The translations under genes and the position numbers were made by a program. The notes beneath the pieces are model-generated. The model was given only the letters and a program-made list of their open reading frames with translations, was not told the DNA's origin and did not search any database. A DNA stretch of 64,000 bases. Source: a virus. The stretch is taken from the IMG/VR virus record IMGVR_UViG_3300044632_001278. One strand, given 5' to 3'. Shown in pieces: positions 1 to 64,000 of this stretch. Positions within the stretch are counted from its first letter, which is position 1. The number at the start of each line of letters is the position of its first letter.

Positions 1-780
1 ATTAACAATACAGGTAGCGTTTTGAATTTGTTGACAAGAGATCCTATAGATCCAGATTATTCATCGTTGTATATGGATTATAAGACACTCATAACCACTT
101 ACGAAAAACAATATGTGTGTACTATATTGCCAGGAGAGTTTAATATATCAACGAATCCAACTGCTACAACTTCATCGCTTATAAATTATTGTGTAATTAA
201 TAAGAGCAATTTTAACTTTGAAAATTTGGATATAATTTTAAGATATATAAACTACAAAAATGTGTCACCAGGTTCTGAAAAATGGTATTTAAATATGATT
301 TCAAATGACGTTGAACAAAATATTTTTGGATTTTATACATCATCATATTTAAACTATAATACCAATTTGTTAACTCCTGAATTGAAAAACATATTGGCTG
401 AGAAAAATCTAGACGTTGATAACGATGGAAAAGTAGACATTTACGATGGTAAAATGATGTGGAAATATTTCATCAATAAGTTGAATTTCACAAACTACAA
501 GTCTTTTTTGAATACACTAAGCAATCGTAATAATTACGACGACATTATTAGATTTTTAGATAATCAAACAGGCAAGTCAATTAAAAATTACGTAAAACAA
601 GACTTTTTCAAGTATCAATATAGTTCTTCTATAGATCCAACTGGATCTTATTTGGCACCGTACATAACAACTGTGGGATTGTATAGTGGATGTGATTTGG
701 TTGCGGTTGCTAAATTGGCACAACCAATTAAAAATACTGGGGAAATTCCAATAAATATTTCTGTTAAATGGGACACTTAA
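1..780 (+). CDS. Virion structural (baseplate/tail-associated) protein, 5'-truncated
   Basis: Frame 1 is open from base 1. The C-terminus YITTVGLY...LVAVAKLAQPIK...INISVKWD resembles the tail-collar/baseplate C-terminal motif of large phages. Contains an EF-hand/dockerin-like DVDNDGKVDIYD. Confidence 0.6.
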   Translation: MNNTGSVLNLLTRDPIDPDYSSLYMDYKTLITTYEKQYVCTILPGEFNISTNPTATTSSLINYCVINKSNFNFENLDIILRYINYKNVSPGSEKWYLNMISNDVEQNIFGFYTSSYLNYNTNLLTPELKNILAEKNLDVDNDGKVDIYDGKMMWKYFINKLNFTNYKSFLNTLSNRNNYDDIIRFLDNQTGKSIKNYVKQDFFKYQYSSSIDPTGSYLAPYITTVGLYSGCDLVAVAKLAQPIKNTGEIPINISVKWDT

Positions 781-809
781 TTATATTTATTATAAAATAG
801 AACAAACAT

Positions 810-1118
810 ATGGCAACATCACCAGACGCAAAAGTAATAGACCGTGAATCATTAAAGACAAGCTTAGAAGCTAGATTTCTAGCCAAACAAAAAGCTGGCG
901 GTGCGTTTAATGCATATAAAGCTACAAGATTTATACCTGGAGGTACTATGTTAGATGGACTACAAGGAGAAATGGGTTATTCACAAAAATCTCGCAAATA
1001 TACAGTTAATCCAGGATTTCTTACATCAATCGACAATCAAGAAGCAAATTTTAATACAGAAGCGTTGAATTACTCCGACACTTTGCCAGGATTTAATACG
1101 AAACGATATTTTCGTTGA
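810..1118 (+). CDS. Hypothetical protein
   Basis: 102-aa ORF in operon context; ATATTTAT motif at 783-790 upstream. Confidence 0.6.
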   Translation: MATSPDAKVIDRESLKTSLEARFLAKQKAGGAFNAYKATRFIPGGTMLDGLQGEMGYSQKSRKYTVNPGFLTSIDNQEANFNTEALNYSDTLPGFNTKRYFR

Positions 1119-1130
1119 TATGTATTTTAA

Positions 1131-1643
1131 ATGGTTATATTAGGTTTAGATTCATCCACATCAGTTACAGGTTGGGCGTTTAGTAGAGACGGAAAAGTCT
1201 TGGACGCTGGTTATATTGACACAAAAAAACTCGAAACTACTAAAGAAAAAACCTTTTTTGTTATATCAGAATTGGAAAAAAATCCTTTAATCAAAGATGT
1301 CGCTACTATTAACTTAGAAGCCGCTTTAAGCGGATTTGCGGGTGGATTTACCAGTCAACAAGTCATCATTACATTAGCCAGACATAATGCTGTCTTTGCA
1401 TATATTATTGAAGAACACTTCAAGGTCAAGGTAGAGTTATTATCAGTTAACACTATGCGCAAACAGTTGTTTGGCAAATGTAGAATTAAAGGTGTAAAAT
1501 CCAAAGATTTTGTAAAATCAGAATTAGAATCACTTTGTCCAGATGTAGTTAAGTTTGCGGTTCTTAATAAAAAAGGTAATTGGGACGAAAGAAACGGTGA
1601 TATGTACGATGGTATAGTCTGCTCATTATATAAAAAGTTGTGA
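1131..1643 (+). CDS. ruvC: RuvC-like Holliday junction resolvase
   Basis: RNase H-fold motifs ILGLDSSTSVTGW, internal INLE, and C-terminal DMYDGI acidic residues. Confidence 0.8.
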   Translation: MVILGLDSSTSVTGWAFSRDGKVLDAGYIDTKKLETTKEKTFFVISELEKNPLIKDVATINLEAALSGFAGGFTSQQVIITLARHNAVFAYIIEEHFKVKVELLSVNTMRKQLFGKCRIKGVKSKDFVKSELESLCPDVVKFAVLNKKGNWDERNGDMYDGIVCSLYKKL

Positions 1644-1665
1644 TTTCAAATTTAGGTGTTATACT
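1638..1665 (+). promoter_or_regulatory. Sigma70-type promoter for primase
   Basis: TTGTGA-16 nt-TATACT with extended -10 TG; ATG 7 nt downstream. Confidence 0.55.
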
Positions 1666-1672
1666 AATCTAA

Positions 1673-2584
1673 ATGACTGTAGTTGACACATTATCAAGAT
1701 TATTTAAGCAAAAAATTCACATCCAAAAAGGCGGTGAAGAAATTCTTGTTTTTTGTCCCAGTTGCAGTCATCACAAACGTAAGTTAAACATCAATACAAA
1801 AACTGGATTTTACCAATGTTGGGTATGTGGGTTTAGTGGCAAAAGTTTTCATAGTCTATTAAAAAAGATAAAGGCTCCTAAAGAATATTATGACATTCTG
1901 TGTAAAGATGGACCCAAACGAACCAATGTTGTAGTAAAAGAAGAAAAAAAGATATTAAGTTTGCCTGAAGAGTTTAAACCTTTGTGTAAACCAAATAATG
2001 ATATTGAGTATAAACACGCATTGAGTTACTGTTTAAACCGTAATATATCTACTTTAGATATAGTTAGATATAACATTGGGTATTGTACCAGTGGAAATTT
2101 TATCAATAGAATCATTGTGCCGTCATATGATTGTCAAGGAAAGCTCAACTTTTACTGTGGTAGATCGTTTTACGACGGATATCTTAAATATAGATTGTGT
2201 GATGGTAGCAAAGATATTATAGGATTTGAACTATATACAGATTTTAATCAACCAGTAACTTTGGTAGAAGGTGTGTTTGATGCTATGTCTGTAAAGTATA
2301 ATGTTATTCCTTTGTTTGGCAAAACTTTATCTAAATCACTCAAACTAAAATTGGTAGAAAACAAACCACCCAGAGTAAATGTTTTGTTGGACAACGATGC
2401 ATTGGCATCAAGTTTGAAAATTTGTGAATTTTTAATTGCAAATGATATAACTACATATTTGGTAAGACTTGACGGCAAAGATCCAAATGAATTGGGTCAT
2501 AAAAAAACTTGGCAAACCATAGATAGTTGTGTTAGAATGGATGAAAGCTTGTTGTATAAGTTAAAATTAACAGTTAAATTATGA
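1673..2584 (+). CDS. DNA primase (Zn-binding domain + TOPRIM)
   Basis: CPSC...CWVC zinc ribbon, RIIVP, EGVFDA, LDND and KDPNE TOPRIM motifs. Confidence 0.9.
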   Translation: MTVVDTLSRLFKQKIHIQKGGEEILVFCPSCSHHKRKLNINTKTGFYQCWVCGFSGKSFHSLLKKIKAPKEYYDILCKDGPKRTNVVVKEEKKILSLPEEFKPLCKPNNDIEYKHALSYCLNRNISTLDIVRYNIGYCTSGNFINRIIVPSYDCQGKLNFYCGRSFYDGYLKYRLCDGSKDIIGFELYTDFNQPVTLVEGVFDAMSVKYNVIPLFGKTLSKSLKLKLVENKPPRVNVLLDNDALASSLKICEFLIANDITTYLVRLDGKDPNELGHKKTWQTIDSCVRMDESLLYKLKLTVKL

Positions 2585-5500
2585 TTGTATTAAAAAATAC
2601 AGATAAAAAAATTAATTCGGTGGTGCATATTGCGGATATTCATATTCGTTTAACAAAACGTCATGACGAATATACTTTGGTTTTTGAAAAGCTTTATAAA
2701 GCCCTTGATAAAGCAAAAACACTGGATGCTATCTTGGTTATAGCCGGTGATTTGTTTCATAATAAATCCGATTTAAGTCCTGAATGTGTTAAAATTGGAA
2801 GTGATTTTCTAAAAAATTGCGCAGATAGAGTTCCTGTTATTTTAACGGCTGGCAATCACGATGCTACATTGGCTAATAAATCTAGATTAGATTGTATTAC
2901 ACCAATTGTGGATGCTTTGAATCACCCTAATCTATTTTATCTCAGAAATACAGATGTTTATAGATATGAAAATATTTTGTTTAATAACTTTAGTGTTTTT
3001 GATTGGGATGTCCCTGAAAAATACATTAAGTACGAAAATATCCCATCGAAATATCGTGATGAAACAGACCATCACATTGCTTTGTTTCACGGACCAGTAT
3101 ATAATGCTGTTACTGATGTTGGGTACACTGTTAGTAGCCGATCTGTAACCAATGAAACTTTTGATGGACATCACATTGCTATGCTTGGTGATATTCACAA
3201 ACATCAAATTCTACAAGAATATGATGACAATGAATCTTTGCCAGTTGTTGTATATGCGGGATCGATGATTCAACAAAACCACGGTGAGGAGCTTAAAGGC
3301 CACGGTTTCATTATGTGGGACTTGAAACGTAAATTATTCAAACACTACGAACTAGTAAATGAATATGGGTATTATACGGTGGAAGTTGACAAGGGTCAGT
3401 TGATTACGGATATTTCTAACATCCCAAAGAAATCCACACTACGTGTTATCTGTCGTGAGTCCATTCCTTCACAAGTAAAGGAGATTTTAAATGACATCAA
3501 AACCAAATCTACGTTAATCGAAACCACCTATGTTCGTGCCGACGATGTATCAAAAGATACAATTTTGAACTCTGGAAAAGTGTTTGATGTACATAACATT
3601 TTTGATGTTGACTACCAAAACAAATTGGTAGAAGACACATTGTTATCAAAAAATGTAGATAAGAATCTAATAGAAATGGTCAAGGATCTAAATAAGACCA
3701 TTAATAAAGAAATACCAAAAGATAAAGCTCCAAAGAATATTCGTTGGAAACCAAAGAAATTTGAATTCGACAATATGTTTAGTTATGGCGAAGGCAATAT
3801 AATAGATTTTGCTAAACTAAACGGCACTATCGGACTTTTTGCACCAAATGCTAGTGGTAAATCAAGCATTATGGATGCGCTTGCATTCTGTGTTTTTGAT
3901 AAGTTCAGTAAGGGTTACAAAGCATCACACGTGCTTAATACTCAAAAAATGAGCTTTCGTTGTAAGTTTAATTTTGAGGTAAATGGAGTTGATTATTTTA
4001 TTGAGCGTGAAGGTAAAGCAGACAAGAAAGGCAATGTCAAAGTTGAAGTCAAATTCTACAAAAAAGAAAATGACAAAGAAGTTCCATTGAACGGAGAAGC
4101 TCGTAGAAGCACAAACGATATTATTCGCGACTACGTTGGTACATATGAAGATTTTATTCTTACTGTTTTAAGTGTACAAAACAGTAAAGCTGGGTCTTTT
4201 ATTGATCTTGGACAGACTGAGAGAAAAGATTTATTGTGTCAGTTTATGGGATTGGATGTATTTGATCAATTATATACTATCGCAAATGATAAGTTTAAAG
4301 AAACAAATACTTTATTAAAGAATATAAGTAAAGATCAACTTATTCAAGAGTTGGAAACTGTATCTGGCAGTATAGACTATACTAATTCCAAGATTCAAGA
4401 GTTTAACGAAGAAGTAAAAAATCAAGAATTGTTAAAGGATTCTTATAACAATCTCTTATTAGAATTATCCAATAAAATTACTAAGACTGTAAGTTTTGAT
4501 TTTGATATTGTTAAATTGGAAAGTAACAAAATTGAACTTGAAGGTCAGATTAATGAAACCAATCTTAATATTAAACTTCAAAAAGATAAACTAATTGATG
4601 TAGAAACAAATATTACCAATCTGTCTTCATCCATATCAGACTGCGAAAATATTGATCGTGATTATGATCTTTATAAAGTTGCCAAACAAAATTTTGATAA
4701 CAAGACCAATGAATTAAATAATCTTAAGCTTGTTGTGAAAAATAAAATGGACAAATTGAAAAAGTTGGAAGATCACAAATATGATCCTAACTGTTCATAT
4801 TGCGTAAACAATGTATTCGTAAAAGATGCAATAAAAGTCAAAGCTGAATTGGAGAATGATAAAATCAAAAGCAAGGTTATTGTAGATGAGTATAATACAA
4901 TAAAGTCATCTTTGGAGAGTTATGGCGACATTGAAACAAAATTCAAACGTTGTCAAAAAGTAAATAACGATAAAGTTGCTTTTGAAAAAAGCAAGAGTGT
5001 TATTTCAAATACCATTCTTAAGTTGGAAAATGATCTTATTAAGATTCAAACCAAACTTAAGACTGTAACAGATAACATTTCAACTTTTTATACAAATAAA
5101 GATATTATTGAGAATAATAACAAGTTGATGTCTGACATCAACACTCAGAAAGATTTGATTAAATCTATCGACGTTAATATTAAATCTATTAATTCCAAGC
5201 TTTTTTCCTCATTAACTGAAAAAGGAAAGTTAGAAGTTCAGTATAAAACTGTTACTGAACAATTGCAAAAGGTAAAAGAATTAGAGTCGAGTTATGAAGC
5301 TTACAAACATTATACAAATGTAGTTAGCCGTGATGGAATTCCATATGAAATTATAACCAAGACTCTTCCTGAGATTGAAAAGGAAGTTAATAATATTCTT
5401 CAACAGTTAGTAGATTTTACAGTTACTCTTCAAACTGATGGAAAAAACATTATGACCAATATCGTTTACGAAGACAAACGTTGGCCACTTGAAATGGCAA

Positions 5501-5772
5501 GTGGAATGGAAAAATTCGTAAGTGGACTTGCTATCAGAGTTTCGTTGATTAATATTAGTAATCTACCAAGACCAAATATTATTTGTATTGATGAAGGATT
5601 TGGTTGTGCTGATAGTGATCATTTGGGTCAAATGGGAGCTTTGTTTAATTATTTGAAACATCAATTTGATTTTATCTGGGTGATCAGTCATTTGGATCAA
5701 ATGCGTGATATGGTTGATAACCAAGTGGAAATAAAAAAAGAGAATGGCTTTAGTAAGGTAGTATATATTTAA
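2581..5772 (+). CDS. Fused SbcD/Mre11 nuclease - SbcC/Rad50 ATPase (T4 gp47+gp46-like)
   Basis: Metallophosphoesterase motifs HIADIH, GDLFH, GNHD, GDIH; Walker A APNASGKSS; coiled coil with Zn hook CSYC; signature SGME; Walker B IDEGFG; H-loop ISH. Confidence 0.92.
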   Translation: MIVLKNTDKKINSVVHIADIHIRLTKRHDEYTLVFEKLYKALDKAKTLDAILVIAGDLFHNKSDLSPECVKIGSDFLKNCADRVPVILTAGNHDATLANKSRLDCITPIVDALNHPNLFYLRNTDVYRYENILFNNFSVFDWDVPEKYIKYENIPSKYRDETDHHIALFHGPVYNAVTDVGYTVSSRSVTNETFDGHHIAMLGDIHKHQILQEYDDNESLPVVVYAGSMIQQNHGEELKGHGFIMWDLKRKLFKHYELVNEYGYYTVEVDKGQLITDISNIPKKSTLRVICRESIPSQVKEILNDIKTKSTLIETTYVRADDVSKDTILNSGKVFDVHNIFDVDYQNKLVEDTLLSKNVDKNLIEMVKDLNKTINKEIPKDKAPKNIRWKPKKFEFDNMFSYGEGNIIDFAKLNGTIGLFAPNASGKSSIMDALAFCVFDKFSKGYKASHVLNTQKMSFRCKFNFEVNGVDYFIEREGKADKKGNVKVEVKFYKKENDKEVPLNGEARRSTNDIIRDYVGTYEDFILTVLSVQNSKAGSFIDLGQTERKDLLCQFMGLDVFDQLYTIANDKFKETNTLLKNISKDQLIQELETVSGSIDYTNSKIQEFNEEVKNQELLKDSYNNLLLELSNKITKTVSFDFDIVKLESNKIELEGQINETNLNIKLQKDKLIDVETNITNLSSSISDCENIDRDYDLYKVAKQNFDNKTNELNNLKLVVKNKMDKLKKLEDHKYDPNCSYCVNNVFVKDAIKVKAELENDKIKSKVIVDEYNTIKSSLESYGDIETKFKRCQKVNNDKVAFEKSKSVISNTILKLENDLIKIQTKLKTVTDNISTFYTNKDIIENNNKLMSDINTQKDLIKSIDVNIKSINSKLFSSLTEKGKLEVQYKTVTEQLQKVKELESSYEAYKHYTNVVSRDGIPYEIITKTLPEIEKEVNNILQQLVDFTVTLQTDGKNIMTNIVYEDKRWPLEMASGMEKFVSGLAIRVSLINISNLPRPNIICIDEGFGCADSDHLGQMGALFNYLKHQFDFIWVISHLDQMRDMVDNQVEIKKENGFSKVVYI

Positions 5773-5773
5773 T

Positions 5774-6733
5774 ATGCCTATTATCGACGATATCTATTTG
5801 GAAAAGTTTGGAAAATTAACAATTATTATTACGGATGAAGGTGTGTTTAAAACCATCAATGATTCATCGGTTAATTATGAGTTTATAATAACAATACGAA
5901 GTTTAGATTCCAATCTTATTTCACATATTATGTATCACCACTGTACAGTGGGGCATGATATGTGGACCTATAATTATAACATTTTTTATATAAAAGAAAT
6001 TTTAAATAAAAATCATCCTGGCATTTGCATAGAAATACACGATGTAGACAATACATTATTATTCAGTAAAAATTATCACGGTACTAAAAAATTTAGATGT
6101 TTGGATTTAAAATCTAAACAAGGTGATACAACCTATCCATCTTACCATACATTTTTCTACGATGATTATTTTACATCAAATTTTAATATCAAAGATGGAG
6201 ATGTTGTTTATGATCTGGGAGCTAATATTGGTGCGTTTTCTATTGCGTGTTCTAATTTTGATATCAAACAAATATATGCATTTGAACCACATCCAGAACT
6301 CTCACAGTATCTTAACGATAATTTGAACAGATATGGTAAAAACACAAAAGTGTTTAATAATGCGATTTCAAGTGAATTTAAAAAAGTAAGATTTGGTACC
6401 ACAGAATCTACAGTTGCTTCCAGAATTAGAAACGAAGGTGAATTTGAAGTTGATGCTATTAATTTAGAAAAGTTTGTAATAGATAATAATTTGGAATTGC
6501 CAACTTATTTAAAAATTGATATAGAAGGAGCTGAATATGAGTTTTTTGAAAATACAAGTGACAATTTCTTCAAAAATGTTAGAAGTATATTCTTTGAATT
6601 TCATTGCAATGACGGCGTAAATCTACTTAAAATAATTGATAGATTTAAGAATTTAGGATACAAGTTAAGTCACAAAGATAATGCCTTGGATCATAATCTA
6701 TCACATATGAACACCGTATACTTAAATAAGTAA
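5774..6733 (+). CDS. FkbM-family SAM methyltransferase
   Basis: YDLGANIG, AFEP, LKIDIEGAE and FEFH motifs. Confidence 0.88.
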   Translation: MPIIDDIYLEKFGKLTIIITDEGVFKTINDSSVNYEFIITIRSLDSNLISHIMYHHCTVGHDMWTYNYNIFYIKEILNKNHPGICIEIHDVDNTLLFSKNYHGTKKFRCLDLKSKQGDTTYPSYHTFFYDDYFTSNFNIKDGDVVYDLGANIGAFSIACSNFDIKQIYAFEPHPELSQYLNDNLNRYGKNTKVFNNAISSEFKKVRFGTTESTVASRIRNEGEFEVDAINLEKFVIDNNLELPTYLKIDIEGAEYEFFENTSDNFFKNVRSIFFEFHCNDGVNLLKIIDRFKNLGYKLSHKDNALDHNLSHMNTVYLNK

Positions 6734-6736
6734 ATT

Positions 6737-8749
6737 ATGAAAAAAATATTGTTTATAGCTCCACATCTTTCTACTGGAGGACTACCTCAATTTTTATTGA
6801 AAAAAATACAATCGTTAATTAATGATTATGAAATATATTGTGTAGAATATGATGATATTACTGGTGGAGTTTTAGTTGTTCAAAGAAAGCAGCTTCAGAA
6901 AATTTGCGGTAAGAGGTTTTACACATTATCATCAAATAAATTTGAGTTACTAAAGTTAGTTGACAATATAAAACCTGACATTATTCATTTGGAGGAAATG
7001 CCAGAATACTTTATGGATGTTAACTTGGCTACTAAACTCTATAATAAAGACCGAGAATATCTAATTGTGGAAACTTCGCACGATAGTAGTTTTGATCCAA
7101 GAAGAAAGCGTGTTTTTCCAGATAAATTTACATTCGTAAGTAATTATCAGAAACAAAACGTCGAATCTTTAGGCATAAATACTACAGTTATTGAATATCC
7201 AATTTCTGTGAAGTGTAGAAAAGATAGATCTGAAGGATTGAAATTTTTGGGATTGGATGAAAGTAAAAAACACGTATTACACGTTGGATTGTTTACTCCT
7301 AGAAAAAACCAAAAAGAATTTATAGAATATGCTCGTGCAATGGAAAAAGAACATATTCAATTTCATTGTCTGGGTAATATGGCTGATAACTTCAAAAATT
7401 ATTGGCAACCTCTGTTGGATAATTTACCGAGTAATGTAAAAGTTTGGGGTGAACGCAAAGATGTAGAAAACTTCTACAGTTGTATGGATTTGTTTTTGTT
7501 CACTAGCAGAGGTCACGCAACTGATAAAGAGACAGCACCTATTGTAATTAAAGAGGCTATATCTTATAATATACCATCTCTATTGTACAATTTGCCTGTT
7601 TACCTTGATAGATACAAGGTATTTGAAAATATCAAGTATCTAGACGAAACCAATTTTAATCGTAATGTTAAACTCATAAAGAATCAATTGGGGATGATTT
7701 CAGATTCTGAAATAGAGATTGTTAATATAAAGAAAACTGCAAATAAAAACACGGTGGTTATCATATCAACACATCCCAATTTTAAAGCTGTAGAAGACAC
7801 AACTTTGGAATCAATTAATCAAGCTAAAAAAGCTGGTTATAAAGTGTTGTTGTCATCTCATTATCCTGCTAGTGTTGATTTGCAAAAAGCGGCTGATCAT
7901 TATGTATATGACTCAAACAATCCAATTTTAAAACATAATTTCTATAATAGATGGACATACAACACAGATAATACCAAGATCAATTTATTTTTTCCACCTT
8001 CCGATTGTGATAATTATCACGGTCTTGCTGTATTATTAAACTATTACAATGGCATATCATTGGCAAATAAAATCGGATACAAAAATGCAATTTGCTTCAA
8101 TTATGATATGGTCATTTCAGAATCAGATTTTTCAAAGTTATACGATGTAGATGAAATTCTAATTAATAAGAAAGCATTTTTCTTTTATGATAAGGCCTTA
8201 GAAGGTGACACATTCAAAACAGTATTTCACGGAATTAATACTCAATTTTTCTTGGATAATTTTGATTACTATACGCCAGAAGAATATATGGAATTTGTTA
8301 CCAAGAAAAATATATCAAATGGATTGGAACAATTCTATTATAATAAACTAATATCTAATAAGAGCGATCTTCATATAGATTATACAAACAACGAAGAATC
8401 TTATTTAAGCAATAGTAAAAATAATTTATTCTCAATGGTAGAATATCTATCGGTTCTGAGGATGAAGAATATAAATAAGTTTGGAGTATTAACATACATC
8501 AATAATAAATTAGATGGTCGTATAAATGAGATAATAATAAAAAAGAACGGAGAGGTAGTTAACAATTATTCTTACACGGTATCAGAAAAGGTTTGTTTTT
8601 ATTTAGCAAACGAGTTTGAAAACAATAATTTCTATGAAATTGAAAATAATCTATATGATCAAAATAAAATTTTATTGAGAAGTTATAAAAAGTCATTTAG
8701 AAGATTGGAAGACATAGATATTAACGGTTCTATTGATATTACACAATGA
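6737..8749 (+). CDS. Glycosyltransferase (GT4/GT-B) with extra C-terminal domain
   Basis: HLSTGGLPQ N-terminus, VGLFTPRKNQ, DLFLFTS...ETAPIVIKEA. Confidence 0.82.
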   Translation: MKKILFIAPHLSTGGLPQFLLKKIQSLINDYEIYCVEYDDITGGVLVVQRKQLQKICGKRFYTLSSNKFELLKLVDNIKPDIIHLEEMPEYFMDVNLATKLYNKDREYLIVETSHDSSFDPRRKRVFPDKFTFVSNYQKQNVESLGINTTVIEYPISVKCRKDRSEGLKFLGLDESKKHVLHVGLFTPRKNQKEFIEYARAMEKEHIQFHCLGNMADNFKNYWQPLLDNLPSNVKVWGERKDVENFYSCMDLFLFTSRGHATDKETAPIVIKEAISYNIPSLLYNLPVYLDRYKVFENIKYLDETNFNRNVKLIKNQLGMISDSEIEIVNIKKTANKNTVVIISTHPNFKAVEDTTLESINQAKKAGYKVLLSSHYPASVDLQKAADHYVYDSNNPILKHNFYNRWTYNTDNTKINLFFPPSDCDNYHGLAVLLNYYNGISLANKIGYKNAICFNYDMVISESDFSKLYDVDEILINKKAFFFYDKALEGDTFKTVFHGINTQFFLDNFDYYTPEEYMEFVTKKNISNGLEQFYYNKLISNKSDLHIDYTNNEESYLSNSKNNLFSMVEYLSVLRMKNINKFGVLTYINNKLDGRINEIIIKKNGEVVNNYSYTVSEKVCFYLANEFENNNFYEIENNLYDQNKILLRSYKKSFRRLEDIDINGSIDITQ

Positions 8750-10890
8750 AAATTATACAAGTTAATTTAGGGTTATTGCCTATTCCGCCTAATGGATGGG
8801 GTGCAGTTGAAAAAATCATTTGGGATTATCATCAACTGTTAAACAAAAAGGGATTAGAATGTCAGATAAAGTATTTGAATGAAATTAAATATTCAGACGA
8901 TATAATCGTACATATACACGTAGCAAATCTGGCAAATGAATGTCATAAAAGAGGCATACCTTATATCTTTAGTTTACACGATCATCACGCTTATTTGTAT
9001 GGCAAAGATTCATCTGTATATAAAGAGAATTTACAAGCAATTGAAAATAGTGTAATATCCACTTGTCCTGCCAAATATTTGGTTGATTATTTCGGAAGTA
9101 AAAAATTACGTTATTTTTCCCACGCGGTAAATACCGATGTGTTTAAACATAAAAATAACAAAATTCCAGTAAATAAACTGTTGTGTGTTGCAAATAATGG
9201 TTATGCCAATAATCAATCATATGATAGAAAAGGATTCACATATGCGATTAAAGTGGCTAAAGAATTAGGATATCCAATTACTATTGCTGGACCATCTAAT
9301 AATAAAAAGTTCTTTGATATATTAGATGAAGAATTAAATCAGTATGATAAATTGACAAAAGTATTTGATTTAAATGAAGAATCGTTGATCGATTTATATA
9401 ATGACCATTCTATATTCATACACCCATCTGAATTGGAAGCAGGACATCCAAATCTAACGCTTTTAGAAGCAATGAGTTGTGGTTTACCTGTGGTAGGTAC
9501 GTTTGAGGAAAAATCATATAAAGGTATGGTTGTTGTTGAACGAAATGTAGAACAAATAAAATCCGCAATACAACAAATCACATCTGATTATAGTCGATAT
9601 CAAACCAAAGCTTTGGAGTGTGCTAAGGAAAATTCCTATTCCAACCGAGTAGACCAGTTAATCGATTTATATGATCAATATACTGAACGATTGTTTGCTA
9701 TTAAACACATCGATGTTTATGAAAATCTTAAAAAGAATGAAAAGAGTATTAAAACAAATGCGGTATTTAAATATTCATTCAATGATAATGCCAAGATTGA
9801 AGTGGATAACCCAGTAGACGTAGATCAAAGTTTCCACATAACATTCTATAATGGTGACGATAATAGTATTAAATATGAAACTGATTTAAAACATAATTGG
9901 TGGGGAAGTTGTAATTTTACATATTACATTCCCTATGAAATTCACATTAAAGATAATAAGACTAATGAATTGGTCGAAACATATAAGTTAAATTTAAAGA
10001 ATAAGAAAGTAGTAATTGAATATGAAAGTTACTCTTTAGGCGATCAATTGGCTTGGATGCCTATAATTGAACAGTTTAGAAAAAAACACGAATGTGATCT
10101 TTATGTCAAGTTACCTTTGAAAAATATTTTTGAAAACAAATACCCTTCAATTAAGTTTGTTCACAATAACAAACCTATTTCAGATGCATTTGCAACTTAT
10201 AAACTGGGATATTATGTAGACGAAAATGGATCTAACAATGATAGATGCAAAACAGATCCCAGAAAACAACCTCTACAAAAAATAGCAAGTGACTATTTAG
10301 GGTTACCATATGAACCAGAATTACCATTGCTTGACTTTGAAATCAAAGAAAGACCTCTAAAAAAGAGATACGTCACAATTGCAACACAAAGTACGTGTCA
10401 AGCCAAATATTGGAACAATAAAGGCGGATGGGAACGTGTTGTTGAATATATAAAATCAAAGGGATTTGAAGTAATATGCATAGATAAACACAAAACATTC
10501 GGAAATGGATCGGATTATATGAATAGTATGCCATCCAATGCTTTAGATTTTACAGGAGATAAACCACTGGTTGATCGTATGAATCAAATATATCACAGTG
10601 AGTTTTTTATAGGTTTACCATCAGGATTGTCTTGGTTAGCTTGGGCAGTTAAAAAACCAGTAGTATTAATTAGCGGGTTCTCATATCCATATACTGAATT
10701 TGATACTCCTTATAGAGTACAAAACCACTCGGTGTGTACAGGATGTTGGAATGATTCGCTATTTGACAAGGGAAATTGGAAGTGGTGTCCAAAATCTGAT
10801 AAGAGAGAAGAGTTTGAATGTACCAAACAAATAACTCCAAAAATGGTTATGGATACCATAGATCAACTATTAATAGAACAAAAAATTTAA
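8746..10890 (+). CDS. GT4 glycosyltransferase fused to Aah/TibC-type (autotransporter) O-heptosyltransferase
   Basis: N-half: PPNGWGAVE, RKG, EAGHPNLTLLEAMSCGLPV. C-half: SLGDQLAW, QSTCQAKYWN, FIGLPSGLSWLAW, ISGFS and four metal-ligand Cys CTGC...CP...EC. Confidence 0.85.
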   Translation: MKIIQVNLGLLPIPPNGWGAVEKIIWDYHQLLNKKGLECQIKYLNEIKYSDDIIVHIHVANLANECHKRGIPYIFSLHDHHAYLYGKDSSVYKENLQAIENSVISTCPAKYLVDYFGSKKLRYFSHAVNTDVFKHKNNKIPVNKLLCVANNGYANNQSYDRKGFTYAIKVAKELGYPITIAGPSNNKKFFDILDEELNQYDKLTKVFDLNEESLIDLYNDHSIFIHPSELEAGHPNLTLLEAMSCGLPVVGTFEEKSYKGMVVVERNVEQIKSAIQQITSDYSRYQTKALECAKENSYSNRVDQLIDLYDQYTERLFAIKHIDVYENLKKNEKSIKTNAVFKYSFNDNAKIEVDNPVDVDQSFHITFYNGDDNSIKYETDLKHNWWGSCNFTYYIPYEIHIKDNKTNELVETYKLNLKNKKVVIEYESYSLGDQLAWMPIIEQFRKKHECDLYVKLPLKNIFENKYPSIKFVHNNKPISDAFATYKLGYYVDENGSNNDRCKTDPRKQPLQKIASDYLGLPYEPELPLLDFEIKERPLKKRYVTIATQSTCQAKYWNNKGGWERVVEYIKSKGFEVICIDKHKTFGNGSDYMNSMPSNALDFTGDKPLVDRMNQIYHSEFFIGLPSGLSWLAWAVKKPVVLISGFSYPYTEFDTPYRVQNHSVCTGCWNDSLFDKGNWKWCPKSDKREEFECTKQITPKMVMDTIDQLLIEQKI

Positions 10891-10969
10891 AGTTATAATA
10901 AATAGTTAGTTCTTCGATTTTTCGGTTATATTTATATTTTAAATATAACTTCGAAAGGATATTAATATT

Positions 10970-13900
10970 ATGCCAATACAAGAAGGCGGTAGATTCGCCC
11001 CAACACAAAATATAGTAAGCCCAGGTGTATTCACACGTGAAAACGACCTCTCCGGTCTGGCTCAAGGAGTAGCAAACATTGGAGGAGCAATAGTAGCTCC
11101 ATTCGCTGATGGACCAGCGTTTTTTCCAAATACAATAACCGACGTAGCCGACTTGGAAACAAGATTTGGTGTCGCTGACGGTGTGTATTATGGACCATAC
11201 ACCGCCAAAGAATATCTACTACAACAAGGCATCGTTACCGTAGTTCGTGTAGGTGGTCTTACTGGTTACTGGCAGAAGAATCCATTGATTGTATATGCTC
11301 AACCAGGTATCTGGAACAGAAATGCTGATAAAGGTGCTATCACAACAGCTTCATTTATGTACATTGATACTACTAACTATGTATCAAACGTTAAGTATCA
11401 ACAAAGCAGTTCCGCAATCAACATTACAGGATCAGCTGAAATCAAGGGTTCAACTGGAAGTACAATAACCGGTTCAGCTACATTTTCTAGAGTAACTACA
11501 TCAGAAATTGCTTCTTTCTTAGCAAGTTTGGGTAGTTTGACAGGTGTAAATGCACTATCTGCTTCTTTGTCAACTTCATCCAGTTTGGGTAAAGTATTCA
11601 AAGTAACTTCTACTAGACACTATGAACTATTTAGTAGCTCAGTTGTAGCTAGAAACGGTAAAGTTGCAAAAGCAGGATCTTCAGTAGATCACGCTTTAGC
11701 CGCATTTGATTTTGAAAAATCACGTATAAGCGGTAGCGTTACTGTCGGTGGCGGTGGTTCAAGTAAGTACAAACTAACATTTGATAGTTCAAATAATAGT
11801 TACTTAACCGCCTCATTTACCGCACCAAATACATTTGGTTTGGTTTTTGCCAATTATGACGCAAATTCATCCTTCTCATTTGCAACTGCAAGTTTGAGTG
11901 GTGCTGGATTAAGTTCTTCGATTCAATTGGTACAACGCATTGATATCTCCAGAATGATTATTAGTGGATCATTAAACGTTAAGTTTGGATCTGCTGCAGC
12001 AACTAGTACTGTTACCGCAACAGACGTTGATGGAGTTGGATCATTGAGTGGTAGCATCTTGTATGCTGGTAAAGTAGTAGACATTGGTACAGTTTCATCA
12101 GGAATATTAGTACGTAAGTTTACAACCAGTACATTGGCAAACGGCAATGCAAAACCAGTTGGAACTTCATTCTTCTTGTTAACATCAAGTTTACAAGGTA
12201 CAAATATTGATAATGAAACCGCTGTAGCTACCGCATTCGACGAAAGTACAACAACCGTTGATCTAGTAAGTTCATCTTATTTCAATAGTACTATCGCTTA
12301 TAACCTAACCAACTTCAATGTTCAAGCAGGCACACCATTGACACTTGAAAGTGGTAGTTTCCATTCACTACGTGGTGTTGGAACTTGTGTAGCTGGTCTA
12401 CAAGTAAGAGGTGTGGTAAGTGGTTCCTTTGGTAAATATAATGGCGGATTCACAAATCAAGATAATCCAAGCGCAGATCAATGTAATCCAGTATTAACAG
12501 GTCGTCAAAAGATGATCTTGTCAGTATTGGCAAACACCCAAAATGCTTCATCACAATTCACCAGTGATTATCAAGTATTTGGTTTCAATACCTCAACATT
12601 GACTCAACTAACAAGTAGCACATTCCCATACAAGGGTGTAATTAATCCTAATGAAAATGTTTACAACTTGGCATTGAAGTATAGTTACACAAATCCAGCC
12701 GGTGGTACAAGTGCTGGTACATACGGTTACTACGACTTCAGTTTGAATGAAAACGACAATAATTACATCAAAGATGTATTTGGCGTAGACCCAACTGTTG
12801 GTAATCCTAACAAACAAATTGCTGGTCAAAAAGTTGAAGCTGCTTACAACTACGTACTATTCGAAGATAGCATCAAGAAGTTCGTAGCTGAAAAGACCAG
12901 CGCTTATGGTTGGAGACTACAAGTTGGTACAAGTAACCTATCAGGAAGTTCAATTGTTGGCGAACCTCTAAAGTTTGTTGATCAATATAGCACTGATTTG
13001 AATAACGGTGATAGTCAATTCAGTATCACCAATGCTTCTACTCCTTGGATCTACAGTCAAAAGATTGCTCCATTTAAAGGTAGCGCCGATGTAGCTGCTT
13101 TTCCAACCAAGTTCCAGTTGTTCAAGGTTCACACTTTGAGTGACGGTACATTGAGCAACACTAAGTTCAAGATTGAAATTAGTAATGTTAAGTTGGCAGG
13201 AACAGTTCCAGGTAGTGAATGGGGTAGTTTCACACTAGCAGTACGTGCTTATAGCGATACTGATAAGAAGCCAAAGTATTTGGAAATCTTCCAAAACTTG
13301 AATTTGGATCCAGAATCCGCAAATTATGTTGCTCGTAGAATTGGTAACAGATACGCATATATCACTTATGCTGGTAAGTTAATTCAATTTGGCGATTTCA
13401 ATAATTTGAGTAAGTATATCAGAATCGAAGCCAGTGACGTTTCTTACCCAGTAAGTTGCGTACCATACGGATTTGAATCATATAGTACTCCAATTGATAG
13501 TACCGCAAGCAACTATGTACCTGCTGTACAATACAGTAAAGCAAGTATCTATGGTCTCGGACCTGGTAAGTATCCATCTGGTACAGTATTCGGTAGTGTT
13601 CCAGGAACTGATACTGAAATCCAAGCACTATATCCAACATCTTCATTTGGTGTTGGTGTAGAAAATAACACTAAACAATACTTCAAGCCACTACCATATT
13701 ATGGTGCTTCAGATAGCAATGGTACAAACATTGACTTCGATCTAGAAGATAAAGTTTGGGGTACTACAAACAGTAAATTCTATGCTCAAGGTACATATGT
13801 AAGTACTGGTTCACTACTATCACCAACATTGAGTGGTAGTATCCCAAGTACATATGATGCTGTAAATGAATCTACATACGTTAAACTACGTAAGTTTATC

Positions 13901-14884
13901 GTAGGTTTCCAAGGTGGATTTGAAGGTCAATGGCCAGCAATTCCAATCAATGTAGGCAGTGACATTACCGCTGGTAATACACAAGGTCTAGATTGTACAA
14001 ATATCAATAGTCCAGGTAGTATCGCTTATAAGCAAGCAATTGCTGCAATCGGTAATCCAGATGAATTTGATATCAACTTGATCGTAACTCCAGGTATCTT
14101 CCGTGAACAACACAGTTACGTAACTGAACTAGTAATCGATATGTGCGAAACTCGTCAAGACTGTTTCTACATTATGGATAACGTAGTGTTCCCAGCAAGT
14201 AACCAAACTGTAGGATTGATTGATGCCGCAATTAACACTGTAGCTACAATTGATAGTAACTATGTAGGTACTTATTATCCTTGGGTTAAGATCCTAGATA
14301 CTAATACCAACAAGATTATTAGTGTTCCACCTTCAGTAGTGTTACCAGCAGTTTATGCTGCTAACGATAATGCTGCTGCTGAATGGTATGCTCCAGCCGG
14401 TCTAAACCGTGGTGGTATTCCAACCGCTGTACAAGTACTCGACAGAGTAACTCACAGTGAACGTGATGAACTATATGAAGGTCGTGTAAATCCAATCGCA
14501 GCATTCCCAGGCCAAGGCATTTGTGTATGGGGTCAAAAGACTCTACAAATTGCTCCAAGCGCTTTGGATCGCATCAATGTTCGCCGCTTGTTGATCAACT
14601 TGAAGAAGTTTATCGCAAGTTCAAGCAACTACTTGGTGTTTGAACAAAATGTTGCTTCTACACGTAACCGATTCTTGAGTATCGTAACACCATACTTGGA
14701 ATCAGTACAACAACGTAACGGTATCTACGCATTCCAAGTCAAGATGGATGCTGAAAACAATACTCCTGACTTGATTGATCGTAACATCCTCTACGGACAA
14801 ATCTATATCCAACCAACTAGAACCGCTGAGTTTATTATACTCGATTTTAATATACTCCCAACGGGCGCTCAATTTTCTGCCTAA
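10970..14884 (+). CDS. Contractile tail sheath protein with large insertion
   Basis: SPGVFTREND N-terminus; C-terminal YYPW, PPS, WYAPAGLNRG, NPI, WGQKT, RINVRRL, PTRTAEFI. Confidence 0.93.
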   Translation: MPIQEGGRFAPTQNIVSPGVFTRENDLSGLAQGVANIGGAIVAPFADGPAFFPNTITDVADLETRFGVADGVYYGPYTAKEYLLQQGIVTVVRVGGLTGYWQKNPLIVYAQPGIWNRNADKGAITTASFMYIDTTNYVSNVKYQQSSSAINITGSAEIKGSTGSTITGSATFSRVTTSEIASFLASLGSLTGVNALSASLSTSSSLGKVFKVTSTRHYELFSSSVVARNGKVAKAGSSVDHALAAFDFEKSRISGSVTVGGGGSSKYKLTFDSSNNSYLTASFTAPNTFGLVFANYDANSSFSFATASLSGAGLSSSIQLVQRIDISRMIISGSLNVKFGSAAATSTVTATDVDGVGSLSGSILYAGKVVDIGTVSSGILVRKFTTSTLANGNAKPVGTSFFLLTSSLQGTNIDNETAVATAFDESTTTVDLVSSSYFNSTIAYNLTNFNVQAGTPLTLESGSFHSLRGVGTCVAGLQVRGVVSGSFGKYNGGFTNQDNPSADQCNPVLTGRQKMILSVLANTQNASSQFTSDYQVFGFNTSTLTQLTSSTFPYKGVINPNENVYNLALKYSYTNPAGGTSAGTYGYYDFSLNENDNNYIKDVFGVDPTVGNPNKQIAGQKVEAAYNYVLFEDSIKKFVAEKTSAYGWRLQVGTSNLSGSSIVGEPLKFVDQYSTDLNNGDSQFSITNASTPWIYSQKIAPFKGSADVAAFPTKFQLFKVHTLSDGTLSNTKFKIEISNVKLAGTVPGSEWGSFTLAVRAYSDTDKKPKYLEIFQNLNLDPESANYVARRIGNRYAYITYAGKLIQFGDFNNLSKYIRIEASDVSYPVSCVPYGFESYSTPIDSTASNYVPAVQYSKASIYGLGPGKYPSGTVFGSVPGTDTEIQALYPTSSFGVGVENNTKQYFKPLPYYGASDSNGTNIDFDLEDKVWGTTNSKFYAQGTYVSTGSLLSPTLSGSIPSTYDAVNESTYVKLRKFIVGFQGGFEGQWPAIPINVGSDITAGNTQGLDCTNINSPGSIAYKQAIAAIGNPDEFDINLIVTPGIFREQHSYVTELVIDMCETRQDCFYIMDNVVFPASNQTVGLIDAAINTVATIDSNYVGTYYPWVKILDTNTNKIISVPPSVVLPAVYAANDNAAAEWYAPAGLNRGGIPTAVQVLDRVTHSERDELYEGRVNPIAAFPGQGICVWGQKTLQIAPSALDRINVRRLLINLKKFIASSSNYLVFEQNVASTRNRFLSIVTPYLESVQQRNGIYAFQVKMDAENNTPDLIDRNILYGQIYIQPTRTAEFIILDFNILPTGAQFSA

Positions 14885-14907
14885 TCTAGGATAAAGAAAA
14901 TTAAACA

Positions 14908-14938
14908 GAACCCCGCTTAGAAATAAGCGGGGTTTTTT
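14908..14938 (+). terminator. Rho-independent terminator after sheath gene
   Basis: AACCCCGCTTA-GAAA-TAAGCGGGGTT stem-loop followed by a T run. Confidence 0.9.
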
Positions 14939-14961
14939 GTTTGATCTGTATATTTATATTT

Positions 14962-15252
14962 ATGATACTATTAACACGAATCGTTGAGGATTTAACTAAC
15001 CCACAAGTTAAAAACGCCGTAGATCCATCTCTTTTAAAGTTAATTGACAAGGTAATCGATGACACAAATGTTTTGGTAGTTAATAACTTAAAAATGGTAA
15101 AGGATATTTTATCAAAAGAACCAATTGATAAGGCTAGATTAGACGTTGCACTAAGCAATTATAAACGTTATTTTAATAGAGACAATGGCGGCACACCTGA
15201 AGTCATTCGTGGTATGACAATGCAAAATAAACTAGACGAGTTAGCAAAATGA
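14962..15252 (+). CDS. Hypothetical protein (putative head-internal protein)
   Basis: ATG at 14962 (MILLTRIVE) lies 4 nt after ATATTTAT; preferred over the track's TTG start at 14941. Confidence 0.6.
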   Translation: MILLTRIVEDLTNPQVKNAVDPSLLKLIDKVIDDTNVLVVNNLKMVKDILSKEPIDKARLDVALSNYKRYFNRDNGGTPEVIRGMTMQNKLDELAK

Positions 15253-15770
15253 TTAGTTTAACTGACATTTTAAATGAAGTTTTATCTGAGTCTGATCCAA
15301 AAGTTGGAACTGGTAAAAAGCCAAAAGGATCTGATAGACGATTATATACCGATGAAAATCCGAAGGATACGGTTAGAGTAAAATTTAAAACATCCCAAGA
15401 CATTAAAGATACACTAGCTAGTAGTGGTTTTAAATCAAAAAGTCACAAAAGACAATCTCAAATTATAAATCTTATACATCAGAGAGTTAGAGCAGCTTAT
15501 CAAAATGCTAAAGATCCAAATGTTAAAAGCAGATTGAAAAGTGCTTTAGACTATGCTATACAACGTAAAGAGGCCTCAAAAGCAAAAACAATAAAATTAA
15601 ATAAAGAAACATCCAATCCAGAATCTGGTAAATCATCTCCATATGGTTCTGGATATGGAGTGGTTGAAAATAATATAGAAGAGAAATGTTGGAAGGGATA
15701 TACGCAAAAAGGTATGAAAACATTGTTTGGTAAAAAATATCCCAACTGCGTTAAAAAAACAAACAAATAA
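15249..15770 (+). CDS. Basic hypothetical protein (putative head-internal protein)
   Basis: MISLTDILNE N-terminus; Lys-rich modules including KCWKGY...PNCVK, a motif I recognise from T4-like phage small proteins. Confidence 0.65.
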   Translation: MISLTDILNEVLSESDPKVGTGKKPKGSDRRLYTDENPKDTVRVKFKTSQDIKDTLASSGFKSKSHKRQSQIINLIHQRVRAAYQNAKDPNVKSRLKSALDYAIQRKEASKAKTIKLNKETSNPESGKSSPYGSGYGVVENNIEEKCWKGYTQKGMKTLFGKKYPNCVKKTNK

Positions 15771-15789
15771 TTTTATACCAATTATCAAA

Positions 15790-16563
15790 ATGATTAGTTT
15801 AAACGATTTATTATTAGAAGCCAAACTTCCTCAAAGCGAGCAAGATATGGATCTTTATGCTCGTAAATACAAGAAGACTATAGATTATTTACGTACCAAG
15901 AACAAAGTACTATTGTTAACTACCAGTAATAGATGGAGTGGTCACAAAGACGATATTGCTAAGAGTACACAATTAGCAATTAAAATGCAAGAATTATTAG
16001 GTAAAGAAAAAGTATCATTGATAGATACTACCAAATTAAATATAGTTCCGTGTGAGGGCAATGTATCGTCAAAATGGGGAAATCATTGTGGTACAAAAGA
16101 TTCATCTTTAAAAGATAAAGAAAAAAACCCAACAGGAGAACATCGTTGTTGGGCTAGTATTAATAATAAGAACGATGAATTATGGAAAGTAAGTAAAGAG
16201 CTATTTGAAAGTGATACCGTTTTATTTTTTGCTAGTGTGAGATGGGGTCAAGCCAATGGTTTTTATCAAAAATTGATCGAAAGATTGACTTGGATTGAAA
16301 ACAGACATTCTACGTTGGGAGAAAGTAATATTGTTAAAAATATTGATTCAGGATTCATTGCAACTGGACAAAATTGGAATGGCAAAGATGTTACACAAAC
16401 ACAAAAAGAAGTACTTCAGTTTTTTGGATTCAAAACACCAGACCAATTATTTTGGAATTGGCAATTTACTAATAATAGTTTAGACGAAACTAAGAGTTCT
16501 TACAAAAAAGCAATTACTGTATTTGATAAAACATTTTTAAAACCATATGATAAGACTAAATAA
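15790..16563 (+). CDS. Flavodoxin-like / NADPH-dependent FMN reductase (WrbA/Isf-like)
   Basis: Start MISLNDLLLE at 15790; TTSNR, LNIVPCEG, ESDTVLFFASVRWG, QKLIERL pattern. Confidence 0.7.
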   Translation: MISLNDLLLEAKLPQSEQDMDLYARKYKKTIDYLRTKNKVLLLTTSNRWSGHKDDIAKSTQLAIKMQELLGKEKVSLIDTTKLNIVPCEGNVSSKWGNHCGTKDSSLKDKEKNPTGEHRCWASINNKNDELWKVSKELFESDTVLFFASVRWGQANGFYQKLIERLTWIENRHSTLGESNIVKNIDSGFIATGQNWNGKDVTQTQKEVLQFFGFKTPDQLFWNWQFTNNSLDETKSSYKKAITVFDKTFLKPYDKTK

Positions 16564-17581
16564 CATTTTAAGTGAGGTAATACAAGAAGGCGGCGCAGGT
16601 GGACATATGGCACATCCATTTGATTTTGTAAATACTGGCGCTAAATTGGTAGGTGTATTTGCGAAAGCAGTAAAGTCTCTGAAGCAAGGCGCCGGTAGTG
16701 TAAAGATTGACGGTGTTAATGCAAGTATCCGTATGATAAACAGCCAATTTGTAATGGATCGTGGATCAGCAAAACCACTTGATATTAAGGGCATGAGACC
16801 CGAAGATTTGCCAAATAGATTTGAACCAGGTCATGGATTTATTAATATTGGAACTAAAGTAATCAATATTTTCGATGAAGCGATTCCAAGTACCAAATCC
16901 GAATTAAAAAAGTTGGGCTTGTTGAACAATCCAAATATATTGTTTAATATTGAATATGTAGAAGGTACAACAAACGTAGTTGGTTATGGTGATATTGGAA
17001 ACTTTTTAGCAATTCATGGCTTAAAAGAGATCAAACCAAAGACATTTGGTAAGGATGGTAGTGTAAAATCCCGTGTTGCTGTTGAAATACCGTATGATAA
17101 AGCGGCAATGCAGTCCTACATCAATAAATTAAATAAGGTTGCAATGAAGTATGGATTCAAAGTACTAGGCAGCGTTGGTACATCATTTAAATCGGATCCA
17201 AATTTGGCCAAAGTATTGAGAGAACCAGTAACATTATATCCTACAGAAGTTGCTGAAACCAAGTCATTAAAAGACTGGTTAAAAAATGTAAAAATCGATC
17301 TTCCACTTATCACCCGTGAACAATTTATTAATGCTTCAAACAGCAAAAATATTACGCAAGATTTTGCCGGTCAAGACGTTCAAAAGATTATAAATGATAC
17401 CATTGTTTATTTAACCACTATCAAATTAGGAGATGAAGTATTAAAGAATGCTACTAGTGAGATTGGTGACTTAGATAAACATGAAGGAATCGTGGTTAGA
17501 GATCCAAATATTTATAACAATCCTTTCAAAATTACAGGAAGTTTTATTATAAAAGGTTTGGAAAGTAAGTTTAAGAAATAA
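16547..17581 (+). CDS. Conserved phage protein with ligase-like covalent nucleotidyltransferase motifs
   Basis: GGAGGHMAHPFD; motif I KIDG, III NIEY, IV EGIVV, V FKI in the canonical order. Confidence 0.55.
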   Translation: MIRLNNILSEVIQEGGAGGHMAHPFDFVNTGAKLVGVFAKAVKSLKQGAGSVKIDGVNASIRMINSQFVMDRGSAKPLDIKGMRPEDLPNRFEPGHGFINIGTKVINIFDEAIPSTKSELKKLGLLNNPNILFNIEYVEGTTNVVGYGDIGNFLAIHGLKEIKPKTFGKDGSVKSRVAVEIPYDKAAMQSYINKLNKVAMKYGFKVLGSVGTSFKSDPNLAKVLREPVTLYPTEVAETKSLKDWLKNVKIDLPLITREQFINASNSKNITQDFAGQDVQKIINDTIVYLTTIKLGDEVLKNATSEIGDLDKHEGIVVRDPNIYNNPFKITGSFIIKGLESKFKK

Positions 17582-17599
17582 AATAAATACATATTTGTT

Positions 17600-18247
17600 A
17601 TGAAAAGAGCATTAGGTAAAAGCAATCTTGATATTGTTAAAGATTATGTTGATGGCGTTCGTCCATTCGTCCAAGTAGGATATGATTCTAATTTGGAAAA
17701 TTCAACCCGTAAAGAAGGTGAAGAGTGGGAGGATGGTCAAGGACGTAAATGGGTTTGGAAAAATGGTAGTAAACGTAGAGTTCAAAAACGCGCTACGATT
17801 ATCAATGAACAACGTTGTAAATGTTGTAAGATGGATGTTCGTTGGGGCAATTATTTAGATGATCGTGTTTGGCCCAAAACAGGATATTGCTACGATTGTT
17901 TTATTGATTTCCAAACAAATCTTAAATTAATCGGAATGTTCGACGTATATAACGAACTTCAGGATTTAAAAAATGAACGTAGTATTTTGGAAGATTATAA
18001 GAAAAAGTTTGAAGAAAGTAAAAAGTTCTGCGAAGAAAATCAAGGAAAACCAGTTGAATTCTTAGAAGAAGATGGTTCATTTGAAAGATGGGAAGGCATT
18101 CAAGATTATAATAAAATACTAGAGGATCTAAATAAAGATTTAGAACTACTCTATAAACGTTTAGAAGAACTAAACGCTAAGATAAAAGATTACGAAGAAA
18201 AGTATGAGTCAGCCAAATCTAAGAGAAATAATAAAGCAAGAGTATAA
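17600..18247 (+). CDS. Hypothetical Zn-finger/coiled-coil protein overlapping terL
   Basis: CKCC...CYDC cysteines, C-terminal coiled coil. Confidence 0.6.
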   Translation: MKRALGKSNLDIVKDYVDGVRPFVQVGYDSNLENSTRKEGEEWEDGQGRKWVWKNGSKRRVQKRATIINEQRCKCCKMDVRWGNYLDDRVWPKTGYCYDCFIDFQTNLKLIGMFDVYNELQDLKNERSILEDYKKKFEESKKFCEENQGKPVEFLEEDGSFERWEGIQDYNKILEDLNKDLELLYKRLEELNAKIKDYEEKYESAKSKRNNKARV

Positions 18248-19793
18248 GAAGTGTATTGAGGATCCAATATACTTTATGAAAAAGTATGTTAAGATCCAAC
18301 ATCCTATTCGTGGTACTTGTAACTTTGAATTGTTTCCTTTTCAAGAGACAACTCTATCAGACTTCGTAGATAATAGTCTTAATATTGTATTAAAAAGTCG
18401 TCAGATGGGTATTAGTACTCTTACAGCAGCTTATAGTTTGTGGTTAATGACATTCCATAACGATAAGAATATTCTTTGTATTAGTATTACTCAAGAAACC
18501 GCAAAAGAAATCGTTACCAAAGTTAGATTTGCTAATGATAACTTGCCGTCTTGGTTAAAAGTTCCCTGTGTAGAAGACAATCGTCTTTCATTACGTCTAA
18601 AAAATGGATCGCAAATCAAAGCAGTATCATCTGCTGGTACCGCTGGTCGATCATCCGCACTATCTTTACTAATCATTGACGAAGCTGCATTTATTGACGG
18701 TATTGAAGAAATTTGGTTGTCATCACAATATACACTGTCTACTGGTGGTAGAGCTATTATATTAAGTACGCCAAATGGTGTTGGTAATTTCTTTCATAAA
18801 ACGTGGGTAGAAGCTGAAGAAGGTAAGAACAACTTTAAAACAATACGATTACCATGGCATCTACATCCAGAAAGAGATCAAGCTTGGAGAGATAAACAAA
18901 CAGAATTGTCAGGTGTAAAAGGTGCAGCGCAAGAATGTGATTGTGATTTTAGTACATCTGGTAATCAAGTTGTGAGTATTGATATTTTAGAGTTTTATAA
19001 ACAAACTTATATTAAAGATCCAATTGAAAAACGTGGTAATAATCAAGATTTTTGGATATGGGATTATCCAAATTATAGTAAAAATTACATATTAACGGCC
19101 GACTGTGCGAGAGGAGATGGAGCAGATTATAGCGCATTTCATATCTTTGACATAGAAACATTGGAACAAGTTGCGGAATATAAAGGACAATTAACTACCA
19201 AGGATTATGGAAACTTGTTGGTAAGTGTTGCAACTGAATATAATAATGCGTTATTAGTCGTGGAAAACAATAACGTGGGTTGGGCTACACTTCAACAAAT
19301 TATAGATAGAGATTATCAAAATACATTTTATAGTGCAGCTGATTTAACTGTTATAGATGTGGAAAAAACATATACTAATAAATTAAATTCGGCGGACAAA
19401 AAATTAGTGGCCGGATTTACAACCACTAGTAAAAATAGACCATTAATCATTAGTAAACTAGAAAACTTTTTTAGAGAAAAAGGTGTTATAATCAAGTCTA
19501 AAAGACTTTATGAGGAATTGAATGTGTTTATATGGAATGGAGCTAAAGCTGAGGCTATGAAGGGATATAATGATGATTTAGTTATGTCACTAGGCATTGG
19601 ATTGTGGATTCGTGAAACAGCTTTAAAACTTAGAAACGAACAAATAGCTTATAATAAAGCAATGGTTTCTAAAATATCAAAAGTAACAAGTCAAATAACT
19701 GTGCCAAAACAAGTAAGCACTGTACCTGATCATCAAAAGACGATGGAATTTACTGTAAATGACAAAAAAGAAAGTTTAACTTGGTTGTTGTAA
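18204..19793 (+). CDS. terL: Terminase large subunit
   Basis: Walker A KSRQMGIS, Walker B LIIDEAAF, STPNG, nuclease ADCARGDGADYS and NDDLVMS. Confidence 0.95.
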   Translation: MSQPNLREIIKQEYKKCIEDPIYFMKKYVKIQHPIRGTCNFELFPFQETTLSDFVDNSLNIVLKSRQMGISTLTAAYSLWLMTFHNDKNILCISITQETAKEIVTKVRFANDNLPSWLKVPCVEDNRLSLRLKNGSQIKAVSSAGTAGRSSALSLLIIDEAAFIDGIEEIWLSSQYTLSTGGRAIILSTPNGVGNFFHKTWVEAEEGKNNFKTIRLPWHLHPERDQAWRDKQTELSGVKGAAQECDCDFSTSGNQVVSIDILEFYKQTYIKDPIEKRGNNQDFWIWDYPNYSKNYILTADCARGDGADYSAFHIFDIETLEQVAEYKGQLTTKDYGNLLVSVATEYNNALLVVENNNVGWATLQQIIDRDYQNTFYSAADLTVIDVEKTYTNKLNSADKKLVAGFTTTSKNRPLIISKLENFFREKGVIIKSKRLYEELNVFIWNGAKAEAMKGYNDDLVMSLGIGLWIRETALKLRNEQIAYNKAMVSKISKVTSQITVPKQVSTVPDHQKTMEFTVNDKKESLTWLL

Positions 19794-19814
19794 ATACTTA
19801 TATACTAGAATAAT

Positions 19815-21716
19815 ATGGCAGATAAATCTTTTCAAGAATTACGCAATCGTTCATTATTTGCACGTTTGAAACGTTTGTTTTCAAATGATGTAATTGTTCG
19901 TAATATCGGTGGTAAAAAATTAAAAGTAATTGATACTGACGAAATTCAGTATGCTACAGATCGTAATAGTTTAAGAGATCGTTTTAATAGATTACGCACC
20001 ACTTCATATAATCAATACACAAGAGATTTCAATTTATCATATCAAAGTAGTCGTGTAGAACTATTTCGTGATTATGATACAATGGATATGGATCCAATTC
20101 TAGCATCTGCATTGGATATCTATGCAGATGAATGTACAACTAGAAATGAAATGGGTGAAGTAATTCATATCAAATCATCCAACGATGAAATCAAGCAAAT
20201 TCTACACAATTTGTTTTATGACATTTTAAACATCGAATTCAATCTTTGGAGTTGGACTCGTTGTATGGTCAAATACGGAGATTTTTATCTACGTTTACAT
20301 ATTAGCCCTGAATATGGTGTTTATTTGGTAGAACCATTGAGCACTTATTATGTAACCCGTGTAGAAAACGCACATTTATCAAATAAGAATTTTGTTAAGT
20401 TCCAAGTCAACCTTCCATATGGTAATAAACTAGAAGATCTGGAAAATTATCAAATTGCACATTTTCGTTTGTTGAGTGATAGTAACTTTTTGCCATACGG
20501 AAAAAGTTCTTTAGAAGGTGCTCGTCGCGTATGGAAACAATTGAGTTTGATGGAAGACGCAATGTTAATTCATCGTATTATGCGTGCTCCTGAAAAACGT
20601 ATTTTCAAGGTTGACATCGGTAATATTCCTCCAAATGAAGTTGATAACCATATGCAACGCATTATGGATCAAATGAAAAAAGTACCATATTTGGATCAAC
20701 AAACAGGCGACTACAATTTAAGATTCAATTTGCAGAACATGGTAGAAGACTTTTTCTTGCCAGTTCGTGGTAGTGATAGTGGTACAAGTATCGAAAACTT
20801 GTCTGGTCTAGAATGGACAGGTACTGATGATATTGAATATCTGCGTAACAAAATGATGGCAGCGCTTAAGATTCCCAAAGCATTTTTAGGTTATGATGAA
20901 AGTCTAAGCGGTAAAGCTACATTGGCAGCTGAAGATATACGTTTTGCTAGAACTGTTCAACGTATTCAACGTATTATTGTAAGTGAGTTAAATAAGATTG
21001 CGGTTATTCATTTATATTCACAAGGATATAGAGATGAATCGTTGGTCGATTTTACATTGGAATTGACCAATCCATCTACTATCTTTGAAAAAGAAAAGAT
21101 CGACGTATATAAAAGCAAAGTCGAACTCTCCAAAGATATGCAAGAACAAAAAGTATTTTCTAAGAAGTGGATCTATGAAAATATTTTTGGTTTATCAGAT
21201 CAAGATATGATTGAGTTGCAAAAACAACTTATCGATGATGCTAAAGGTACATATAGATTTAAACAAATCGAAGAAGAAGGCAATGATCCAGCATTATCAT
21301 TCTTAAACAAGGACGATAAAGAAGGAGCCGGTGGATCCGGTGGTGGGCCAGGTGGTGAACCAGGCGGCGCCGAGCCAGCTGGCGGTGAGCCAGGCGGAGA
21401 ACCGCCAGGTGGAGGCGAACCAAAAGGTGGTGAAACTGGTGGGGAAAAATCAACACCCCCAAAATTAGCAGAACGTGATCAAACTGGTAGAAAAGATGCA
21501 CGTGATTATCGATTTGGCGAAGATCCATTGGGTACATTAGAAAACAATAGACGTAGTGATTTGTCTGTGACGCACAAGTATAAAAACAAGTCTCCGCTAT
21601 CACTAGAATCTATTAAAGGATTGACCGATGTACTAAAAACTTTAGACCAAGAAAAAGAAATATTACGAGAGGGAAGTAAAAAATCTTTTATGGATGAACA
21701 AAATATAAAAGAATAG
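19815..21716 (+). CDS. Portal protein (T4 gp20-like)
   Basis: QLSLMEDAMLIHRIMRAPEKRIF, EDFFLPVRG, ALKIPK; position between terL and head genes. Confidence 0.93.
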   Translation: MADKSFQELRNRSLFARLKRLFSNDVIVRNIGGKKLKVIDTDEIQYATDRNSLRDRFNRLRTTSYNQYTRDFNLSYQSSRVELFRDYDTMDMDPILASALDIYADECTTRNEMGEVIHIKSSNDEIKQILHNLFYDILNIEFNLWSWTRCMVKYGDFYLRLHISPEYGVYLVEPLSTYYVTRVENAHLSNKNFVKFQVNLPYGNKLEDLENYQIAHFRLLSDSNFLPYGKSSLEGARRVWKQLSLMEDAMLIHRIMRAPEKRIFKVDIGNIPPNEVDNHMQRIMDQMKKVPYLDQQTGDYNLRFNLQNMVEDFFLPVRGSDSGTSIENLSGLEWTGTDDIEYLRNKMMAALKIPKAFLGYDESLSGKATLAAEDIRFARTVQRIQRIIVSELNKIAVIHLYSQGYRDESLVDFTLELTNPSTIFEKEKIDVYKSKVELSKDMQEQKVFSKKWIYENIFGLSDQDMIELQKQLIDDAKGTYRFKQIEEEGNDPALSFLNKDDKEGAGGSGGGPGGEPGGAEPAGGEPGGEPPGGGEPKGGETGGEKSTPPKLAERDQTGRKDARDYRFGEDPLGTLENNRRSDLSVTHKYKNKSPLSLESIKGLTDVLKTLDQEKEILREGSKKSFMDEQNIKE

Positions 21717-21772
21717 TATAATTCCTACATATTTAACCACATTGATTATATTTATAAATAATAATAAATAAT

Positions 21773-22651
21773 ATGCACAAGAAAGCAAAACATTCGAAAT
21801 TCAAGAATGCTGGAATATTGTTTGAACTACTCACTAGACAAATAACAGCCGACATTCTAGCGGGGAGAGATGAATCATTTACCAAAAATCTGATGTTCAA
21901 GTATTTTCACGAAAGCAAAGAACTAGGAAAAGAAGTGCAACTTTACAATTTCATCCTACAACAAAAAAGCAAAGATGCTTCTTCCGCTGAACGTCTTTTG
22001 AATGTTGTTTTGCAAACACGTTCCAAACTAGATGAACGCGAATTGAACAAGCAAAAGTACAACATAATTAAAGAAATAAAAGAGAAGTATAATATAGACG
22101 AATTTTTGAAAAATAAAATTCCAAATTATAAGTTATACGCCTCTATATACAAATTATTTGAAGATCAAGATAAAAGTGAAGTCAAGTTTGATGTATCTGA
22201 ATTGTTAGAATCAAGAGAATATATTGTTGAGAGCTTAACAAAAGAAAAGAAGTCAGAACAAGAAATGATGGATGTTTATGGAAATCAAAGTGCTGAAGTT
22301 AGATTGTTGGCCTATAAATTCTTGATTGAAAACTTCAATACCAAATACAACAATCTTTTGCCAGATCAAAAGAAACTTCTAAAAGAATATATTACTAATG
22401 TTTCCAACTCCAGTAAATTTACAAAATACGTCAACGAAGAGTACAAGAGAATAAGTGGAGTATTAAAAGATCAAGTGAAGAATGTTACCTCTGAAGTGGT
22501 TAAAATTAAAATAAATGAAGTTATTAGTCAGTTTTCAACAAAATCTTGTGTTGGCGTAATTAAAGAAAATCAATTGACTTCATTGTTAAATGTATACGAA
22601 TTGATAGAAGAAATTAAAAAGATTGATGTCAAAAATGAAGCAAAATCTTAA
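21773..22651 (+). CDS. Head-region hypothetical protein
   Basis: 292-aa ORF (KHSKFKNAGILFELL) between portal and protease; ATATTTAT upstream. Confidence 0.65.
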   Translation: MHKKAKHSKFKNAGILFELLTRQITADILAGRDESFTKNLMFKYFHESKELGKEVQLYNFILQQKSKDASSAERLLNVVLQTRSKLDERELNKQKYNIIKEIKEKYNIDEFLKNKIPNYKLYASIYKLFEDQDKSEVKFDVSELLESREYIVESLTKEKKSEQEMMDVYGNQSAEVRLLAYKFLIENFNTKYNNLLPDQKKLLKEYITNVSNSSKFTKYVNEEYKRISGVLKDQVKNVTSEVVKIKINEVISQFSTKSCVGVIKENQLTSLLNVYELIEEIKKIDVKNEAKS

Positions 22652-23627
22652 ACAAAAGATTAAAAAGATTTTAACCAACCTAAAGGTTAAAAATGAAGCT
22701 AGTACAACAGGTACCGCACCTGTTGCTTCTGGTCCAGTTGCTGTTGGTGGTGACGCTGCAAGAACTCCATTTGCTTTTTCCAAAAGAGGAGCAAGACCAG
22801 ATACATACACACAATTGGGATATAAATTAGCTAAGCCAATTAAAAGAAGTCCTAATTATAAGTTGGAAAATCAAATGTATAGTGAACCAGCATATAGTAC
22901 TCCTGCTCAATCAATTGAATTGGGAGATACATATACAGATAAAAATGGATTGGTTCAACATAATGATCCAAATTTAGATCCAAATTTGATTGGTTATAAA
23001 CAAGGAAGTTTACCATTTACTGAAGGTTTTAATGGTTTAAAATATGAACAAGAAGGTCAGAAAGCTTCTGTTCCACAACCGTCACCTGCTCAACCTCCAA
23101 CTCAACAACCAAAGCAAGCCGAACCTTCACCATCTGTAGATTTAAAAACATATGATGTATTGCCTGATTTTACAGCATTTGATACCAAGTTAAAAGGTTC
23201 AACCGAGGCATTAAAGAACAATCTACAAAAAACAATCCAAGACAAAATTTTAGGTAAGAAAATCGTAGTTAGAGCCAGTAAAGGATATAAACAACCTGAG
23301 ACAGATTATACTATAAATGTAACTGGTGTTGCTATTGATTATTACTACGACAGATACGTTATTATAATAATTGGTCGTGAAGAAAATAAACAAAAAGTAG
23401 CTAAATTTTTCATCAAGCCAGGATTTAAACTTAAAATTTTAGGTAATGCTGATAATTTGAAACCAAAAGATCAATATCAAGTTGCTAAATCAAAAGCATT
23501 GGTTGACCCTCAAAGTCAACAAAATGTTGTTCCACAAAACACAATAACCGCAGATAAGCAAGACGCAACTGTTGCAAATCAACCAGATCAATCAAAACAA
23601 CCAGGAACAACACAACCTAAAGCTTAA
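22635..23627 (+). CDS. Hypothetical protein (putative head-associated)
   Basis: Long ORF overlapping the previous stop; Pro/Gln-rich linkers; several candidate Glu cleavage sites. Confidence 0.6.
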   Translation: MKQNLKQKIKKILTNLKVKNEASTTGTAPVASGPVAVGGDAARTPFAFSKRGARPDTYTQLGYKLAKPIKRSPNYKLENQMYSEPAYSTPAQSIELGDTYTDKNGLVQHNDPNLDPNLIGYKQGSLPFTEGFNGLKYEQEGQKASVPQPSPAQPPTQQPKQAEPSPSVDLKTYDVLPDFTAFDTKLKGSTEALKNNLQKTIQDKILGKKIVVRASKGYKQPETDYTINVTGVAIDYYYDRYVIIIIGREENKQKVAKFFIKPGFKLKILGNADNLKPKDQYQVAKSKALVDPQSQQNVVPQNTITADKQDATVANQPDQSKQPGTTQPKA

Positions 23628-23634
23628 CACATAT

Positions 23635-24237
23635 ATGAAACAAGTATTGATAGACATATTACCATTTGAATTTAAAAAGACATCTTTAAATGAATCTCTT
23701 AAAGATGGAAAACTATACGTAACCGGCGTATTACAACGTGCGGATGCAAAGAATCAAAATGGAAGAGTGTACCCAGAAGATGTACTAAAGCGTGAAGCTG
23801 AAAAGTATATGCAAAACTTCGTAAAACAACGTCGTGCTATGGGTGAGTTGGATCATCCAGAAAGCAGCGTGGTTAACTTAAAGAACGTTAGTCACAACAT
23901 TGTTGATATGGGTTGGGAAGACAAAGATTTGGTTGGAACAGTTGAAATACTGCCCACACCAAGTGGTAATATTCTTAGAGATTTATTGCAATCTGGAATT
24001 TTATTAGGTATTAGCAGCAGAGGATTAGGCAGTGTTAAAAAAGATATGAGAGAAGGTGCCGACATTGTACAAGACGATTTTGATTTGATCGCATTTGACT
24101 TTGTAAGCAATCCTAGTACACAAGGTGCCTTTATGTATCCTCAAGGCAAAATCAATGAAAGTGTAGAACAAAGAACAATTGTCAACCCATACGGTAATGT
24201 AGAAAGAATTATTCACAACATTCTATCAGAATTATAA
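23635..24237 (+). CDS. Prohead core protease (T4 gp21-like)
   Basis: NQNGRVYP, GELDHP, VSH, GISSRGLGS, FDFVSNPS; ATG at 23635. Confidence 0.93.
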   Translation: MKQVLIDILPFEFKKTSLNESLKDGKLYVTGVLQRADAKNQNGRVYPEDVLKREAEKYMQNFVKQRRAMGELDHPESSVVNLKNVSHNIVDMGWEDKDLVGTVEILPTPSGNILRDLLQSGILLGISSRGLGSVKKDMREGADIVQDDFDLIAFDFVSNPSTQGAFMYPQGKINESVEQRTIVNPYGNVERIIHNILSEL

Positions 24238-24249
24238 TATTTATAAAGT

Positions 24250-24681
24250 ATGAAATTAAAACATTTACTAGAAAATTCCACTGAAGTAGCTTATAGTCCA
24301 CTTACCAAAGAAGAAAAGTCAAAAATGGTTGGTGCTATTAGATCCTATAATGAATATCGCAAGGGATTAAAAGCCGATTGTGTATATGAAACTGCACAAA
24401 AAATTATGGAGGCTGTTAATCTAGCAGAACGCTACGCAATTAAAGAATGTGGCGACTGGATGCAAGCCAAAATGGTTGAACGTGATATGAAAGAAATCAA
24501 AAGAGACGCTGCCAAAATGTATGAAGAAGCCAACAAAATGAAAGAAATTGAAAAACAACTTGAAATGTTGTATGAACAAGTTGGTATGAGATTGGAACGT
24601 TATTTTGAAATTGCCGACCAAGTACACACTGATCCAAAACCACAAGAAGGCACTATTAACTCATCGGTATCGAATCAATAA
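24250..24681 (+). CDS. Hypothetical protein (putative head-internal protein)
   Basis: MKLKHLLE start; ATATTTAT 5 nt upstream. Confidence 0.65.
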   Translation: MKLKHLLENSTEVAYSPLTKEEKSKMVGAIRSYNEYRKGLKADCVYETAQKIMEAVNLAERYAIKECGDWMQAKMVERDMKEIKRDAAKMYEEANKMKEIEKQLEMLYEQVGMRLERYFEIADQVHTDPKPQEGTINSSVSNQ

Positions 24682-25114
24682 ATTCCAACATTTTATCGAA
24701 CGATTCAAAAACGTATCTTCTATTTGCTTCTATCACATAACCTTCGTCTGTTTTATAGACGAAGGTTTTTCTTTTCTCGTTGACCATATCTAAAGATGGA
24801 ACTTCTATTTCAGAAAACATTCTGTATTCATCATCTATACGAAAATTCATTTCACCCAATATATCAATTTCCGTAAAATCCCATCCGTTTGGATTATCTA
24901 TATCTTCTAACTTAAACATTTTTTCTTCTTCAAAATTATCATTGTTTATAAAGTTAATTAATTTTGGAGACTTATAATTGTTGTAGCTATTATTCATAGA
25001 ACGCACATCTGGGTTGGAATATGGAGTTTCGTCCCCAGTTCTTTTTATAAACTTATAATTGTCTTTTGTGGAATTCATATGTTTAGCTAGATTTGGATTG
25101 AAATTATAGGCCAT
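24656..25114 (-). CDS. Hypothetical protein
   Basis: 152-aa ORF coupled to the upstream minus-strand ORF. Confidence 0.6.
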   Translation of the reverse strand: MAYNFNPNLAKHMNSTKDNYKFIKRTGDETPYSNPDVRSMNNSYNNYKSPKLINFINNDNFEEEKMFKLEDIDNPNGWDFTEIDILGEMNFRIDDEYRMFSEIEVPSLDMVNEKRKTFVYKTDEGYVIEANRRYVFESFDKMLEFIDSIPMS

Positions 25115-25697
25115 AAGAGTTAATTCTATCTATAAAGTCAGATAGGGTTTTTGTTTGTTCAGAATCTTTATTCTTATCCAAAGCAGTACTTAACATACTG
25201 AATATTTCTTTGTCTGGTTTATCAGGATAAGATCTTTGAATAAAACAAGCATATACAATTAAATTTTCATTTTTTTGATCTATGAGCTTTTTAAACACAT
25301 ATTTCTTGGTACTACCATTACTAAATATTTCAGTTTCTATTTTTGTATTTTCTGGTGGGTTAGGAATAAAATTTGTTTTTCCAAATCCACTAAATCCCGC
25401 TTGTTTACTTTGAAAAGTTAACATTTCTTTTTTAGTAAACGCAATACCTTCATTTTCTTTTAGCACTTGGTTAAATGATTTGCCTTTAATGATATCAAAA
25501 TCACTTAATGAATATTCTGCTTCATTAAGACTTTTCAATATTTCTTTCAATTTAACAAAGTGTTTTACACTACTTGGTTTGATGGTACGTGCCATCTTAC
25601 GAACTTGTGGTGAAACTTCTTTTGATTTGATTCCACCTTTTTGTAGTGCTCTTACCAATCTAAATAGTCTGGCTTGTTTTTCGCTTTTTGCAGGCAT
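25104..25697 (-). CDS. Hypothetical protein
   Basis: MPAKSEKQARLF start, internal VKLKEILKSLNE; minus-strand ATATTTAT at 25704-25711. Confidence 0.65.
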   Translation of the reverse strand: MPAKSEKQARLFRLVRALQKGGIKSKEVSPQVRKMARTIKPSSVKHFVKLKEILKSLNEAEYSLSDFDIIKGKSFNQVLKENEGIAFTKKEMLTFQSKQAGFSGFGKTNFIPNPPENTKIETEIFSNGSTKKYVFKKLIDQKNENLIVYACFIQRSYPDKPDKEIFSMLSTALDKNKDSEQTKTLSDFIDRINSYGL

Positions 25698-25852
25698 ATA
25701 TCAATAAATATAAAATATTTTCATTTGTTTCAATTTTAAATTATATTTATTATTCAAATACATCATTCTTTGATGTCACATACATTTATCTTCTTTGGAG
25801 TTCTTCAATAGCTTCACCAACAAATAACAATAAGAAAGGCAGAAATATAATT

Positions 25853-26929
25853 ATGAGCGATCTATTAAAAGAAAGCATTGCGGATGCAAAGGCTGTACGT
25901 GAAACAGCATTGGCAAATGCAAAGACCTTCCTCGAAGAAAGTTTTGCAAACAGTATGAAAGAAATGTTTGCAGATAAACTCAAGGAAGAAATGGCAGAAG
26001 AAACCGAAGCACCAGAAGGTGAAGAAGGCAAGATTGAAGAAAAACTTGCATCTTCTAACATTGGTAAGGATGACAGCAATGTTGCTACAAAACAACACCC
26101 AACCAAACCATCACCAGCTTCAAATAAAAACACAACTCCAGCAGGTAAGCAAGAATTCGACGTAAAGCTTGAAGAAGAAGCTGCCGTTGAAGAAGGTGCT
26201 GAAGTAACTAGTGAAGAACTAGACGAAATTCTAGCAGAACTAGAAGGTGAAGTAGTATCCGAAGGAGATTCCGACGATGCCGGTGAATCTGATGATTCAA
26301 TGGAAGAAGAAATTAATCTAGACGAACTTCTAGCAGAACTAGAAGGCGAAGATCCAGCAGCTGCACCAGCACCTGCTCCAGCTCCAGAAGCTCCTGTTGC
26401 TCCAGCCGCTCCAGCTGCTGAAGTACCAGCTCCAGCCCCAGCTCAAGTTCCATCTCCTTCAGAAGGTGAATACTCAGAAGAAGTATCCGCTGAAGAAATG
26501 GCAGAAGCTCTAGTAGCTATCAACGAAGAAAACGAACAACTAAAGTCTCAATTGAGCGAACACATCAAGACTGTAAAGTATTTGAAGAGTGTTCTATCTG
26601 AAACAAATCTATTGAATGCTAAGTTGCTCTACACCAACAAATTGTTCAAAGGTAAAGCTCTTACCGAAGATCAAAAGTTGAAGATCATCAACACTTTCGA
26701 CTTGACCAAGAATATTCGTGAAGTCAAGTTGGCATATACAGTTTTAGCCGAATCACTTAATTCCGGTGCATCAGTTGTCAAGAAAAAGACCAATACAACT
26801 GCTCAAACTATCACCGAAGGTTTGGCAAGCAAACCAGTATCCAGTACAAAGCCTGATTCTACCATTGTAGAACCTCAAGCTGAAGTAATGGCTTCAAGAT
26901 TCCAAAAACTCGCAGGAATCAAGAAGTAA
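25853..26929 (+). CDS. Prohead scaffold/core protein
   Basis: Very acidic, Pro/Ala linker, coiled coil, ends FQKLAGIKK; directly upstream of the capsid gene; SD-like AAGAAAGG before ATG 25853. Confidence 0.8.
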   Translation: MSDLLKESIADAKAVRETALANAKTFLEESFANSMKEMFADKLKEEMAEETEAPEGEEGKIEEKLASSNIGKDDSNVATKQHPTKPSPASNKNTTPAGKQEFDVKLEEEAAVEEGAEVTSEELDEILAELEGEVVSEGDSDDAGESDDSMEEEINLDELLAELEGEDPAAAPAPAPAPEAPVAPAAPAAEVPAPAPAQVPSPSEGEYSEEVSAEEMAEALVAINEENEQLKSQLSEHIKTVKYLKSVLSETNLLNAKLLYTNKLFKGKALTEDQKLKIINTFDLTKNIREVKLAYTVLAESLNSGASVVKKKTNTTAQTITEGLASKPVSSTKPDSTIVEPQAEVMASRFQKLAGIKK

Positions 26930-26981
26930 TTAGTTTGCGAGTAAAAACCTAACAGTAATTAATATAGAAAGAAACAAAAAT

Positions 26982-28808
26982 ATGAGTATGGATGTAAAAA
27001 GTCTATTGACAGGAAATATGAATCCACAAGCCAAATTGATGGCTGAAACACGTGGACTACAATCCAAGTGGGAAAAGACAGGCCTCCTAGAAGGTTGCCA
27101 AGGTGTTGAAAAAGCACATATGTCAATCCTATTGGAAAACCAAGCAAAACAATTGCTTGACGAAGCAACCACCACCGGTACCTCTACCAGTTCAGAACAA
27201 TGGGCTGGTGTAGCTCTACCATTGGTACGTCGTGTATTCGCTGAAATCGCCGCTAAGGAATTCGTCAGCGTACAACCAATGAATCTACCATCTGGTCTAA
27301 TTTTCTATCTAGACTTCAAGTATGGTACAACCGCTCCTGGTAGTGATTTGCGTAACTTGAACAACGGTAGTTCCGTAACTACCCGTGCAGGTAAGCAATT
27401 GAACGACAGTTTGTTTGGTGGTACAGGTAAGAAGTTGGGTTCAACTGATGACGCAGTACGTGGTCTATACGGTCAAGGTGCTTTTGCTTATTCAGTTCGT
27501 CCAGTAAGTAGCTCTGCTATTACCCTAGCTAAGAGTGCAACTGCAACCGCAACTGGTAACACCATCCAAACCGCTTCTTGGAACGACGTTCAATTTGCTG
27601 CTGAATTAAGCGCATCTGTCGTAGCTAAGAAGTTGTTCAAGGTTATCTTGAACCACGACGACAACACCACTGGTGTTGCTGGTCAAGGATATATGTACAA
27701 CGTTGACTTGAACGCAGTACGTTCATTCAACTTGATTTCAGGTTCAGTTGCACCAACTTCTCTAAGAAGCAATGGTTTGGTATTGAACACCTATTCAAAA
27801 GCAATTAACACTGGTAGTTTGAGCAATCCATTCTATCAATCCGTATATATCGTATCCGCTTCTAATAGCGCATTCGGTGGTGCAGCAAGCAACGTTAAGT
27901 TGATCTATAGTCTACAACCTACCGATAACCTACGTGGTGACTTCGAAGCTGGTAAGACCCCAGGTGAAGGTTCCGGTACCGCTGGTAACGTTCCTACACA
28001 AAGCATCGATACTGATATCAGTATCCCAGAAGTAAACTTGGTACTAAACAGCGAACCAATCGTTGCTAAGACCCGTAAGTTGAAAGCAGTCTGGACCCCA
28101 GAATTGGCTCAAGACTTGAACGCATATCACTCCATCGACGCAGAAGCAGAACTTACTGCTCTATTGAGTGAATATGTATCTATGGAAATCGATCTTGAAA
28201 TCCTAGACATGTTGAACGAAGCCGTTCAAGGCATAACAACCGAAGCTTGGTCCGCCCAAATCGGTGTTGAATTCAGCAAGGGATTGAATGCAACTACTGG
28301 TGAAGCAATCTTCACACGTAATGCAAACAGTTCACCAAACCGTACTGCTTACGTAAAGAGCACTTGGTTCCAAACTCTTGGAAACAAGATCCAAAAGGTA
28401 TCTAACACAATCCAAAAATTGACCCTACGTGGTGGTGCAAACTTCTTGGTCGTAAGTCCAGACGTTGCAACTATCCTAGAATCAATCCCAGGATATGTAG
28501 TAAACACTGATGGTGATCAAGCTAAGTTCGCAATGGGCGTAAGCCGCGTTGGTAGCTTTGCTTCTCGCTTCCAAGTTTACAAGAACCCATACATGACCGA
28601 TAACGTAGTATTGGTTGGTTTCCGTGGAAACAACTTCCTAGAAACCGGTGCTGTATATGCTCCATATATCCCACTAATCCAAACTCCATTGGTCTATGAT
28701 CCAGTGAACTTCACTCCACGTAGAGGCGTAATGACCCGCTACGCTAAGAAGGTAGTGCGCCCAGAGTTCTATGGAAAAGTTATTATCGGCGATCTCGATA
28801 CCGTATAA
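26982..28808 (+). CDS. Major capsid protein (T4 gp23-like)
   Basis: LPLVRRVF, VQPMNLPSGLIFYLDF, KTRKLKAVWTPELAQDLNAYH, EIDLEI, YAPYIPL, GVMTRYA. Confidence 0.95.
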   Translation: MSMDVKSLLTGNMNPQAKLMAETRGLQSKWEKTGLLEGCQGVEKAHMSILLENQAKQLLDEATTTGTSTSSEQWAGVALPLVRRVFAEIAAKEFVSVQPMNLPSGLIFYLDFKYGTTAPGSDLRNLNNGSSVTTRAGKQLNDSLFGGTGKKLGSTDDAVRGLYGQGAFAYSVRPVSSSAITLAKSATATATGNTIQTASWNDVQFAAELSASVVAKKLFKVILNHDDNTTGVAGQGYMYNVDLNAVRSFNLISGSVAPTSLRSNGLVLNTYSKAINTGSLSNPFYQSVYIVSASNSAFGGAASNVKLIYSLQPTDNLRGDFEAGKTPGEGSGTAGNVPTQSIDTDISIPEVNLVLNSEPIVAKTRKLKAVWTPELAQDLNAYHSIDAEAELTALLSEYVSMEIDLEILDMLNEAVQGITTEAWSAQIGVEFSKGLNATTGEAIFTRNANSSPNRTAYVKSTWFQTLGNKIQKVSNTIQKLTLRGGANFLVVSPDVATILESIPGYVVNTDGDQAKFAMGVSRVGSFASRFQVYKNPYMTDNVVLVGFRGNNFLETGAVYAPYIPLIQTPLVYDPVNFTPRRGVMTRYAKKVVRPEFYGKVIIGDLDTV

Positions 28809-28832
28809 TACTTAGTAGAAATAAAATAACTC

Positions 28833-28862
28833 AAAAACCCCAACGAAAGTTGGGGTTTTTTC
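28833..28862 (+). terminator. Rho-independent terminator after capsid gene
   Basis: AAAAACCCCAAC-GAAA-GTTGGGGTTTTT. Confidence 0.9.
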
Positions 28863-28881
28863 TTGCACTAATAAAAAATAA

Positions 28882-28910
28882 TTGACATTACCATAGAACT
28901 TGTATATACT
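28882..28910 (+). promoter_or_regulatory. Sigma70-type promoter for endonuclease
   Basis: TTGACA-17 nt-TATACT, 8 nt before ATG. Confidence 0.8.
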
Positions 28911-28918
28911 TATATTAT

Positions 28919-29662
28919 ATGAAAAGTGGTATATACAAAATTACAAATGTTAAGAATGGCAAGTTTTATATTGGTTCTGCTAAAGATATTGATCGTCGTT
29001 GGTGGGAACATAAAAATGATTTAAAAAAGAATAAACATAAGAATCCTAAATTACAACACGCTTGGGATTTTTACGGGGAAAACAGTTTTGAATTTATTAT
29101 ATTAGAAAATGTAATAGAATGTGAATTGTTTAAACGAGAACAATTTTATTTAGATATGTTTAAACCCTATATGCGTGATATAGGTTATAATATTACCCCA
29201 ACCGCAAGTGGAGGCGATAATTTTACACATAATCCTGATAAAGAAGAAACTCGTCAGTTACTATCTGATATTAATCTAGGAGCTAAAAATCCTATGCACG
29301 GTAAAAAGCATAGTGATGAGGCTAAAGAAAGGCAACGTGATCGTGCTGTAGGACGTTATACTTTGGAGTGGTTTGTTGACAAGTATGGTATTGACAGTGG
29401 TACACTTAAGTACAAGGAGAGAAATGACAAATTGGCTAATCGTAATATTAATTACAGTTATGATAATGGATTAAAAGGCAAAAAGCGTGGTGCTATGAGT
29501 GATGAAATGAAACGTAAGATTAGTGAACAAAAGAGAAATTTTGCGCTTAGAAAGAATGAATTTGTTGATGATTTAAAGAGTGGTAGTTTTACTAACAATG
29601 CATTAAGTGAGAAGTATGGAGTATCATTAACCACGATCAAATTACATAAAAGAAAATATTAG
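28919..29662 (+). CDS. Free-standing GIY-YIG homing endonuclease (NUMOD3-type DNA-binding tail)
   Basis: SGIYKITN...FYIGS, REQFYLD, GYNI, NPMHGKKHSDEAK. Confidence 0.9.
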   Translation: MKSGIYKITNVKNGKFYIGSAKDIDRRWWEHKNDLKKNKHKNPKLQHAWDFYGENSFEFIILENVIECELFKREQFYLDMFKPYMRDIGYNITPTASGGDNFTHNPDKEETRQLLSDINLGAKNPMHGKKHSDEAKERQRDRAVGRYTLEWFVDKYGIDSGTLKYKERNDKLANRNINYSYDNGLKGKKRGAMSDEMKRKISEQKRNFALRKNEFVDDLKSGSFTNNALSEKYGVSLTTIKLHKRKY

Positions 29663-29664
29663 TT

Positions 29665-29913
29665 TTATTTTATTTCCCAAGGAAAATGTCCACTTAAAAT
29701 ACAAACAATCCAAAATTTACATCTACATATAAAACTTACAAAGTATAATCTTATAAGTCCAATTATTACTTTGATCCACATATATTCCCAATGTCTAAAT
29801 TGTTTATTTTGCGTAAATAAATTAATAATAAACAGTTTCGGGTTTGTTTTTACGAATAATAAATCTTCTTTGTATCTGGATTTTACATCCTTTAATGTAA
29901 TATAGTCTTTCAT
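29665..29913 (-). CDS. Small hypothetical, partly hydrophobic protein
   Basis: 82-aa ORF directly downstream of the Mom-like gene. Confidence 0.45.
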   Translation of the reverse strand: MKDYITLKDVKSRYKEDLLFVKTNPKLFIINLFTQNKQFRHWEYMWIKVIIGLIRLYFVSFICRCKFWIVCILSGHFPWEIK

Positions 29914-29917
29914 ATTT

Positions 29918-30691
29918 TTATTCGAAAAATTCGTTGGTAGATGTTACAACGATTTCTTGTACTTCTTCTTTGAACGAAGTATCTTTGGGGTAAGGTAGAA
30001 CTTTATGTTTAAGAGATTTAGTCAACTTTTTATTTTCTATTTTGTTACTGATAAACTTGATATAACGATGTTTACCACTTTCTCGTTTGCGCCAGAATGT
30101 TCTACCAATACGTTCTTTTAGTTTATCTACGCTGTGTGTTTTCCATCTTGAATATACACTTCTGCTGTGTATCCAATCATAGTTAGGAGGACCAACTAAA
30201 CTAACACTATAGTTAGGCATTATAGCGATATCTACATAGTTATCGCCTTGATATAGAAAGCCAGTTGCTTGATAGATTGTGCCTGCGTGTCCAGCTTCAC
30301 TATCCGCATAACTGAGAATACATTTGATGTGGGGATATTCAGTATTTAATAATCTAAAGCTTTCAGCTATACAATAACTTTCTATATTTTTACCATAACC
30401 ATCTGCAATCCACAGTCGTGTTAATTCTAACACATTGTTATTAGTAAGTAGTGAAGAGATACTGGTACTAGCATTTCTACCCACGGCGTTTCCATATACT
30501 AATACACCTATTAATCGTTCGTTAAAACCACCAAAGAATGTACTCTCTACATATTCTTTATAGTATACTCCATAAGCTACAGTACAAAGAGACCACTTGT
30601 GTGTATAATGATTCTTTTCAATAAGAGTTTTTGCAACATTCTTATTGATGCTTTTGATGTAAATTAATGTGGGGTCAAAATACTCCGACAT
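29918..30691 (-). CDS. Mom-like (GNAT-fold) DNA modification protein
   Basis: KNHY, ELTRLW, LSYAD...GHAGTIYQATGFLYQG, KHRY. Confidence 0.75.
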   Translation of the reverse strand: MSEYFDPTLIYIKSINKNVAKTLIEKNHYTHKWSLCTVAYGVYYKEYVESTFFGGFNERLIGVLVYGNAVGRNASTSISSLLTNNNVLELTRLWIADGYGKNIESYCIAESFRLLNTEYPHIKCILSYADSEAGHAGTIYQATGFLYQGDNYVDIAIMPNYSVSLVGPPNYDWIHSRSVYSRWKTHSVDKLKERIGRTFWRKRESGKHRYIKFISNKIENKKLTKSLKHKVLPYPKDTSFKEEVQEIVVTSTNEFFE

Positions 30692-30697
30692 TATTTC

Positions 30698-30725
30698 AGT
30701 ATAACCATATAACTCTAACTGTCAA
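30698..30725 (-). promoter_or_regulatory. Sigma70-type promoter for Mom-like gene
   Basis: Minus strand TTGACA-16 nt-TATACT, 6 nt before ATG. Confidence 0.75.
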
Positions 30726-30728
30726 GAT

Positions 30729-30941
30729 TTATATTATATAAAAAAGACCTTTGGAATTATATACTACAGTTCTAATTTTGGTAGCATTAATCTTATTGAT
30801 ACCAAGTCTATCTATTACTTGAAATGGATCAGGGTGATTATTTATAGGAGCTGCCATAACTCTATCCTTTATTTTGTATACATCCAAGTCTGTATTAACA
30901 ATACTTGGATGATATTGTCTTACTAAAGGCATTGTTCTCAT
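30729..30941 (-). CDS. Small hypothetical protein
   Basis: 70-aa ORF overlapping the cyclase stop codon (ATGA). Confidence 0.5.
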   Translation of the reverse strand: MRTMPLVRQYHPSIVNTDLDVYKIKDRVMAAPINNHPDPFQVIDRLGINKINATKIRTVVYNSKGLFYII

Positions 30942-32713
30942 ACTGGTTTATTTGTTGTTGGTTCTGCTTTCTTTACTCTACTAGATGGAAATGATTTGTT
31001 ACCAAAATCACTACCGTGTAAACTATACAAATGCATAACTACACCGTGTTTTACAACCACATCCCCCAAGTCATTTACTAATACATATGGTGGTCTATCA
31101 TATTTTAACATTACTGCTGAACTAACCAACAAATGATTGCTTTCACCTGCATCCATTACTCTTTGAGCATAGTTGATACCATCACCACTGATATTGAGAT
31201 TGCCATTAATATCTTCCATTGGTATTACAGGTCCACAATGTACACCCATTCTCATTTGTAAATCCGGTCTATCCTTTACTGCTTTAGCTATAGTAACTGC
31301 ACAATTCATTGCATCTTCCAAATAAGTAAAGAATCCCAATACCATACCGTCACCAGTAGGTAATATAATTAACTTTTCAAGCGCATTAGCTGTTTTGTAT
31401 TGCATTGTAGACTTAACCAATGCACCCAAATCTTTACAAGCCTTCTTTTGTTCATCTGTTGTTTTCTTACTATAAGCAACAATATCCATAAAGAATATAT
31501 AACCTTCTTGTTCTACGTCCAATTGCAATCTACCAGATTTGACTTCTACATCAACTTGTTCAACTTTCTTGACAACTTGTTTGACGGGTTTAACAACTTC
31601 TACCTTCTTTTCTTCTTTCTTTTCTACCACTGGAATATCTTTAAGTTTCAAGAAATCTTTCCAGTTAATTTTCTTAGCTGGTGCATCTTTTTTCTTTGGT
31701 TCTTTTGATGCTTGTTCTTCTTCGTGTTTCTTTATTGCAGCTTCTTCACGATTACGTTTTTCAACAAACAATGCAATTTGCTTTTTAACTTCATCTGTGA
31801 TGTATATGTTTACATCTTTTCCACCACCACCAATATCGTGTTTCTTTTTTCTTTGAGCACCTTTGGATTGCAGATATGTTTGCATTTCTACATTACCCGT
31901 CTTAAATGCCAAATCCAACGGAGCAATTTCACCTTTGAAATCTGCACCGTTAACATTCGCACCCAAATGTACCAAAAATTCCACCATATCAACATCGTTA
32001 GCGTTAACGGCATAATGTAGTGGCATCCATCCATTCTTTTCATCTCTGCCATTGATTTTACCATCTTTATCAAAGAACGATTGTACACCTTCAAAATCTC
32101 CTGTTTCTGCGCAGAAATGAATACTAACACCTCCTGCGGATTTAGCACCGTACTTATTCAATAACTTAACAATGTCACCTCTATTGGTATTGGATAGTAC
32201 GTCAATAGGATTATTTTTACCCAAGAAATCTTTCTTGTTAACATCAGCTCCTCTTACAATTAGATATTCAACCAAGTGTTTTTGTCCGTAATTTACTGCA
32301 TAATGTAGTGCGGTCCAACCTTTGCCAGCGTCAACTTCATTGATATCAAATCCCTTGTCTAACATTTCTTCAATAGAAACGATATCACCATTTTTTGCGG
32401 CTAAATGGAAACTACTACCGCTACTGTATTTTGCACCTCTTTGTTGTAGTATTTCTGCGATATTTTTAAAACCTTTTTGTTCAGCTACATCCAGTGCTGT
32501 ATTTTTACTGGTCCAATCTTTACAGTTGGGATCTGCACCGTGATTTAACAGTAGTTTTACGATTTCCACTTGATTTTCTTCTACAGCAACAACCAATGGT
32601 GGATTGCCTGTATCATCGTCTCTTTGATTGACATCTACTTTTTCTTTTTCGATACAGTTGTAGACGTTATCGTATAACCCACGTTTGATGTGGGTAAAAA
32701 TGTTAATAGCCAT
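30938..32713 (-). CDS. Ankyrin-repeat protein fused to class III nucleotidyl (adenylate/guanylate-type) cyclase
   Basis: About 9 ANK repeats (GWTALHYAV, GADVN); C-terminal FMDIVAYS, TGDG, RMGVHCGPV, GDGINYAQRV. Confidence 0.88.
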   Translation of the reverse strand: MAINIFTHIKRGLYDNVYNCIEKEKVDVNQRDDDTGNPPLVVAVEENQVEIVKLLLNHGADPNCKDWTSKNTALDVAEQKGFKNIAEILQQRGAKYSSGSSFHLAAKNGDIVSIEEMLDKGFDINEVDAGKGWTALHYAVNYGQKHLVEYLIVRGADVNKKDFLGKNNPIDVLSNTNRGDIVKLLNKYGAKSAGGVSIHFCAETGDFEGVQSFFDKDGKINGRDEKNGWMPLHYAVNANDVDMVEFLVHLGANVNGADFKGEIAPLDLAFKTGNVEMQTYLQSKGAQRKKKHDIGGGGKDVNIYITDEVKKQIALFVEKRNREEAAIKKHEEEQASKEPKKKDAPAKKINWKDFLKLKDIPVVEKKEEKKVEVVKPVKQVVKKVEQVDVEVKSGRLQLDVEQEGYIFFMDIVAYSKKTTDEQKKACKDLGALVKSTMQYKTANALEKLIILPTGDGMVLGFFTYLEDAMNCAVTIAKAVKDRPDLQMRMGVHCGPVIPMEDINGNLNISGDGINYAQRVMDAGESNHLLVSSAVMLKYDRPPYVLVNDLGDVVVKHGVVMHLYSLHGSDFGNKSFPSSRVKKAEPTTNKPV

Positions 32714-32728
32714 AGTTTAATTAGTAAA

Positions 32729-33106
32729 TTAGTCTTTTTTGAAACGGCTTAAATCCAATTGAGGTAGTGGTTTTTCTATGTTTAGACCAGCTAGTCTTTC
32801 ATTTTGGATAACTAATTTACTTCCGCCTACAACCTTACCATCTACTACGTCATATATGAAAAATACAGTTTTTGTAAGTCCCACACGAACAATTCTGCCG
32901 GGTTTGCCATCAATATATACAACATCATCTTCTTTGTAATCGGACCCAATAAACATAAACAGTGCCGCGGCAAGTTTTTCAATGCTTGATTTAAACATTA
33001 GAATTACTAATCCCGCTACGAACATCCAGACATATTTGCCTGTCATATCTTGTGCGGTTGATTCTAGTACCTGTTGAGATATTACGTGTGCTGTATTTGT
33101 ATCCAT
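32729..33106 (-). CDS. Small membrane protein with MscS-like beta domain
   Basis: TM segment then DDVVYIDGKPGRIVRVGLTKTVF; ATG at 33106 preferred over 33136. Confidence 0.55.
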   Translation of the reverse strand: MDTNTAHVISQQVLESTAQDMTGKYVWMFVAGLVILMFKSSIEKLAAALFMFIGSDYKEDDVVYIDGKPGRIVRVGLTKTVFFIYDVVDGKVVGGSKLVIQNERLAGLNIEKPLPQLDLSRFKKD

Positions 33107-33181
33107 AATCGTCTTTAGTTTATTAACACATAACATTTGTTAACAATCCAAAACAATTATATAATAAATATAAATATTAAT

Positions 33182-34147
33182 TTATTTAATCCACTTTTGT
33201 TCTTTTAGAATATCATCAATCAATTCTTTTTCGGAACTATCCATTTCTTTATCAAATCTTTTCAATACTTCAGTCAATGGATATACTCTATCAGGAGATT
33301 CTTTTTGTTTTTCTTTTAGTTCTTGAATTACATCAACTATTTTAACAAGTGGAGACTTGAATTCATCAACTTTGTCTTTTGAAGCGAAGTTAGCCAATTC
33401 AAATGCATGTGGAGTTAATGCTTTTACCAAACTTAGTAATCCAGAACCAATCATATTAAATATACTAAATGCTGCACCAGCTGCTGGATGTACTGTTGCT
33501 AATATTCTTAATATAACAAATACCACAACAAATATGATAATTGCGGTCATTGCACTAACAAAGAACTTTTTTAAACCCCAAAATACAGCATTAAGACCAA
33601 ACATACCACTCATAGCATCCAAAGTAGCCTTGCTTTGATCAGCTTCTTTTGCAATTTCTTTTGCTTTATCAGTCATTTGCCATAATTCATCGTCATACTT
33701 TTCTTTCAAAGCAGACTTTTCTTTTTGCAATTTGTTTATGATTTCGTCACGTTGTGATAGTAATTGATCACCCTTTTTTCTTTCCTCAGCAACTTGACTG
33801 TTTAATAAATCAACGGTAGCTTTTATACGTTTAATTTCATCTATGTGTGGTGATCCAACTATAGAAATTACACGTTCATTGAGTGATTTAGCAGTATCTA
33901 CTTGTACTGACGGGTTTGTTACTTGACTTAAAGAGTGTTGAATACCTATAGACAAAGACGATGCTTGTACACGTTTGCCTTTTTCTACTTTTTCCAACTC
34001 TACCATCGTATTATCTACTTTGGCTTCTTGTTTAGCAACAGCGTCTTGTGCAGTTGTAACTTGCTTCGCCGGTCTAACTTCAGACGAAATACAACCGGTT
34101 AGTATTAAAATTACGATGGTGTAAAACAGTTGTTTTTTAAAGTTCAT
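33182..34147 (-). CDS. Lipoprotein with coiled coil and C-terminal TM helix (unimolecular spanin-like)
   Basis: Lipobox LTGC at residues 16-19, long helical region, TM FFVSAMTAIIIFVVVFVIL. Confidence 0.6.
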   Translation of the reverse strand: MNFKKQLFYTIVILILTGCISSEVRPAKQVTTAQDAVAKQEAKVDNTMVELEKVEKGKRVQASSLSIGIQHSLSQVTNPSVQVDTAKSLNERVISIVGSPHIDEIKRIKATVDLLNSQVAEERKKGDQLLSQRDEIINKLQKEKSALKEKYDDELWQMTDKAKEIAKEADQSKATLDAMSGMFGLNAVFWGLKKFFVSAMTAIIIFVVVFVILRILATVHPAAGAAFSIFNMIGSGLLSLVKALTPHAFELANFASKDKVDEFKSPLVKIVDVIQELKEKQKESPDRVYPLTEVLKRFDKEMDSSEKELIDDILKEQKWIK

Positions 34148-34192
34148 ATAATATAAATATTATTTTTTATAATAAAACTAATATTTATCAAT

Positions 34193-34801
34193 ATGATCAA
34201 ACTTAATGACTTAATAGAGAACGATTCGTTGTGTCCGATGGCACATCCTAAGAACATAGAACCAGTGATGAGTTCTTATTTACGTTATCATATTGACAAT
34301 AAAATTCCACTTAGCGAAAACATTTTTAGAACCTATAGTGAGTCTTATTTTGATTTAATCGAAGAAGTTCGTACTTTGTATTTTCAAAATTTAATAGAAT
34401 TGTGTGACGCTGACGCTGAATTGGTTGAAAGTGATTTGGGTAAAAAGGCTATATTTGAAGGTAGAGAAGTGTATTTGGATGCGCCTATCGAAGACGAAGA
34501 AGATTTATTGATGGAACTTAAGCATAGAGGACGCACTGTTAATTTAAGTAGACCATTTAGAACACCCGGCGGTCCTAAAAAATATGCTGTATATGTTAAA
34601 TCTAAGAATGGCAAAGTTAAAAAAGTAACATTTGGAGATCCAAATATGAGAAGCAGAGCTAGTAGCAAGGCTCGTCGTAAGAGTTTTGCAGCTAGACACA
34701 GATGTAGTCAAAAGAAAGATAGAACAACGGCTGGATATTGGAGTTGCAGAAGTCATAGAATGAAATCGTTGGGTAATAAAGGTAAAGGTAAATACTGGTA
34801 A
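34193..34801 (+). CDS. Conserved phage basic protein (putative head-internal)
   Basis: MIKLNDLIE start; PGGPKKYAVYV, VTFGDPNM, SFAARHRC, AGYWSC motifs. Confidence 0.7.
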   Translation: MIKLNDLIENDSLCPMAHPKNIEPVMSSYLRYHIDNKIPLSENIFRTYSESYFDLIEEVRTLYFQNLIELCDADAELVESDLGKKAIFEGREVYLDAPIEDEEDLLMELKHRGRTVNLSRPFRTPGGPKKYAVYVKSKNGKVKKVTFGDPNMRSRASSKARRKSFAARHRCSQKKDRTTAGYWSCRSHRMKSLGNKGKGKYW

Positions 34802-35067
34802 TGAGTCTACCGTTTATAGAAAACCCACTGGGTAACAGTCAGTATATAAGAGAATTTAGTTCCGATGTAGCTACTCACGAACTGGAATGGCATATAGATC
34901 GTGAAGACAGAACCGTTGAAGTTATAGAAAATAACAATTGGCACTTTCAATTAGATAATAATTTACCACAATTACTTAAAGAAACAATATTTATACCTAA
35001 AGAAACATACCACCGTGTAATAAAAGGCACAGGTAATCTAAAAGTAAGAATAACAAAACACATATGA
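34801..35067 (+). CDS. Small cupin-like protein
   Basis: EWHIDREDR...FIPKETYHRVIKG cupin-like His pattern. Confidence 0.55.
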   Translation: MSLPFIENPLGNSQYIREFSSDVATHELEWHIDREDRTVEVIENNNWHFQLDNNLPQLLKETIFIPKETYHRVIKGTGNLKVRITKHI

Positions 35068-36383
35068 AATTTATTGATTTATTAACAGAAGTTAAAATGT
35101 ACGAAACACTTGGGTTACCTGATGACAGTATTATCCCACTAGATACGTTTGTATGTGAATGTAAAAATTGCGTAAATCAATCTCTATATGAAGCTATAAA
35201 TGATACCGATAACAATTTAAAGATATGTTTGACTGAAGCGAACAAAAAGGAGCCTATTAGTTTTGAGTTGGCCGAATTAATGAAGAATATTGCCCGAGAC
35301 ACTCAAGGAAGATTAAAACTGTTGAGTGTATTAAACGATCCAAAAACACTGAAGTCTTTCTTAGATGACAAAGGATATTTGACTGCAATTTTATATTTGG
35401 CTCCCTCTGATTCATCAGGTCACGAAGTGTGTCCAAAGAAAAGTCCGGAATGTAACGCTGGTTGTTTGAATTTTGCTGGTAACCCTGCATATCTAAAAGC
35501 AAAATTAGCAGCAAGAGCTAGAAAAACTCGTTGGTTGTTTGGTGACAAATTGACATCTGATGAGATGAAAAATATTCCTACAGATCCAAAAATTATAGAT
35601 AGATTTTATGGCAAAGGTAGACCCGGACCCGAAGGTAAACGTGGTAGAATATTGAATCCAATGCGTCCTGAAGACTTCATTGAAAGATTGCAAATTGAAA
35701 TGGAGTTTTTGAAAAAAGTGGCTGCTAAATACAATTTAAAGTTATCGGTTAGATTAAACGGTACGAGCGATCTTGATTTTCATAAAAAATTGGAAAGTTG
35801 GAAATCTGCAAATCCAGATGTTAAATTTTATGACTATACAGCCGTGTTTAAATGGGCAATGCAAAGTCTTGAAGATCCTTCAAAACCACATATGACTTTT
35901 TCAAGAAAAGAAACTTTACAAAACAATATAGAATGTGAAAAATATTTGAAGGCTGGTGGTAATATTTCCGCAATATTTGATGAATTACCAGAATATTATC
36001 GTGGTTATAAAGTAATTGATGCAGATAGAACCGATTTGAGATTTTTAGACGATAGTGATCGACCAATTGATCCTGATACAGGTAAACCCGTGGGTGTAAT
36101 CGCCGGATTAAAGATGAAGGGATTTAGATTAAAAGACGCATTTGCCTTGGGTATAATACAAAATAAGGGACCAGAAGATACATTCGTAATAAGAACCAAG
36201 GAATTGAGGAAAAGATTTGGAGATAAGTATTTTACACAAAAAATTCATTGGGGTGATCGCGCACCAACAGAGCCAAACAATATTACTGCTAAACAGATCT
36301 ATAAAGATAAAATCAAGAATTATTTAAATAAAATATCAAGTAAATTGAAAGGTACAGCTGATAAAACGGATGAAAAAATATGA
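35064..36383 (+). CDS. Gp88-like Cys-containing phage protein
   Basis: LYLAP, CPKKSPECNAGC, RLNGTSD, FYDYT, DLRFLD, GLKMKG; MKFIDLLTE start. Confidence 0.6.
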   Translation: MKFIDLLTEVKMYETLGLPDDSIIPLDTFVCECKNCVNQSLYEAINDTDNNLKICLTEANKKEPISFELAELMKNIARDTQGRLKLLSVLNDPKTLKSFLDDKGYLTAILYLAPSDSSGHEVCPKKSPECNAGCLNFAGNPAYLKAKLAARARKTRWLFGDKLTSDEMKNIPTDPKIIDRFYGKGRPGPEGKRGRILNPMRPEDFIERLQIEMEFLKKVAAKYNLKLSVRLNGTSDLDFHKKLESWKSANPDVKFYDYTAVFKWAMQSLEDPSKPHMTFSRKETLQNNIECEKYLKAGGNISAIFDELPEYYRGYKVIDADRTDLRFLDDSDRPIDPDTGKPVGVIAGLKMKGFRLKDAFALGIIQNKGPEDTFVIRTKELRKRFGDKYFTQKIHWGDRAPTEPNNITAKQIYKDKIKNYLNKISSKLKGTADKTDEKI

Positions 36384-36440
36384 TATGTGAATTAACAAAT
36401 TATAAACTGTATATTTTTGTTGTTTAGATATTTATAATTA

Positions 36441-37670
36441 ATGAGTGCTAATTTAGATCAAGATAGGGTAAGATGGCCTGGGAGTGGTAGTAGTGTTACT
36501 CAAAACACTGTGCCATTTGGTTATTACTTAAGCGAAAGTTGTAACACAGGATCTGGCGAAACTACTTTTGAAAATGATTGTAGTAGTAGTGCTATGTGGG
36601 CAGCAAAACGTTTGGGTTATCCTATTGTCGATATTGAAATGATCGATGTTAATTTTTATGCCTGTTTTGAAGAATCTGTATTGGAATATAACCGTGTAGT
36701 TAACGAATTCAACATCGTTAATAATATGGTAAATTTACAAGGATTACCACAAAACCAATACAAAAATTTAACAGGTCTAGGAGTAAAAAGTACAGGATTG
36801 CCTTTTATAATTCAATTGAGCAAACAATATGGTGCAGAAGCACTTGTTGGTGGCGAATATGAAGTTAAACGCAATTATATTACTGTCAGTGGCAGTGTTA
36901 ATCCAAGCAGCACACAACAAGTTTATGACTTAAATCAATTGATTGGTAAAGATATTGAACACTTGACAGGCTCTCGTATCGAAGTTAAACGTGTATTTCA
37001 CCAAAGACCGCCAGCAATTGCTCGTATTTATGATCCGTTTAGTATGACTGGTATGAGTTATAGTAACGTACTAACAGAAATGGGATTTAGCGCATACAGT
37101 CCTGCTACACAATTCTTAATGACTCCGATCTTTGAAGACTTGGAACGTGTACAAGCTATTGAGTTTAATGATATGGTTCGTAAAAGCGCATATAGTTTTG
37201 AAATTCTAGGTAATAATAAGTTGAGAATATTTCCAATTCCAACCGACAATTTCAAAGTTTATATAGATTATATAGTTGAAAGTGAACGTGATATTACCAA
37301 CTTTTATAGTGGATCTCGTTATGAATACATTAGCGATCCAAGTGATATACCATACGAATACTGTACATATTGTAAGATAAATCAACCAGGCAAACAGTGG
37401 ATCAAGAAATATTTCTTGGCTTTGTGCAAAGAAACATTGGGACGTATATTACAAAAATATAGTACAGTACCAATTCCAGGTGGCGAAGTAACTCTTGACG
37501 GTGCGGAGTTACGTTCTGAAGCCAAGGAGGAAAAAGACACATTGCTTGATAAATTGAGAGATATGTTGGAAAAAACCTTGCGAGTCAATCAATTGGAAAA
37601 TAAAGGTAAGGAAAGCGAAGAAATGAATAAGATGCTTTCCAGAGTACCACTACACATTTATATAGGATAA
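36441..37670 (+). CDS. Neck/head-tail adaptor (T4 gp13-like)
   Basis: AKRLGYPIVDIE, WIKKYFLALCKE.LG...KY...IPGGEVTLDG. Confidence 0.8.
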   Translation: MSANLDQDRVRWPGSGSSVTQNTVPFGYYLSESCNTGSGETTFENDCSSSAMWAAKRLGYPIVDIEMIDVNFYACFEESVLEYNRVVNEFNIVNNMVNLQGLPQNQYKNLTGLGVKSTGLPFIIQLSKQYGAEALVGGEYEVKRNYITVSGSVNPSSTQQVYDLNQLIGKDIEHLTGSRIEVKRVFHQRPPAIARIYDPFSMTGMSYSNVLTEMGFSAYSPATQFLMTPIFEDLERVQAIEFNDMVRKSAYSFEILGNNKLRIFPIPTDNFKVYIDYIVESERDITNFYSGSRYEYISDPSDIPYEYCTYCKINQPGKQWIKKYFLALCKETLGRILQKYSTVPIPGGEVTLDGAELRSEAKEEKDTLLDKLRDMLEKTLRVNQLENKGKESEEMNKMLSRVPLHIYIG

Positions 37671-37673
37671 TTT

Positions 37674-38243
37674 ATGGCAGCACCTGTATCACCACAATAC
37701 CCTAAACAAAATCCAGCTTTTAAGCAATACTGGACATCTACACGTAAAGATGTGGGTATTTATAACAATAATTATTCTCCCGGTAGATACTTTTCTCCAA
37801 GAGATATAAATTTTTTGGGAAGTGTTAATTCTGAATTAATCGGTGATATAATCGAATGCGTTGTACAAGTATTTAAAATTGCAGCTTATGAAACCAATAC
37901 CAATATCTACGGTGAAAGCAGTAGTGACAAGGGTAAGGTTTTTTACTCTGGTATAGACTTGAGTTGTTTGGTGCAACGTGAAGACATTAACACAGAAAAT
38001 CAAGGATATGGACCTGATAGAAAACAAGATATTGTTTACAGATTTAGAGAACGTGATTGTATTACCACGAACTATTTCCCAGAAATTGGCGATTTGGTGC
38101 TTTACAATGAACGTTATTATGAAATTGATAACGTAGTTCAAGAACAATTCTTGGGTGGTCATCCTGATAAGTCTTGGAGTTTGATTGTTAATACTCATTA
38201 CACAAGACTAAGCAAAATTAACCTAGTAGAAAGACAAACATAA
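37674..38243 (+). CDS. Neck/head closure protein (T4 gp14-like)
   Basis: NIYGES, PEIGDLV...YYEIDNV; synteny after gp13-like gene. Confidence 0.7.
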   Translation: MAAPVSPQYPKQNPAFKQYWTSTRKDVGIYNNNYSPGRYFSPRDINFLGSVNSELIGDIIECVVQVFKIAAYETNTNIYGESSSDKGKVFYSGIDLSCLVQREDINTENQGYGPDRKQDIVYRFRERDCITTNYFPEIGDLVLYNERYYEIDNVVQEQFLGGHPDKSWSLIVNTHYTRLSKINLVERQT

Positions 38244-38246
38244 TTT

Positions 38247-39635
38247 ATGTCTTGGGGTCCAAATACTAATACAAATCCGCCACCAAATCCTATTGAAAAC
38301 GCATCTGCGCAATCAGATGTTAAAAAGTTCTATAATAGAGCCAACGCAACTCGTCGTGATACAGATAAACAAAAGAATTTTACTGTAACGTTATTGGACG
38401 TTGATACAGCTATTATCAACACATTAGATAGTACTTTAAGACTACAAGTAAACGATAATGGTGAAGTTGTCAAGGTGCCAATTATATATGGCAATCCAGA
38501 AAGATGGTTTGCTATGAAAAAGTTTGGTCATATCAGAGACAATCAAGGCAAAATATTGTTGCCAGCTGTTATGATTCGTAGAAAAAGTGTAGAAAATAAC
38601 AAAGATCTTGCAACATTTAATCGTTATTTGAGTTATGAAACCATAATGAATTATAGCGAGAAAAACAAATATGACAGATTTGATTTGATGAACAAAGGTG
38701 CGTTTGCAAGCAAGCCAACCAAACAAATTTACAGTGTAAGTTTACCAGTTCAAGTAAATATTACATACGAATGTATCATTTGGACTGATTATGTAGATCA
38801 AAACAATAAGCTGTTGGAACAAATCAATTATGCAGCTAAAGATTACTGGGGAGACGCAGAAAGATTTAAGTTCAGAGCCAGAATAGACAGTTATAGCATC
38901 GAACAAGAAATCAATGAAGGTGAAGATCGTAATATCAAAACATCATTTGATATAAATGTCAATGCATATTTGTTAAATGAAAATTACATAACAAATTTAG
39001 ACGGGGTAAAAAATACCACTCAAAAGCTATTTACAGTAAGAAAAGTAATGTTGCAAGAAAATGCAATTGCTAGTGCAGGTGAAATGGAAAACATTTCAAA
39101 CAATATTATTAAGAATAGCAACAATTTAAAAGATAGTCCATTGGATTACACAGATGTAACAGGTCAAGGTACAATGGCACTAAACGTAAATAAAGTAACA
39201 AATTTAGACGGATATAATAAAATACAACCCAGTTTTGAAGGTGTTACCAAAACACCATTTCATCCAGCTCCAAAATCTATCACCGATTATGGAGAAAATG
39301 GTTGGTTAGCATATGATTCTAAATATATCTATGTTTATCAATATCCAGCGGGGTGGTTAAAAAGAGAAATTGCTACATTTGATTATGACTATAATAGTCA
39401 AACCTATATCAGTGGATACGATTGCAATGGCAATCCTATTTACACAACTGCAAATAAAAGACCAATAAATACCGCTTTTAGAGTATTTCAAAGATTTCCT
39501 GACAAATTCTATCATCAAGTACCATATCAATCATCAGATTATGGTGAAGATGGTTGGGTAAGCTACGACGGTAATTATTTTTATATATACAGCGCAGGAC
39601 AGTGGAGAAGAATACCAATTTCTCTATTTAATTAA
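38247..39635 (+). CDS. Tail terminator/sheath stabiliser (T4 gp15-like) with C-terminal extension
   Basis: KVPIIYGNPERW, LPAV, PVQVNITYE; duplicated C-terminal motif DYGE.GW..YD..Y.Y.Y. Confidence 0.7.
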   Translation: MSWGPNTNTNPPPNPIENASAQSDVKKFYNRANATRRDTDKQKNFTVTLLDVDTAIINTLDSTLRLQVNDNGEVVKVPIIYGNPERWFAMKKFGHIRDNQGKILLPAVMIRRKSVENNKDLATFNRYLSYETIMNYSEKNKYDRFDLMNKGAFASKPTKQIYSVSLPVQVNITYECIIWTDYVDQNNKLLEQINYAAKDYWGDAERFKFRARIDSYSIEQEINEGEDRNIKTSFDINVNAYLLNENYITNLDGVKNTTQKLFTVRKVMLQENAIASAGEMENISNNIIKNSNNLKDSPLDYTDVTGQGTMALNVNKVTNLDGYNKIQPSFEGVTKTPFHPAPKSITDYGENGWLAYDSKYIYVYQYPAGWLKREIATFDYDYNSQTYISGYDCNGNPIYTTANKRPINTAFRVFQRFPDKFYHQVPYQSSDYGEDGWVSYDGNYFYIYSAGQWRRIPISLFN

Positions 39636-39691
39636 ATATAATTAATATTTATGTTTTTAACACTTACACGGTGTTACTTAACCGTATCGTT

Positions 39692-39699
39692 ATATTTAT
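39692..39699 (+). promoter_or_regulatory. Putative phage late promoter motif ATATTTAT (representative of about 16 oriented copies)
   Basis: The same motif sits 4-7 nt before starts at 14962, 24250, 34193, 36441, 39705, 49367, 51145, 53162, 56587 (+) and 25697, 34147 (-). Confidence 0.7.
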
Positions 39700-39704
39700 A
39701 AGAA

Positions 39705-42700
39705 ATGTCAACATTAAAGAAAGATCCATGCGAGGTTTCTCCAATAAAATTGGATAATGCTCTGTATGATTATAAAAAATTAACAGCGACTTTTAAAGAT
39801 CCTACCACAGAGCTGTTTCTTAAAATAATCGACGAATTACGTAAAATTATTTATTGTCGAACCAGTTCTCAGTTTTTCAACAATGTTGCTACTAAACAAA
39901 TACCATGCGATCAAAAATCAAAAACTTGGGTATTTGATCATAATTTAAACTCAGATCTAGTATTAATTCAAACATACGACGAGAATTTCAATCAATTAAT
40001 ACCAGAAACAATAGTACTCAATAATGATAATACCGCAACCATAACTTTTTCGTTTGATGCATGCGGATACATCATAGGTGTAAGCGGTAATATCAGCACC
40101 AGTGGTACTTCAGGCACAGGCACCAGTGGTAGTAGTGGTAGTAGCGGAGAAAAAGGATCAGCTGGATCAAGCGGAACAAGCAATACAAGCGGCACAAGCG
40201 GTACAAGCACATCTTCAGGTACCAGTGGTAGTCAAGGCACAAGCGGTACAAATGGTGAGGGTGGTAGTAGCGGTCAAAGTGGCGATATAGGAACCAGTGG
40301 AACTAGTGGAGAAAATGGAAGCAGTGGTACAAGCGGTAGTAGTGGTTTATTAGATGGATCAAGCGGATCAAGTGGTACAAGTACTACAAGCGGTACAACC
40401 GGCACAAGTGGCACAAGAGGATCAAGCGGTAGATCAGGCACCAGTGGAAGCAGCGGAACAAGTGGTAGTAGCGGAACAAGTGGTACTAGTGGTACAAGTG
40501 GTACCAGTGGTACAAGTGGCACAAACGGTACTAGTGGTAGCAGTGGCACCAGTGGTACAAGCGGATCTAGTGGCACAAGTGGTACAAATGGATCAAGTGG
40601 TACAAGTGGTAGCAGCGGATCAAGTGGTACAAGTGGATCAAGTGGTACAAGTGGTACAAGCGGATCTAGTGGCACCAGTGGTACTAGTGGTACGAGTGGT
40701 ACCAGTGGGTCAAGTGGATCGAGCGGATCTAGTGGCACAAGTGGCACATCTGGTATAAGTGGAAGCAGTGGTTCAAACGGCACAAGCGGCACAAATGGCA
40801 CCAGTGGCACAAGTGGTACTAGTGGAACAAGTGGTACAAGTGGTACAAGCGGTACAAGTGGATCATCTGGTAATAGTGGATCATCCGGTAGTAATGGGAC
40901 AAATGGCACCAGTGGTACAAGCGGCACAAGTGGTACAAGCGGTACTAGTGGTACAAGCGGAACAAGTGGTACAAGTGGTACAAGCGGTACAAGCGGTACT
41001 AGTGGATCAAGTGGATCAAGTGGGTCAAGTGGATCAAATGGTACAAACGGCACTAATGGTACAAATGGCACTAGTGGTACAAGCGGCACTAGCGGTACAA
41101 GTGGTACCAGTGGTACAAGTGGATCAAGTGGGTCAAGTGGGTCAAGTGGGTCAAGTGGATCAAGTGGATCTAATGGAACAAATGGTACCAGTGGTACAAA
41201 TGGTACCAGTGGTACTAGCGGAACAAGTGGTACAAGCGGTACTAGCGGATCAAGTGGTTCAAGTGGTTCAAGTGGGTTAAGTGGTTCAAGTGGTTCATCT
41301 GGTACTAGCGGATCGTCTGGCAGTAGCGGAACAAGTGGATCTAATGGCACAAACGGCACAAGTGGTACTAGCGGCACAAGTGGTACTAGCGGCACAAGTG
41401 GTACTAGCGGCACAAGTGGATCAAGTGGATCAAGTGGTACTAGTGGATCAAATGGTACAAGCGGATCTAACGGCACAAATGGCACAAGTGGATCAAATGG
41501 TACAAGTGGAACGAGTGGTACAAGCGGTACAAGTGGTAGTAGTGGAACAAGTGGTACAAGTGGTAGTAGTGGAACAAGTGGATCAAATGGCACAAGTGGT
41601 ACTAGCGGATCAAACGGCACAAGTGGATCTAATGGCACAAGTGGTACTAGTGGTACAAGCGGTACTAGTGGTACAAGCGGTACTAGTGGATCGAGTGGAT
41701 CAAGTGGATCAAGTGGATTAAGCGGTTCAAGTGGATCATCTGGTACTAGCGGATCAAGTGGATCATCTGGTACCAGCGGATCCAATGGAACGAATGGAAC
41801 AAGTGGATCGTCCGGTACTAGCGGATCAAGTGGATCGTCTGGTACTAGCGGATCAAGTGGATCATCCGGTACAAGTGGATCTAATGGAACAAGTGGTACT
41901 AGCGGATCTAACGGTACCAGTGGTAGCAGTGGCACAAGTGGTACAAGCGGATCAAGTGGTACTAGCGGTACAAGTGGATCAAGTGGATCAAGTGGTTCAA
42001 GTGGTTCAAGCGGATCAAGTGGCAGTAGTGGTACTAGTGGATCAAACGGTACTAGTGGTACAAGCGGTACAAACGGTACTAGTGGTTCAAGTGGTTCAAG
42101 TGGATTAAGTGGATCAAGTGGATCATCTGGTACAAGCGGATCAAGCGGTAGTAGTGGATCATCTGGTACAAGCGGATCTAATGGTACAAGCGGTAGTAGT
42201 GGATCAAATGGTACCAGTGGCACAAGTGGCACAAGTGGTACAAGTGGATCTAATGGTACAAGCGGTAGTAGTGGCACAAGCGGTAGTAGTGGATCATCTG
42301 GAACAAGTGGATCTAATGGCACAAGCGGTACAAGTGGTAGCAGTGGATCTTCTGGTATAAGTGGTAGTAGTGGAACGAGTGGCACAAGCGGTAGTAGTGG
42401 AACAAGTGGTAGTAGTGGATCAAATGGCACAAGCGGATCAAATGGTACTAATGGTACTAACGGTACTAACGGTACAAGTGGTACATCTGGTAGTAGTGGA
42501 ACAAGTGGTACTAGTGGAACAAGTGGATCATCTGGAACAAGCGGATCTAATGGTACAAGTGGAACAAGTGGGTCAAACGGTACAAGCGGTAGTAGTGGAA
42601 CAAGCGGTACTAGTGGTACTAGTGGCACAAGTGGTACTAGTGGCACAAGTGGTACTAGTGGATCATCTGGTATAAGTGGAACAAGCGGATCAAACGGCAC

Positions 42701-45700
42701 AAGTGGTACAAGCGGATCAAACGGCACAAGTGGTACAAGCGGTACTAGTGGCACAAGTGGTACAAGCGGTACTAGTGGCACAAGCGGTACAAGTGGTAGT
42801 AGTGGATCAAGTGGTACTAGTGGATCAAATGGCACAAGCGGCACAAGCGGCACTAGTGGTACTAGTGGTACGAGCGGATCTAATGGCACAAGCGGTACTA
42901 GTGGAACAAGTGGATCTAATGGCACAAGTGGTACAAGCGGCACAAGTGGTACAAGTGGGTCAAGTGGATCAAATGGTACAAGTGGGTCAAGTGGATCAAG
43001 CGGTACAAGTGGGTCAAATGGATCAAGCGGTACAAGTGGATCTAATGGCACAAGTGGCACAAGTGGTAGTAGTGGATCTTCTGGTATAAGTGGCAGCAGT
43101 GGTACAAATGGAACAAGCGGCACCAGTGGCGTAAGTGAATCAAGTGGATCAAGTGGAAGCAGTGGTACTAGTGGCACAAGTGGATCCAACGGTACAAGTG
43201 GCAGTAGTGGTACAAGTGGTACAAGTGGTAGTAGTGGTACAAGTGGATCAAATGGAAGCAGTGGCACAAGTGGAAGCAGTGGTACTAGTGGCACAAGTGG
43301 ATCTAACGGTACAAGTGGTACTAGTGGTACTAGTGGTACTAGTGGTACAAGCGGTACTAGTGGTAGTAGCGGATCGTCTGGTATAAGTGGGTCAAGTGGA
43401 TCAAGTGGCACAAGTGGTACAAGCGGATCGAACGGCACCAGTGGGTCAAGTGGATCAAGTGGATCAAGTGGCACAAGCGGATCAAGTGGATCAAGTGGTA
43501 CAAGCGGATCTAACGGTACAAGCGGATCTAACGGTACAAGTGGCACAAGTGGATCCAACGGTACAAGTGGTAGTAGCGGATCGTCTGGTATAAGTGGTAG
43601 CAGTGGAACAAACGGCACCAGTGGTACAAGTGGCACAAGTGGTATAAGCGGATCAAACGGTACAAGTGGTAGTAGCGGATCGTCTGGTACTAGCGGATCA
43701 AGTGGATCTAACGGTACAAGTGGTACAAATGGTACTAGTGGCACAAGCGGTACAAGTGGATCTAATGGTACCAGTGGTAGCAGTGGCACAAGTGGTACAA
43801 GCGGATCAAGTGGTACTAGTGGCACAAGCGGAACAAGTGGAACAAGCGGCAGTAATGGATCAAGTGGCACAAGTGGTATAAGTGGGTCAAATGGTACTAG
43901 TGGCACAAGCGGTACTAGTGGTAGTAGCGGATCGTCTGGTGTAAGTGGATCAAGTGGATCAAGTGGGTCAAGTGGGTCAAGTGGATCAAGTGGGTCAAGT
44001 GGATCAAGTGGTACAAGTGGATCAAGTGGGTCAAATGGTACTAGTGGCACAAGCGGAACAAGTGGATCAAGTGGGAGCAGTGGTACCAGTGGCACTAGTG
44101 GTACGAGTGGATCAAATGGTACCAGTGGAACGAGTGGAACAAGTGGTATAAGTGGGTCAAATGGTACAAATGGTACTAGTGGCACAAGTGGAACAAGTGG
44201 ATCAAGTGGTAGCAGTGGTACTAATGGTACTAGTGGTACAAGTGGTATAAGCGGATCAAATGGCACCAGTGGAACAAGCGGAACAAGTGGTACCAGTGGT
44301 ACTAGTGGTAGCAGTGGTACAAGCGGATTTAGTCGTGATAGTGGTAGCAGTGGTAATAGTGCCACAAGTGGTAGTAGTGGTACAAGTGGTAGTAGCGGTA
44401 CAAGTGGAACAAGTGGTAGCAGTGGTCAAAACGGAACAAGCGGAACAAATGGAACGAGTGGCACTAGCGGAACAAGTGGAACTAGTGGTAGCAGTGGTAG
44501 CAGTGGTATTAGTGGTAGCAGTGGTAGAAATGGAACCAGTGGTACAAGTGGCACAAGCGGAACAAGCGGAACAAGTGGTACTAGTGGTAGCAGTGGTACA
44601 AGCGGATTTAGTCGTGATAGTGGTAGCAGCGGTAATAGTGCCACAAGTGGTAGTAGTGGTACAAGTGGTAGTAGCGGTACAAGTGGAACAAGTGGTAGCA
44701 GCGGTCAAAACGGAACAAGCGGTACTAGTGGCACAAGCGGAACCAGTGGTAGTAGTGGTAGTAGTGGTAGCAGTGGTACAAGTGGTACAAGTGGTACGAG
44801 TGGTCGAAATGGAACCAGTGGTACAAGTGGTACAAGCGGAACCAGTGGTACAAGTGGAAGTAGTGGTACAAGCGGATTTAGTCGTGATAGTGGTAGCAGC
44901 GGTAATAGTGCCACAAGTGGTAGTAGTGGTACAAGTGGTAGTAGTGGAACGAGCGGCACAAGTGGTAGTAGCGGTCAAAACGGAACAAGTGGAACAAACG
45001 GAACAAGTGGCACAAGTGGAACGAGCGGAACAAGTGGTAGCAGTGGCACAAGTGGTCGAAATGGAACCAGTGGAACAAGTGGTAGCAGTGGTACGAGTGG
45101 CACAAGCGGAACGAGTGGTAGTAGTGGTACTGTTGGTACAAGTGGAACAAGTGGTGTAAGTGCTGGTGGAGGTGCTAGTGCTAGTAGTGGAAGTAGTGGT
45201 ATAAGTGGAACTAGTGGTAGCAGTGGTACGAGTGGCACTAGTGGTATTAGTGCTCCTAGTGGTACCAGTGGAATTAGTGGTGGTAGTTTTACTGATCAGC
45301 CTAATTATTTGGTAAAAACTACTGGTCTTACTACGTTACAGAGTGTTAATTTTTTAAGTGTGGATGGTACTACATTAACAGTTGTTGGAACTGTTAGTGC
45401 TACTACATTGATAGAAACGTCTAGTGAAAATACTAAAACGGATATTATGCCTTTATTGCCGCCGCAATTGGACAAGATTGTGTTATTGAATCCGGTGACA
45501 TTTAGGTATAAGAACAACAATGAATTTAGTATTGGTTTGATAGCTGAAGAGGTTGTGAAGATATATCCTGAATTTGTTAGTTATGATGAGTTGGGTAATA
45601 TATCTGGTATAAATTATAGTAAATTGACAGCTGTATTGATACAGGGTGTTAAAGAATTGAAGCAGATAGTTGATGAACAACAAATAACAATAAATCGATT

Positions 45701-45713
45701 GATAAATAAATAA
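39705..45713 (+). CDS. Giant Gly-X-Y (Ser/Thr-rich) fibre protein with C-terminal S74 intramolecular chaperone
   Basis: About 1700 aa of GTS/GSS/GSN triplets; C-terminus SSENTKTDI...LNPVTFRYK...IGLIAEEV...INYSKLTAVLIQGVKEL. Confidence 0.85.
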   Translation: MSTLKKDPCEVSPIKLDNALYDYKKLTATFKDPTTELFLKIIDELRKIIYCRTSSQFFNNVATKQIPCDQKSKTWVFDHNLNSDLVLIQTYDENFNQLIPETIVLNNDNTATITFSFDACGYIIGVSGNISTSGTSGTGTSGSSGSSGEKGSAGSSGTSNTSGTSGTSTSSGTSGSQGTSGTNGEGGSSGQSGDIGTSGTSGENGSSGTSGSSGLLDGSSGSSGTSTTSGTTGTSGTRGSSGRSGTSGSSGTSGSSGTSGTSGTSGTSGTSGTNGTSGSSGTSGTSGSSGTSGTNGSSGTSGSSGSSGTSGSSGTSGTSGSSGTSGTSGTSGTSGSSGSSGSSGTSGTSGISGSSGSNGTSGTNGTSGTSGTSGTSGTSGTSGTSGSSGNSGSSGSNGTNGTSGTSGTSGTSGTSGTSGTSGTSGTSGTSGTSGSSGSSGSSGSNGTNGTNGTNGTSGTSGTSGTSGTSGTSGSSGSSGSSGSSGSSGSNGTNGTSGTNGTSGTSGTSGTSGTSGSSGSSGSSGLSGSSGSSGTSGSSGSSGTSGSNGTNGTSGTSGTSGTSGTSGTSGTSGSSGSSGTSGSNGTSGSNGTNGTSGSNGTSGTSGTSGTSGSSGTSGTSGSSGTSGSNGTSGTSGSNGTSGSNGTSGTSGTSGTSGTSGTSGSSGSSGSSGLSGSSGSSGTSGSSGSSGTSGSNGTNGTSGSSGTSGSSGSSGTSGSSGSSGTSGSNGTSGTSGSNGTSGSSGTSGTSGSSGTSGTSGSSGSSGSSGSSGSSGSSGTSGSNGTSGTSGTNGTSGSSGSSGLSGSSGSSGTSGSSGSSGSSGTSGSNGTSGSSGSNGTSGTSGTSGTSGSNGTSGSSGTSGSSGSSGTSGSNGTSGTSGSSGSSGISGSSGTSGTSGSSGTSGSSGSNGTSGSNGTNGTNGTNGTSGTSGSSGTSGTSGTSGSSGTSGSNGTSGTSGSNGTSGSSGTSGTSGTSGTSGTSGTSGTSGSSGISGTSGSNGTSGTSGSNGTSGTSGTSGTSGTSGTSGTSGTSGSSGSSGTSGSNGTSGTSGTSGTSGTSGSNGTSGTSGTSGSNGTSGTSGTSGTSGSSGSNGTSGSSGSSGTSGSNGSSGTSGSNGTSGTSGSSGSSGISGSSGTNGTSGTSGVSESSGSSGSSGTSGTSGSNGTSGSSGTSGTSGSSGTSGSNGSSGTSGSSGTSGTSGSNGTSGTSGTSGTSGTSGTSGSSGSSGISGSSGSSGTSGTSGSNGTSGSSGSSGSSGTSGSSGSSGTSGSNGTSGSNGTSGTSGSNGTSGSSGSSGISGSSGTNGTSGTSGTSGISGSNGTSGSSGSSGTSGSSGSNGTSGTNGTSGTSGTSGSNGTSGSSGTSGTSGSSGTSGTSGTSGTSGSNGSSGTSGISGSNGTSGTSGTSGSSGSSGVSGSSGSSGSSGSSGSSGSSGSSGTSGSSGSNGTSGTSGTSGSSGSSGTSGTSGTSGSNGTSGTSGTSGISGSNGTNGTSGTSGTSGSSGSSGTNGTSGTSGISGSNGTSGTSGTSGTSGTSGSSGTSGFSRDSGSSGNSATSGSSGTSGSSGTSGTSGSSGQNGTSGTNGTSGTSGTSGTSGSSGSSGISGSSGRNGTSGTSGTSGTSGTSGTSGSSGTSGFSRDSGSSGNSATSGSSGTSGSSGTSGTSGSSGQNGTSGTSGTSGTSGSSGSSGSSGTSGTSGTSGRNGTSGTSGTSGTSGTSGSSGTSGFSRDSGSSGNSATSGSSGTSGSSGTSGTSGSSGQNGTSGTNGTSGTSGTSGTSGSSGTSGRNGTSGTSGSSGTSGTSGTSGSSGTVGTSGTSGVSAGGGASASSGSSGISGTSGSSGTSGTSGISAPSGTSGISGGSFTDQPNYLVKTTGLTTLQSVNFLSVDGTTLTVVGTVSATTLIETSSENTKTDIMPLLPPQLDKIVLLNPVTFRYKNNNEFSIGLIAEEVVKIYPEFVSYDELGNISGINYSKLTAVLIQGVKELKQIVDEQQITINRLINK
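40099..45285 (+). repeat. 9-bp period coding tandem repeat (e.g. ggtacaagt / ggatcaagt), roughly 570 imperfect units
   Basis: Directly visible; higher-order units containing agcggatttagtcgtgat at 44322, 44601 and 44871. Confidence 0.95.
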
Positions 45714-45722
45714 TTATATTAT

Positions 45723-48700
45723 ATGGCAATATTACAAGGTGCTCGAATTACAGGATCAATTATAGCTACAACTTTTATTAAAGCTAGTGGTTTCAGTGGC
45801 AGTTTAACTGCTTCTAGATTGTATGTACAAGGATCGGTTGGTATAGGCACAACAAGTCCTGTTTATAAATTGGATGTAGTTGGTTCTGTGTATAGTTCTA
45901 ATTATTTTTCAGTATTAACCGCAGCAACATATGGTCCAAGTGATAATAGTGCGGCAATGCAAGTGTTTGGATCAACTGGTTCAGGTGGATTAACAAATAC
46001 TATAAAGTTTGTTACAGTTGGTAGTGAAAGAGTTCGTATTGACAACAATGGTAATGTTGGTATAGGTACAACAAGTCCTACGGGAACTTATGGAAAGTTA
46101 AGTGTAGCAGGCGGTATTCGTATATTAGATGATAATAATGCAAAATTAGAAATTGGTAGATATTCAAGTGGTGCATCCAATTCTTATATTAAACTGGGTT
46201 CAAATTCTAATAGTTTAAGAATTACTAATAATACTGATGCGGCTGATATCTTTACTATAGAAAATGGTGGTAATGTTGGTATAGGTACAACAAGTCCTAA
46301 TTATTTAACGGATATACAATCAACAACAAGTCCACAAACTTTAAATTTAAAATTAAATAAAACATCTACAACAAATGACTACGCAGAAATTGCATTTCAA
46401 TTATGGAGTGGCGCCGGTTCAGGAGCAAATACATTTGGCGGATCAGGAACTTCTAGACCAAGCGTGGTTTTAAGAGCATTAAATGAAAATGGAGGTACCG
46501 CTGCAGGTGCTTTTATAGTGGGAACATTTACAGGCGGATCAGATAATTCAACACTGACAGAAAAATTTAGAATTACATCAGTCGGTAACGTAGGTATAGG
46601 TACAACAAGTCCAAGTCAATTATTAGAAGTAGCTGGGTCTAGCCCAATAATTAGAGTATTGGCCACATCAGGTAATTCTACATTAAGATTAACTGATAAT
46701 GGTGTAAGAAATTGGGATCTAAAAGTTGTAGATACTTCAGATTATTTTGAAGTAGGTGGTACATCCGCAACTTCATTGGTTGTAACAGGAGCAGGTAATG
46801 TTGGTATAGGTACAACAAGTCCTGTATTTTCATTGGATGTGACAGGTGGTGTTGGATTAAATACATCTGGAACTGGAGTATCCGTAACAATTGGTGCAAA
46901 TAATACATCTGATAGATATTTACGCATTAGAAATTCAAATGGTAATTTTGAAATTGGAAGTGCTGGAAATCAACATTATTTATATGGTGTTGGTGCTAGT
47001 AATTTCTTTACTATCTACACAAATTCATCCGAACGATTCAGAATTGCAGCCGATGGTAATGTTGGTATAGGTACAACAAGTCCATCACAAAAATTAACTA
47101 TAAATAATGGTTCTTCAACAGGAGCCGGTGCAGTATATCCAATTAGATTATCTGGAGGAACAATGACTAGTGTTGGTGACTCTACTGGTTTATTGTTTAT
47201 ACAAAGAGATGCAAATGATGATTACGGTGCTTATATAAGACTATATACTACTCAAGCCAATCCTCAATATTTAAATCCAAGACTTGAATTTGGTGTACAA
47301 ACTACAGATACAAATGTACTTGGTAGTGTTGTTACTAGAATGGTAATAACAGGAGATGGCGATGTGGGTATTGGTACAACATCACCAACTGCACAATCAA
47401 ACTATAGATTTTTACAAGTTAACGGCACCAATTCGGCGGTTATTGAAACGATGGTTGGTGGTTCAAGAATTGGTGGATTTGATTCAAGTGCATCAGCTTT
47501 GTATGTAGGTTCAATTGGTAGTTATCCTGTTGTATTCAGAACGGCAGTTGATGAAAAAATGCGTATAGCTACAGATGGTAATGTGGGTATAGGCACAAGT
47601 ACTCCTGCTTATAAATTGGATGTGGTTGGTTCTATAAATACAAGCAACTTCATGTTTGTTTCATATCCATATGGCAACGCATTTCCATTACAATTAACCG
47701 CCAATAACTTTCTAAAAGCTGATAACTATTATTATGGAATGTCAATTAATACAGGAGATGTAAATTATATTTCTGGTAAGTTCCTAATTAATGGTGGTAC
47801 ATATAAGAGAGTAGAACTATATGGATACGAAAATAGTGTTGGATATATACCAACCATAATTCCAGGTGGATGTGTTGGTATTGGTACGATAATTACAAAT
47901 TCAGGTTTACAAATACAAACAGAAGGAACAAATACTACGTCTGGTTCATTCTTGTTTGTAAGATCTACAAATTCAAGTTTTGGTGGTGGGGCAATTGGTG
48001 TTGGATATGATTATGCAGCTGCAGTTGGAGCTAATTTCTATCCATTTAGAATTAGAGCTGGTAGTACCAACACTATATTATTGATAAATAGTGCGGGTGT
48101 AGTTTATGCGGGTGATACTACAGGAGCAGTTGCTTATGGTAATCATGACCCATATTATGCTTTTAATCAAGATACCAATACTGGTATGGATTGGGCAGCC
48201 GCTGATACACTAACATTTAAAACAGGTGGTAGTGAAAGAATGCGTATTGCTTCTAATGGCAGTGTTGGCATAGGTACAACAAGTCCTAATTATACACTTC
48301 AAGTTAACGGAACTTTTTACGTAAACAGCACAACATATATGAATGGATCTTTGACAGTTGAAGATTCATTCATAATAGATGGTAGGTTGGCAGGTAGTTT
48401 TGGTACGGGTTCTATACTAATGAAGAGTGGAAATTCTTCTGGTACTTGGAATCAATTTAATATATTTTACTATAAAAACTCAAGTATCGATAGACTCGGT
48501 TTTGTTGATGGTGGTTCTGTAGAAATATTAACTCTAAAAAATGGTGGTAATGTTGGTATAGGCACAACGAGTCCTGTTAATAAATTGCATATAAGTGGAT
48601 CTTCTACAAATTTACCACTTAAATTGGAAGGATTGACAAGTAACGCAACTGGATATTTTCTAACAGTTGATAATACAACCGGCGTTGTATACAAATCTAC

Positions 48701-49211
48701 CGGTGGTGCTAATGGAACAAGTGGCACCAGTGGCGCAAATGGCAGTCCAGGTGGTGCGGGTAGCAGTGGTACCAATGGAACGAGTGGCACCAGTGGCGCA
48801 AATGGTAATCCAGGTACCAGTGGCACTAGTGGCGCAAATGGTAATGCTGGGTCTAGTGGTATTACTGGTACCAGTGGTACTAGCGGTGTCACAAATATAA
48901 AAGCATGGATTCACTTTAATGGAACAGGCACACCATCATCTAACGCGTCTAATAACGTATCATCCATAACTGATAATGGTACCGGCGATTATACAATTAA
49001 CTTTACCACTGCATTTTCTAATGCAAATTATGTGGTAGCTGGTACAGCAACTTATCAATATGAAAATCCCGGTCAATCTATAAATAATATGTTTATTGCA
49101 GTACCAAGAAGACCTACAGCACAATTAGCTGGTAGTTGTAGAATTTCTACGCCTGGTTCTGATAACGTATTATACGATTGCGATTATGTTAGAGTATTAT
49201 TTTCAAATTAA
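45723..49211 (+). CDS. Modular tail fibre / receptor-binding protein
   Basis: 11 G(N/S/D/C)VGIGT repeats separating variable modules; short Gly-X-Y stretch; C-terminal AWIHFNG...SSITDNGTGDYTINF domain. Confidence 0.8.
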   Translation: MAILQGARITGSIIATTFIKASGFSGSLTASRLYVQGSVGIGTTSPVYKLDVVGSVYSSNYFSVLTAATYGPSDNSAAMQVFGSTGSGGLTNTIKFVTVGSERVRIDNNGNVGIGTTSPTGTYGKLSVAGGIRILDDNNAKLEIGRYSSGASNSYIKLGSNSNSLRITNNTDAADIFTIENGGNVGIGTTSPNYLTDIQSTTSPQTLNLKLNKTSTTNDYAEIAFQLWSGAGSGANTFGGSGTSRPSVVLRALNENGGTAAGAFIVGTFTGGSDNSTLTEKFRITSVGNVGIGTTSPSQLLEVAGSSPIIRVLATSGNSTLRLTDNGVRNWDLKVVDTSDYFEVGGTSATSLVVTGAGNVGIGTTSPVFSLDVTGGVGLNTSGTGVSVTIGANNTSDRYLRIRNSNGNFEIGSAGNQHYLYGVGASNFFTIYTNSSERFRIAADGNVGIGTTSPSQKLTINNGSSTGAGAVYPIRLSGGTMTSVGDSTGLLFIQRDANDDYGAYIRLYTTQANPQYLNPRLEFGVQTTDTNVLGSVVTRMVITGDGDVGIGTTSPTAQSNYRFLQVNGTNSAVIETMVGGSRIGGFDSSASALYVGSIGSYPVVFRTAVDEKMRIATDGNVGIGTSTPAYKLDVVGSINTSNFMFVSYPYGNAFPLQLTANNFLKADNYYYGMSINTGDVNYISGKFLINGGTYKRVELYGYENSVGYIPTIIPGGCVGIGTIITNSGLQIQTEGTNTTSGSFLFVRSTNSSFGGGAIGVGYDYAAAVGANFYPFRIRAGSTNTILLINSAGVVYAGDTTGAVAYGNHDPYYAFNQDTNTGMDWAAADTLTFKTGGSERMRIASNGSVGIGTTSPNYTLQVNGTFYVNSTTYMNGSLTVEDSFIIDGRLAGSFGTGSILMKSGNSSGTWNQFNIFYYKNSSIDRLGFVDGGSVEILTLKNGGNVGIGTTSPVNKLHISGSSTNLPLKLEGLTSNATGYFLTVDNTTGVVYKSTGGANGTSGTSGANGSPGGAGSSGTNGTSGTSGANGNPGTSGTSGANGNAGSSGITGTSGTSGVTNIKAWIHFNGTGTPSSNASNNVSSITDNGTGDYTINFTTAFSNANYVVAGTATYQYENPGQSINNMFIAVPRRPTAQLAGSCRISTPGSDNVLYDCDYVRVLFSN
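45831..48575 (+). repeat. Interspersed ~30-bp direct repeats GGTAATGTTGGTATAGGTACAACAAGTCCT
   Basis: Identical copies at 46050, 46269 and 46794; variants at 45831, 46584, 47055, 47358, 47577, 47868, 48258 and 48546. Confidence 0.85.
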
Positions 49212-49366
49212 ATTTAATATAACACTTGACTTTTGCTTTTATATAAAGTATAAGCTAAAGCTAGCGCTTAGTTAACTAAATGGTTAAGTTAATTATTAAA
49301 TAATAATACTAAAATATTGATAGTTAAATTAACTGTAAGCGCATAATATGCTACTATTTATTATAA

Positions 49367-50530
49367 ATGATTACTAATAAACATAAAATATATTTGGATA
49401 TGGATGGTGTGATAAGTGATTGGGAATTGCAATTCAAGCGATATAGTGGTGGTGTACCTGTTGAAACTTATGATGCTGAACACGGTAAAAAGAATAGATT
49501 TAAGTTTGTAGATAAGAATTGTCCTGAATACTATTCTAGTATGCCTTGGATGAAAGATGGCAGATTGCTTTATAATTTTGTATCAAATTTGCCTGTAGAG
49601 ATATTGAGTCATGCGCCTACCAATTTGGCATATGTTGGTAAAAAGCAGTGGTTAGCCAATAACAATATTGATATTAAAGCTAATTTGGTACCGCATAGAA
49701 ATTTAAAAGCAAAGTTTGCAACTCCTGATAGTATTTTGATAGATGACCGTGAAGATAATGTAAATGATTTTATCAAAGCTGGTGGTAAAGCAATATTGCA
49801 TAAAAGCGCAATAGATACAATTAATAAACTAAAAGAAATGTTGGGTATCAAAGAATCTCATAGAATTTATAATAGCATTTTAAATCCTGAGATATGGGCT
49901 ACTGAAAATGCTATTAAACCTGATGTATTAAACAAGTTATTAACTATTGCAAATACTTTTTACAAAGATACTGATTTGAATGTACCTCTTGAAAATATAT
50001 ACTTTCTTGGTAGTACTGCCGGATATAATTGGACACCAACAAGTGATATTGACTTACATTTGGTTGTAGATTTTTCCAAAATTGATCCAAATGAAGAACT
50101 GGTTAAGAATTATGTGGATGGCTTAAAAAGCAAATGGAATGAAAACCACAACATTAGAATTGGCAATCATCCAGTGGAAGTTTACATTCAAGATATTAAA
50201 GAGGTCAATAGAAGTCAAGCTGTATATAGTTTGATGAAAAATGAATGGGTAAAAAAGCCAAAAATAGAAGACATTCAGATTGATAAAGATGCTATTACAA
50301 AGAAATACAAACAATATGTTTCGTTTATTTCCACAGCTATAAAAGAACAAAATTTAGATAAATTAAAGCGTTTAGTTAAACGTTTGTATGAAATGAGAGA
50401 AGCTGGATTAAGTAAGAGCGGCGAGTATAGTACAGAAAATTTGGTGTTTAAACTTTTAAGATCCACAGGTTACGTCAATCAACTAAAAAATGCTATCACA
50501 AATATTACAGATAAAAATTTGAGTAAATGA
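49367..50530 (+). CDS. HAD 5'(3')-nucleotidase-like domain fused to Pol-beta-type nucleotidyltransferase
   Basis: YLDMDGVISD, ILS, K, LIDDR HAD motifs; then LGSTAGYNW...SDIDLH and VEVYIQD. Confidence 0.78.
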   Translation: MITNKHKIYLDMDGVISDWELQFKRYSGGVPVETYDAEHGKKNRFKFVDKNCPEYYSSMPWMKDGRLLYNFVSNLPVEILSHAPTNLAYVGKKQWLANNNIDIKANLVPHRNLKAKFATPDSILIDDREDNVNDFIKAGGKAILHKSAIDTINKLKEMLGIKESHRIYNSILNPEIWATENAIKPDVLNKLLTIANTFYKDTDLNVPLENIYFLGSTAGYNWTPTSDIDLHLVVDFSKIDPNEELVKNYVDGLKSKWNENHNIRIGNHPVEVYIQDIKEVNRSQAVYSLMKNEWVKKPKIEDIQIDKDAITKKYKQYVSFISTAIKEQNLDKLKRLVKRLYEMREAGLSKSGEYSTENLVFKLLRSTGYVNQLKNAITNITDKNLSK

Positions 50531-50593
50531 TAAAAAACTTTATATAAAACTAAATCGTTTAATATTTATATTCAAGAACAATAAGGTAAAAAT

Positions 50594-51085
50594 ATGGCAG
50601 AACTACTAAATCCAAGTGAAATATTCGCTACGGCATTCGAACCAAAAGTAAAGAATCGTTTTATTCTTTATGTTGATGGTATTCCATCATTCATCATCAA
50701 AAAGGTCAATCGTCCTAAACTAACACAAGCCAAGAAGGAACTTGACCATATTAACGTAAAAACCTACTACAAGGGTAAAAGTGTATGGGATGAAATCAGT
50801 ATGGAACTTTATGATCCAATTGTACCATCCGGTGCTCAAGCAGTAATGGAATGGGTACGTTTGCACCACGAATCAGTTACTGGTCGTGATGGTTACCAAG
50901 ACTTCTATAAGAAGGATCTAACAATTAACGTCTTGGGTCCAGTAGGTGACAAAGTAGAAGAATGGAAGTTGGTAGGTTCATTTATCGTAAGCGCTGATTT
51001 CCAAGAAATGGATTGGAGCGATGACGGTGCTGCTCAGATGATCAGTTTATCTGTAGCATACGATTACGCAATTCTCCAATATTAA
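50594..51085 (+). CDS. Tail tube protein (T4 gp19-like)
   Basis: FEPKVKNRF, WDEISMELYDPI, YKKDLTINVLGPVGDKVEEW, AYDYA; SD-like AAGGT. Confidence 0.88.
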   Translation: MAELLNPSEIFATAFEPKVKNRFILYVDGIPSFIIKKVNRPKLTQAKKELDHINVKTYYKGKSVWDEISMELYDPIVPSGAQAVMEWVRLHHESVTGRDGYQDFYKKDLTINVLGPVGDKVEEWKLVGSFIVSADFQEMDWSDDGAAQMISLSVAYDYAILQY

Positions 51086-51100
51086 TATTTATTGTATCAA

Positions 51101-51132
51101 AAAGAACCCCACATTTATTTGTGGGGTTTTCT
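51101..51132 (+). terminator. Rho-independent terminator after tube gene
   Basis: AACCCCACA-TTTATT-TGTGGGGTT-TT. Confidence 0.85.
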
Positions 51133-51144
51133 ATTTATTACTAT

Positions 51145-52053
51145 ATGCAAATGGGCAAGAAAATATTCGTAATTTATCCTGGTAGATTTCATCCCTTTCA
51201 CAAAGGTCACAAAAGTGTATACAACTACCTAACCACTAAATTTGGTGGTAATGATGTATACATAACAACCACAGGTGTTACAAAATTGCCAAAATCACCA
51301 TTTACTTTCAATGAAAAAATGCAAATGATGATTACCACAGGTATACCGGCAAACAAAATACTAAACGTCAAAAACAACTACAACTTGAAAAGTGTAGCTA
51401 ATCAAATACCAATCAATATAGAACGTGATATTATTATTTTTGCAGTTAGTGAAAAGGATATGATTGAAGATCCAAGATTCAAAAACTTTGTAAAAAAAGA
51501 TGGATCTCCTTCTTATTTACAGCCATTGCCAAAAAATCAATCCAAATTAGACCCAGCCATAAAACACGGATACTTGATAACAGTACCAACTGTAGATTTT
51601 ACAGTACTAGGGTTACCGGCTAGAAGTGCAAGTCAATTAAGATCTCAATATGCTACATTAACCCCAGAACAACAAAAGGCTTTTATTATCGATTTGTTTG
51701 GTAATTACAATACAAATGTTCATAATATATTAAACAATAAATTGGGTAAAATTACTGGTAAATTAACCGAAAAACAAAAGAAGTTATTAAAGAAATTGAT
51801 TGTGGGTATAATGAAAGAAGACGAAGCTAAAATAAATTCTGCAAGAAAAAAGTATAATCAAGCTGGATTGGTTCTTCGTACCGTTGAACTTGATGCGGCA
51901 CAACAAGAACTTACAAAAGCAAATGACGATTTAAAAGCTGCAACTACCCCCGAAGAAAAAGCTGCGGCTGAACTACGTGTAAAAAACAAAAAAGATGCAG
52001 TAGACAGTAAAACAGCCGCTCGTGATGCTGCTCAACATCAATTAAATACCTAA
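51145..52053 (+). CDS. Cytidylyltransferase-like (HxGH) nucleotidyltransferase with coiled-coil tail
   Basis: YPGRFHPFHKGH, SPFTFNEK, SASQLR. Confidence 0.72.
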   Translation: MQMGKKIFVIYPGRFHPFHKGHKSVYNYLTTKFGGNDVYITTTGVTKLPKSPFTFNEKMQMMITTGIPANKILNVKNNYNLKSVANQIPINIERDIIIFAVSEKDMIEDPRFKNFVKKDGSPSYLQPLPKNQSKLDPAIKHGYLITVPTVDFTVLGLPARSASQLRSQYATLTPEQQKAFIIDLFGNYNTNVHNILNNKLGKITGKLTEKQKKLLKKLIVGIMKEDEAKINSARKKYNQAGLVLRTVELDAAQQELTKANDDLKAATTPEEKAAAELRVKNKKDAVDSKTAARDAAQHQLNT

Positions 52054-52102
52054 ATATAATAACATAAAAGTTATATAAAGTTCTATATATTGTTATAAAG
52101 TT

Positions 52103-52927
52103 ATGAGTGACGAAATTATAATTCAAAAATTAAAGCAACAACATTCAACTGCATCAACAACAGCTGCACCTACAAGTTATCCTGCGGAAACAATAGAATT
52201 GCCATCTAAAGGATATTTCTATGATGAGTCTAGTCCACTAAGCAAAGGTAGTGTGGAATTAAAGATGATGACTGCTAGAGAAGAAGACATTTTAACCAAT
52301 GAAAACTTCATCAAAAACGGTACTGTATTGGATAAATTGCTTGAATCTTTAATTGTTACGCCCGGCGTAAGAACACAAGATTTGTTGATGGTAGACAAAA
52401 ATGCACTGTTTGTTGCTGCTAGACGTTTGGCATATGGTGACAAATACGGGCCTGTAAAAATTGAGTGCAAAAAATGTAATACCGAAAACAAAACATATAT
52501 TGATTTAAGTACATTAAATGAAAAAGAAGTGGACTTCAATAAGTTTCAGAAGGGTAGTAATGAATTTGAATTTGAGTTTCCATATTGTAAACGTAGAATA
52601 ACATTTAAACTTGTTACATCTGGTGATCAAGAAAGCATTGATCGTGATATTAAAGCGATGACCAAGATCAAAAAACAAGCCAGTACAGAAGTAACTACCA
52701 GACTTAAAAAGCTGATTGTAAGTATAGATGGAAAACCAGATATTGCATCTATCAATAAATTTGTTGACAATGAGTTGTTGTCAAAAGACAGTATGGCACT
52801 AAGAGCTTATATTAAAACAATTGCGCCTGAATTGGATATGGGTTTTGACTTTGTATGTGAACACTGTGGTGAGGTGGAAAGGATGGATGTACCGATGACG
52901 GTACAGTTTTTTTGGCCTGAGTCCTGA
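52103..52927 (+). CDS. Tail assembly chaperone / baseplate hub assembly protein (T4 gp26-like)
   Basis: IELPSKG, MTAREEDIL, ARRLAYG, CKKC and CEHC, ends QFFWP; immediately before the tape measure region. Confidence 0.78.
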   Translation: MSDEIIIQKLKQQHSTASTTAAPTSYPAETIELPSKGYFYDESSPLSKGSVELKMMTAREEDILTNENFIKNGTVLDKLLESLIVTPGVRTQDLLMVDKNALFVAARRLAYGDKYGPVKIECKKCNTENKTYIDLSTLNEKEVDFNKFQKGSNEFEFEFPYCKRRITFKLVTSGDQESIDRDIKAMTKIKKQASTEVTTRLKKLIVSIDGKPDIASINKFVDNELLSKDSMALRAYIKTIAPELDMGFDFVCEHCGEVERMDVPMTVQFFWPES

Positions 52928-53126
52928 ATATAAGTTACAAGTTCACGGTCAAATATTTGAATTGAGTTATTTCTCGCAAGGAGCGGTAAATGTACAAATT
53001 GCGTATAATTTACCTGTATTTTTACGTAATTTTTACTATGCTCAATTAGCAAATATAAAGAATAAAGAAAGTGATAGTTACAAAGAACCTGCTAAAAAGT
53101 CAGGTAAAGTAGATAAGCCTTTTTAG
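52908..53126 (+). CDS. Met-less 72-aa ORF, probable frameshift extension of the chaperone (lambda gpGT / T4 gp51-like)
   Basis: +1 frame reads FFGLSPEYKLQVHGQIFELSYF...YNLPVFLRNFYY...KPF*. The frame opens after TGA at 52896, has no ATG, and begins at the T7 run 52907-52913. Confidence 0.7.
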   Translation, partial: FFGLSPEYKLQVHGQIFELSYFSQGAVNVQIAYNLPVFLRNFYYAQLANIKNKESDSYKEPAKKSGKVDKPF

Positions 53127-53161
53127 TGTAAAATAATATAGTTGTCATATTTATATATTAT

Positions 53162-56100
53162 ATGGCAGCACAACCATTTGATAAAGCAACAGCGGATAAA
53201 CTAGTAGAGGCGTTTAATAATTTAAACGCTGAAATCAAAGATACTCTGTCTAATCTAGACAAGATAGTTGATACCGAGAAAAGAATGGTTGATATAGCCA
53301 AACAGTTAGGACAGGCATATAAAACACAAAAAGATAAGCTTGATGAACAGTTAAAAGGAAAAAGTTTACAAGAAAAATTATCATCAAAATTTGTAAATTC
53401 TGAAAAAAAGTTAAATGAATTTGCACAGGCACGTATCAACAGTTACATAAAAATAGAGAGTTTACAAAATGAATTATTGACAAACGCAGCTGAACTTCTA
53501 GTAGAGCAAAGTAAAGATCCTACCAGCGATACTGTTATAGCTTTACAAGATTTAATTAATAAAAAATCAACCGAGTTGAATTTGGAAGAACATTTATTGA
53601 AAAACAGTGCTTCCAAGTTAGAATCGTTAAAACTACATAATTTTTTACTAAAAGCAGCAAACGAGTTAATAGATTTATATAACAAAGCATTGGAGATGGG
53701 TGTAAAGTTGTTAAACAAGATGGGTGATTTGGCTTCGGGTTTAGCAACTAAACTAAATATACCCACCACATTAGCTGGTACTTTTGAAAGAATATTAGAC
53801 GTTTTTAATCAAATTGACACCGCTGCTACAAATGTTAGACAAAAATTTGGACTATTACCAAGTCAGGGTGCAATTTTTGAAAAAAACATACGAGAAGCTT
53901 CTATTGAGTTAGCTGAGTTTGGTATAAACGCTGAACAACTTGGCGGAACAATGAAACAAATAGGTTCAACTTTTACAAGTTTGCAATCTATGGAAAAAGG
54001 ATTGGTTAAAGATGTTTCAATAATGTCTGCTCAATTTGGAGTAGCTTCTGAAACAAGTGTTAAGTTTCTACAAACGTTAGGTGGCGTATCTGGAAAAAGT
54101 GCAATAGCCAAACAAAATATGTTGGGATTGGCAAAATTTGCTGCAAATGCTTATGGAGTTGGGTTGGACGATGTAATGAACGATGTCGCAAATGCATCTG
54201 AAGAAGCTAGAATGTTTGCTGGTAAAAATGCAGATGAAATGGTTAGAGCTGCAGCTCAAGCTAGACAAATGGGTACTACTCTTGACAATATGGCAAAAAC
54301 TGCAAAGGGTTTGCTTGACTTTGAAAGTAGTATTCAATCAGAATTAAAAGCTAGTGCATTGATTGGTAAAAATATTAATTTTAATGAAGCTCGCAGATTG
54401 GCATTTCAAGGCGATATTATTGGGGCAAATAAATTAATATTGGATCAAGCTAAGAAAATTAAGTTCAATCAGTTAAATCCAATTGCACAAGACGCGTTTG
54501 CAAAAGCTGCTGGTAAGACTGTAAAAGAATTGCAAGAAATGTTAAATGCTGAAGAAAATCTGAAAGAAGCATTAAAATCAAAAGATCCATTGGTAAGAGC
54601 CGAAGCAGAGAAGAAAAAGCAAATGGCGGAAATGATGAAGAACGATCCTATTGCTGCTAAAAAAGCTGCTCAAGCCGAATATGAAAAAGGGTTGATTCAA
54701 GAAAAAAATCAAACCAGAATGAAACAGTTGCAAAATGAAATTAATGCAATTTTTATGGAATTTATTGGGCCTATATTGGAAGAAATTGGACCAATATTTA
54801 CACAGTTATTAAAATATATAAAAGATAACCGAGAAGAAATCAAAAAATTTGCACAAGAAGTGGGTAAACTATATATGATGTTTAAAAGTTTATCTATAGT
54901 ATCAAATATATTGGGTGGGATAGGAAAAATGACAAGTGGATTTGGAAAATTAATTACTTATTCTTCACAATTTTTATCATCGGCGCTAAAAATATCAAGT
55001 ATTTTTATTGGGTGGTCAACGAGTACATCGGGTATCATAAACACGATAGTAAATATTTCGTTAAAAATAGAAAAGATCGCAAGTGGACTAAAATCAGCAT
55101 CAGATACATTAAAAGGATTTGGTACGGGATTTCAATCCATATCTAATTTTATCGGAAAAGGATCTACACAATTAACAAAACTTTCAAATAGCGTTTTTAA
55201 TATCGGAATGAATATTGAAAAAGTATTTACAAAATTTCCAGCAATTTCAAAAATTGGAAATATTATCTCAAACGTATTTAGTGGACTAGGTAGTTCGGTA
55301 AAAGGAATTGGAAGTTTTGTGGGTGGAATATTTGGCAAACTTGGTACTGGCATTGGGTTTTTTTCAAAACTCGCTCCGATTTTTGGAGCAGTAGCTAAAT
55401 TTTTAGGACCAATAGGACTAGTTGTATCTGTGATTCAAGGTGGCATAGCGTTTTTTAAAGCATTTAATGAAACGACAGGTACCGTGAGTCAAAAAGCAGT
55501 AGCTGGATTAAAAGCTGTAGTTAATGCTTTGGTTGTAGAACCATTAAAAATGGTTTGGGATTTTCTTAAAAAGATACCGTCGTTTTTAGCCGATATAGAT
55601 TTTGCGGGAATATTTAAAGACGTAACCAACTTTTTATTAGACGCACTAACGAGTTTGCCTGATAAAATAGAAGAGTTATTTAGTGGTGGCGGTGGGGGAA
55701 TTGAATGGGGTAAAATTTTTGCAAATATTGGAAGATTAGCAATTGAAATTATTGTATTTCACTTTGTTAAATTGCCTATAGCTATAGCTAAAACAGTGGG
55801 AAAATTAGGATTGTTAATTTTGAAAGCTTTTGGACTGAACGCAATCGCTGACGGTATTGCATCTGTAGCAGACACTTTATATACTATACTTAAATGGCCA
55901 TTTGAATTGGTATATAATTGGGTAATGGATAAATTGGGTGGTAAATCTCCATCCGAAATCGGTTTAGCGATTGTTGATGGTATTAAATCTGTAGTAGATA
56001 TGTTATTTGATGTACTTACATATCCATTTAAAAAAGCCGCTCAAATTATACCAGAGATTATAAATATTTTAAAAACAACATTTGTTGATGCTTTCAAATC

Positions 56101-56569
56101 CGTAATGGATGTGATGTTTGATTTGATTACATATCCATTTAAAAAAGGATTTGAACTAATAAAGTCTGCTGTATCTGAAGTTGGTACTTTTCTCAAAGAC
56201 ACATTCAGTGGAGCTTTTACTTTTATTATTGGTGCTCTTGAAAAAGTATGGGAAAAAATGAAAGGTATTGGTTCATTTATATCTGATACAATAGGAAAAA
56301 CTTTTAGTTTTGTTGGTAGAATAGTCGGAACATCAGAAGAAACTCCATCAAAAACTGCGACTGAATCAAAAACAAGTGTAAAAACTGATGATTTATTGAT
56401 CAATACAATTGTAAATTCCAATAGAGTTTTAGCAGAAAAACTTGATAAATTGACTTCTATGATGGCATCTGGTCAAATTGCTGTGTATATTGATGGTCAA
56501 CGTGCAAATCAATTATTAGCAACAAGTAACTCAAAATTTGGTTCATTTGGTCAAGCAACAACCAATTAA
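53162..56569 (+). CDS. Tape measure protein
   Basis: 1135 aa, helical, Ala/Gly/Lys-rich with periodic aromatic residues; canonical position after the chaperone. Confidence 0.85.
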   Translation: MAAQPFDKATADKLVEAFNNLNAEIKDTLSNLDKIVDTEKRMVDIAKQLGQAYKTQKDKLDEQLKGKSLQEKLSSKFVNSEKKLNEFAQARINSYIKIESLQNELLTNAAELLVEQSKDPTSDTVIALQDLINKKSTELNLEEHLLKNSASKLESLKLHNFLLKAANELIDLYNKALEMGVKLLNKMGDLASGLATKLNIPTTLAGTFERILDVFNQIDTAATNVRQKFGLLPSQGAIFEKNIREASIELAEFGINAEQLGGTMKQIGSTFTSLQSMEKGLVKDVSIMSAQFGVASETSVKFLQTLGGVSGKSAIAKQNMLGLAKFAANAYGVGLDDVMNDVANASEEARMFAGKNADEMVRAAAQARQMGTTLDNMAKTAKGLLDFESSIQSELKASALIGKNINFNEARRLAFQGDIIGANKLILDQAKKIKFNQLNPIAQDAFAKAAGKTVKELQEMLNAEENLKEALKSKDPLVRAEAEKKKQMAEMMKNDPIAAKKAAQAEYEKGLIQEKNQTRMKQLQNEINAIFMEFIGPILEEIGPIFTQLLKYIKDNREEIKKFAQEVGKLYMMFKSLSIVSNILGGIGKMTSGFGKLITYSSQFLSSALKISSIFIGWSTSTSGIINTIVNISLKIEKIASGLKSASDTLKGFGTGFQSISNFIGKGSTQLTKLSNSVFNIGMNIEKVFTKFPAISKIGNIISNVFSGLGSSVKGIGSFVGGIFGKLGTGIGFFSKLAPIFGAVAKFLGPIGLVVSVIQGGIAFFKAFNETTGTVSQKAVAGLKAVVNALVVEPLKMVWDFLKKIPSFLADIDFAGIFKDVTNFLLDALTSLPDKIEELFSGGGGGIEWGKIFANIGRLAIEIIVFHFVKLPIAIAKTVGKLGLLILKAFGLNAIADGIASVADTLYTILKWPFELVYNWVMDKLGGKSPSEIGLAIVDGIKSVVDMLFDVLTYPFKKAAQIIPEIINILKTTFVDAFKSVMDVMFDLITYPFKKGFELIKSAVSEVGTFLKDTFSGAFTFIIGALEKVWEKMKGIGSFISDTIGKTFSFVGRIVGTSEETPSKTATESKTSVKTDDLLINTIVNSNRVLAEKLDKLTSMMASGQIAVYIDGQRANQLLATSNSKFGSFGQATTN

Positions 56570-56586
56570 TCTGATATTTATAATTA

Positions 56587-59199
56587 ATGGCAAATAGTAA
56601 TACATATTCTAGCGCAATAGGTAATGATGGTGCGCAAGTTACCACACTTTCTAATATACAAGGTGCGGGTTTATCTTTGCCGCCAAATGCCGAACAATAT
56701 ATAAATCTAAGAGCGCCTGGTAAATTAGAAACATTATTCAATACTAATAATAACAACGAAGTATTATATAGCAAGAATAAACCAACTGATTTATACGCAA
56801 GAGGATTAATTAGCAGCGAATTAGCACCTCCATTTTACGCAAATCCAAATCAAGGTCAACGTCAGAAGATAAATGTTAGCAGATCGTTTCCTATACAATC
56901 CGCATTGAGAGACGGTACCAGAATCAGAAGATTTCTAGGATCTGGTAAAGGTGGTACTTTTTTAACAAAACAAATACTATTACAAGGATTTGCTCCATTT
57001 GACGAAACCAAGATTTATAATCCAGCAAGCCCTCTTTTGGCTGCGGTTAGATTATCAACATTTGGTGCTATAGAAAGACCCACCAGATTTATAGATAGTA
57101 GCAATATCGTCGGTGGTTTAATGGGTGCTGCCGGTATAGGTGGTATTACAAAAGCTATTGGTGGATTGTTTGGTGCAACTGAAGGCAATCCATCTCCGCC
57201 ACGTAGTAGTGTGGCTAGTGCAGCTAGTGAGCCAAAGAGTGGATTGGGTGGATTTTTCAATTTTACAGGATTACTTGGTGGTGGCGATAAAGCAGATCAA
57301 GTAATGCCTATTACAGGTCGAGATGGTGTTAAAGGATTACTAAGAGGTAATACAGCTACTGCTGGTTACAACAACAAACGATATAAGAGTTTGATGAGTA
57401 ATTCTACAGGCAAAGGCGGATTCTTTAGTAATCTACTAAAATCAGCTGGGTCATTTTTAAAGAATAATACGATTCTAGGTGGATTGTTGCCACCTACTCA
57501 ACCAATAGCAGGATTAAATTACAGAGCTGACGAAGATACATATGATCTGATGTTGAATACCAATAGATGGAGTAATTCTATTACACACGACAGAACAAGT
57601 GGTAAGAAGAGTGCTAATCTAAATGTTAATTTAAATCAGGGTAACAATTTGTTATATACAGGCACACAACCAAAATCAAAAGGTGGTTTTATTGGTGGGT
57701 TGTTAAAAGCAGTTGGATTACAACAAATAACAGGAGGCAACAGCAGTGGTACAAGTGGAATGAGATTTTTTGCCACTCCTCTGACAAACATAGTTTCTAA
57801 ACGATTGAGACTATATGTTCAAAGCAATAAAAATTTAAGAAACAACAGCTTTTTATCTGTTACATATTCAACTACACCTGGCGTTGGTAAATTAACAGAT
57901 TCGTATACAATTAGTAATGTTGAAATTAGTTCTGTAGACGGCGCTAATACAAATAGATACGGTGATTTAGTTAAAATAGATGGTGATGTAGAATATAGTG
58001 ATCAATTGTTAAATTATAAACAATATACCGATCCTAAATTATCTGTAAACTATCAACGTACACTTTCAGATAAAACAGATAAAACTGTAGAATATATTCA
58101 AGATTTAAGCAGAATTTTAAAAACCAAAATTGCTGGAAACGACAATTTAAAGTATGGTGTAGATCCTATATTTGGAAAAACACAACAGTATGCCACAGAT
58201 GATGTTGGTTTTAATTATTTAGCGAAAGTAAAATCAGACAGAACCAATACTGACGGATCTGATAGTGCAAATCAATACACCTATACTGGTCGAATCAGAT
58301 ATGAAAGAAAAGAAAAGTTTCCAACTCTATTGGGTAAAAAAGAAGGTAGAGACAGATTTATAAGACCCACCAACAATGTTGACTATGTTAACAGCTTGGG
58401 TGTATTAAATGCTGATGAATTTGCTGAAAAATATAATGATCAATTTAACGGATTGGGTCCTGACTTGGTTAAGTTTTACTTCTATGATATAGTTAACAAC
58501 AGATTTATACCGTTTAATGCTACTGTAAAAGGGTTACAAGAAAACAATACATCTACTTGGGAACCAATTGAATACTTGGGTAGACCTGACAAGTTATACT
58601 ATTACAAAGGATTTACCAGAGACGTTAGTTTCAATTTTAAAGTGGTTGCACATTCTGTTAAAGAATTATTACCTATGTGGCAACGTGTAAACTATTTGGT
58701 GGGTTTAACCAGACCTTCTAATTATACTTCCACTGTAAATGGTGGATTTATGATACCACCGATGGTGCAATTTACACTTGGAGATTTTTACAAAAATCAC
58801 TTTGTGGTTTTAAATTCGTGCAATGTTAGCATACCTGAAGATGCATCTTGGGAATTAATTAACGAGAGTACTGTACAACAACAAGACTGGAGTTATAATT
58901 TAGGAAATATATTTACATTTGACAAAACCAGTATGAAAGGTAAAGTTGCGCAATTTCCAAGAGAAGCGGAAATTACTATCAATATGTCATTGATGGAAAA
59001 AGACAGACCAAAAACAGGAAGAGCTTTGTGGGGAAATGCTCCTGTTGCAACTATGACTCAGGCGGATGCTGGAGAAACTGCTACTGTATCTACATTTGGT
59101 ACAACCGATCTTTATGGCGATAAAGATTATAATGATGTAGCTAATAATGATTTCTCTATGAATATGCGATATGATGTTGACAGACAAGGAAATAAATGA
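56587..59199 (+). CDS. Baseplate/tail tube initiator-like protein
   Basis: C-terminal tube-like segment WEPIEYLGRPDKLYYYKGFTRDVSFNF...PPMVQFTLGD; follows the tape measure gene. Confidence 0.6.
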   Translation: MANSNTYSSAIGNDGAQVTTLSNIQGAGLSLPPNAEQYINLRAPGKLETLFNTNNNNEVLYSKNKPTDLYARGLISSELAPPFYANPNQGQRQKINVSRSFPIQSALRDGTRIRRFLGSGKGGTFLTKQILLQGFAPFDETKIYNPASPLLAAVRLSTFGAIERPTRFIDSSNIVGGLMGAAGIGGITKAIGGLFGATEGNPSPPRSSVASAASEPKSGLGGFFNFTGLLGGGDKADQVMPITGRDGVKGLLRGNTATAGYNNKRYKSLMSNSTGKGGFFSNLLKSAGSFLKNNTILGGLLPPTQPIAGLNYRADEDTYDLMLNTNRWSNSITHDRTSGKKSANLNVNLNQGNNLLYTGTQPKSKGGFIGGLLKAVGLQQITGGNSSGTSGMRFFATPLTNIVSKRLRLYVQSNKNLRNNSFLSVTYSTTPGVGKLTDSYTISNVEISSVDGANTNRYGDLVKIDGDVEYSDQLLNYKQYTDPKLSVNYQRTLSDKTDKTVEYIQDLSRILKTKIAGNDNLKYGVDPIFGKTQQYATDDVGFNYLAKVKSDRTNTDGSDSANQYTYTGRIRYERKEKFPTLLGKKEGRDRFIRPTNNVDYVNSLGVLNADEFAEKYNDQFNGLGPDLVKFYFYDIVNNRFIPFNATVKGLQENNTSTWEPIEYLGRPDKLYYYKGFTRDVSFNFKVVAHSVKELLPMWQRVNYLVGLTRPSNYTSTVNGGFMIPPMVQFTLGDFYKNHFVVLNSCNVSIPEDASWELINESTVQQQDWSYNLGNIFTFDKTSMKGKVAQFPREAEITINMSLMEKDRPKTGRALWGNAPVATMTQADAGETATVSTFGTTDLYGDKDYNDVANNDFSMNMRYDVDRQGNK

Positions 59200-59489
59200 G
59201 ATATCAATTTACGCCAACTGAAAAAAGATATGATGGGAAATTGGTATTTAAGACCACGTATTATCCCAATATACCGGAAACCGAGGACGATATATACATT
59301 ACCGCATCCAATGAAGATTATTTGGATGCTTTAGCCAAAAAGTATTATGGTGATGAAATGTACTGGTGGATAATTGCTTTGGCTAACAACATATCTGATG
59401 GCAAATTGTCCGTTAATGCAAATAAACAATTAAGAATTCCAGGCAATTTACCAAATATATTACAGAATCTCAAACAGATTAATAGTTAA
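59196..59489 (+). CDS. LysM-like baseplate protein (gp53/tail X-like)
   Basis: DYLDALAKKYYGDEMYWWIIALAN...QLRIP. Confidence 0.78.
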   Translation: MRYQFTPTEKRYDGKLVFKTTYYPNIPETEDDIYITASNEDYLDALAKKYYGDEMYWWIIALANNISDGKLSVNANKQLRIPGNLPNILQNLKQINS

Positions 59490-59494
59490 GTTAT

Positions 59495-62359
59495 ATGGCA
59501 TACGAGGATGAAATTGCAGAAGAACCTAGATGGTGGGAAGTACAAAACATTCCTGTTGCATTAATTCGTGAATTAAGACGCAGAAAAAACTCAAATAACG
59601 TTGGTTTTAACTATCCAACCCCAGGTGACCCAAGTGGTGTTGTATATGATTTCTACAATAAACATGGTCAGTACAAAGGACCAATGACTCCGTGGGTACG
59701 AGTTTTTTCAAATGGCACTGGTATAGCTGGAAATGGATTGGTACCTCGTAGTACGATACTAAATAAAAACGGAGAAGAAAAGAGTTATGATGGATTCTTG
59801 TTTATGCCTGGCAGTGGATTTTATGAAATGTATGGTTTTAAACAAGATGGCAATGTATTAAAACAAGACAAGTCTGTTATTGGATATGAAGCTAATGGAA
59901 ATCCACATTATATAGATTCTAGATATAGAAATCAATTTTCTTACAAGTGGCCAAGTACATTTAACAAAAACGGCAAGATTATAGAAAGCGTACAGAAATC
60001 TGAAGTGTCTTCTGTGTTACCACCACCTAATTTAGATAGCATAGAAATAAAAACTAGCAAAGATATGTTGTCGTTTGCTACCATAAAATTCAAATGTTAT
60101 GGATTGGCTCAGTTGGAATATCTAGCACCATTCTTTTTGACACCCAGAATAAATGTGTTTGTTGAAATAGGATGGAATTTGTTTAATATCAATTCACTGA
60201 TTGATTTATCCAGCAAAAATGAATGTTGGTCAATAATACAATCTCCACAAAAAATAATGGATAAATGGTACCAATCGTATGGTAATTATGGTGGTATTAC
60301 TGGAATTGTAACCAAGTATAATTTTTCAACACAAGACGGTACTATATATGATTGCAATGTGGAACTAACTTCTCGACAAGCATTATTTGCTGGTATGCCT
60401 GCGGAAAACAATGTAAGTACCACAACAAATTCAAAGACCGATTCCAATGGCAAAAAAATACCAACAGAAACAAAAGAATATACAGGATTAAAAACGTTTT
60501 TGAAAACCGCTTTACCCAAGTTAAAGCAAGTTGTTATTGATCGTAAAAATTTTATGGAATATATTGCTACAAACGGTATATCCAATTCGGAAGATTATGA
60601 CAATTCTAAAACACAAGAGTTTTTAAAACAACAAACTTTTTATGATGGAAAAATTGAAAACAGAATTTTTATAGGAAGAACAGATGCGCCTAATGTATAT
60701 AAAAAACCAGCTGTACCAGTTGGAGAAGAAAATATATCATATAAATCAACTAATATTGGTGGAGTAAATTACAAAGCTGTATCATATAAAGATGATCGTT
60801 GTGATTTTGATACCAAAGGCGACGATGAAGTGTGGATGCAATTGGATTTTCTTTTTGAAGTTGCTAACAAATTCTGTTCCGTCGTATCAAATAAAACATT
60901 TACTATTAATGTAGATAAGATAATAAATGCACATCCAAATTTAATAAGTTGTGACCCACACGTATTAATACCAAATGGAATTGCTCCTAAATTTAATATT
61001 GGCAAAAAACTTCCAGATGAAAGTTACTTAAATACTATAAAAAATAATAAATTGGATCCAACTGCACAAAGTCGAGTTGAAAATGAAATCAAGTCTGGTG
61101 GATATTTGAAAAATGGTGATCCAAATCAAAATGCGTTTTTAAAATCAAAATATGATGTCGAGGTAACTAATGTAAACGACGAACTTTATAGAGCTGCTAA
61201 AAAAGTCGAAACTGTATTTAAAACAGCGGGTGCTTATAGAGATAATTTAGATACTGTTATCAATAGATTGTACTATGATATTGGTGGTATAAGTGAAAAT
61301 AGTCCAAGTGACAATATATCATTTCCGTTTATTTATGACAAAGAAGTTGTATTGACAGGTGAAGAACTTGTATTATCCGATCCTCAAAAAACAAGATCGC
61401 AGTCAATTAAAAGAACATACAAGAAGTTTAGATATGGTAATTTAAAAAACATATACATAAGCAAAACCAAAGTCTTGGAAATTGTAGAAAATAAAGAAGT
61501 CCAAACTTGGCAACAGTTTGCAAACGCAATATTGAATGTTATTAATGAAGCTTCTAATGGATTTTGGAAATTCCAAATATCACAAGATGATTTGGGCGGA
61601 TTATCTATATTGGATAACAATTATATTGATTTAGGTGACAAATCGCCTAGTCTAAAAAAAGTATATGTCTTTGATGCTGGTGGCACTGATTCCTGTATAA
61701 AAAACATTAGTTTAGATACTTCTTTGACGAGCGAACAAGCTACGTTGACATTATTTCAAGCGGGCATCAACAAACCAGATTCTTCTGACACATCGATGAG
61801 TGCTAAGAATTCAAGTGTGCCTGCTACCAGTTTTATAGATAGATTGGATGTTTTCAATGAAGAAGAAACAGGCACTGGTGAAAGTAATACAGTGCCTTCG
61901 CAAGAAGAAATTACAGTAGACCAAAACCCATTAATATCTGCAATACAAACGCACGGAACAATAGACAAGGTATTAACATTAACAAGTGCTTATATTGTAG
62001 ATGGTGAAAACCCAAATGATGCCGCTAAGAATTACAAGCAGTTGAATTTATCTACCGATTTAAAAGACAAGTTGGGACAAATAATAGACGATCAAGATAT
62101 AGAAAACAATTTATCTTTATATAGTGGAATCTCTCCTAACTTTTCGTTGACAGTAACATTTGATGGTATATTTGGATTTAGAATGTTTCAACACTTTGGC
62201 ATTTCAAATTTTCCAAAACCTTATATTCCTGAGAACGTGATATTTATGATAACAGATGTTACACATTATGTTACAGCTGGCAATGGCAAATGGGAAACTG
62301 TTGTTGGATGTTTGGCAAGATGTGTAGCAGATCAAAACATTGAACTAATACCTGTATGA
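59495..62359 (+). CDS. Large baseplate hub-like structural protein
   Basis: 954-aa ORF after the LysM gene; C-terminal FDGIFGFR...FMITDVTH...WET resembles hub proteins. Confidence 0.55.
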   Translation: MAYEDEIAEEPRWWEVQNIPVALIRELRRRKNSNNVGFNYPTPGDPSGVVYDFYNKHGQYKGPMTPWVRVFSNGTGIAGNGLVPRSTILNKNGEEKSYDGFLFMPGSGFYEMYGFKQDGNVLKQDKSVIGYEANGNPHYIDSRYRNQFSYKWPSTFNKNGKIIESVQKSEVSSVLPPPNLDSIEIKTSKDMLSFATIKFKCYGLAQLEYLAPFFLTPRINVFVEIGWNLFNINSLIDLSSKNECWSIIQSPQKIMDKWYQSYGNYGGITGIVTKYNFSTQDGTIYDCNVELTSRQALFAGMPAENNVSTTTNSKTDSNGKKIPTETKEYTGLKTFLKTALPKLKQVVIDRKNFMEYIATNGISNSEDYDNSKTQEFLKQQTFYDGKIENRIFIGRTDAPNVYKKPAVPVGEENISYKSTNIGGVNYKAVSYKDDRCDFDTKGDDEVWMQLDFLFEVANKFCSVVSNKTFTINVDKIINAHPNLISCDPHVLIPNGIAPKFNIGKKLPDESYLNTIKNNKLDPTAQSRVENEIKSGGYLKNGDPNQNAFLKSKYDVEVTNVNDELYRAAKKVETVFKTAGAYRDNLDTVINRLYYDIGGISENSPSDNISFPFIYDKEVVLTGEELVLSDPQKTRSQSIKRTYKKFRYGNLKNIYISKTKVLEIVENKEVQTWQQFANAILNVINEASNGFWKFQISQDDLGGLSILDNNYIDLGDKSPSLKKVYVFDAGGTDSCIKNISLDTSLTSEQATLTLFQAGINKPDSSDTSMSAKNSSVPATSFIDRLDVFNEEETGTGESNTVPSQEEITVDQNPLISAIQTHGTIDKVLTLTSAYIVDGENPNDAAKNYKQLNLSTDLKDKLGQIIDDQDIENNLSLYSGISPNFSLTVTFDGIFGFRMFQHFGISNFPKPYIPENVIFMITDVTHYVTAGNGKWETVVGCLARCVADQNIELIPV

Positions 62360-62739
62360 TTATAAAAGATGTTGATGTTGCAACCAAAACAAAATTAAAT
62401 CTGGGTAATTTTAACATTAATTTACCAAATACGTTTTTGCCAAAACCACAAGAAAAAGATTACAAGGTGGGTTATATAGAAAGATATCTAGTTTCCAAGA
62501 TCAACTACTCGGAAATAACAGAAGTATCAGGCGACGTTTACAACAAAATAGACTCAAACTTTTTCAGAAAAGCCAAATTGAAATGGAAAATAACAGGTCC
62601 GTTAAACAGTAAGTATGATGGTAAGATGCTACTGGAACAAGGAGTAATTGAGTACAACAAGAAGCAAGTGGAACAAATAAATACAGTGATTAACGGAACC
62701 AACGAAGTTCTAACCAATCTTACTCAGTTCTACAAATAA
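62356..62739 (+). CDS. Hypothetical protein
   Basis: 127-aa ORF, PKPQEKDYKVGYIERY...WKITGP; overlaps the previous stop. Confidence 0.6.
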   Translation: MIIKDVDVATKTKLNLGNFNINLPNTFLPKPQEKDYKVGYIERYLVSKINYSEITEVSGDVYNKIDSNFFRKAKLKWKITGPLNSKYDGKMLLEQGVIEYNKKQVEQINTVINGTNEVLTNLTQFYK

Positions 62740-62744
62740 ATCAA

Positions 62745-62772
62745 TTGACATTTGGTGTAAACAGTATACACT
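62745..62772 (+). promoter_or_regulatory. Sigma70-type promoter for DNA polymerase
   Basis: TTGACA-16 nt-TACACT, 6 nt before GTG. Confidence 0.7.
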
Positions 62773-62778
62773 AAAGAT

Positions 62779-64000
62779 GTGGAGTATTCGTCTAAAATCT
62801 ATCTAAAATTAGTAACAAAGCACAATAATTATCATAATGCTTGTAATGATATTATTGCAGCTTTTATTTATGATTTTAAAGATGGTAAGAAACATTACTT
62901 AAATTTTTCCCACGGTGATTTGCCTGTGGATTGTTCGTTTGATCAATTTAAACTAGATATCGAATCAAAAGATATTACGGTATACGTTAACAATAAAAAG
63001 ACATATAAGTATTGGTTAAACTGTAAATTAATTGATGTTAATCTATTTGGGTTTATAGACAACAATGAAACATTGGATGAAGTGGAAAACCTTAGCAGAA
63101 ATTTTCTACAGCATAGTTACTACAATATCAATAACTTTAATTTGATATTACCATATGTTATACATCAACAGATCTTTGATAAAGAGGTAGAACAAATCAA
63201 ACACTTGGATTCAAAGGAAACTGAGAGTTATTGTTTTAAATTTTTTAACAATGTTATATCTGATACATTGTTTGAAGTAGAAAAGAACGGAATCAAAGTA
63301 GACGTTGATGTTTTTTCAAAATATTTCAAGAGCAAAACTTATAATAAATTTGTATATACCAACTACAACATATACAATCCAACGGGAAGACCAAGTAATT
63401 CATATGATACCATCAATTATGTAGCTCTTAAAAAAGATGATGGGTCGAGAGCTAGTTTTGTTTCACGATATGGACAAGACGGTCATTTGATGATGATTGA
63501 TTTTACAGGATTCCATCCTTACATTGTAGCAAATCTTGTGGAGTACAAAGTACCCGAAGAAGAAACAATATATGAACATTTAGCTAAATATTACTTTAAC
63601 ATTGTCAATGTAACAGCTGATGATATTGGCAAATCAAAGAAATTAACGATGGTAAATCTATATGGTCAGATTTCCAATCAATATTGTGATATTCCTTATT
63701 TTCACAAAGTTGAACAGTTAAAGGATAAATATTGGAAAAAGTTTGAGAAGAATGGGTATATAACAACTCCGATATATAAACGAAAGATAACAAATAAACA
63801 TATAGTTGATGCCAACAAAAACAAGTTGTTTGCTTATATTATTCAAGCTGCTGAAACTGAATATGGAATTGACAGCTTAAGTAAGTGTATTAAGTTTGTT
63901 AGTAACAAAAAGATCGTACCTATTCTGTATGTATATGATTCGATAGTGTTTGATATTCACAATGATGTGGATAGACAAGATATTACTGATTTGATTGAGA
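62779..64000 (+). CDS. Family A DNA polymerase, 3'-truncated by window (absent from ORF track)
   Basis: Hand translation from GTG 62779: EKNGIKVD, YNPTGRPSN, motif A IDFTGFHP, motif B KSKKLTMVNLYG, IIQAAETE, motif C YVYDSIVFD; no stop seen to the window end. Confidence 0.85.
   Translation, partial: MEYSSKIYLKLVTKHNNYHNACNDIIAAFIYDFKDGKKHYLNFSHGDLPVDCSFDQFKLDIESKDITVYVNNKKTYKYWLNCKLIDVNLFGFIDNNETLDEVENLSRNFLQHSYYNINNFNLILPYVIHQQIFDKEVEQIKHLDSKETESYCFKFFNNVISDTLFEVEKNGIKVDVDVFSKYFKSKTYNKFVYTNYNIYNPTGRPSNSYDTINYVALKKDDGSRASFVSRYGQDGHLMMIDFTGFHPYIVANLVEYKVPEEETIYEHLAKYYFNIVNVTADDIGKSKKLTMVNLYGQISNQYCDIPYFHKVEQLKDKYWKKFEKNGYITTPIYKRKITNKHIVDANKNKLFAYIIQAAETEYGIDSLSKCIKFVSNKKIVPILYVYDSIVFDIHNDVDRQDITDLIE

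Follow-up and report, generated by a model that had tools for sequence, protein, structure and literature searches.

A phage glycosyltransferase cassette with an Aah/TibC-type domain and its possible role in O-glycosylation of a proline-free collagen-like fibre

The DNA analysed here is a stretch of 64,000 nucleotides (hereafter the window) from a large freshwater (lake-water) T4-like phage, whose source record, IMGVR_UViG_3300044632_001278, is 32% complete. It carries a cassette of three co-directional ORFs (5774-6733, 6737-8749, and 8746-10890) for glycosyltransferases and a methyltransferase, and the question that arises is which molecule they modify. A preliminary description, made from the sequence, had placed these ORFs just before the tail sheath gene and proposed that they glycosylate virion proteins. 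The arrangement was found as described, with the sheath gene (PF04984 + PF17482) starting at 10970. The reading we favour, to which we would give a probability of roughly two-thirds, is that the accessory cassette of ORFs 5774-10890 serves protein O-glycosylation and acts on the Gly-Thr/Ser-Ser collagen-like fibre encoded at 39705-45713, by the mechanism outlined below.

Organisation of the cassette

The notion that the cassette belongs to an operon with the sheath gene found no support. The sheath gene has its own copy of the late-promoter-like motif TATTTATA just upstream (10929), as have about ten other structural genes, whereas no copy is found ahead of 5774, 6737, or 8746, and the cassette is contiguous with primase and SbcCD genes instead. 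The T4 late promoter TATAAATA was also considered as a candidate and set aside, because its sole plus-strand copy in the region (8470) is intragenic and the recurrent motif of this phage is TATTTATA. Scans for sigma-70 promoters and terminators gave no signal above shuffled expectation.

Table 1. Coordinates of the features discussed in the text, as positions in the window.
Feature	Position	Strand	Basis
FkbM-family SAM methyltransferase, 319 aa	5774..6733	+	PF05050, TIGR01444
GT4 (GT-B) domain, N-terminal half of 670-aa ORF 6737-8749	6737..7756	+	PF00534/PF13692
GT-A / nucleotide-diphospho-sugar-transferase-like domain + C-terminal beta-sandwich, C-terminal half of ORF 6737-8749	7757..8749	+	AlphaFold2/Foldseek
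GT4 (GT-B) domain, N-terminal part of 714-aa fusion protein	8746..9753	+	PF00534
BAHT (Aah/TibC-type) protein O-heptosyltransferase domain (predicted), residues 337-714	9754..10890	+	TIGR04414, TibC 4rap
TATTTATA late-promoter-like motif, 12 nt upstream of fibre start codon	39693..39700	+	
Collagen-like fibre, proposed main acceptor, 2002 aa	39705..45713	+	PF01391, PF13884, PHROG
Second tail fibre, 1162 aa	45723..49211	+	PHROG tail-fibre families

The FkbM protein matches PF05050 at residues 147-298 (E 7e-17, 62.6 bits with a cut-off of 22.7) and TIGR01444 (82.8 bits with a cut-off of 37.7), and FkbM domains recur adjoining or fused to viral BAHT genes; the first 135 residues of the protein are unassigned. 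The second ORF had been taken for a GT4 enzyme, which holds for its N-terminal half (PF00534/PF13692 at residues 169-290, E 3e-10 to 5e-10), but a GT-A-like C-terminal half had been missed. In other phage clades, the GT4 domains that are fused to BAHT or to FkbM share 41-56% identity with the GT4 half. The C-terminal half has no match in Pfam, NCBIfam, or PHROG; its AlphaFold2 model (pLDDT 87) is matched by Foldseek to glycogenin, GnT-I, POMGNT1, ColGalT1, KdsB, and RmlA (E 2.5e-5 to 1e-3), and its atlas neighbours are virus-only clusters. This domain is a separate gene in other clades and part of a fused enzyme in the cultured Microcystis phage Mel-JY01. In the third ORF, PF00534 matches at residues 160-283 (E 1.6e-12), and the fusion of this GT4 domain with BAHT is kept in nearly all viral homologues. 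Across phages, the GT4, BAHT, FkbM, and GT-A-like domains are found in several fusion permutations.

Identity of the BAHT domain and its sugar donor

The proposal of an Aah/TibC-type enzyme had been based on the motifs SLGD, QST..AKYWN, and GLSWLAW and on four Cys residues, all of which are present in the domain (the second as QSTCQAKYWN and the last as CTGC..CP..EC), and it was upheld by the HMM search suggested at that time. Residues 337-707 of ORF 8746-10890 match TIGR04414 (hepto_Aah_TibC) with 344.4 bits (E 7e-103) against an equivalog cut-off of 200 bits, over model positions 8-373 of 374, and phmmer against the PDB retrieves TibC (4rap/4rb4) over TibC residues 26-386 with E 3e-76, the identity being ~45% as counted from the alignment. 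In TibC, Asp110 is the catalytic base, Thr226, Lys230, Arg286, and Trp305 bind the sugar, and Cys339, 342, 358, and 370 compose a four-Cys 1Fe-0S iron finger (PMC4358343). The residues aligned with them in the phage protein are D433, T550, K554, R611, and W630, and C664, C667, C681, and C692, respectively, while P625 aligns with P300, the D,D-heptose selectivity site of TibC; every one of the 33 viral homologues has the four Cys residues of the predicted iron finger. By contrast, the hydrophobic tip Phe265/Val266 of the beta-hairpin thumb that builds the TibC dodecamer (PMC4358343) is not kept in the alignment, where Ser589/Asp590 take its place, and viral homologues show gaps or variation in the thumb region.

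Grouping with the GT9 enzymes of LPS synthesis was not seen: the RfaQ family gives 22.6 bits (cut-off 467), the Heptosyltransferase I family (WaaC) 19 bits (cut-off 185), and Pfam GT9, matching just part of the domain, no more than 25 bits. Judged by its sequence, the domain is a genuine BAHT-type protein O-glycosyltransferase and does not belong with the LPS enzymes of GT9; it is predicted to transfer heptose from ADP-heptose to Ser. A non-protein target, such as host LPS or a glycolipid (for example in superinfection exclusion) or phage DNA, would agree with the location of the cassette among early/middle replication-recombination genes without the late motif; moreover, lipids are common substrates of GT4 and GT9-like folds, and DNA is often the target of phage glycosyltransferases (PMC12619734). 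Such a target is nevertheless highly improbable, because the score lies far above the BAHT equivalog cut-off while the LPS models reach just 19-23 bits, because the BAHT-specific N-terminal barrel and the iron finger are kept, and because it leaves the specific association with repeat-protein genes, described in the next section, unexplained.

That the transferred sugar is heptose is suggested, indirectly, by the conserved sugar-binding residues, by the Pro at the selectivity site, and by HldE-like genes lying next to BAHT genes of clade C. In one such locus (L039), the BAHT gene precedes genes for an adenylyltransferase (best family rfaE_dom_II, 100 bits) and a kinase (best family rfaE_dom_I, 122 bits, the next family reaching 46), beyond which lies the fibre gene. 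Among the matches listed, 6 of 25 records with BAHT have an HldE-like kinase, compared with 0 of 22 records without BAHT. A search of five complete BAHT-positive phage genomes found no gmhA and, for rfaE_dom_II, only sub-threshold small nucleotidyltransferases; no heptose-pathway gene was found in the source record (32% complete). ORFs 49367-52927, once candidates for GmhA/GmhB/HldE, turned out to encode a deoxyribonucleotidase-like fusion, a tail tube protein, an NMN-adenylyltransferase-like protein, and a baseplate protein.

One alternative, which we consider quite unlikely, is that glycosylation of the fibre is initiated by a GT4 enzyme or that the donor is not heptose, so that BAHT extends the glycan or uses another nucleotide sugar. 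A GT4 domain does stand beside nearly every viral BAHT, and the GT4-type GtfA initiates glycosylation on serine-rich repeat adhesins. Another donor would also agree with the failure to find gmhA just mentioned and with the variation that clade D and Mel-JY01 show at the positions aligned with Arg286 and Pro300, as well as with the host of Mel-JY01, Microcystis, given that cyanobacterial LPS usually lacks heptose. As evidence that the donor has changed, however, the Arg286 position is weakened by clade C, where the Arg is still present and displaced by a single column of the alignment. In the source phage, moreover, the heptose-contacting residues and the catalytic base are all TibC-like; clade C has HldE-like genes between BAHT and the fibre gene; and, among the matches listed, HldE-kinase-like genes occur in BAHT-positive phages only. 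Transfer of heptose by the BAHT domain remains the reading we prefer.

A collagen-like fibre as the candidate acceptor

Of the acceptors proposed earlier, the Ser/Thr-rich fibre is real and is the best candidate, although it measures 2002 aa instead of ~1700 aa, and its collagen-like nature and S74 chaperone domain had gone unrecognised. It consists of an N-terminal domain of ~130 aa, a Gly-X-Y array, and a C-terminal S74 intramolecular chaperone domain, as indicated by PF01391 Collagen (E 2.4e-10), PF13884 Peptidase_S74 (E 1.4e-10), and PHROG tail-fibre C-terminal domains (E down to 3e-21). The array comprises 546 in-frame triplets, with the longest run at residues 230-1144; X is Thr in 57% and Ser in 37%, Y is Ser in 84% and Asn in 14%, and Pro is absent from the repeats. 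TibC, which accepts peptides as substrates, attaches its sugar to Ser (PMC4358343), and the Ser at 84% of Y positions fits this acceptor residue. The second fibre has ~25 Gly-[Thr/Ser/Ala]-[Ser/Asn] triplets near its C-terminus, with PF01391 matching at residues 998-1055, and is a possible minor acceptor. The established acceptors of BAHT enzymes are beta-helical autotransporter repeats, not Gly-X-Y triplets, and no autotransporter is encoded in the window.

The Ser-rich regions of the sheath and capsid, which had also been put forward, fared less well as main acceptors: their Ser + Thr fractions, 0.19 and 0.17, are only mildly raised over the 0.10-0.16 of other proteins, and the synteny of the cassette with the sheath gene is lost in other clades. 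On this analysis the fibre, rather than sheath or capsid, is the likely acceptor. In the window, however, 29 kb separate the cassette from the fibre gene, and the link between the two therefore rests on analogy with other clades.

The co-occurrence check with repeat fibres that had been proposed was carried out, and the association was borne out, often with the genes adjacent. Among the matches listed, G[ST][ST] runs occur in 33 of 52 viral records with a BAHT, most of these records being fragments, while the reversed-pattern control gave 0. From the opposite direction, BAHT was found in 18 of 42 viral contigs picked only by G[ST][ST]x7, including 6 of the 9 near-complete records of that set, versus 0 of 35 records picked by Gly-Pro-X x5 (Fisher p = 3.4e-6, among the matches listed); these samples are the first matches listed per scan and not random draws, and the array-selected records are larger than the Gly-Pro-X controls. 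With records of at least 79 kb, BAHT is present in 11 of 16 array-selected versus 0 of 6 control records (p = 0.012, again among the matches listed). The loci of clade C (L039-L043, L059) and clade D (L047-L057) have a repeat-fibre gene within 0.5-2 kb of BAHT, and in Mel-JY01 repeat-fibre genes flank the BAHT gene on both sides. Genomes with both features measure between 66 and 735 kb, with no detectable TerL similarity to the source phage in some cases, which indicates that several lineages are involved. LR756504, a complete BAHT-positive genome, has no G[ST][ST] run.

The terminase relatives of the source phage are mostly short fragments that cannot span both loci, so a 2x2 table among them is uninformative, and only two were usable. 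In the complete one (G095, TerL 70% identical), neither BAHT nor arrays are present, the slot between SbcCD and the sheath is occupied by an unrelated gene, and the sheath measures 1083 aa; the half-complete one (G096) has a small array and no BAHT. Our literature searches found no publication describing a BAHT-fibre module, nothing relevant on TibC or heptosyltransferase with phage, and none on Mel-JY01. Gly-Ser/Thr collagen-like fibres are common in aquatic phage metagenomes, where they often break assemblies.

Another possibility is that other phage proteins (sheath, capsid, or tail parts) or host proteins are glycosylated and that the link with the fibre reflects shared ancestry of large aquatic phages. 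The cassette does abut the sheath gene in the source clade, the sheath carries ~1000 extra N-terminal residues with the Ser + Thr fraction given above, and both the 29-kb distance and the skew of the array-selected sample towards large phages point in the same direction. This explanation nevertheless seems unlikely, because adjacency to the sheath is lost in distant clades whereas adjacency to the fibre is independent in two clades and Mel-JY01, the BAHT-less G095 keeps its 1083-aa sheath, the pairing is common to lineages without detectable TerL similarity, and large Gly-Pro-X control genomes lack BAHT among the matches listed.

If the fibre is indeed the acceptor, the BAHT domain would put heptose on its Ser residues in the cytoplasm of the infected cell, and the similar short stretch of the second fibre may likewise be modified. 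Extending this glycan with further sugars is probably the task of the GT-A-like domain and both GT4 domains, and its O-methylation probably that of the FkbM enzyme. The fibre would trimerise through its C-terminal S74 chaperone domain, and the glycans might stabilise or shield a proline-free triple helix ~0.47 micrometres long. The sequences themselves establish the family of the enzyme, its intact active-site residues, the build of the fibre, and the statistical and positional association of this enzyme clade with such fibres; we infer the acceptor in the source phage, the sugar, its extension and methylation, and the effect on the fibre from the comparisons above.

In the phylogenetic tree, all 33 viral BAHT domains fall inside one clade of 40 (support 0.81), and 4 of its 7 "bacterial" members have Gly-X-Y ORFs nearby, versus 2 of 73 other bacterial loci. 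A tentative extension, for which the odds are somewhat below even, is that this virus-centred clade switched its acceptor from beta-helices to proline-free Gly-Thr/Ser-Ser repeats and that dense O-heptosylation, extended and methyl-capped by fused or neighbouring enzymes, enables stable triple helices as long as a micrometre. Equally tentatively, this "glyco-collagen" might cover phages of 66 to 735 kb and a few bacteria.

Relation to known glycosylation systems

If the proposed mechanism is true, it would constitute a second, mechanistically different route of virion glycosylation besides that of mycobacteriophages, would give BAHT enzymes, known so far for virulence adhesins, a new class of acceptor, and would explain very long collagen-like fibres that lack proline or hydroxyproline. 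The glycans could govern adsorption, protease resistance, and stickiness to host surfaces and particles, and the enzyme could be put to use in glycosylating designed Gly-X-Y proteins at densely spaced Ser sites. The idea is directly testable because Mel-JY01, which is cultured, has the same pairing of BAHT and fibre.

O-glycans on collagen-like Gly-X-Thr repeats are found in BclA of the Bacillus anthracis exosporium and in Thr-glycosylated worm cuticle collagen; some of these glycans end in methylated or unusual sugars, and glycosylated Thr can substitute for hydroxyproline in stabilisation of the triple helix. These systems, however, use other glycosyltransferases and sugars, have Pro-containing repeats, and are non-viral. 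The serine-rich repeat adhesins of Gram-positive bacteria are modified on long Ser-rich repeats in the cytoplasm by the GT4-type initiator GtfA/GtfB and GT-A extenders, but they involve no BAHT, no Gly-X-Y periodicity, and accessory Sec export. Phage-encoded glycosyltransferases of mycobacteriophages modify the structural proteins of the phages themselves, while their glycans are on the C-termini of capsid and tail-tube proteins and no BAHT is reported in the summary of that work (Freeman et al. 2023) given in PMC12619734.

The closest relatives are the TibC-TibA and Aah-AIDA-I systems of E. coli, whose enzymes belong to the same family and share the N-terminal barrel, GT-B core, catalytic Asp, ADP-heptose residues, and iron finger. 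In these systems, as proposed for the phage, a cytoplasmic enzyme places many Ser-linked sugars on a long, repetitive, rod-like protein, which bacteria and many phages encode adjacent to the enzyme. The bacterial enzymes, however, are mostly stand-alone proteins of ~380-490 aa, whereas that of the phage is fused to GT4 and does not conserve the dodecamer thumb tip of TibC, and the viral-type sequences form a separate clade. The acceptor of the bacterial enzymes is a beta-helical autotransporter, in contrast with the virion Gly-X-Y collagen-like fibre proposed for the phage. Moreover, because the phage BAHT is accompanied by other transferases and a methyltransferase, an oligosaccharide is expected on the acceptor in place of single heptoses.

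The cassette enzymes and their genomic setting

The protein encoded at 8746-10890 matched the NCBIfam equivalog TIGR04414 ("autotransporter strand-loop-strand O-heptosyltransferase") over residues 337-707 with 344 bits (curated cut-off, 200 bits), and for this bacterial autotransporter heptosyltransferase (BAHT) domain a phmmer search of all PDB sequences returned TibC of Escherichia coli as the sole match (4rap/4rb4; E 3e-76; TibC residues 26-386). Models of lipopolysaccharide (LPS) heptosyltransferases reached only 19-23 bits, and the domain therefore does not group with GT9, in agreement with the Aah/TibC-type assignment of the preliminary description. When residue roles from the TibC structure paper (PMC4358343) were mapped through the phmmer alignment, the catalytic base (phage D433, TibC D110), each of the four residues that bind the sugar (T550, K554, R611, and W630), and 4/4 iron-binding cysteines (C664, C667, C681, and C692) proved to be kept, whereas Ser/Asp take the place of the hydrophobic thumb tip with which TibC forms its dodecamer. 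We consider the identification of the enzyme secure. In the JGI pipelines, these metagenome proteins already carry the TIGR04414 name.

The three cassette ORFs are closely packed on the plus strand. Residues 341-670 of the middle one gave no family match in Pfam, NCBIfam, and PHROG searches, and an AlphaFold2 model built from an eight-sequence alignment was confident (pLDDT 87). Foldseek assigned the first ~220 residues of the model to the GT-A/nucleotide-diphospho-sugar transferase fold, with matches to glycogenin, GnT-I, POMGNT1, the collagen galactosyltransferase ColGalT1, KdsB, and RmlA (E 2.5e-5 to 1e-3), and a beta-sandwich is predicted to follow. The modeled domain may act either as a glycosyltransferase or as a sugar nucleotidyltransferase, so that the GT4, BAHT, and GT-A-like domains together give the cassette three or four sugar-handling domains besides the methyltransferase.

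Features of the cassette, its surroundings, the fibers, and a kinase-containing locus of another phage clade (L039); positions are those of the window except for L039
Feature	Location	Strand	Remarks
Primase-like gene	1673-2584
Fused SbcCD-like gene	2581-5772
FkbM methyltransferase	5774-6733	+	PF05050; TIGR01444, 83 bits
GT4 plus C-terminal half without family match	6737-8749	+	GT4 at residues 169-290
GT4-BAHT fusion	8746-10890	+	GT4, residues 160-283; TIGR04414, residues 337-707
Fiber	39705-45713
Next fiber gene	45723-49211
TATTTATA copies	10929, 14951, 21749, 24238, 34988, 36429, 39693, 50563, 53148, 56575	+	10-80 nt before the starts of many structural genes
Cupin-like gene	L039, within 11070-12572		128 aa
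Adenylyltransferase	L039, within 11070-12572		135 aa; best family HldE domain II, 100 bits; next best 60
Kinase	L039, within 11070-12572		249 aa; best family HldE domain I, 122 bits; next best 46

The window covers 2329-66328 of a 75.6-kb IMG/VR record (32% complete according to CheckV) and has a G+C content of ~32%. Its T4-type large terminase, portal, and major head protein genes, together with those for the sheath (PF04984/PF17482), gp15-like, gp19-like, and baseplate proteins, indicate that the source virus is a large T4-like myovirus. Two further ORFs lie amid the tail genes: a 387-aa protein in which a 5'-3' deoxyribonucleotidase-like domain is fused to an unknown PHROG domain (49367-50530) and a 310-aa protein with an NMN-adenylyltransferase-like N terminus (51121-52053).

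The cassette follows the primase-like and SbcCD-like genes directly, with overlaps or gaps of 1-4 nt. The motif TATTTATA occurs shortly upstream of the sheath (10929), the fiber (39693), and ~10 other structural genes, which is consistent with a late-promoter motif unlike the TATAAATA of T4, while a scan of the window found no copy before any of the three cassette genes. The cassette had been described as standing immediately before the sheath gene; this holds as to position, but the sheath has its own late-type signal and the adjacency is thus positional only, and the cassette seems to close the transcription unit that starts before it.

A scan of IMG/VR yielded 57 loci with a BAHT domain (33-99% identity), and in 57/57 it stands at the C terminus or in the interior of a longer protein. 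Most often it is joined to a GT4 and sometimes to a methyltransferase, a GT-A-like domain, or FkbM; because they are fused repeatedly and in several permutations, the sequences argue that these activities work together. The order SbcCD-cassette-sheath is confined to the close clade (at least 61% identity), and in the next clade the cassette is still downstream of SbcCD with the sheath no longer adjacent. The complete 296-kb relative G095 (TerL 70%) has neither BAHT nor Gly-[Ser/Thr]-[Ser/Thr] (G[ST][ST]) arrays and fills the SbcCD-sheath slot with an unrelated 1012-aa ORF. That ORF (L487 = G095:C1:153000-163000, 3535-6573, minus strand) is Ser-rich, has no Pfam match, and is homologous (22-25% identity) to the ORF next after SbcCD in clade B loci. 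The slot seems to accept variable insertions. In three close relatives whose TerL is ~90% identical to that of the window phage, G100 (L282, G100:C1:69444-73550), G105, and G106, a second, truncated BAHT ORF of 285-293 aa lies right after the 712-716-aa GT4-BAHT gene; it is devoid of the N-terminal barrel and covers model positions 79-374 with 208-212 bits.

The collagen-like fiber as candidate acceptor

The fiber has 2002 residues in three parts, a ~130-aa N-terminal domain, a Gly-X-Y region, and a C-terminal Peptidase_S74 intramolecular chaperone. Its 546 in-frame Gly-X-Y triplets contain zero proline, with Thr (57%) or Ser (37%) at X and Ser (84%) or Asn (14%) at Y, and the longest uninterrupted run spans residues 230-1144. 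Pfam Collagen also matches, the C terminus matches PHROG tail-fiber families, and, if each residue contributes the 0.286-nm rise of collagen, the repeat region would be ~470 nm long. The next fiber gene contains a short similar Gly-Ser/Thr stretch. The sheath and capsid, also named as candidate acceptors in the preliminary description, have Ser+Thr fractions of only 0.19 and 0.17 and are not retained as main targets. A 1363-aa antisense ORF (40274-44365, minus strand) and several plus-strand out-of-frame ORFs run across the fiber repeats, where G+C is 0.49 (40274-44365) versus ~0.32 elsewhere; they were rejected as genes, being artifacts of the triplet repeat.

At the DNA level, a pattern of four G[ST][ST] triplets in a row matched 33 of 52 viral records with BAHT, mostly fragments (5-48% complete), with up to 1102 matches per record, and the reversed control pattern gave 0 in every one of the 52. 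Conversely, among 42 viral records of at least 30 kb selected, among the matches listed, only for a seven-triplet run, 18 carry BAHT (17 above the cut-off; 6 of the 9 records with a completeness of 90% or more), versus 0 of 35 control records selected for five Gly-Pro-X triplets among the matches listed (Fisher p = 3.4e-6). With a minimum record length of 79 kb, the counts become 11/16 and 0/6 (p = 0.012). The proposed co-occurrence of the enzyme with Ser/Thr-repeat fibers in relatives is borne out by these counts and by adjacency in two other viral clades. In clade C (L039-L043, L059), a repeat ORF with an S74-like end lies 1-2 kb downstream of, and convergent with, the BAHT gene; in clade D (L047-L057), the repeat ORF is on the same strand, is 1300 to >2600 aa long, and terminates 0.5-1.4 kb before the BAHT gene. 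The only near-complete BAHT-positive record without arrays in clade D, G004, stops at the BAHT gene, and its array was probably lost to an assembly break.

The cultured Microcystis phage Mel-JY01 (PP395634) has a plus-strand Gly-Thr/Ser-Ser ORF of at least 1016 aa (2..3052) located 1.7 kb upstream of a 1227-aa BAHT fusion, and further such repeats downstream. In its stretches 1-3052 and 9152-9986 (L002), GenBank shows minus-strand Pro/Val/Glu-rich "hypothetical proteins" (1-651, 739-2298, and 9361-9898) opposite the collagen-like ORFs, and the deposited annotation of the repeats probably has the strand wrong. In the 735-kb megaphage LR756501, the array pattern matches 1447 times, and seven of these matches are no more than ~6 kb from the BAHT gene. 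The BAHT-positive LR756504, with 0 matches, is an exception, and G096 (51% complete), with a small array and no BAHT, is a partial counter-example. Among the genomes with both features are T4-like relatives (TerL 55-56% identical), one distant phage (31-36%), and two without detectable TerL similarity, a spread indicating that the pairing spans several lineages.

Enzyme lineage and donor sugar

Among bacteria (one genome per species), BAHT relatives occur in at least 529 stretches. In the best 80 of these, the enzyme is mostly stand-alone (stop-to-stop ORFs of ~380-490 aa), and a G[ST][ST] ORF lies within 10 kb in 3/80. A midpoint-rooted FastTree tree of 33 viral and 92 bacterial domains placed all 33 viral domains in a single clade of 40 (support 0.81) that also includes 7 sequences from bacterial or archaeal assemblies. 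Within the best 80 of the at least 529 stretches, Gly-X-Y ORFs are nearby in 4/7 of these cellular loci versus 2/73 of the others (p = 3e-4), so that the collagen-like association tracks a BAHT subfamily. Binning of phage contigs into MAGs may account for some of the 7, or these may be bacteria that truly use the system. Cellular assemblies with the viral-type enzyme include a Pacearchaeota MAG contig (L466), a Flavobacteriales MAG (L439), Arenicellales (L447/L477), and L470, several of them with a Gly-X-Y ORF close by.

Heptose is the likely donor sugar. At L039, three genes between the BAHT gene and the fiber gene form a split "HldE" set, whose adenylyltransferase and kinase are considered HldE-like rather than proven HldE because both scores are below curated cut-offs. 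HldE-domain-I-like kinases occur in 6/25 BAHT-positive records (5/8 near-complete) versus 0/22 BAHT-negative ones (0/10 near-complete; p = 0.007), and gmhA is absent from the five complete BAHT-positive phage genomes searched. Since no HldE-like kinase was found in the window's record or its close relatives, all incomplete, the window phage would have to use ADP-heptose of its host.

Proposed mechanism and comparison with known systems

TibC works in the cytoplasm. Its target residue is Ser rather than Thr, and peptides can serve as its substrates (PMC4358343). The phage BAHT domain would, by analogy, add heptose to Ser of the fiber triplets during fiber synthesis. The GT4 and GT-A-like domains might extend the glycan and FkbM might methylate it, and S74-driven trimerization would give a glycan-coated triple helix. 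The fiber as acceptor is well supported by comparative genomics, which for the window itself is indirect; that the glycan is extended, that it is methyl-capped, and what it does for the fiber are offered as hypotheses. In Thr-glycosylated cuticle collagen and BclA, glycans can stand in for hydroxyproline in stabilizing the triple helix, and by analogy with these we infer that they may replace it in the fiber. Full-text literature searches found no paper tying BAHT enzymes to phages or collagen-like fibers. Here, a known enzyme family is found in viruses, a new host for it, where both its fusion architecture and its proposed acceptor class are new.

Follow-up and report, generated by a model that had tools for sequence, protein, structure and literature searches.

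A tag of 8-10 residues stands at the N-terminus of seven late proteins of an uncultured lake T4-like phage and ends in the cut site of a T4-type head protease. Judged from sequence, this shared N-terminus is probably a T4-type capsid-targeting propeptide that is read by the phage's own gp21-like protease. Four observations point to this reading: the tag is separable from its cargo, the motif is enriched and conserved, matching sites occur in the capsid and scaffold proteins, and the protease has its catalytic residues. By analogy with the T4 internal proteins, the tagged proteins would most likely be loaded into the capsid and trimmed, and the system would extend the known T4 mechanism. The phage is a distant T4 relative of the Immutovirus/Mel-JY01 group, represented here by a stretch of 64,000 nucleotides (the window). 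A sequence-only reading had proposed a portable capsid tag. The protease, the capsid and scaffold sites, the position of the tag outside the fold, the conserved mature ends and the head-module location agree with that proposal, but not all seven proteins appear to be cargo.

A shared leader on unrelated late proteins

Each of the seven N-terminal strings in the sequence-only reading was found at its coordinate (Table 1; ORFs are named by their first position). The longest ORFs for 14962 and 15790 begin upstream, at TTG 14941 and TTG 15727. On sequence grounds ATG is the better start in both, because the ATG-led N-terminus is conserved among relatives and, for 14962, because a TATTTAT motif sits between its two candidate starts.

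Table 1. Positions of tagged genes, head genes and motifs in the window
Feature	Position	Strand	N-terminal tag	Remarks
Late-promoter-like ATATTTAT motif	14950..14963	+		Ahead of tagged four-gene cluster
Same late-type motif	24237-24244 and 34181-34188			Precedes the two remaining tagged units
Tagged ORF 1, 96 aa	14962..15252	+	MILLTRIVE (14962-14988)	First gene of four-gene tagged cluster
Tagged ORF 2, 173 aa	15249..15770	+	MISLTDILNE (starts 15249); double leader MISLTDILNE-VLSE (15249-15290)	Net charge +19
Tagged ORF 3, 257 aa	15790..16563	+	MISLNDLLLE (15790-15819)	
Tagged ORF 4, 344 aa	16547..17581	+	MIRLNNILSE (starts 16547); double leader MIRLNNILSE-VIQE (16547-16588)	RNA-ligase-like nucleotidyltransferase
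Conserved 292-aa protein	21773..22651	+		Between portal and protease genes
Prohead protease, T4 gp21 type (Peptidase_S77)	23635..24237	+		PF03420, phrog_207
Tagged ORF 5, 143 aa	24250..24681	+	MKLKHLLE (24250-24273)	Directly after protease gene
Internal version of tag	Residue 48 of 25697 ORF	-		
Scaffold (gp22-like) candidate	25853..26929	+		Homologous to immuto gene in same position
Major capsid protein (gp23-like)	26982..28808	+		phrog_138
Tagged ORF 6, 202 aa	34193..34801	+	MIKLNDLIE (34193-34219)	phrog_7595
Tagged ORF 7, 439 aa	35064..36383	+	MKFIDLLTE (35064-35090)	N-terminal region of ~80 aa, then GP88-family domain
Internal version of tag	Residue 155 of 49367 ORF			HAD/NTase linker
Internal version of tag	Residue 215 of 51145 ORF			

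Enrichment was counted over the complete 75.6-kb contig, which has 59 genes. The pattern M-I-x-L-x-x-(I/L)-(L/I/V)-x-E, which was fitted post hoc, gave seven matches against 0.05 expected from shuffles; at most two matches arose in 5000 shuffles, and the observed seven were never reached. The T4 rule set a priori, (L/I)xE ending at residue 8-10, was satisfied by 10 of the 59 genes (1.9 expected, P = 2e-5). This loose rule is not diagnostic, because its 19 matches in T4 itself (9 expected) include DNA ligase (MILKILNE), Dda and UvsY.

Across the seven tags and their orthologues, L or F is kept at position 4, I or L at 7, L, I or V at 8 and E at 10, with positions 3, 5 and 9 variable. The tag is short and amphipathic, hydrophobic at positions 2, 4, 7 and 8, AT-rich and helical. 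Its codons differ from gene to gene (ATA/ATT/ATC, TTA/CTA/CTT, GAA/GAG), which indicates conservation at the protein level. When the first 12 residues were removed, no similar pair remained among the seven proteins (BLASTP, all E > 0.5), as expected from the earlier view that the downstream domains are unrelated. In ORFs 15249 and 16547 the leader is double, with a second site four residues on.

Genomic context

The motif TATTTAT occurs 25 times (12.8 expected). It precedes by 11-14 nt the ATG of structural genes (neck, fibre, tape-measure and others), and likewise that of ORFs 14962 (11 nt), 24250 (12 nt) and 34193 (11 nt); all three tagged transcription units have this motif in front, as the structural genes do. 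No tag is present on the structural genes that are most highly expressed. Four adjacent tagged genes form a cassette lying between the genes for tail sheath and terminase, and two of the seven tagged genes share their first 13 nucleotides.

In a colinear 134-kb relative, tags were present on 6 of 23 head-module ORFs and on 1 of 109 elsewhere (P = 9.5e-5), with none on replication genes. In close relatives, other tagged, unrelated ORFs occupy the same slots, and the cargo set differs between near-identical phages. Among cultured relatives, immuto and Mel-JY01 each carry leaders like these close to the terminase gene, and some of the tags in immuto fall beyond the late module. The same leader was also found on unrelated families in other genomes. 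In the paper library searched, no virion proteome of this phage or of its cultured relatives was found, the papers on immuto phages and RM378 included.

The head protease and its predicted sites

The gp21-like protease previously proposed at 23635 was confirmed by its Pfam and PHROG families (PF03420 at 103.8 bits, cut-off 27) and by a match to the T4 protease structure 5jbl (E 1.8e-18). It is 33% identical to T4 gp21 and is encoded among head genes. The catalytic His and Ser are present, in ELDHP and ISSRG respectively, and align with the two positions at which the 5jbl chain carries replacements of the wild-type T4 residues. Candidate sites in the protease itself are L-N-E(20) and I-N-E(175).

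The capsid protein has a predicted maturation site at L-D-E(61)/A (slash, cut; Glu codon 27162-27164). In alignment, LLDE/A of the window, IVSE/A of immuto and LISE/A of Mel-JY01 share a column with FLTE/A of T4 gp23, from which T4 removes a 65-residue propeptide (PMC5694885). The scaffold candidate contains 17 (L/I)xE sites against 7.1 expected from composition (P = 4e-4), and ORF 21773 contains 14 against 5.7 (P = 2e-4). Both are enriched 2.4-fold over composition, and T4 gp22 is enriched too (16 against 5.75). ORF 21773 is conserved in immuto (36% identity) and Mel-JY01 and has TATTTAT upstream. Its sequence makes it a candidate prohead core protein, and possibly a docking partner of the tags.

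The tagged proteins and their likely fates

The 'ligase-like' label given earlier to ORF 16547 held up well. This protein carries motif I (K53-x-D-G), motif IV (E313-G) and the motif V Lys (K328); K53, D55, G56, E313, G314 and K328 were invariant in 51 sequences. An AF2 model built with an alignment reached pLDDT 92.3. In VIA-align, it matched T4 Rnl1 with Z 9.6 (rmsd 4.0, 183 aligned) and Naegleria RNA ligase with Z 8.1, and ligases filled all top 50 rows; Foldseek E-values were weak (3e-3). By predicted fold and motifs, the protein fits the ATP-dependent RNA/DNA ligase (covalent nucleotidyltransferase) superfamily. Confidence stayed under 50 over residues 1-14 and exceeded 90 from about residue 21 onward, so the modelled fold begins after E14 and the tag lies outside it, a result that refers to the one cargo protein modelled well. 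DUF6267 (PF19782) was rejected for ORF 16547: hmmscan gave no match even at E 10, nor did a six-frame search of the contig, and PF19782 appeared only among its ESM Atlas neighbours (21-24% of members).

ORF 35064 was correctly called gp88-like: PF17338 (GP88) scored 85.1 bits (cut-off 24.4) over residues 203-330. Pelagiphage podoviruses, mycobacteriophages and jumbo phages have the same domain but not this N-terminus. In the near-identical 134-kb relative, the tag and about 14 codons are kept before the sequences diverge. The basic peptides noted in the sequence-only reading are exemplified by ORF 15249, whose charge is listed in Table 1. For ORF 15790 we found no match in Pfam, PHROG, PDB or phage proteins, and the single-sequence AF2 model was poor (pLDDT 49). 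Its earlier label, 'flavodoxin-like', survives as a lead only: part of its ESM Atlas neighbours carry PF03358 (FMN_red; scores 0.90-0.95), and it is possibly an NADPH-dependent FMN reductase-like protein. ORF 14962 had no family match; its orthologues retain the leader (MIRLTKIIE and similar).

The remaining two proteins, ORFs 34193 and 24250, bear on whether the tag delivers cargo at all. ORF 34193, whose immuto homologue begins MIRLQEIVG, contains 8 (L/I)xE sites against 2.0 expected (P < 2e-4). ORF 24250 contains 5 against 2.25 (P 0.05); its leader reads MIKLKHLVE in relatives, and it was found in 75 related loci. Because their cut sites are as rich as those of the scaffold, ORF 34193 and, less clearly, ORF 24250 may simply be degraded. 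We regard 34193 as a candidate degradable core protein rather than cargo and 24250 as perhaps another, which runs against the earlier claim that all seven are cargo.

An unlikely extension of this view is that the leaders are processing signals of core and scaffold proteins only, with every tagged protein degraded or expelled and no cargo delivered. Both site-rich genes lie in the head module, 24250 adjoins the protease gene in the related loci, and T4 gp67, gp68 and gp22 are head-assembly core or scaffold proteins that are degraded or expelled at maturation (PMC9026906). However, the ligase-like and GP88-like proteins have background site densities (4 against 3.1 and 5 against 4.5 expected), and the former is predicted to be a well-folded enzyme with intact ligase motifs. 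Moreover, the charge of the basic 173-aa protein resembles that of T4 internal proteins, and a cargo set that varies between near-identical phages is unlike essential assembly proteins.

Conserved mature ends

We examined 126 representatives of the ligase-like family with the core motif, 98 of them with upstream sequence. In 88 of these 98, (LIVMF)xE directly precedes the Gly-rich start (GGAGGHM in ORF 16547); P4, P3 and P1 are conserved, P2 is free, and the Glu is the most conserved position. The other 28 representatives begin exactly at Met or Val plus the Gly-rich start. ORF 15249 belongs to a DPK-GTGKKP family of at least 7987 clusters, its own conserved mature start being S-DPKVGTGKKP, and (LIVMF)xE lies one residue ahead of the DPK motif in 111 of the 115 top matches. 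A marine phage protein is 68% identical to ORF 15249 from the residue after the leader onward; the two leaders, both ending in Glu, differ in style and each resembles the other tags of its own genome, so that the leader has been swapped between lineages on a similar mature protein. Both of these large cargo families keep the mature end that immediately follows the Glu, and leader style varies by phage lineage.

These junctions weigh on a second alternative, which we consider improbable: that the tag is an amphipathic helix for another late-protein role (membrane association, oligomerisation or translation start on leader-poor AT-rich mRNAs) and the Glu is incidental. The AT-rich, helical character of the tag, the similar starts of T4 cytoplasmic proteins, the immuto tags in non-late regions and a tag-like segment inside fused relatives are all compatible with such a role. 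Against it, residues are kept while codons vary, the most highly expressed structural genes lack the tag, and the Glu is the best conserved residue at the ligase-like junction. In addition, sequence conservation resumes right after the Glu, homologues begin exactly at the mature start, and the capsid-protein site that lines up with the T4 cut follows the same rule. Chance similarity, or a relic of one ancestral gene that was duplicated in tandem, can hardly explain the tag: four of the seven genes stand side by side and two have their first 13 nucleotides in common, but no shuffle reached the observed count, similarity ends with the tag, and the same leader occurs on unrelated families in other genomes.

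Tag presence does not track protease presence, since S77 proteases also occur in phage contigs whose ligase-like gene lacks a leader; all of those contigs are fragments. The conserved L-L-x-E before the ligase domain could also be a dispensable structural element of the family rather than a cut site.

Internal copies of the motif

The three internal versions reported earlier are all present (Table 1) but do not exceed chance, the core pattern having 34 internal matches in 24,133 residues. Elsewhere, relatives in which the ligase-like protein is fused show strong conservation of a tag-like junction inside the protein: of 47 fused representatives, 43 have a tag-like helix, which ends in (L/I/V)(L/I/V)-x-E, exactly at the junction between cytidylyltransferase-like and RNA-ligase-like domains. 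Other phages encode these two enzymes as separate tagged genes. We tentatively suggest, while holding it rather doubtful, that aquatic T4-like phages also use the tag inside proteins, with the prohead protease cutting enzyme polyproteins in the capsid, a two-enzyme kit delivered with the DNA, and tag style co-evolving with the core. If so, a kit for RNA repair or nucleotide-cofactor chemistry would arrive ready-made with the DNA, and the use of aliphatic or aromatic residues at positions 4 and 7 would follow each phage's core.

Proposed mechanism

Under the capsid-targeting propeptide reading, the leader would dock a newly made protein on the scaffolding core of the assembling prohead. It ends in (L/I/V)-x-Glu, which the phage's own S77 (gp21-like) protease would cut. 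Once the shell is closed, the protease would strip the leader, cutting some proteins twice at sites spaced four residues apart, and the mature protein would be freed inside the head. Proteins with few sites, for which the RNA-ligase-like enzyme, the GP88-like protein, the basic DPK-GTGKKP protein and the 257-aa protein are candidates, would remain inside the head as internal proteins and could exit along with the DNA when the phage infects. Proteins rich in sites, such as ORF 34193 and perhaps 24250, would be broken down in the manner of core or scaffold proteins. Docking, cleavage and retention in the virion are steps that we infer, as is injection, which is taken from T4 only.

Comparison with known systems

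The T4 internal proteins' capsid targeting sequence was reportedly described by Mullaney and Black in 1996. In T4, this sequence is carried by IPI, IPII, IPIII and Alt and, with the gp24 propeptide, is removed by gp21 (PMC9026906, PMC3012670, PMC5694885). Genetics of IPIII assigned positions 4 and 7 to targeting and 8 and 10 to processing (PMC9026906); at the sequence level, these are the positions conserved in the tags. The 10-residue N-terminus of T4 gp24, MAKINELLRE, also resembles the tag, and gp24 has a short N-terminal propeptide (PMC5694885). In both systems, unrelated proteins carry a leader of about 10 residues that is hydrophobic at 4, 7 and 8 with Glu at 10, an S77 protease is encoded within the head-gene block, one rule applies at the leader, capsid-protein and scaffold sites, and the cargo set varies among relatives and is partly basic. 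They differ in style, the leader here being aliphatic (M-I-x-L-x-x-I-L-x-E) whereas that of T4 reads MKTYQEFIAE, and several leaders here have a second site four residues on. The putative cargo also differs: an RNA-ligase-like enzyme and a GP88-family protein belong to it, and perhaps a flavoprotein. Here the genes form a cassette between sheath and terminase and also lie beside the protease gene.

In phiKZ-like giant phages (SPN3US, phiKZ, 201phi2-1), a gp21-related protease trims propeptides of head and ejection proteins; the authors inferred that these propeptides target proteins to the prohead, and paralogues have identical N-termini (PMC5694885). As here, a T4-type protease trims N-terminal propeptides of many inner-head proteins, including enzymes. 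However, the giant-phage sites have a small P3 (A/S/G-x-E) and their propeptides are mostly longer than 100 residues, whereas the leaders here are 8-14 residues long and, like those of T4, have L/I/V at P3. Encapsulin cargo-loading peptides are likewise short and portable and send unrelated enzymes into an HK97-fold shell, but they usually sit at the C-terminus, stay in place, bind the shell protein itself and serve a non-viral compartment, and the two systems are not homologous.

The source phage and its genes

The source contig of the window (75.6 kb, IMG/VR) is about 32% complete, and the phage is a myovirus distantly related to T4. In addition to the genes listed below, the window encodes neck, fibre, tube, tape-measure and baseplate genes, with the replication genes lying outside it. 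At the capsid protein, identity is 49-50% with both Microcystis phage Mel-JY01 and the Flavobacterium immuto phages and falls to 35% with Rhodothermus phage RM378. A near-identity DNA search of the phage collection with the window returned no match. Proteases 88-100% identical to the window protease were present on 80 IMG/VR contigs, indicating that the phage group is common in metagenomes. A colinear 134-kb contig (G001), 95-98% identical to the window, provided ~52 kb of extra genome. The most complete contig of the group in the analysis covers 48% of a genome.

Directly 3' of the capsid gene lie a GIY-YIG-like gene (247 aa, start MKSGIYKITN) and a small minus-strand ORF. Both are missing from G001, as expected if the GIY-YIG-like gene is a mobile homing-endonuclease insertion. 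The equivalent site in T4, after the capsid gene, is occupied by segD. Elsewhere, a region containing a 2002-aa ORF has 49% G+C, compared with ~33% in the rest of the window. This region also shows strong GC skew, contains internal repeats and has an antisense open frame of 1363 aa.

Coordinates of the genes and leader sites discussed
Feature	Sequence	Coordinates
Tail sheath	Window	10970-14884
RNA-ligase-like gene (tagged)	Window	16547-17581
Large terminase	Window	18204-19793
Portal	Window	19815-21716
ORF 21773	Window	21773-22651
S77 prohead protease	Window	23635-24237
197-aa protein, minus strand	Window	25104-25697
Scaffold candidate	Window	25853-26929
Major capsid protein	Window	26982-28808
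GIY-YIG-like gene and small ORF	Window	28919-29913
Region of 2002-aa ORF	Window	39705-45713
HAD-nucleotidyltransferase fusion	Window	49367-50530
Cytidylyltransferase-like gene	Window	51145-52053
501-aa insert ORF	G001 (window orientation)	69038-70543
Gene 61.1	T4, NC_000866	18966-19130
12-residue leader class	Loci L065, L074, L010, L039, L062	
12-residue leader class	Phage vB_FspM_immuto	81525, 102294, 113188

A shared tag on unrelated proteins

All seven tagged N-termini described in the sequence-only reading (ORFs 14962, 15249, 15790, 16547, 24250, 34193 and 35064, named by start) were found in place, and for ORFs 14962 and 15790 the ATG is a more plausible start than the longer TTG-led frame. 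A rule fixed beforehand on the basis of T4, (L/I)xE ending at residue 8-10, matched 10 of the 59 contig genes (1.9 expected, P = 2e-5), and the fitted tag pattern gave seven matches among these genes, against 0.05 expected. In a control covering T4 bases 1-150,000, the loose rule also matched DNA ligase, Dda and UvsY and is thus not diagnostic alone. Three internal versions of the tag had also been claimed; these exist but occur at chance frequency, as the core pattern has 34 internal matches in contig proteins, and so carry no weight alone.

Paralogy of the tagged genes was ruled out: once the first 12 residues were removed, the proteins showed no similarity to one another, in line with the claim that they are unrelated. 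An RNA or translation signal acting at the nucleotide level was likewise ruled out, because the tag codons vary between the seven genes. A signal peptide was dismissed on sight, the leader being acidic-ended and without a long hydrophobic core.

T4 gene 61.1, which adjoins the primase gene, encodes a 54-aa hypothetical protein whose N-terminus, MKTFKEFIKE, is nearly a copy of the internal-protein targeting sequence.

Location of tagged genes

On the 134-kb contig, the tag was carried by 6 of 23 head-module ORFs versus 1 of 109 elsewhere (Fisher P = 9.5e-5). An equal frequency on replication genes, which would have counted against the idea, was not seen, as none of those on this contig was tagged. 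The motif TATTTAT, which we infer to be a late promoter, lies 11-12 nt upstream of the three tagged transcription units and 12-14 nt upstream of neck, fibre, tape-measure and other structural genes. In close relatives, the same slots hold other tagged, unrelated ORFs, and in one of them a gene keeps the tag of ORF 35064 and then diverges. Flavobacterium phage vB_FspM_immuto (immuto) has 14-15 similar leaders, most of them between the tail-spike and terminase genes; one is on a nucleotidase whose window homologue has no leader.

The HAD-nucleotidyltransferase fusion and the cytidylyltransferase-like gene sit untagged amid tail genes. Both have TATTTAT 12-13 nt before the ATG and thus seem to be expressed with structural genes; their immuto and marine homologues bear leaders. 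The 197-aa minus-strand protein, encoded in the interval from tagged ORF 24250 to the scaffold gene, has its own upstream TATTTAT; over its first 50 residues, it matches N-terminal regions of several functionally uncharacterised PHROG families. In G001, an inserted 501-aa ORF that is missing in the window separates the sheath gene from the tagged cluster, and beside it ORFs 14962 and 15249 are fused into one 199-aa chimera.

The prohead protease and its sites

The gp21-like protease proposed at 23635 was borne out by a Peptidase_S77 match (103.8 bits) and by a match to the T4 gp21 structure 5jbl; it retains the His and Ser that differ between the crystallised 5jbl chain and wild-type T4. Near its own ends are L-N-E(20) and I-N-E(175), the latter aligning with I-T-E/S near the T4 gp21 C-terminus ('/' marks the cut or predicted cut). 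When capsid proteins were aligned to T4 gp23, the FLTE/A column held LLDE/A in the window, IVSE/A in immuto and LISE/A in Mel-JY01. The scaffold candidate contains 17 (L/I)xE sites versus 7.1 expected from composition, and T4 gp22 has 16 versus 5.75. The protease and its known substrates, capsid and scaffold, fit T4 in these respects.

ORF 21773, in the portal-protease interval, encodes a 292-aa protein without family matches that is kept in immuto and Mel-JY01. With 14 (L/I)xE sites versus 5.7 expected, it is as rich in them as the scaffold, making it a candidate prohead core protein. ORF 34193 contains eight such sites versus 2.0 expected. By these site counts, the view that all seven tagged proteins are cargo loses ORF 34193 and perhaps 24250, which look like degradable core proteins.

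The ligase-like protein and other tagged proteins

Folded with a 51-sequence alignment, ORF 16547 gave a model with pLDDT 92.3, in which residues 1-14 fall below 50 and the fold starts after E14; in this model, the tag is separable from its cargo. Its fold, together with invariant K-x-D-G, E-G and Lys motifs, assigns the protein to the RNA/DNA ligases, as its ligase-like label had implied, with T4 Rnl1 as the best structural match (Z 9.6). Membership of DUF6267 was rejected on the HMM criterion. A word-indexed homologue search was less informative than a search of 1.8 billion representatives, all 120 listed matches being at least 84% identical. The latter found 356 relatives, and the best 150 were analysed. 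Leaders of up to 30 residues were present in 51 of these, and in 45 of the 51, (LIVMF)xE immediately precedes the Gly-rich start of the domain. In 47, the ligase-like domain is internal, mostly after a cytidylyltransferase-like domain, and 43 of them have (LIVMF)xE at the junction. In a further 28, the Gly-rich start directly follows an initial Met or Val, and 24, N-terminally truncated or divergent, lack the core motif. An S77 protease accompanied each of the three gene forms, the leaderless one included, on contigs that are all fragments. Mel-JY01 has a similar leader on a fused cytidylyltransferase-ligase protein, with I-A-E/GG at the junction.

RNA-ligase-like and cytidylyltransferase-like (HxGH) domains recur together in aquatic T4-like phages: the window has them as separate genes, some contigs as adjacent ones, and many as fusions (related loci L093-L172), in either order and in proteins of up to 1281 aa.

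Across the tagged ORFs, the GP88-like label was supported by a Pfam GP88 match, and Pfam and PHROGs otherwise gave only families of unknown function. PDB sequence searches with ORFs 16547, 15790 and 35064 gave nothing significant, and tblastn of ORF 15790 against phages found no match; its single-sequence AF2 model (pLDDT 49) was unusable.

Leader style

The ligase-like genes of three marine T4-like contigs carry T4-style leaders with aromatic positions 4 and 7, a style shared by unrelated neighbouring genes on these contigs. From the residue after its leader, ORF 15249, the basic DPK-GTGKKP protein, shares 68% identity with a protein encoded on one such contig; the two leaders have nothing in common but the final hydrophobic-x-Glu. 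By these alignments, leader style tracks the phage, not the cargo. The ORF 15249 family comprises at least 7987 sequence clusters, and (LIVMF)xE lies one residue before the DPK-GTGKKP start in 111 of the 115 top matches carrying the DPK motif.

A second class of leader, 12 residues long (M-T-K/R-x-E/Q-L-K-x-L-I-K-E), is carried by small unrelated ORFs of relatives and of immuto.

Significance and comparison with T4

Judging from sequence, the tags probably form a capsid-targeting and propeptide system of the T4 type, here in a distant T4-like lineage; targeting and cleavage are both predicted. With less confidence, and by analogy with T4 alone, the tagged proteins may be delivered into the host. 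If the tags function as they do in T4, the capsid-carried proteins of uncultured T4-like phages could be predicted from sequence by a simple rule, and these proteins would probably be delivered ahead of any phage gene expression. In this group, which is abundant in freshwater, the proteins so predicted include an RNA-ligase-like enzyme, a highly basic protein whose family spans thousands of sequence clusters, and a GP88-family protein. Such pre-packaged enzymes would be candidates for acting against host defences from the very start of infection, and the leaders could serve as packaging handles in cultured relatives, namely immuto phages and Mel-JY01.

The mechanism itself is already known; what counts here is its reach and cargo. 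In T4 IPIII, residues 4 and 7 are important for targeting, as are residues 8 and 10 for processing (PMC9026906). From T4, a Glu-to-Asp change in such leaders would be expected to prevent cutting but leave loading intact. The seven tags and their orthologues likewise conserve positions 4, 7, 8 and 10, with 3, 5 and 9 variable, and leaders of the ligase-like family follow the T4 rule in keeping P4, P3 and P1 and leaving P2 free. The first ten residues of gp24 in the T4 record closely resemble the window tag. The window lineage differs from T4 in its own consensus and in its cargo, both of which are new.

Follow-up and report, generated by a model that had tools for sequence, protein, structure and literature searches.

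An ankyrin-repeat protein with a class III cyclase domain and a Leu/Asn base-selecting pair in a T4-like phage from lake water

Cyclic-nucleotide signals of the host are known targets of phages, which destroy or sequester them. The gene considered here, which would give a phage a nucleotidyl cyclase of its own, raises the question of whether a phage may also make such a signal, and which one. The window, i.e. the whole stretch of 64,000 nucleotides that was analysed (IMG/VR record IMGVR_UViG_3300044632_001278), belongs to a T4-like phage from lake water and holds no tRNA gene that might point to the host. The gene is located between the capsid and neck genes, in a variable island. Its product consists of nine ankyrin repeats, a linker rich in Lys and Glu and, at the C-terminus, a class III cyclase-homology domain:

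30938–32713, minus strand: coding sequence of the ankyrin-cyclase (P0001), 591 amino acids, a single stop-free ORF
31844–32713, minus strand: ankyrin domain, residues 1–290, nine repeats arranged as three units of ~97 amino acids (Pfam and AF2)
31532–31843, minus strand: Lys/Glu-rich linker, residues 291–394 (AF2 pLDDT, identity between clades)
30941–31531, minus strand: class III cyclase-homology domain, residues 395–591 (PF00211, AF2, Foldseek and VIA-align)

This is the layout described by the original prediction, whose 3×3 ankyrin repeats, Lys/Glu linker and class III cyclase are all found in the 591-amino-acid ORF with Pfam and in the AF2 model, and whose quoted motifs were all located and their codons checked (MDIV at residues 409–412, ILPTGDG at 450–456, NISGDG at 507–512 and INYAQR at 513–518). 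The N-terminal part consists of 33-residue helix-turn-helix repeats in tandem that match the Ank models, as in ankyrin-repeat proteins (Pfam Ank_2, E = 2.6e-38, in three stretches; Ank, E = 4.7e-37). In the full-length AF2 model, residues 1–283 form 18 helices, that is nine helix pairs or repeats, and the three ~97-amino-acid units share 36–38% identity with one another. The linker is modelled with pLDDT < 50 at residues 291–306, 338–347 and 360–392 around a single long helix (307–337), and is the least conserved segment of the protein, with 44–54% identity between phage clades. Searches of PHROGs and NCBIfam returned ankyrin-only matches for this protein, as did a search of the cultured-phage collection.

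The match of the C-terminal domain to PF00211 (Guanylate_cyc) is marginal: the whole protein scores 23.2 bits and the isolated domain 26.0, where the cut-off is 21.9, and the match covers only profile positions 93–182, the C-terminal half of the profile. The structural comparison is much stronger: the AF2 model of the domain (pLDDT 95.6, pTM 0.91) displays the beta-alpha-beta-beta-alpha-beta catalytic fold, Foldseek assigns it to adenylyl/guanylyl cyclase (AC/GC) catalytic domains with a probability of 1.00, and VIA-align superposes it on Rv1264, Ma1120 and Rv1900c with Z of 19–20 and an rmsd of 2.3–2.8 over 156–165 residues. As modelled, the class III cyclase fold is unambiguous, and is the same as that of the mycobacterial class IIIc-type adenylyl cyclases Rv1900c/LipJ CHD (1ybt/1ybu), Ma1120 (4wp9) and Rv1264 (1y10/1y11). 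Among solved structures, the best sequence matches are 3mr7 from Silicibacter pomeroyi (1.5e-14), 1ybt (1.1e-11) and Ma1120 (2e-10), and the 41 PDB sequences matched by the subfamily profile at E ≤ 1 are all of AC/GC type. Note that these solved class III relatives are only 20–25% identical to the phage domain, and that they differ from it in context: the phage enzyme is fused to nine ankyrin repeats and the mycobacterial ones to an alpha/beta-hydrolase or a pH-sensing domain, and the cyclase described here, unlike the mycobacterial and Silicibacter enzymes, is carried by a phage.

We then considered the catalytic residues, using alignments to these structures and a set of 149 representatives of the subfamily to which the domain belongs:

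31484–31486, minus strand: D410, first metal-binding Asp (FMDIV), Asp in 149/149, aligned with the metal Asp of 3mr7 and 1ybt, codon checked
31361–31363, minus strand: L451, at the adenine-selecting Lys position (alignment to 3mr7 and 1ybt)
31349–31351, minus strand: D455, second metal-binding Asp (LPTGDG), Asp in 149/149, aligned with the metal Asp of 3mr7 and 1ybt
31250–31252, minus strand: R488, phosphate-binding Arg (RMGVHCG), Arg in 149/149, aligned with the Arg of 3mr7 'YRIGINIG'
31160–31195, minus strand: N507, at the Asp position, and the transition-state pair N514 and R518, within NISGDGINYAQR (alignment to 3mr7)

The retention of both metal Asp and of the N..R pair, claimed from the letters, is borne out for D410, D455, N514 and R518 by the alignment to 3mr7, in which D-I-F-G-D-A-V-N-V-A-A-R stands opposite N-I-S-G-D-G-I-N-Y-A-Q-R. 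N514 is conserved in 147 of the 149 representatives and R518 in all of them, and D410, D455, R488, N514 and R518 are invariant among 18 ankyrin-cyclases. The metal Asp pair, the phosphate Arg and the Asn/Arg pair are thus all common to 3mr7 and the phage cyclase; Rv1900c (1ybt) shares the metal Asp pair and the phosphate Arg, with a His opposite N514. From the catalytic residues that it keeps, we predict that the cyclase is apparently active.

The residues that select the base are another matter. The canonical pairs are Lys/Asp for ATP and Glu/Cys for GTP; the phage enzyme has instead L451, which faces the Lys of K-T-T-G-D in 3mr7 with its own L-P-T-G-D, and N507, which takes the Asp position in the alignments to 3mr7 and 1ybt, as had been proposed for both positions. 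The Lys–N1 contact of canonical adenylyl cyclases is impossible for a Leu. The Leu/Asn pair sets the phage enzyme apart from its solved mycobacterial-type relatives, of which Rv1900c likewise departs from the Lys/Asp rule, with an Asn at the Lys position. The pair concerns substrate assignment and leaves membership of the fold family untouched.

It is also no peculiarity of the phage. An 'LPTGDG...INxAQRVMD' subtype, described in the original prediction as common in Verrucomicrobia and Acidobacteria, does exist as a large subfamily with a near-invariant motif, comprising 4742 representative clusters at E ≤ 1e-3. Its genome matches are mainly in Acidobacteriota, and also in Verrucomicrobiota, Chthonomonadaceae and Burkholderiales/Gammaproteobacteria MAGs. 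Of the 149 representatives, 129 have Leu at position 451, 15 have Ile and 3 have Val, and 142 have Asn at position 507, so that the Leu/Asn pair is the norm for this large bacterial subfamily and not a phage novelty. The phage domain is 40–50% identical over its whole length to members of this 'LPTGDG...N[VI][AS]GxGINxAQRxxD' subfamily and has the same motif set, including Leu/Asn. Fusion partners within the subfamily are TPR, Ser/Thr kinase or ankyrin domains; most cellular members have TPR arrays or Ser/Thr kinases as partners, whereas the fusion here is to ankyrin repeats, and in the domain tree the ankyrin-fused cyclase domains form one separate, mainly viral clade (SH-aLRT 100). The literature searched yielded no assayed enzyme from the Leu/Asn subfamily and no description of a phage class III cyclase, and nothing relevant for phage ankyrin-cyclases, phage adenylate cyclases or the motif 'PTGDG'.

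The gene recurs among phages. In IMG/VR, we found the ankyrin-cyclase in 141 viral stretches and at least 74 viral loci, falling into three identity bands; the stretch is present in at least ten independent studies, and a second phage type carries the gene beside DNA polymerase A. It is under strong purifying selection, with dN/dS between phage copies of 0.03–0.09 for the cyclase domain, the best-conserved portion of the protein, and ~0.05 for the ankyrin domain. One of the grounds on which the original prediction was to be abandoned, a decayed host fragment not conserved in related phages, thus fails, the gene being intact and conserved in related phages. At the same time, it is an accessory gene exchanged among phages: among loci with capsid identity ≥ 88% and sufficient flank, it is present in 10 and absent from 4; some phages with a capsid protein > 90% identical lack it; some close relatives have the island minus the cyclase; and in one phage the capsid is 73% and the cyclase 94% identical. 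As the gene is intact and conserved and the cyclase apparently active, the phage probably produces a cyclic-nucleotide signal inside the cell that it infects.

Exchange has also reached, or come from, cells. A narrow Verrucomicrobiota lineage carries orthologues ~70% identical in its chromosomes (e.g. GCA_006365115.1, contig VFQT010000055.1); of 81 species genomes from the family, 3 have one, as does 1 of the 201 sampled from the order. These proteins of 590 amino acids have the architecture of the phage protein, with 68% identity in the ankyrin and 86% in the cyclase domain, evolve with dN/dS of 0.02–0.06 among bacteria, and are encoded between ligA and an FGE-sulfatase gene. Phage clade A and phage clade B branch from a basal polytomy together with the Verrucomicrobiota clade and P0116, in the full-length tree as well as in the domain tree. 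The GC content is 35% in the phage, against 61% for the orthologue in chromosomes of 64%, a gap that argues against simply assuming that this lineage is the host. Each of the three genomes with the orthologue has 7–9 matches to the CNB domain, whereas PF00027 has no match in the record of the window, nor in two related phage genomes, both complete. With phages devoid of a CNB-type cyclic-nucleotide receptor, reading the signal would fall to host receptors.

The two membrane genes oriented like the cyclase had been put forward as possible effectors. They lie upstream of it, and a small conserved ORF lies downstream:

30729–30941, minus strand: orf70, 70 amino acids, conserved, its ATG overlapping the cyclase stop (ATGA)
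32729–33136 (likely start 33106), minus strand: tm135, a small membrane protein with one TM helix and a part resembling the MscS beta-domain, the gene's end lying 15 nt ahead of the cyclase start
33169–33176, minus strand: TATTTATA motif upstream of tm135 and the cyclase, candidate late-gene signal
33182–34147, minus strand: lipoprotein-like membrane protein, 321 amino acids, with a lipobox (LTGC), a coiled middle and a C-terminal TM region, as read from the sequence
34152–34159, minus strand: second TATTTATA copy, 5 nt before the lipoprotein ATG, candidate late-gene signal

Both genes exist, but neither tm135 nor the lipoprotein has a detectable cNMP-binding (CNB) domain and both occur without the cyclase; the effector role proposed for them found no support. 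The match of tm135 to PF00924 (E = 0.011) is below the cut-off, the lipoprotein matched no family in the models searched (Pfam and PHROGs among them), and neither had a match in the cultured-phage collection. In clades A and B, tm135 adjoins the cyclase with 82–89% conservation, and distant ankyrin-cyclases (L012, L106, L111, L112 and L114) have homologues of it with 32–38% identity no more than a few kb away. The lipoprotein and tm135 co-occur with the cyclase but also without it: locus L160 has the pair and no cyclase within 10 kb, and in L164/L165 the 10-kb flanks are cyclase-free, the cyclase of that contig (L091) being ~13 kb off as judged from contig ranges. Moreover, TM-protein homologues are present in complete cyclase-free phage genomes of 47 kb and 52 kb, and four close relatives (L199, L202, L212 and L231) keep a lipoprotein homologue while missing the cyclase. 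As for orf70, it is 61–100% identical within clades A and B, still follows the cyclase in L011, L077 and L078, where other neighbours differ, and is absent from L050, L081 and L103; no family match was found for it, and the predicted complex with the full-length ankyrin-cyclase scored 0.00, with an uncertain fold of the partner, a result that weighs on neither side as to binding. The TATTTATA motif occurs 22 times in the window against 11.8 expected, a roughly two-fold enrichment, and about ten copies lie 4–34 nt before structural-gene starts; for so short a motif, a role as late-gene signal is a candidate function. Metatranscriptome contigs run across the boundary between tm135 and the cyclase and, at the one between the cyclase and orf70, cover the cyclase side, although DNA carry-over is possible. 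The shares are small (0.05–0.12), so that transcription of the gene in nature is only hinted at, and the uncovered parts are uninformative.

What, then, is the gene for? The explanation we favour, and hold to be probable though far from certain, is that of a 'moron'-type accessory gene for a phage cyclase that makes a 3',5'-cNMP in the infected cell, is docked or regulated through its ankyrin repeats, and whose signal is read by host receptors. The enzyme would most likely be a homodimer, by analogy with class III cyclases, converting an NTP into the 3',5'-cyclic NMP during infection; cAMP is the probable product, though purine selectivity may be relaxed. The ankyrin domain with its nine repeats, on its flexible charged linker, may dock or regulate the enzyme via a conserved cellular (or phage) protein, and host receptors would read the signal. 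The cyclase is probably co-transcribed with the upstream membrane-protein gene from a late-type signal. That the domain is instead catalytically silent, and the protein an ankyrin scaffold or a decoy mimicking the cellular orthologue, seems very improbable: the activity of the subfamily is read from sequence and the ankyrin domain is itself strongly constrained (dN/dS ~0.05), but five catalytic residues are invariant in the 18 ankyrin-cyclases, the cyclase domain is the best conserved, and its 86% identity between phage and Verrucomicrobiota persists despite a 26-point GC difference. We give as slender a chance to an 'ankyphage'-like effector against eukaryotic grazers, set free when the cell lyses or exported by the host. 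Eukaryote-directed effectors typically have ankyrin repeats, sponge-phage ankyrin proteins are reported to dampen phagocyte responses, and NCBIfam gave partial matches to Legionella Ank effectors, all far below cut-offs; however, no N-terminal signal peptide is evident in the sequence, the chromosomal orthologues sit among housekeeping genes and, to our knowledge, the known cyclase toxins (CyaA, EF, ExoY) are class II and not class III.

It is improbable that the cyclase belongs to a membrane module with its two neighbours, the lipoprotein and the MscS-like TM protein, and that this module, under the control of the cyclic nucleotide or of ankyrin binding, provides effectors, times lysis or brings about exclusion. 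Clades A and B do preserve the order lipoprotein – TM protein – cyclase – orf70 despite differing flanks, the gap between the TM gene and the cyclase is only 15 nt, and TM homologues accompany distant ankyrin-cyclases; the missing CNB domains and the cyclase-free occurrences described above argue against it. We also consider it unlikely, if somewhat less so, that a non-canonical messenger (cCMP, cUMP, cGMP or other) serves in conflict, pre-empting or jamming host cyclic-nucleotide immunity or excluding competing phages. Neither purine-selecting residue is retained, the gene is accessory and swapped among phages, as conflict genes often are, and Pycsar-related cyclases shift base selectivity through changes in few pocket residues (PMC11224242; preprint 10.64898/2026.08.12.744502). 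Pycsar/Pucsar cyclases (PycC, PucC) indeed have in common with the phage enzyme the class III catalytic core, non-canonical base-selecting residues and a link to phage biology. They are, however, encoded in host defence islands and not by a phage, and the immune cyclase clades are long-branched (preprint 10.64898/2026.08.12.744502) whereas the ankyrin-cyclase evolves slowly, unlike arms-race genes. The hint of Pycsar-like chemistry found no support: PADLOC left its PycC model unmatched and returned ankyrin-type models only, the subfamily profile matched no PycC chain at E ≤ 1 among PDB sequences, and the nearest solved relatives are AC/GC enzymes. No PycC entry was among the Foldseek and VIA-align matches listed either, which by itself says little. 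No cognate effector was found in the phage, with neither a CNB-TM nor a CNB-TIR effector adjoining the cyclase, and the L/N pair is common to thousands of bacterial signalling-type proteins with TPR or kinase fusions. By homology and gene context, the ankyrin-cyclase does not appear to be a Pycsar-type system. A bolder combination, to which we assign a low probability, holds that a widespread family of lake and marine phages has a second-messenger synthase of its own, that the product is not cAMP, that an ankyrin-targeted messenger takes over or blinds host cyclic-nucleotide signalling or immunity, and that the gene was exchanged with and domesticated by the Verrucomicrobiota lineage. Overall, the original prediction stands for an intact, conserved, phage-borne ankyrin-cyclase with a non-canonical pair, and finds no support for the Pycsar hint and the membrane effectors. 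The rewiring of host signalling, exclusion of competing phages or timing of lysis that it suggested are candidate roles.

Phage-made cyclic mononucleotides are essentially unstudied, and the ankyrin-cyclase gene is abundant in lake metagenomes and tightly constrained. With ~70% identity between a phage of 35% GC and a bacterium of 64% GC, the two copies offer a clean case of old gene exchange between phage and cell with function, as judged from conservation of the residues, apparently retained. The ankyrin-cyclase also provides a compact, expressible entry to a cyclase subfamily whose bacterial members number in the thousands, and the identity of its product, once known, would annotate all members of the Leu/Asn subfamily.

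The ankyrin-cyclase gene lies in a minus-strand cassette, inside an island of variable gene content delimited by a capsid-anchored comparison of relatives:

26929-36441: hypervariable island, from the capsid gene to the gp13 gene
30729-30941 (-): orf70, a conserved 70-aa ORF downstream of the cyclase and overlapping its stop codon (ATGA)
30938-32713 (-): ankyrin-cyclase, a single uninterrupted ORF of 591 aa
32729-33136 (-): tm135, a one-TM protein of ~125 aa, co-oriented upstream; its match to the MscS beta domain (E 0.011) falls below the cut-off
33182-34147 (-): lipoprotein-like membrane protein of 321 aa, upstream of the cyclase and co-oriented

Ankyrin repeats were matched in three stretches of the protein (Pfam Ank_2, E 2.6e-38), and the Guanylate_cyc match is weak yet above the cut-off of 21.9 (23.2 bits for the full protein, 26.0 bits for residues 385-591). 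In the full-length AlphaFold model, residues 1-283 form 18 helices, i.e. nine repeats, followed by a Lys/Glu-rich, poorly ordered segment with a single long helix (291-392) and by a compact alpha/beta domain at ~400-566. The original prediction had described the repeats as 3x3, which is right since three units of ~97 aa share 36-38% mutual identity; the motifs it quoted were all found in the protein, and their codon coordinates were checked.

Modelled alone with 45 homologues, the cyclase domain reached a pLDDT of 95.6 and a pTM of 0.91, and its top Foldseek matches are catalytic domains of adenylyl and guanylyl cyclases (probability 1.00). VIA-align against Rv1264, Ma1120 and Rv1900c gave Z scores of 19-20 and rmsd of 2.3-2.8 over 156-165 residues. 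Residue roles were taken from HMMER alignments:

D410 and D455: the two metal-binding Asp
R488: phosphate-binding Arg
N514 and R518: transition-state pair
L451: position of the adenine-binding Lys in adenylyl cyclases (K-T-T-G-D versus L-P-T-G-D)
N507: position of the Asp in adenylyl cyclases (D-I-F-G-D-A-V-N versus N-I-S-G-D-G-I-N)

On these alignments the predicted catalytic machinery is complete and both base-selecting positions are non-canonical, in agreement with the earlier reading of kept catalytic residues and a replaced base-selecting pair.

When 1.8 billion representatives were searched exhaustively with phmmer, 4742 clusters fell within E<=1e-3 and 550 within E<=1e-30; the top matches are 40-50% identical across the whole cyclase domain. 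Among the top 149 members, the Lys position is occupied by Leu in 129, Ile in 15 and Val in 3, and the Asp position by Asn in 142; P452, T453, Q517 and D521 are likewise near-invariant. Judged from these aligned sequences, the "odd" Leu and Asn are the norm of the subfamily. Its proteins are cellular, with the domain fused to TPR arrays, Ser/Thr kinases or ankyrin repeats, and genome matches come mainly from Acidobacteriota, and also from Verrucomicrobiota, Chthonomonadaceae and Burkholderiales/Gammaproteobacteria MAGs. This verifies the motif subtype that the original prediction placed in Verrucomicrobia and Acidobacteria.

We consider it rather probable that the ankyrin-cyclase is catalytically active, as a homodimer of the class III type. 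In the infected cell it would raise the level of a 3',5'-cyclic NMP at a late stage, with the ankyrin domain tethering or gating the cyclase through a conserved partner and host receptors reading the signal; note that the verrucomicrobial lineage carrying an orthologue has 7-9 CNB (cNMP-binding) domain hits per genome. The subfamily profile matches 3mr7 (1.5e-14), Rv1900c (1.1e-11) and Ma1120 (2e-10). Mycobacterium tuberculosis Rv0386, with Gln/Asn at the base-selecting positions, works as an adenylyl cyclase and has some guanylyl activity on the side, so that Asn at the Asp position is compatible with purine use. cAMP is our tentative first guess for the product, and relaxed purine use the second. 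A pyrimidine or other nucleotide is a possible product too, but nothing speaks positively for it. Membership in Pycsar was considered and rejected, since the subfamily profile matched no chain of PycC, the Pycsar pyrimidine cyclase, at E<=1, and no PF00027 (CNB) domain was found in the window's record or in two complete related phages.

The same 590-aa architecture is encoded on Verrucomicrobiota MAG chromosomes, at ~70% identity to the phage protein (ankyrin 68%, linker 47%, cyclase 86%), flanked by ligA and an FGE-sulfatase gene with HDOD, channel and flagellar genes nearby. Its range among cells is narrow, with 3 hits among the 81 species genomes of the family and a single one among 201 sampled in the order. 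The chromosomal copies are 61% GC, in surroundings of 64%, against 34-36% for the phage copies; synonymous sites between the two are saturated, so the exchange is old. A second cellular three-unit protein (P0116, 609 aa), long-branched in both trees, is encoded downstream of the glutamate synthase genes gltB/gltD on a bacterial 14.5-kb contig (ENA ERZ27275609). All cyclase domains fused to ankyrin repeats group into a single clade when set against 20 non-ankyrin members (SH-aLRT 100), which suggests that the fusion probably arose once. Within it, phage clade A (with the window), phage clade B, the Verrucomicrobiota clade and a branch of P0116 plus distant viral proteins form a polytomy, so that transfer from phage to cell or from cell to phage are both possible; the viral diversity, far greater than the cellular one, speaks slightly for a long history in phages. 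The shared gene is a hint of a verrucomicrobial host for the window phage, but the GC gap and phage-like contigs binned with Bacteroidota and Gammaproteobacteria MAGs weigh against settling on it. These contigs, L011 (Gammaproteobacteria-labelled, 3.7 kb) and L013 (Bacteroidetes MAG, 7.5 kb), have 34-40% GC, encode cyclases of the phage type (73-95% identical) and are probably of phage origin, placed in cellular bins; the binning might be a host clue or noise.

The window belongs to a 75.6-kb IMG/VR record (completeness 32% per CheckV), whose capsid protein, of the Gp23 type, shares 49-50% identity with the capsid proteins of Microcystis phage Mel-JY01 and Flavobacterium 'immuto' phages. GC reaches 0.43-0.49 at 40001-46000, inside a 2002-aa ORF (39705-45713), and is ~0.33 elsewhere. 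In IMG/VR we found 141 stretches matching the ankyrin-cyclase, of which 74 loci were kept, 296-kb and 175-kb genomes among them, with identities in bands of >=91%, 73-75% and 32-40%; a shorter, two-unit version adjoins DNA polymerase A in another kind of phage. Near-identical DNA is present in lake-water metagenomes of at least ten studies, the possible source left out. Among phage copies, dN/dS is 0.03-0.09 for the cyclase domain, ~0.05 for the ankyrin repeats and freer for the linker (0.06-0.28), which excludes the alternative of a decayed fragment. As a phage gene, the ankyrin-cyclase is genuine and under selection, yet accessory.

Comparison of the capsid-to-neck interval illustrates the latter. 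The minus-strand cassette is missing altogether from relatives whose capsid is 62-66% identical, the capsid gene being directly followed by orf202/orf88/gp13 homologues, and in closer relatives Mom, lipoprotein, TM protein, cyclase and orf70 occur in varying combinations. At 72-74% capsid identity, nine relatives carry Mom, most of them together with a lipoprotein homologue, yet none has a cyclase in this interval; at capsid identity >=88% with enough flank, the cyclase is present in ten loci and absent from four (L199, L202, L212, L231). The L230 contig (IMGVR_UViG_3300044971_004781) is a mosaic, with 73% identity to the window for the capsid but 94% for the cyclase, 92% for tm135 and 96% for the lipoprotein, which indicates, at the level of sequence identity, that the cassette moves between phages and was recently exchanged between lineages. 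Two other island genes were observed:

28919-29662 (+): GIY-YIG-type free-standing endonuclease of 247 aa ('GIYKITN...YIGSA'), between the capsid and Mom genes, in only some close relatives, as expected for a homing endonuclease
29918-30691 (-): putative DNA-modifying enzyme of the Mom family (PF25680, E 1.2e-44), encoded on the strand of the cyclase cassette; relatives at 72-93% capsid identity retain it even if they lack the cyclase

The order lipoprotein, TM protein, cyclase (and orf70) is preserved in clades A and B despite differing flanks, and distant ankyrin-cyclases have TM-protein homologues nearby (32-38% identity). The original prediction took the two membrane genes for possible effectors. 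Neither contains a cyclic-nucleotide-binding domain, and the lipoprotein/MscS-beta-like TM pair is met again in phages whether or not they carry the cyclase: no cyclase lies within 10 kb of the pair at locus L160, nor in the 10-kb flanks of L164/L165 (whose contig has one, L091, ~13 kb away by contig ranges), and complete 47-kb and 52-kb phages have TM-protein homologues and no cyclase. For these reasons we regard the membrane genes not as effectors of the cyclase but as a module of their own, with a possible role in lysis or the envelope, which is often found in one island with the cyclase and probably on one transcript; a spanin-like or other envelope function is a candidate, and neither protein had a match among 50,697 GenBank phage records. 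The observation behind the prediction is confirmed, and its interpretation is partly supported, for a phage ankyrin-cyclase but not for the effectors. The most faithful companion of the cyclase is orf70, retained where other neighbours differ (loci L011, L077, L078) and absent from L050, L081 and L103. In part of clade B, a 199-205-aa protein replaces it directly after the cyclase (L081 7795-8394, L103 7769-8386, both +); its N-terminal segment is hydrophobic, and one stretch looks PAS-like by eye.

Late co-transcription of the cassette is plausible. Only 15 nt separate the end of the TM gene from the cyclase start; the TATTTATA motif lies upstream of the TM gene and again 5 nt before the lipoprotein ATG, and is found 4-34 nt before about ten structural genes (22 copies observed versus 11.8 expected). 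Three metatranscriptomes have contigs on the cassette, DNA carry-over being a possible source: one contig (32423-32848) spans the TM/cyclase junction, and another two lie in the region where cyclase and orf70 meet (30772-31087), with the second bridging the junction by only 33 nt.

Overall, the ankyrin-cyclase is a known kind of enzyme, nothing so far pointing to new chemistry; testable and abundant, it offers an entry to a cyclase subfamily for which we found no enzyme assay of any member in the literature searched.
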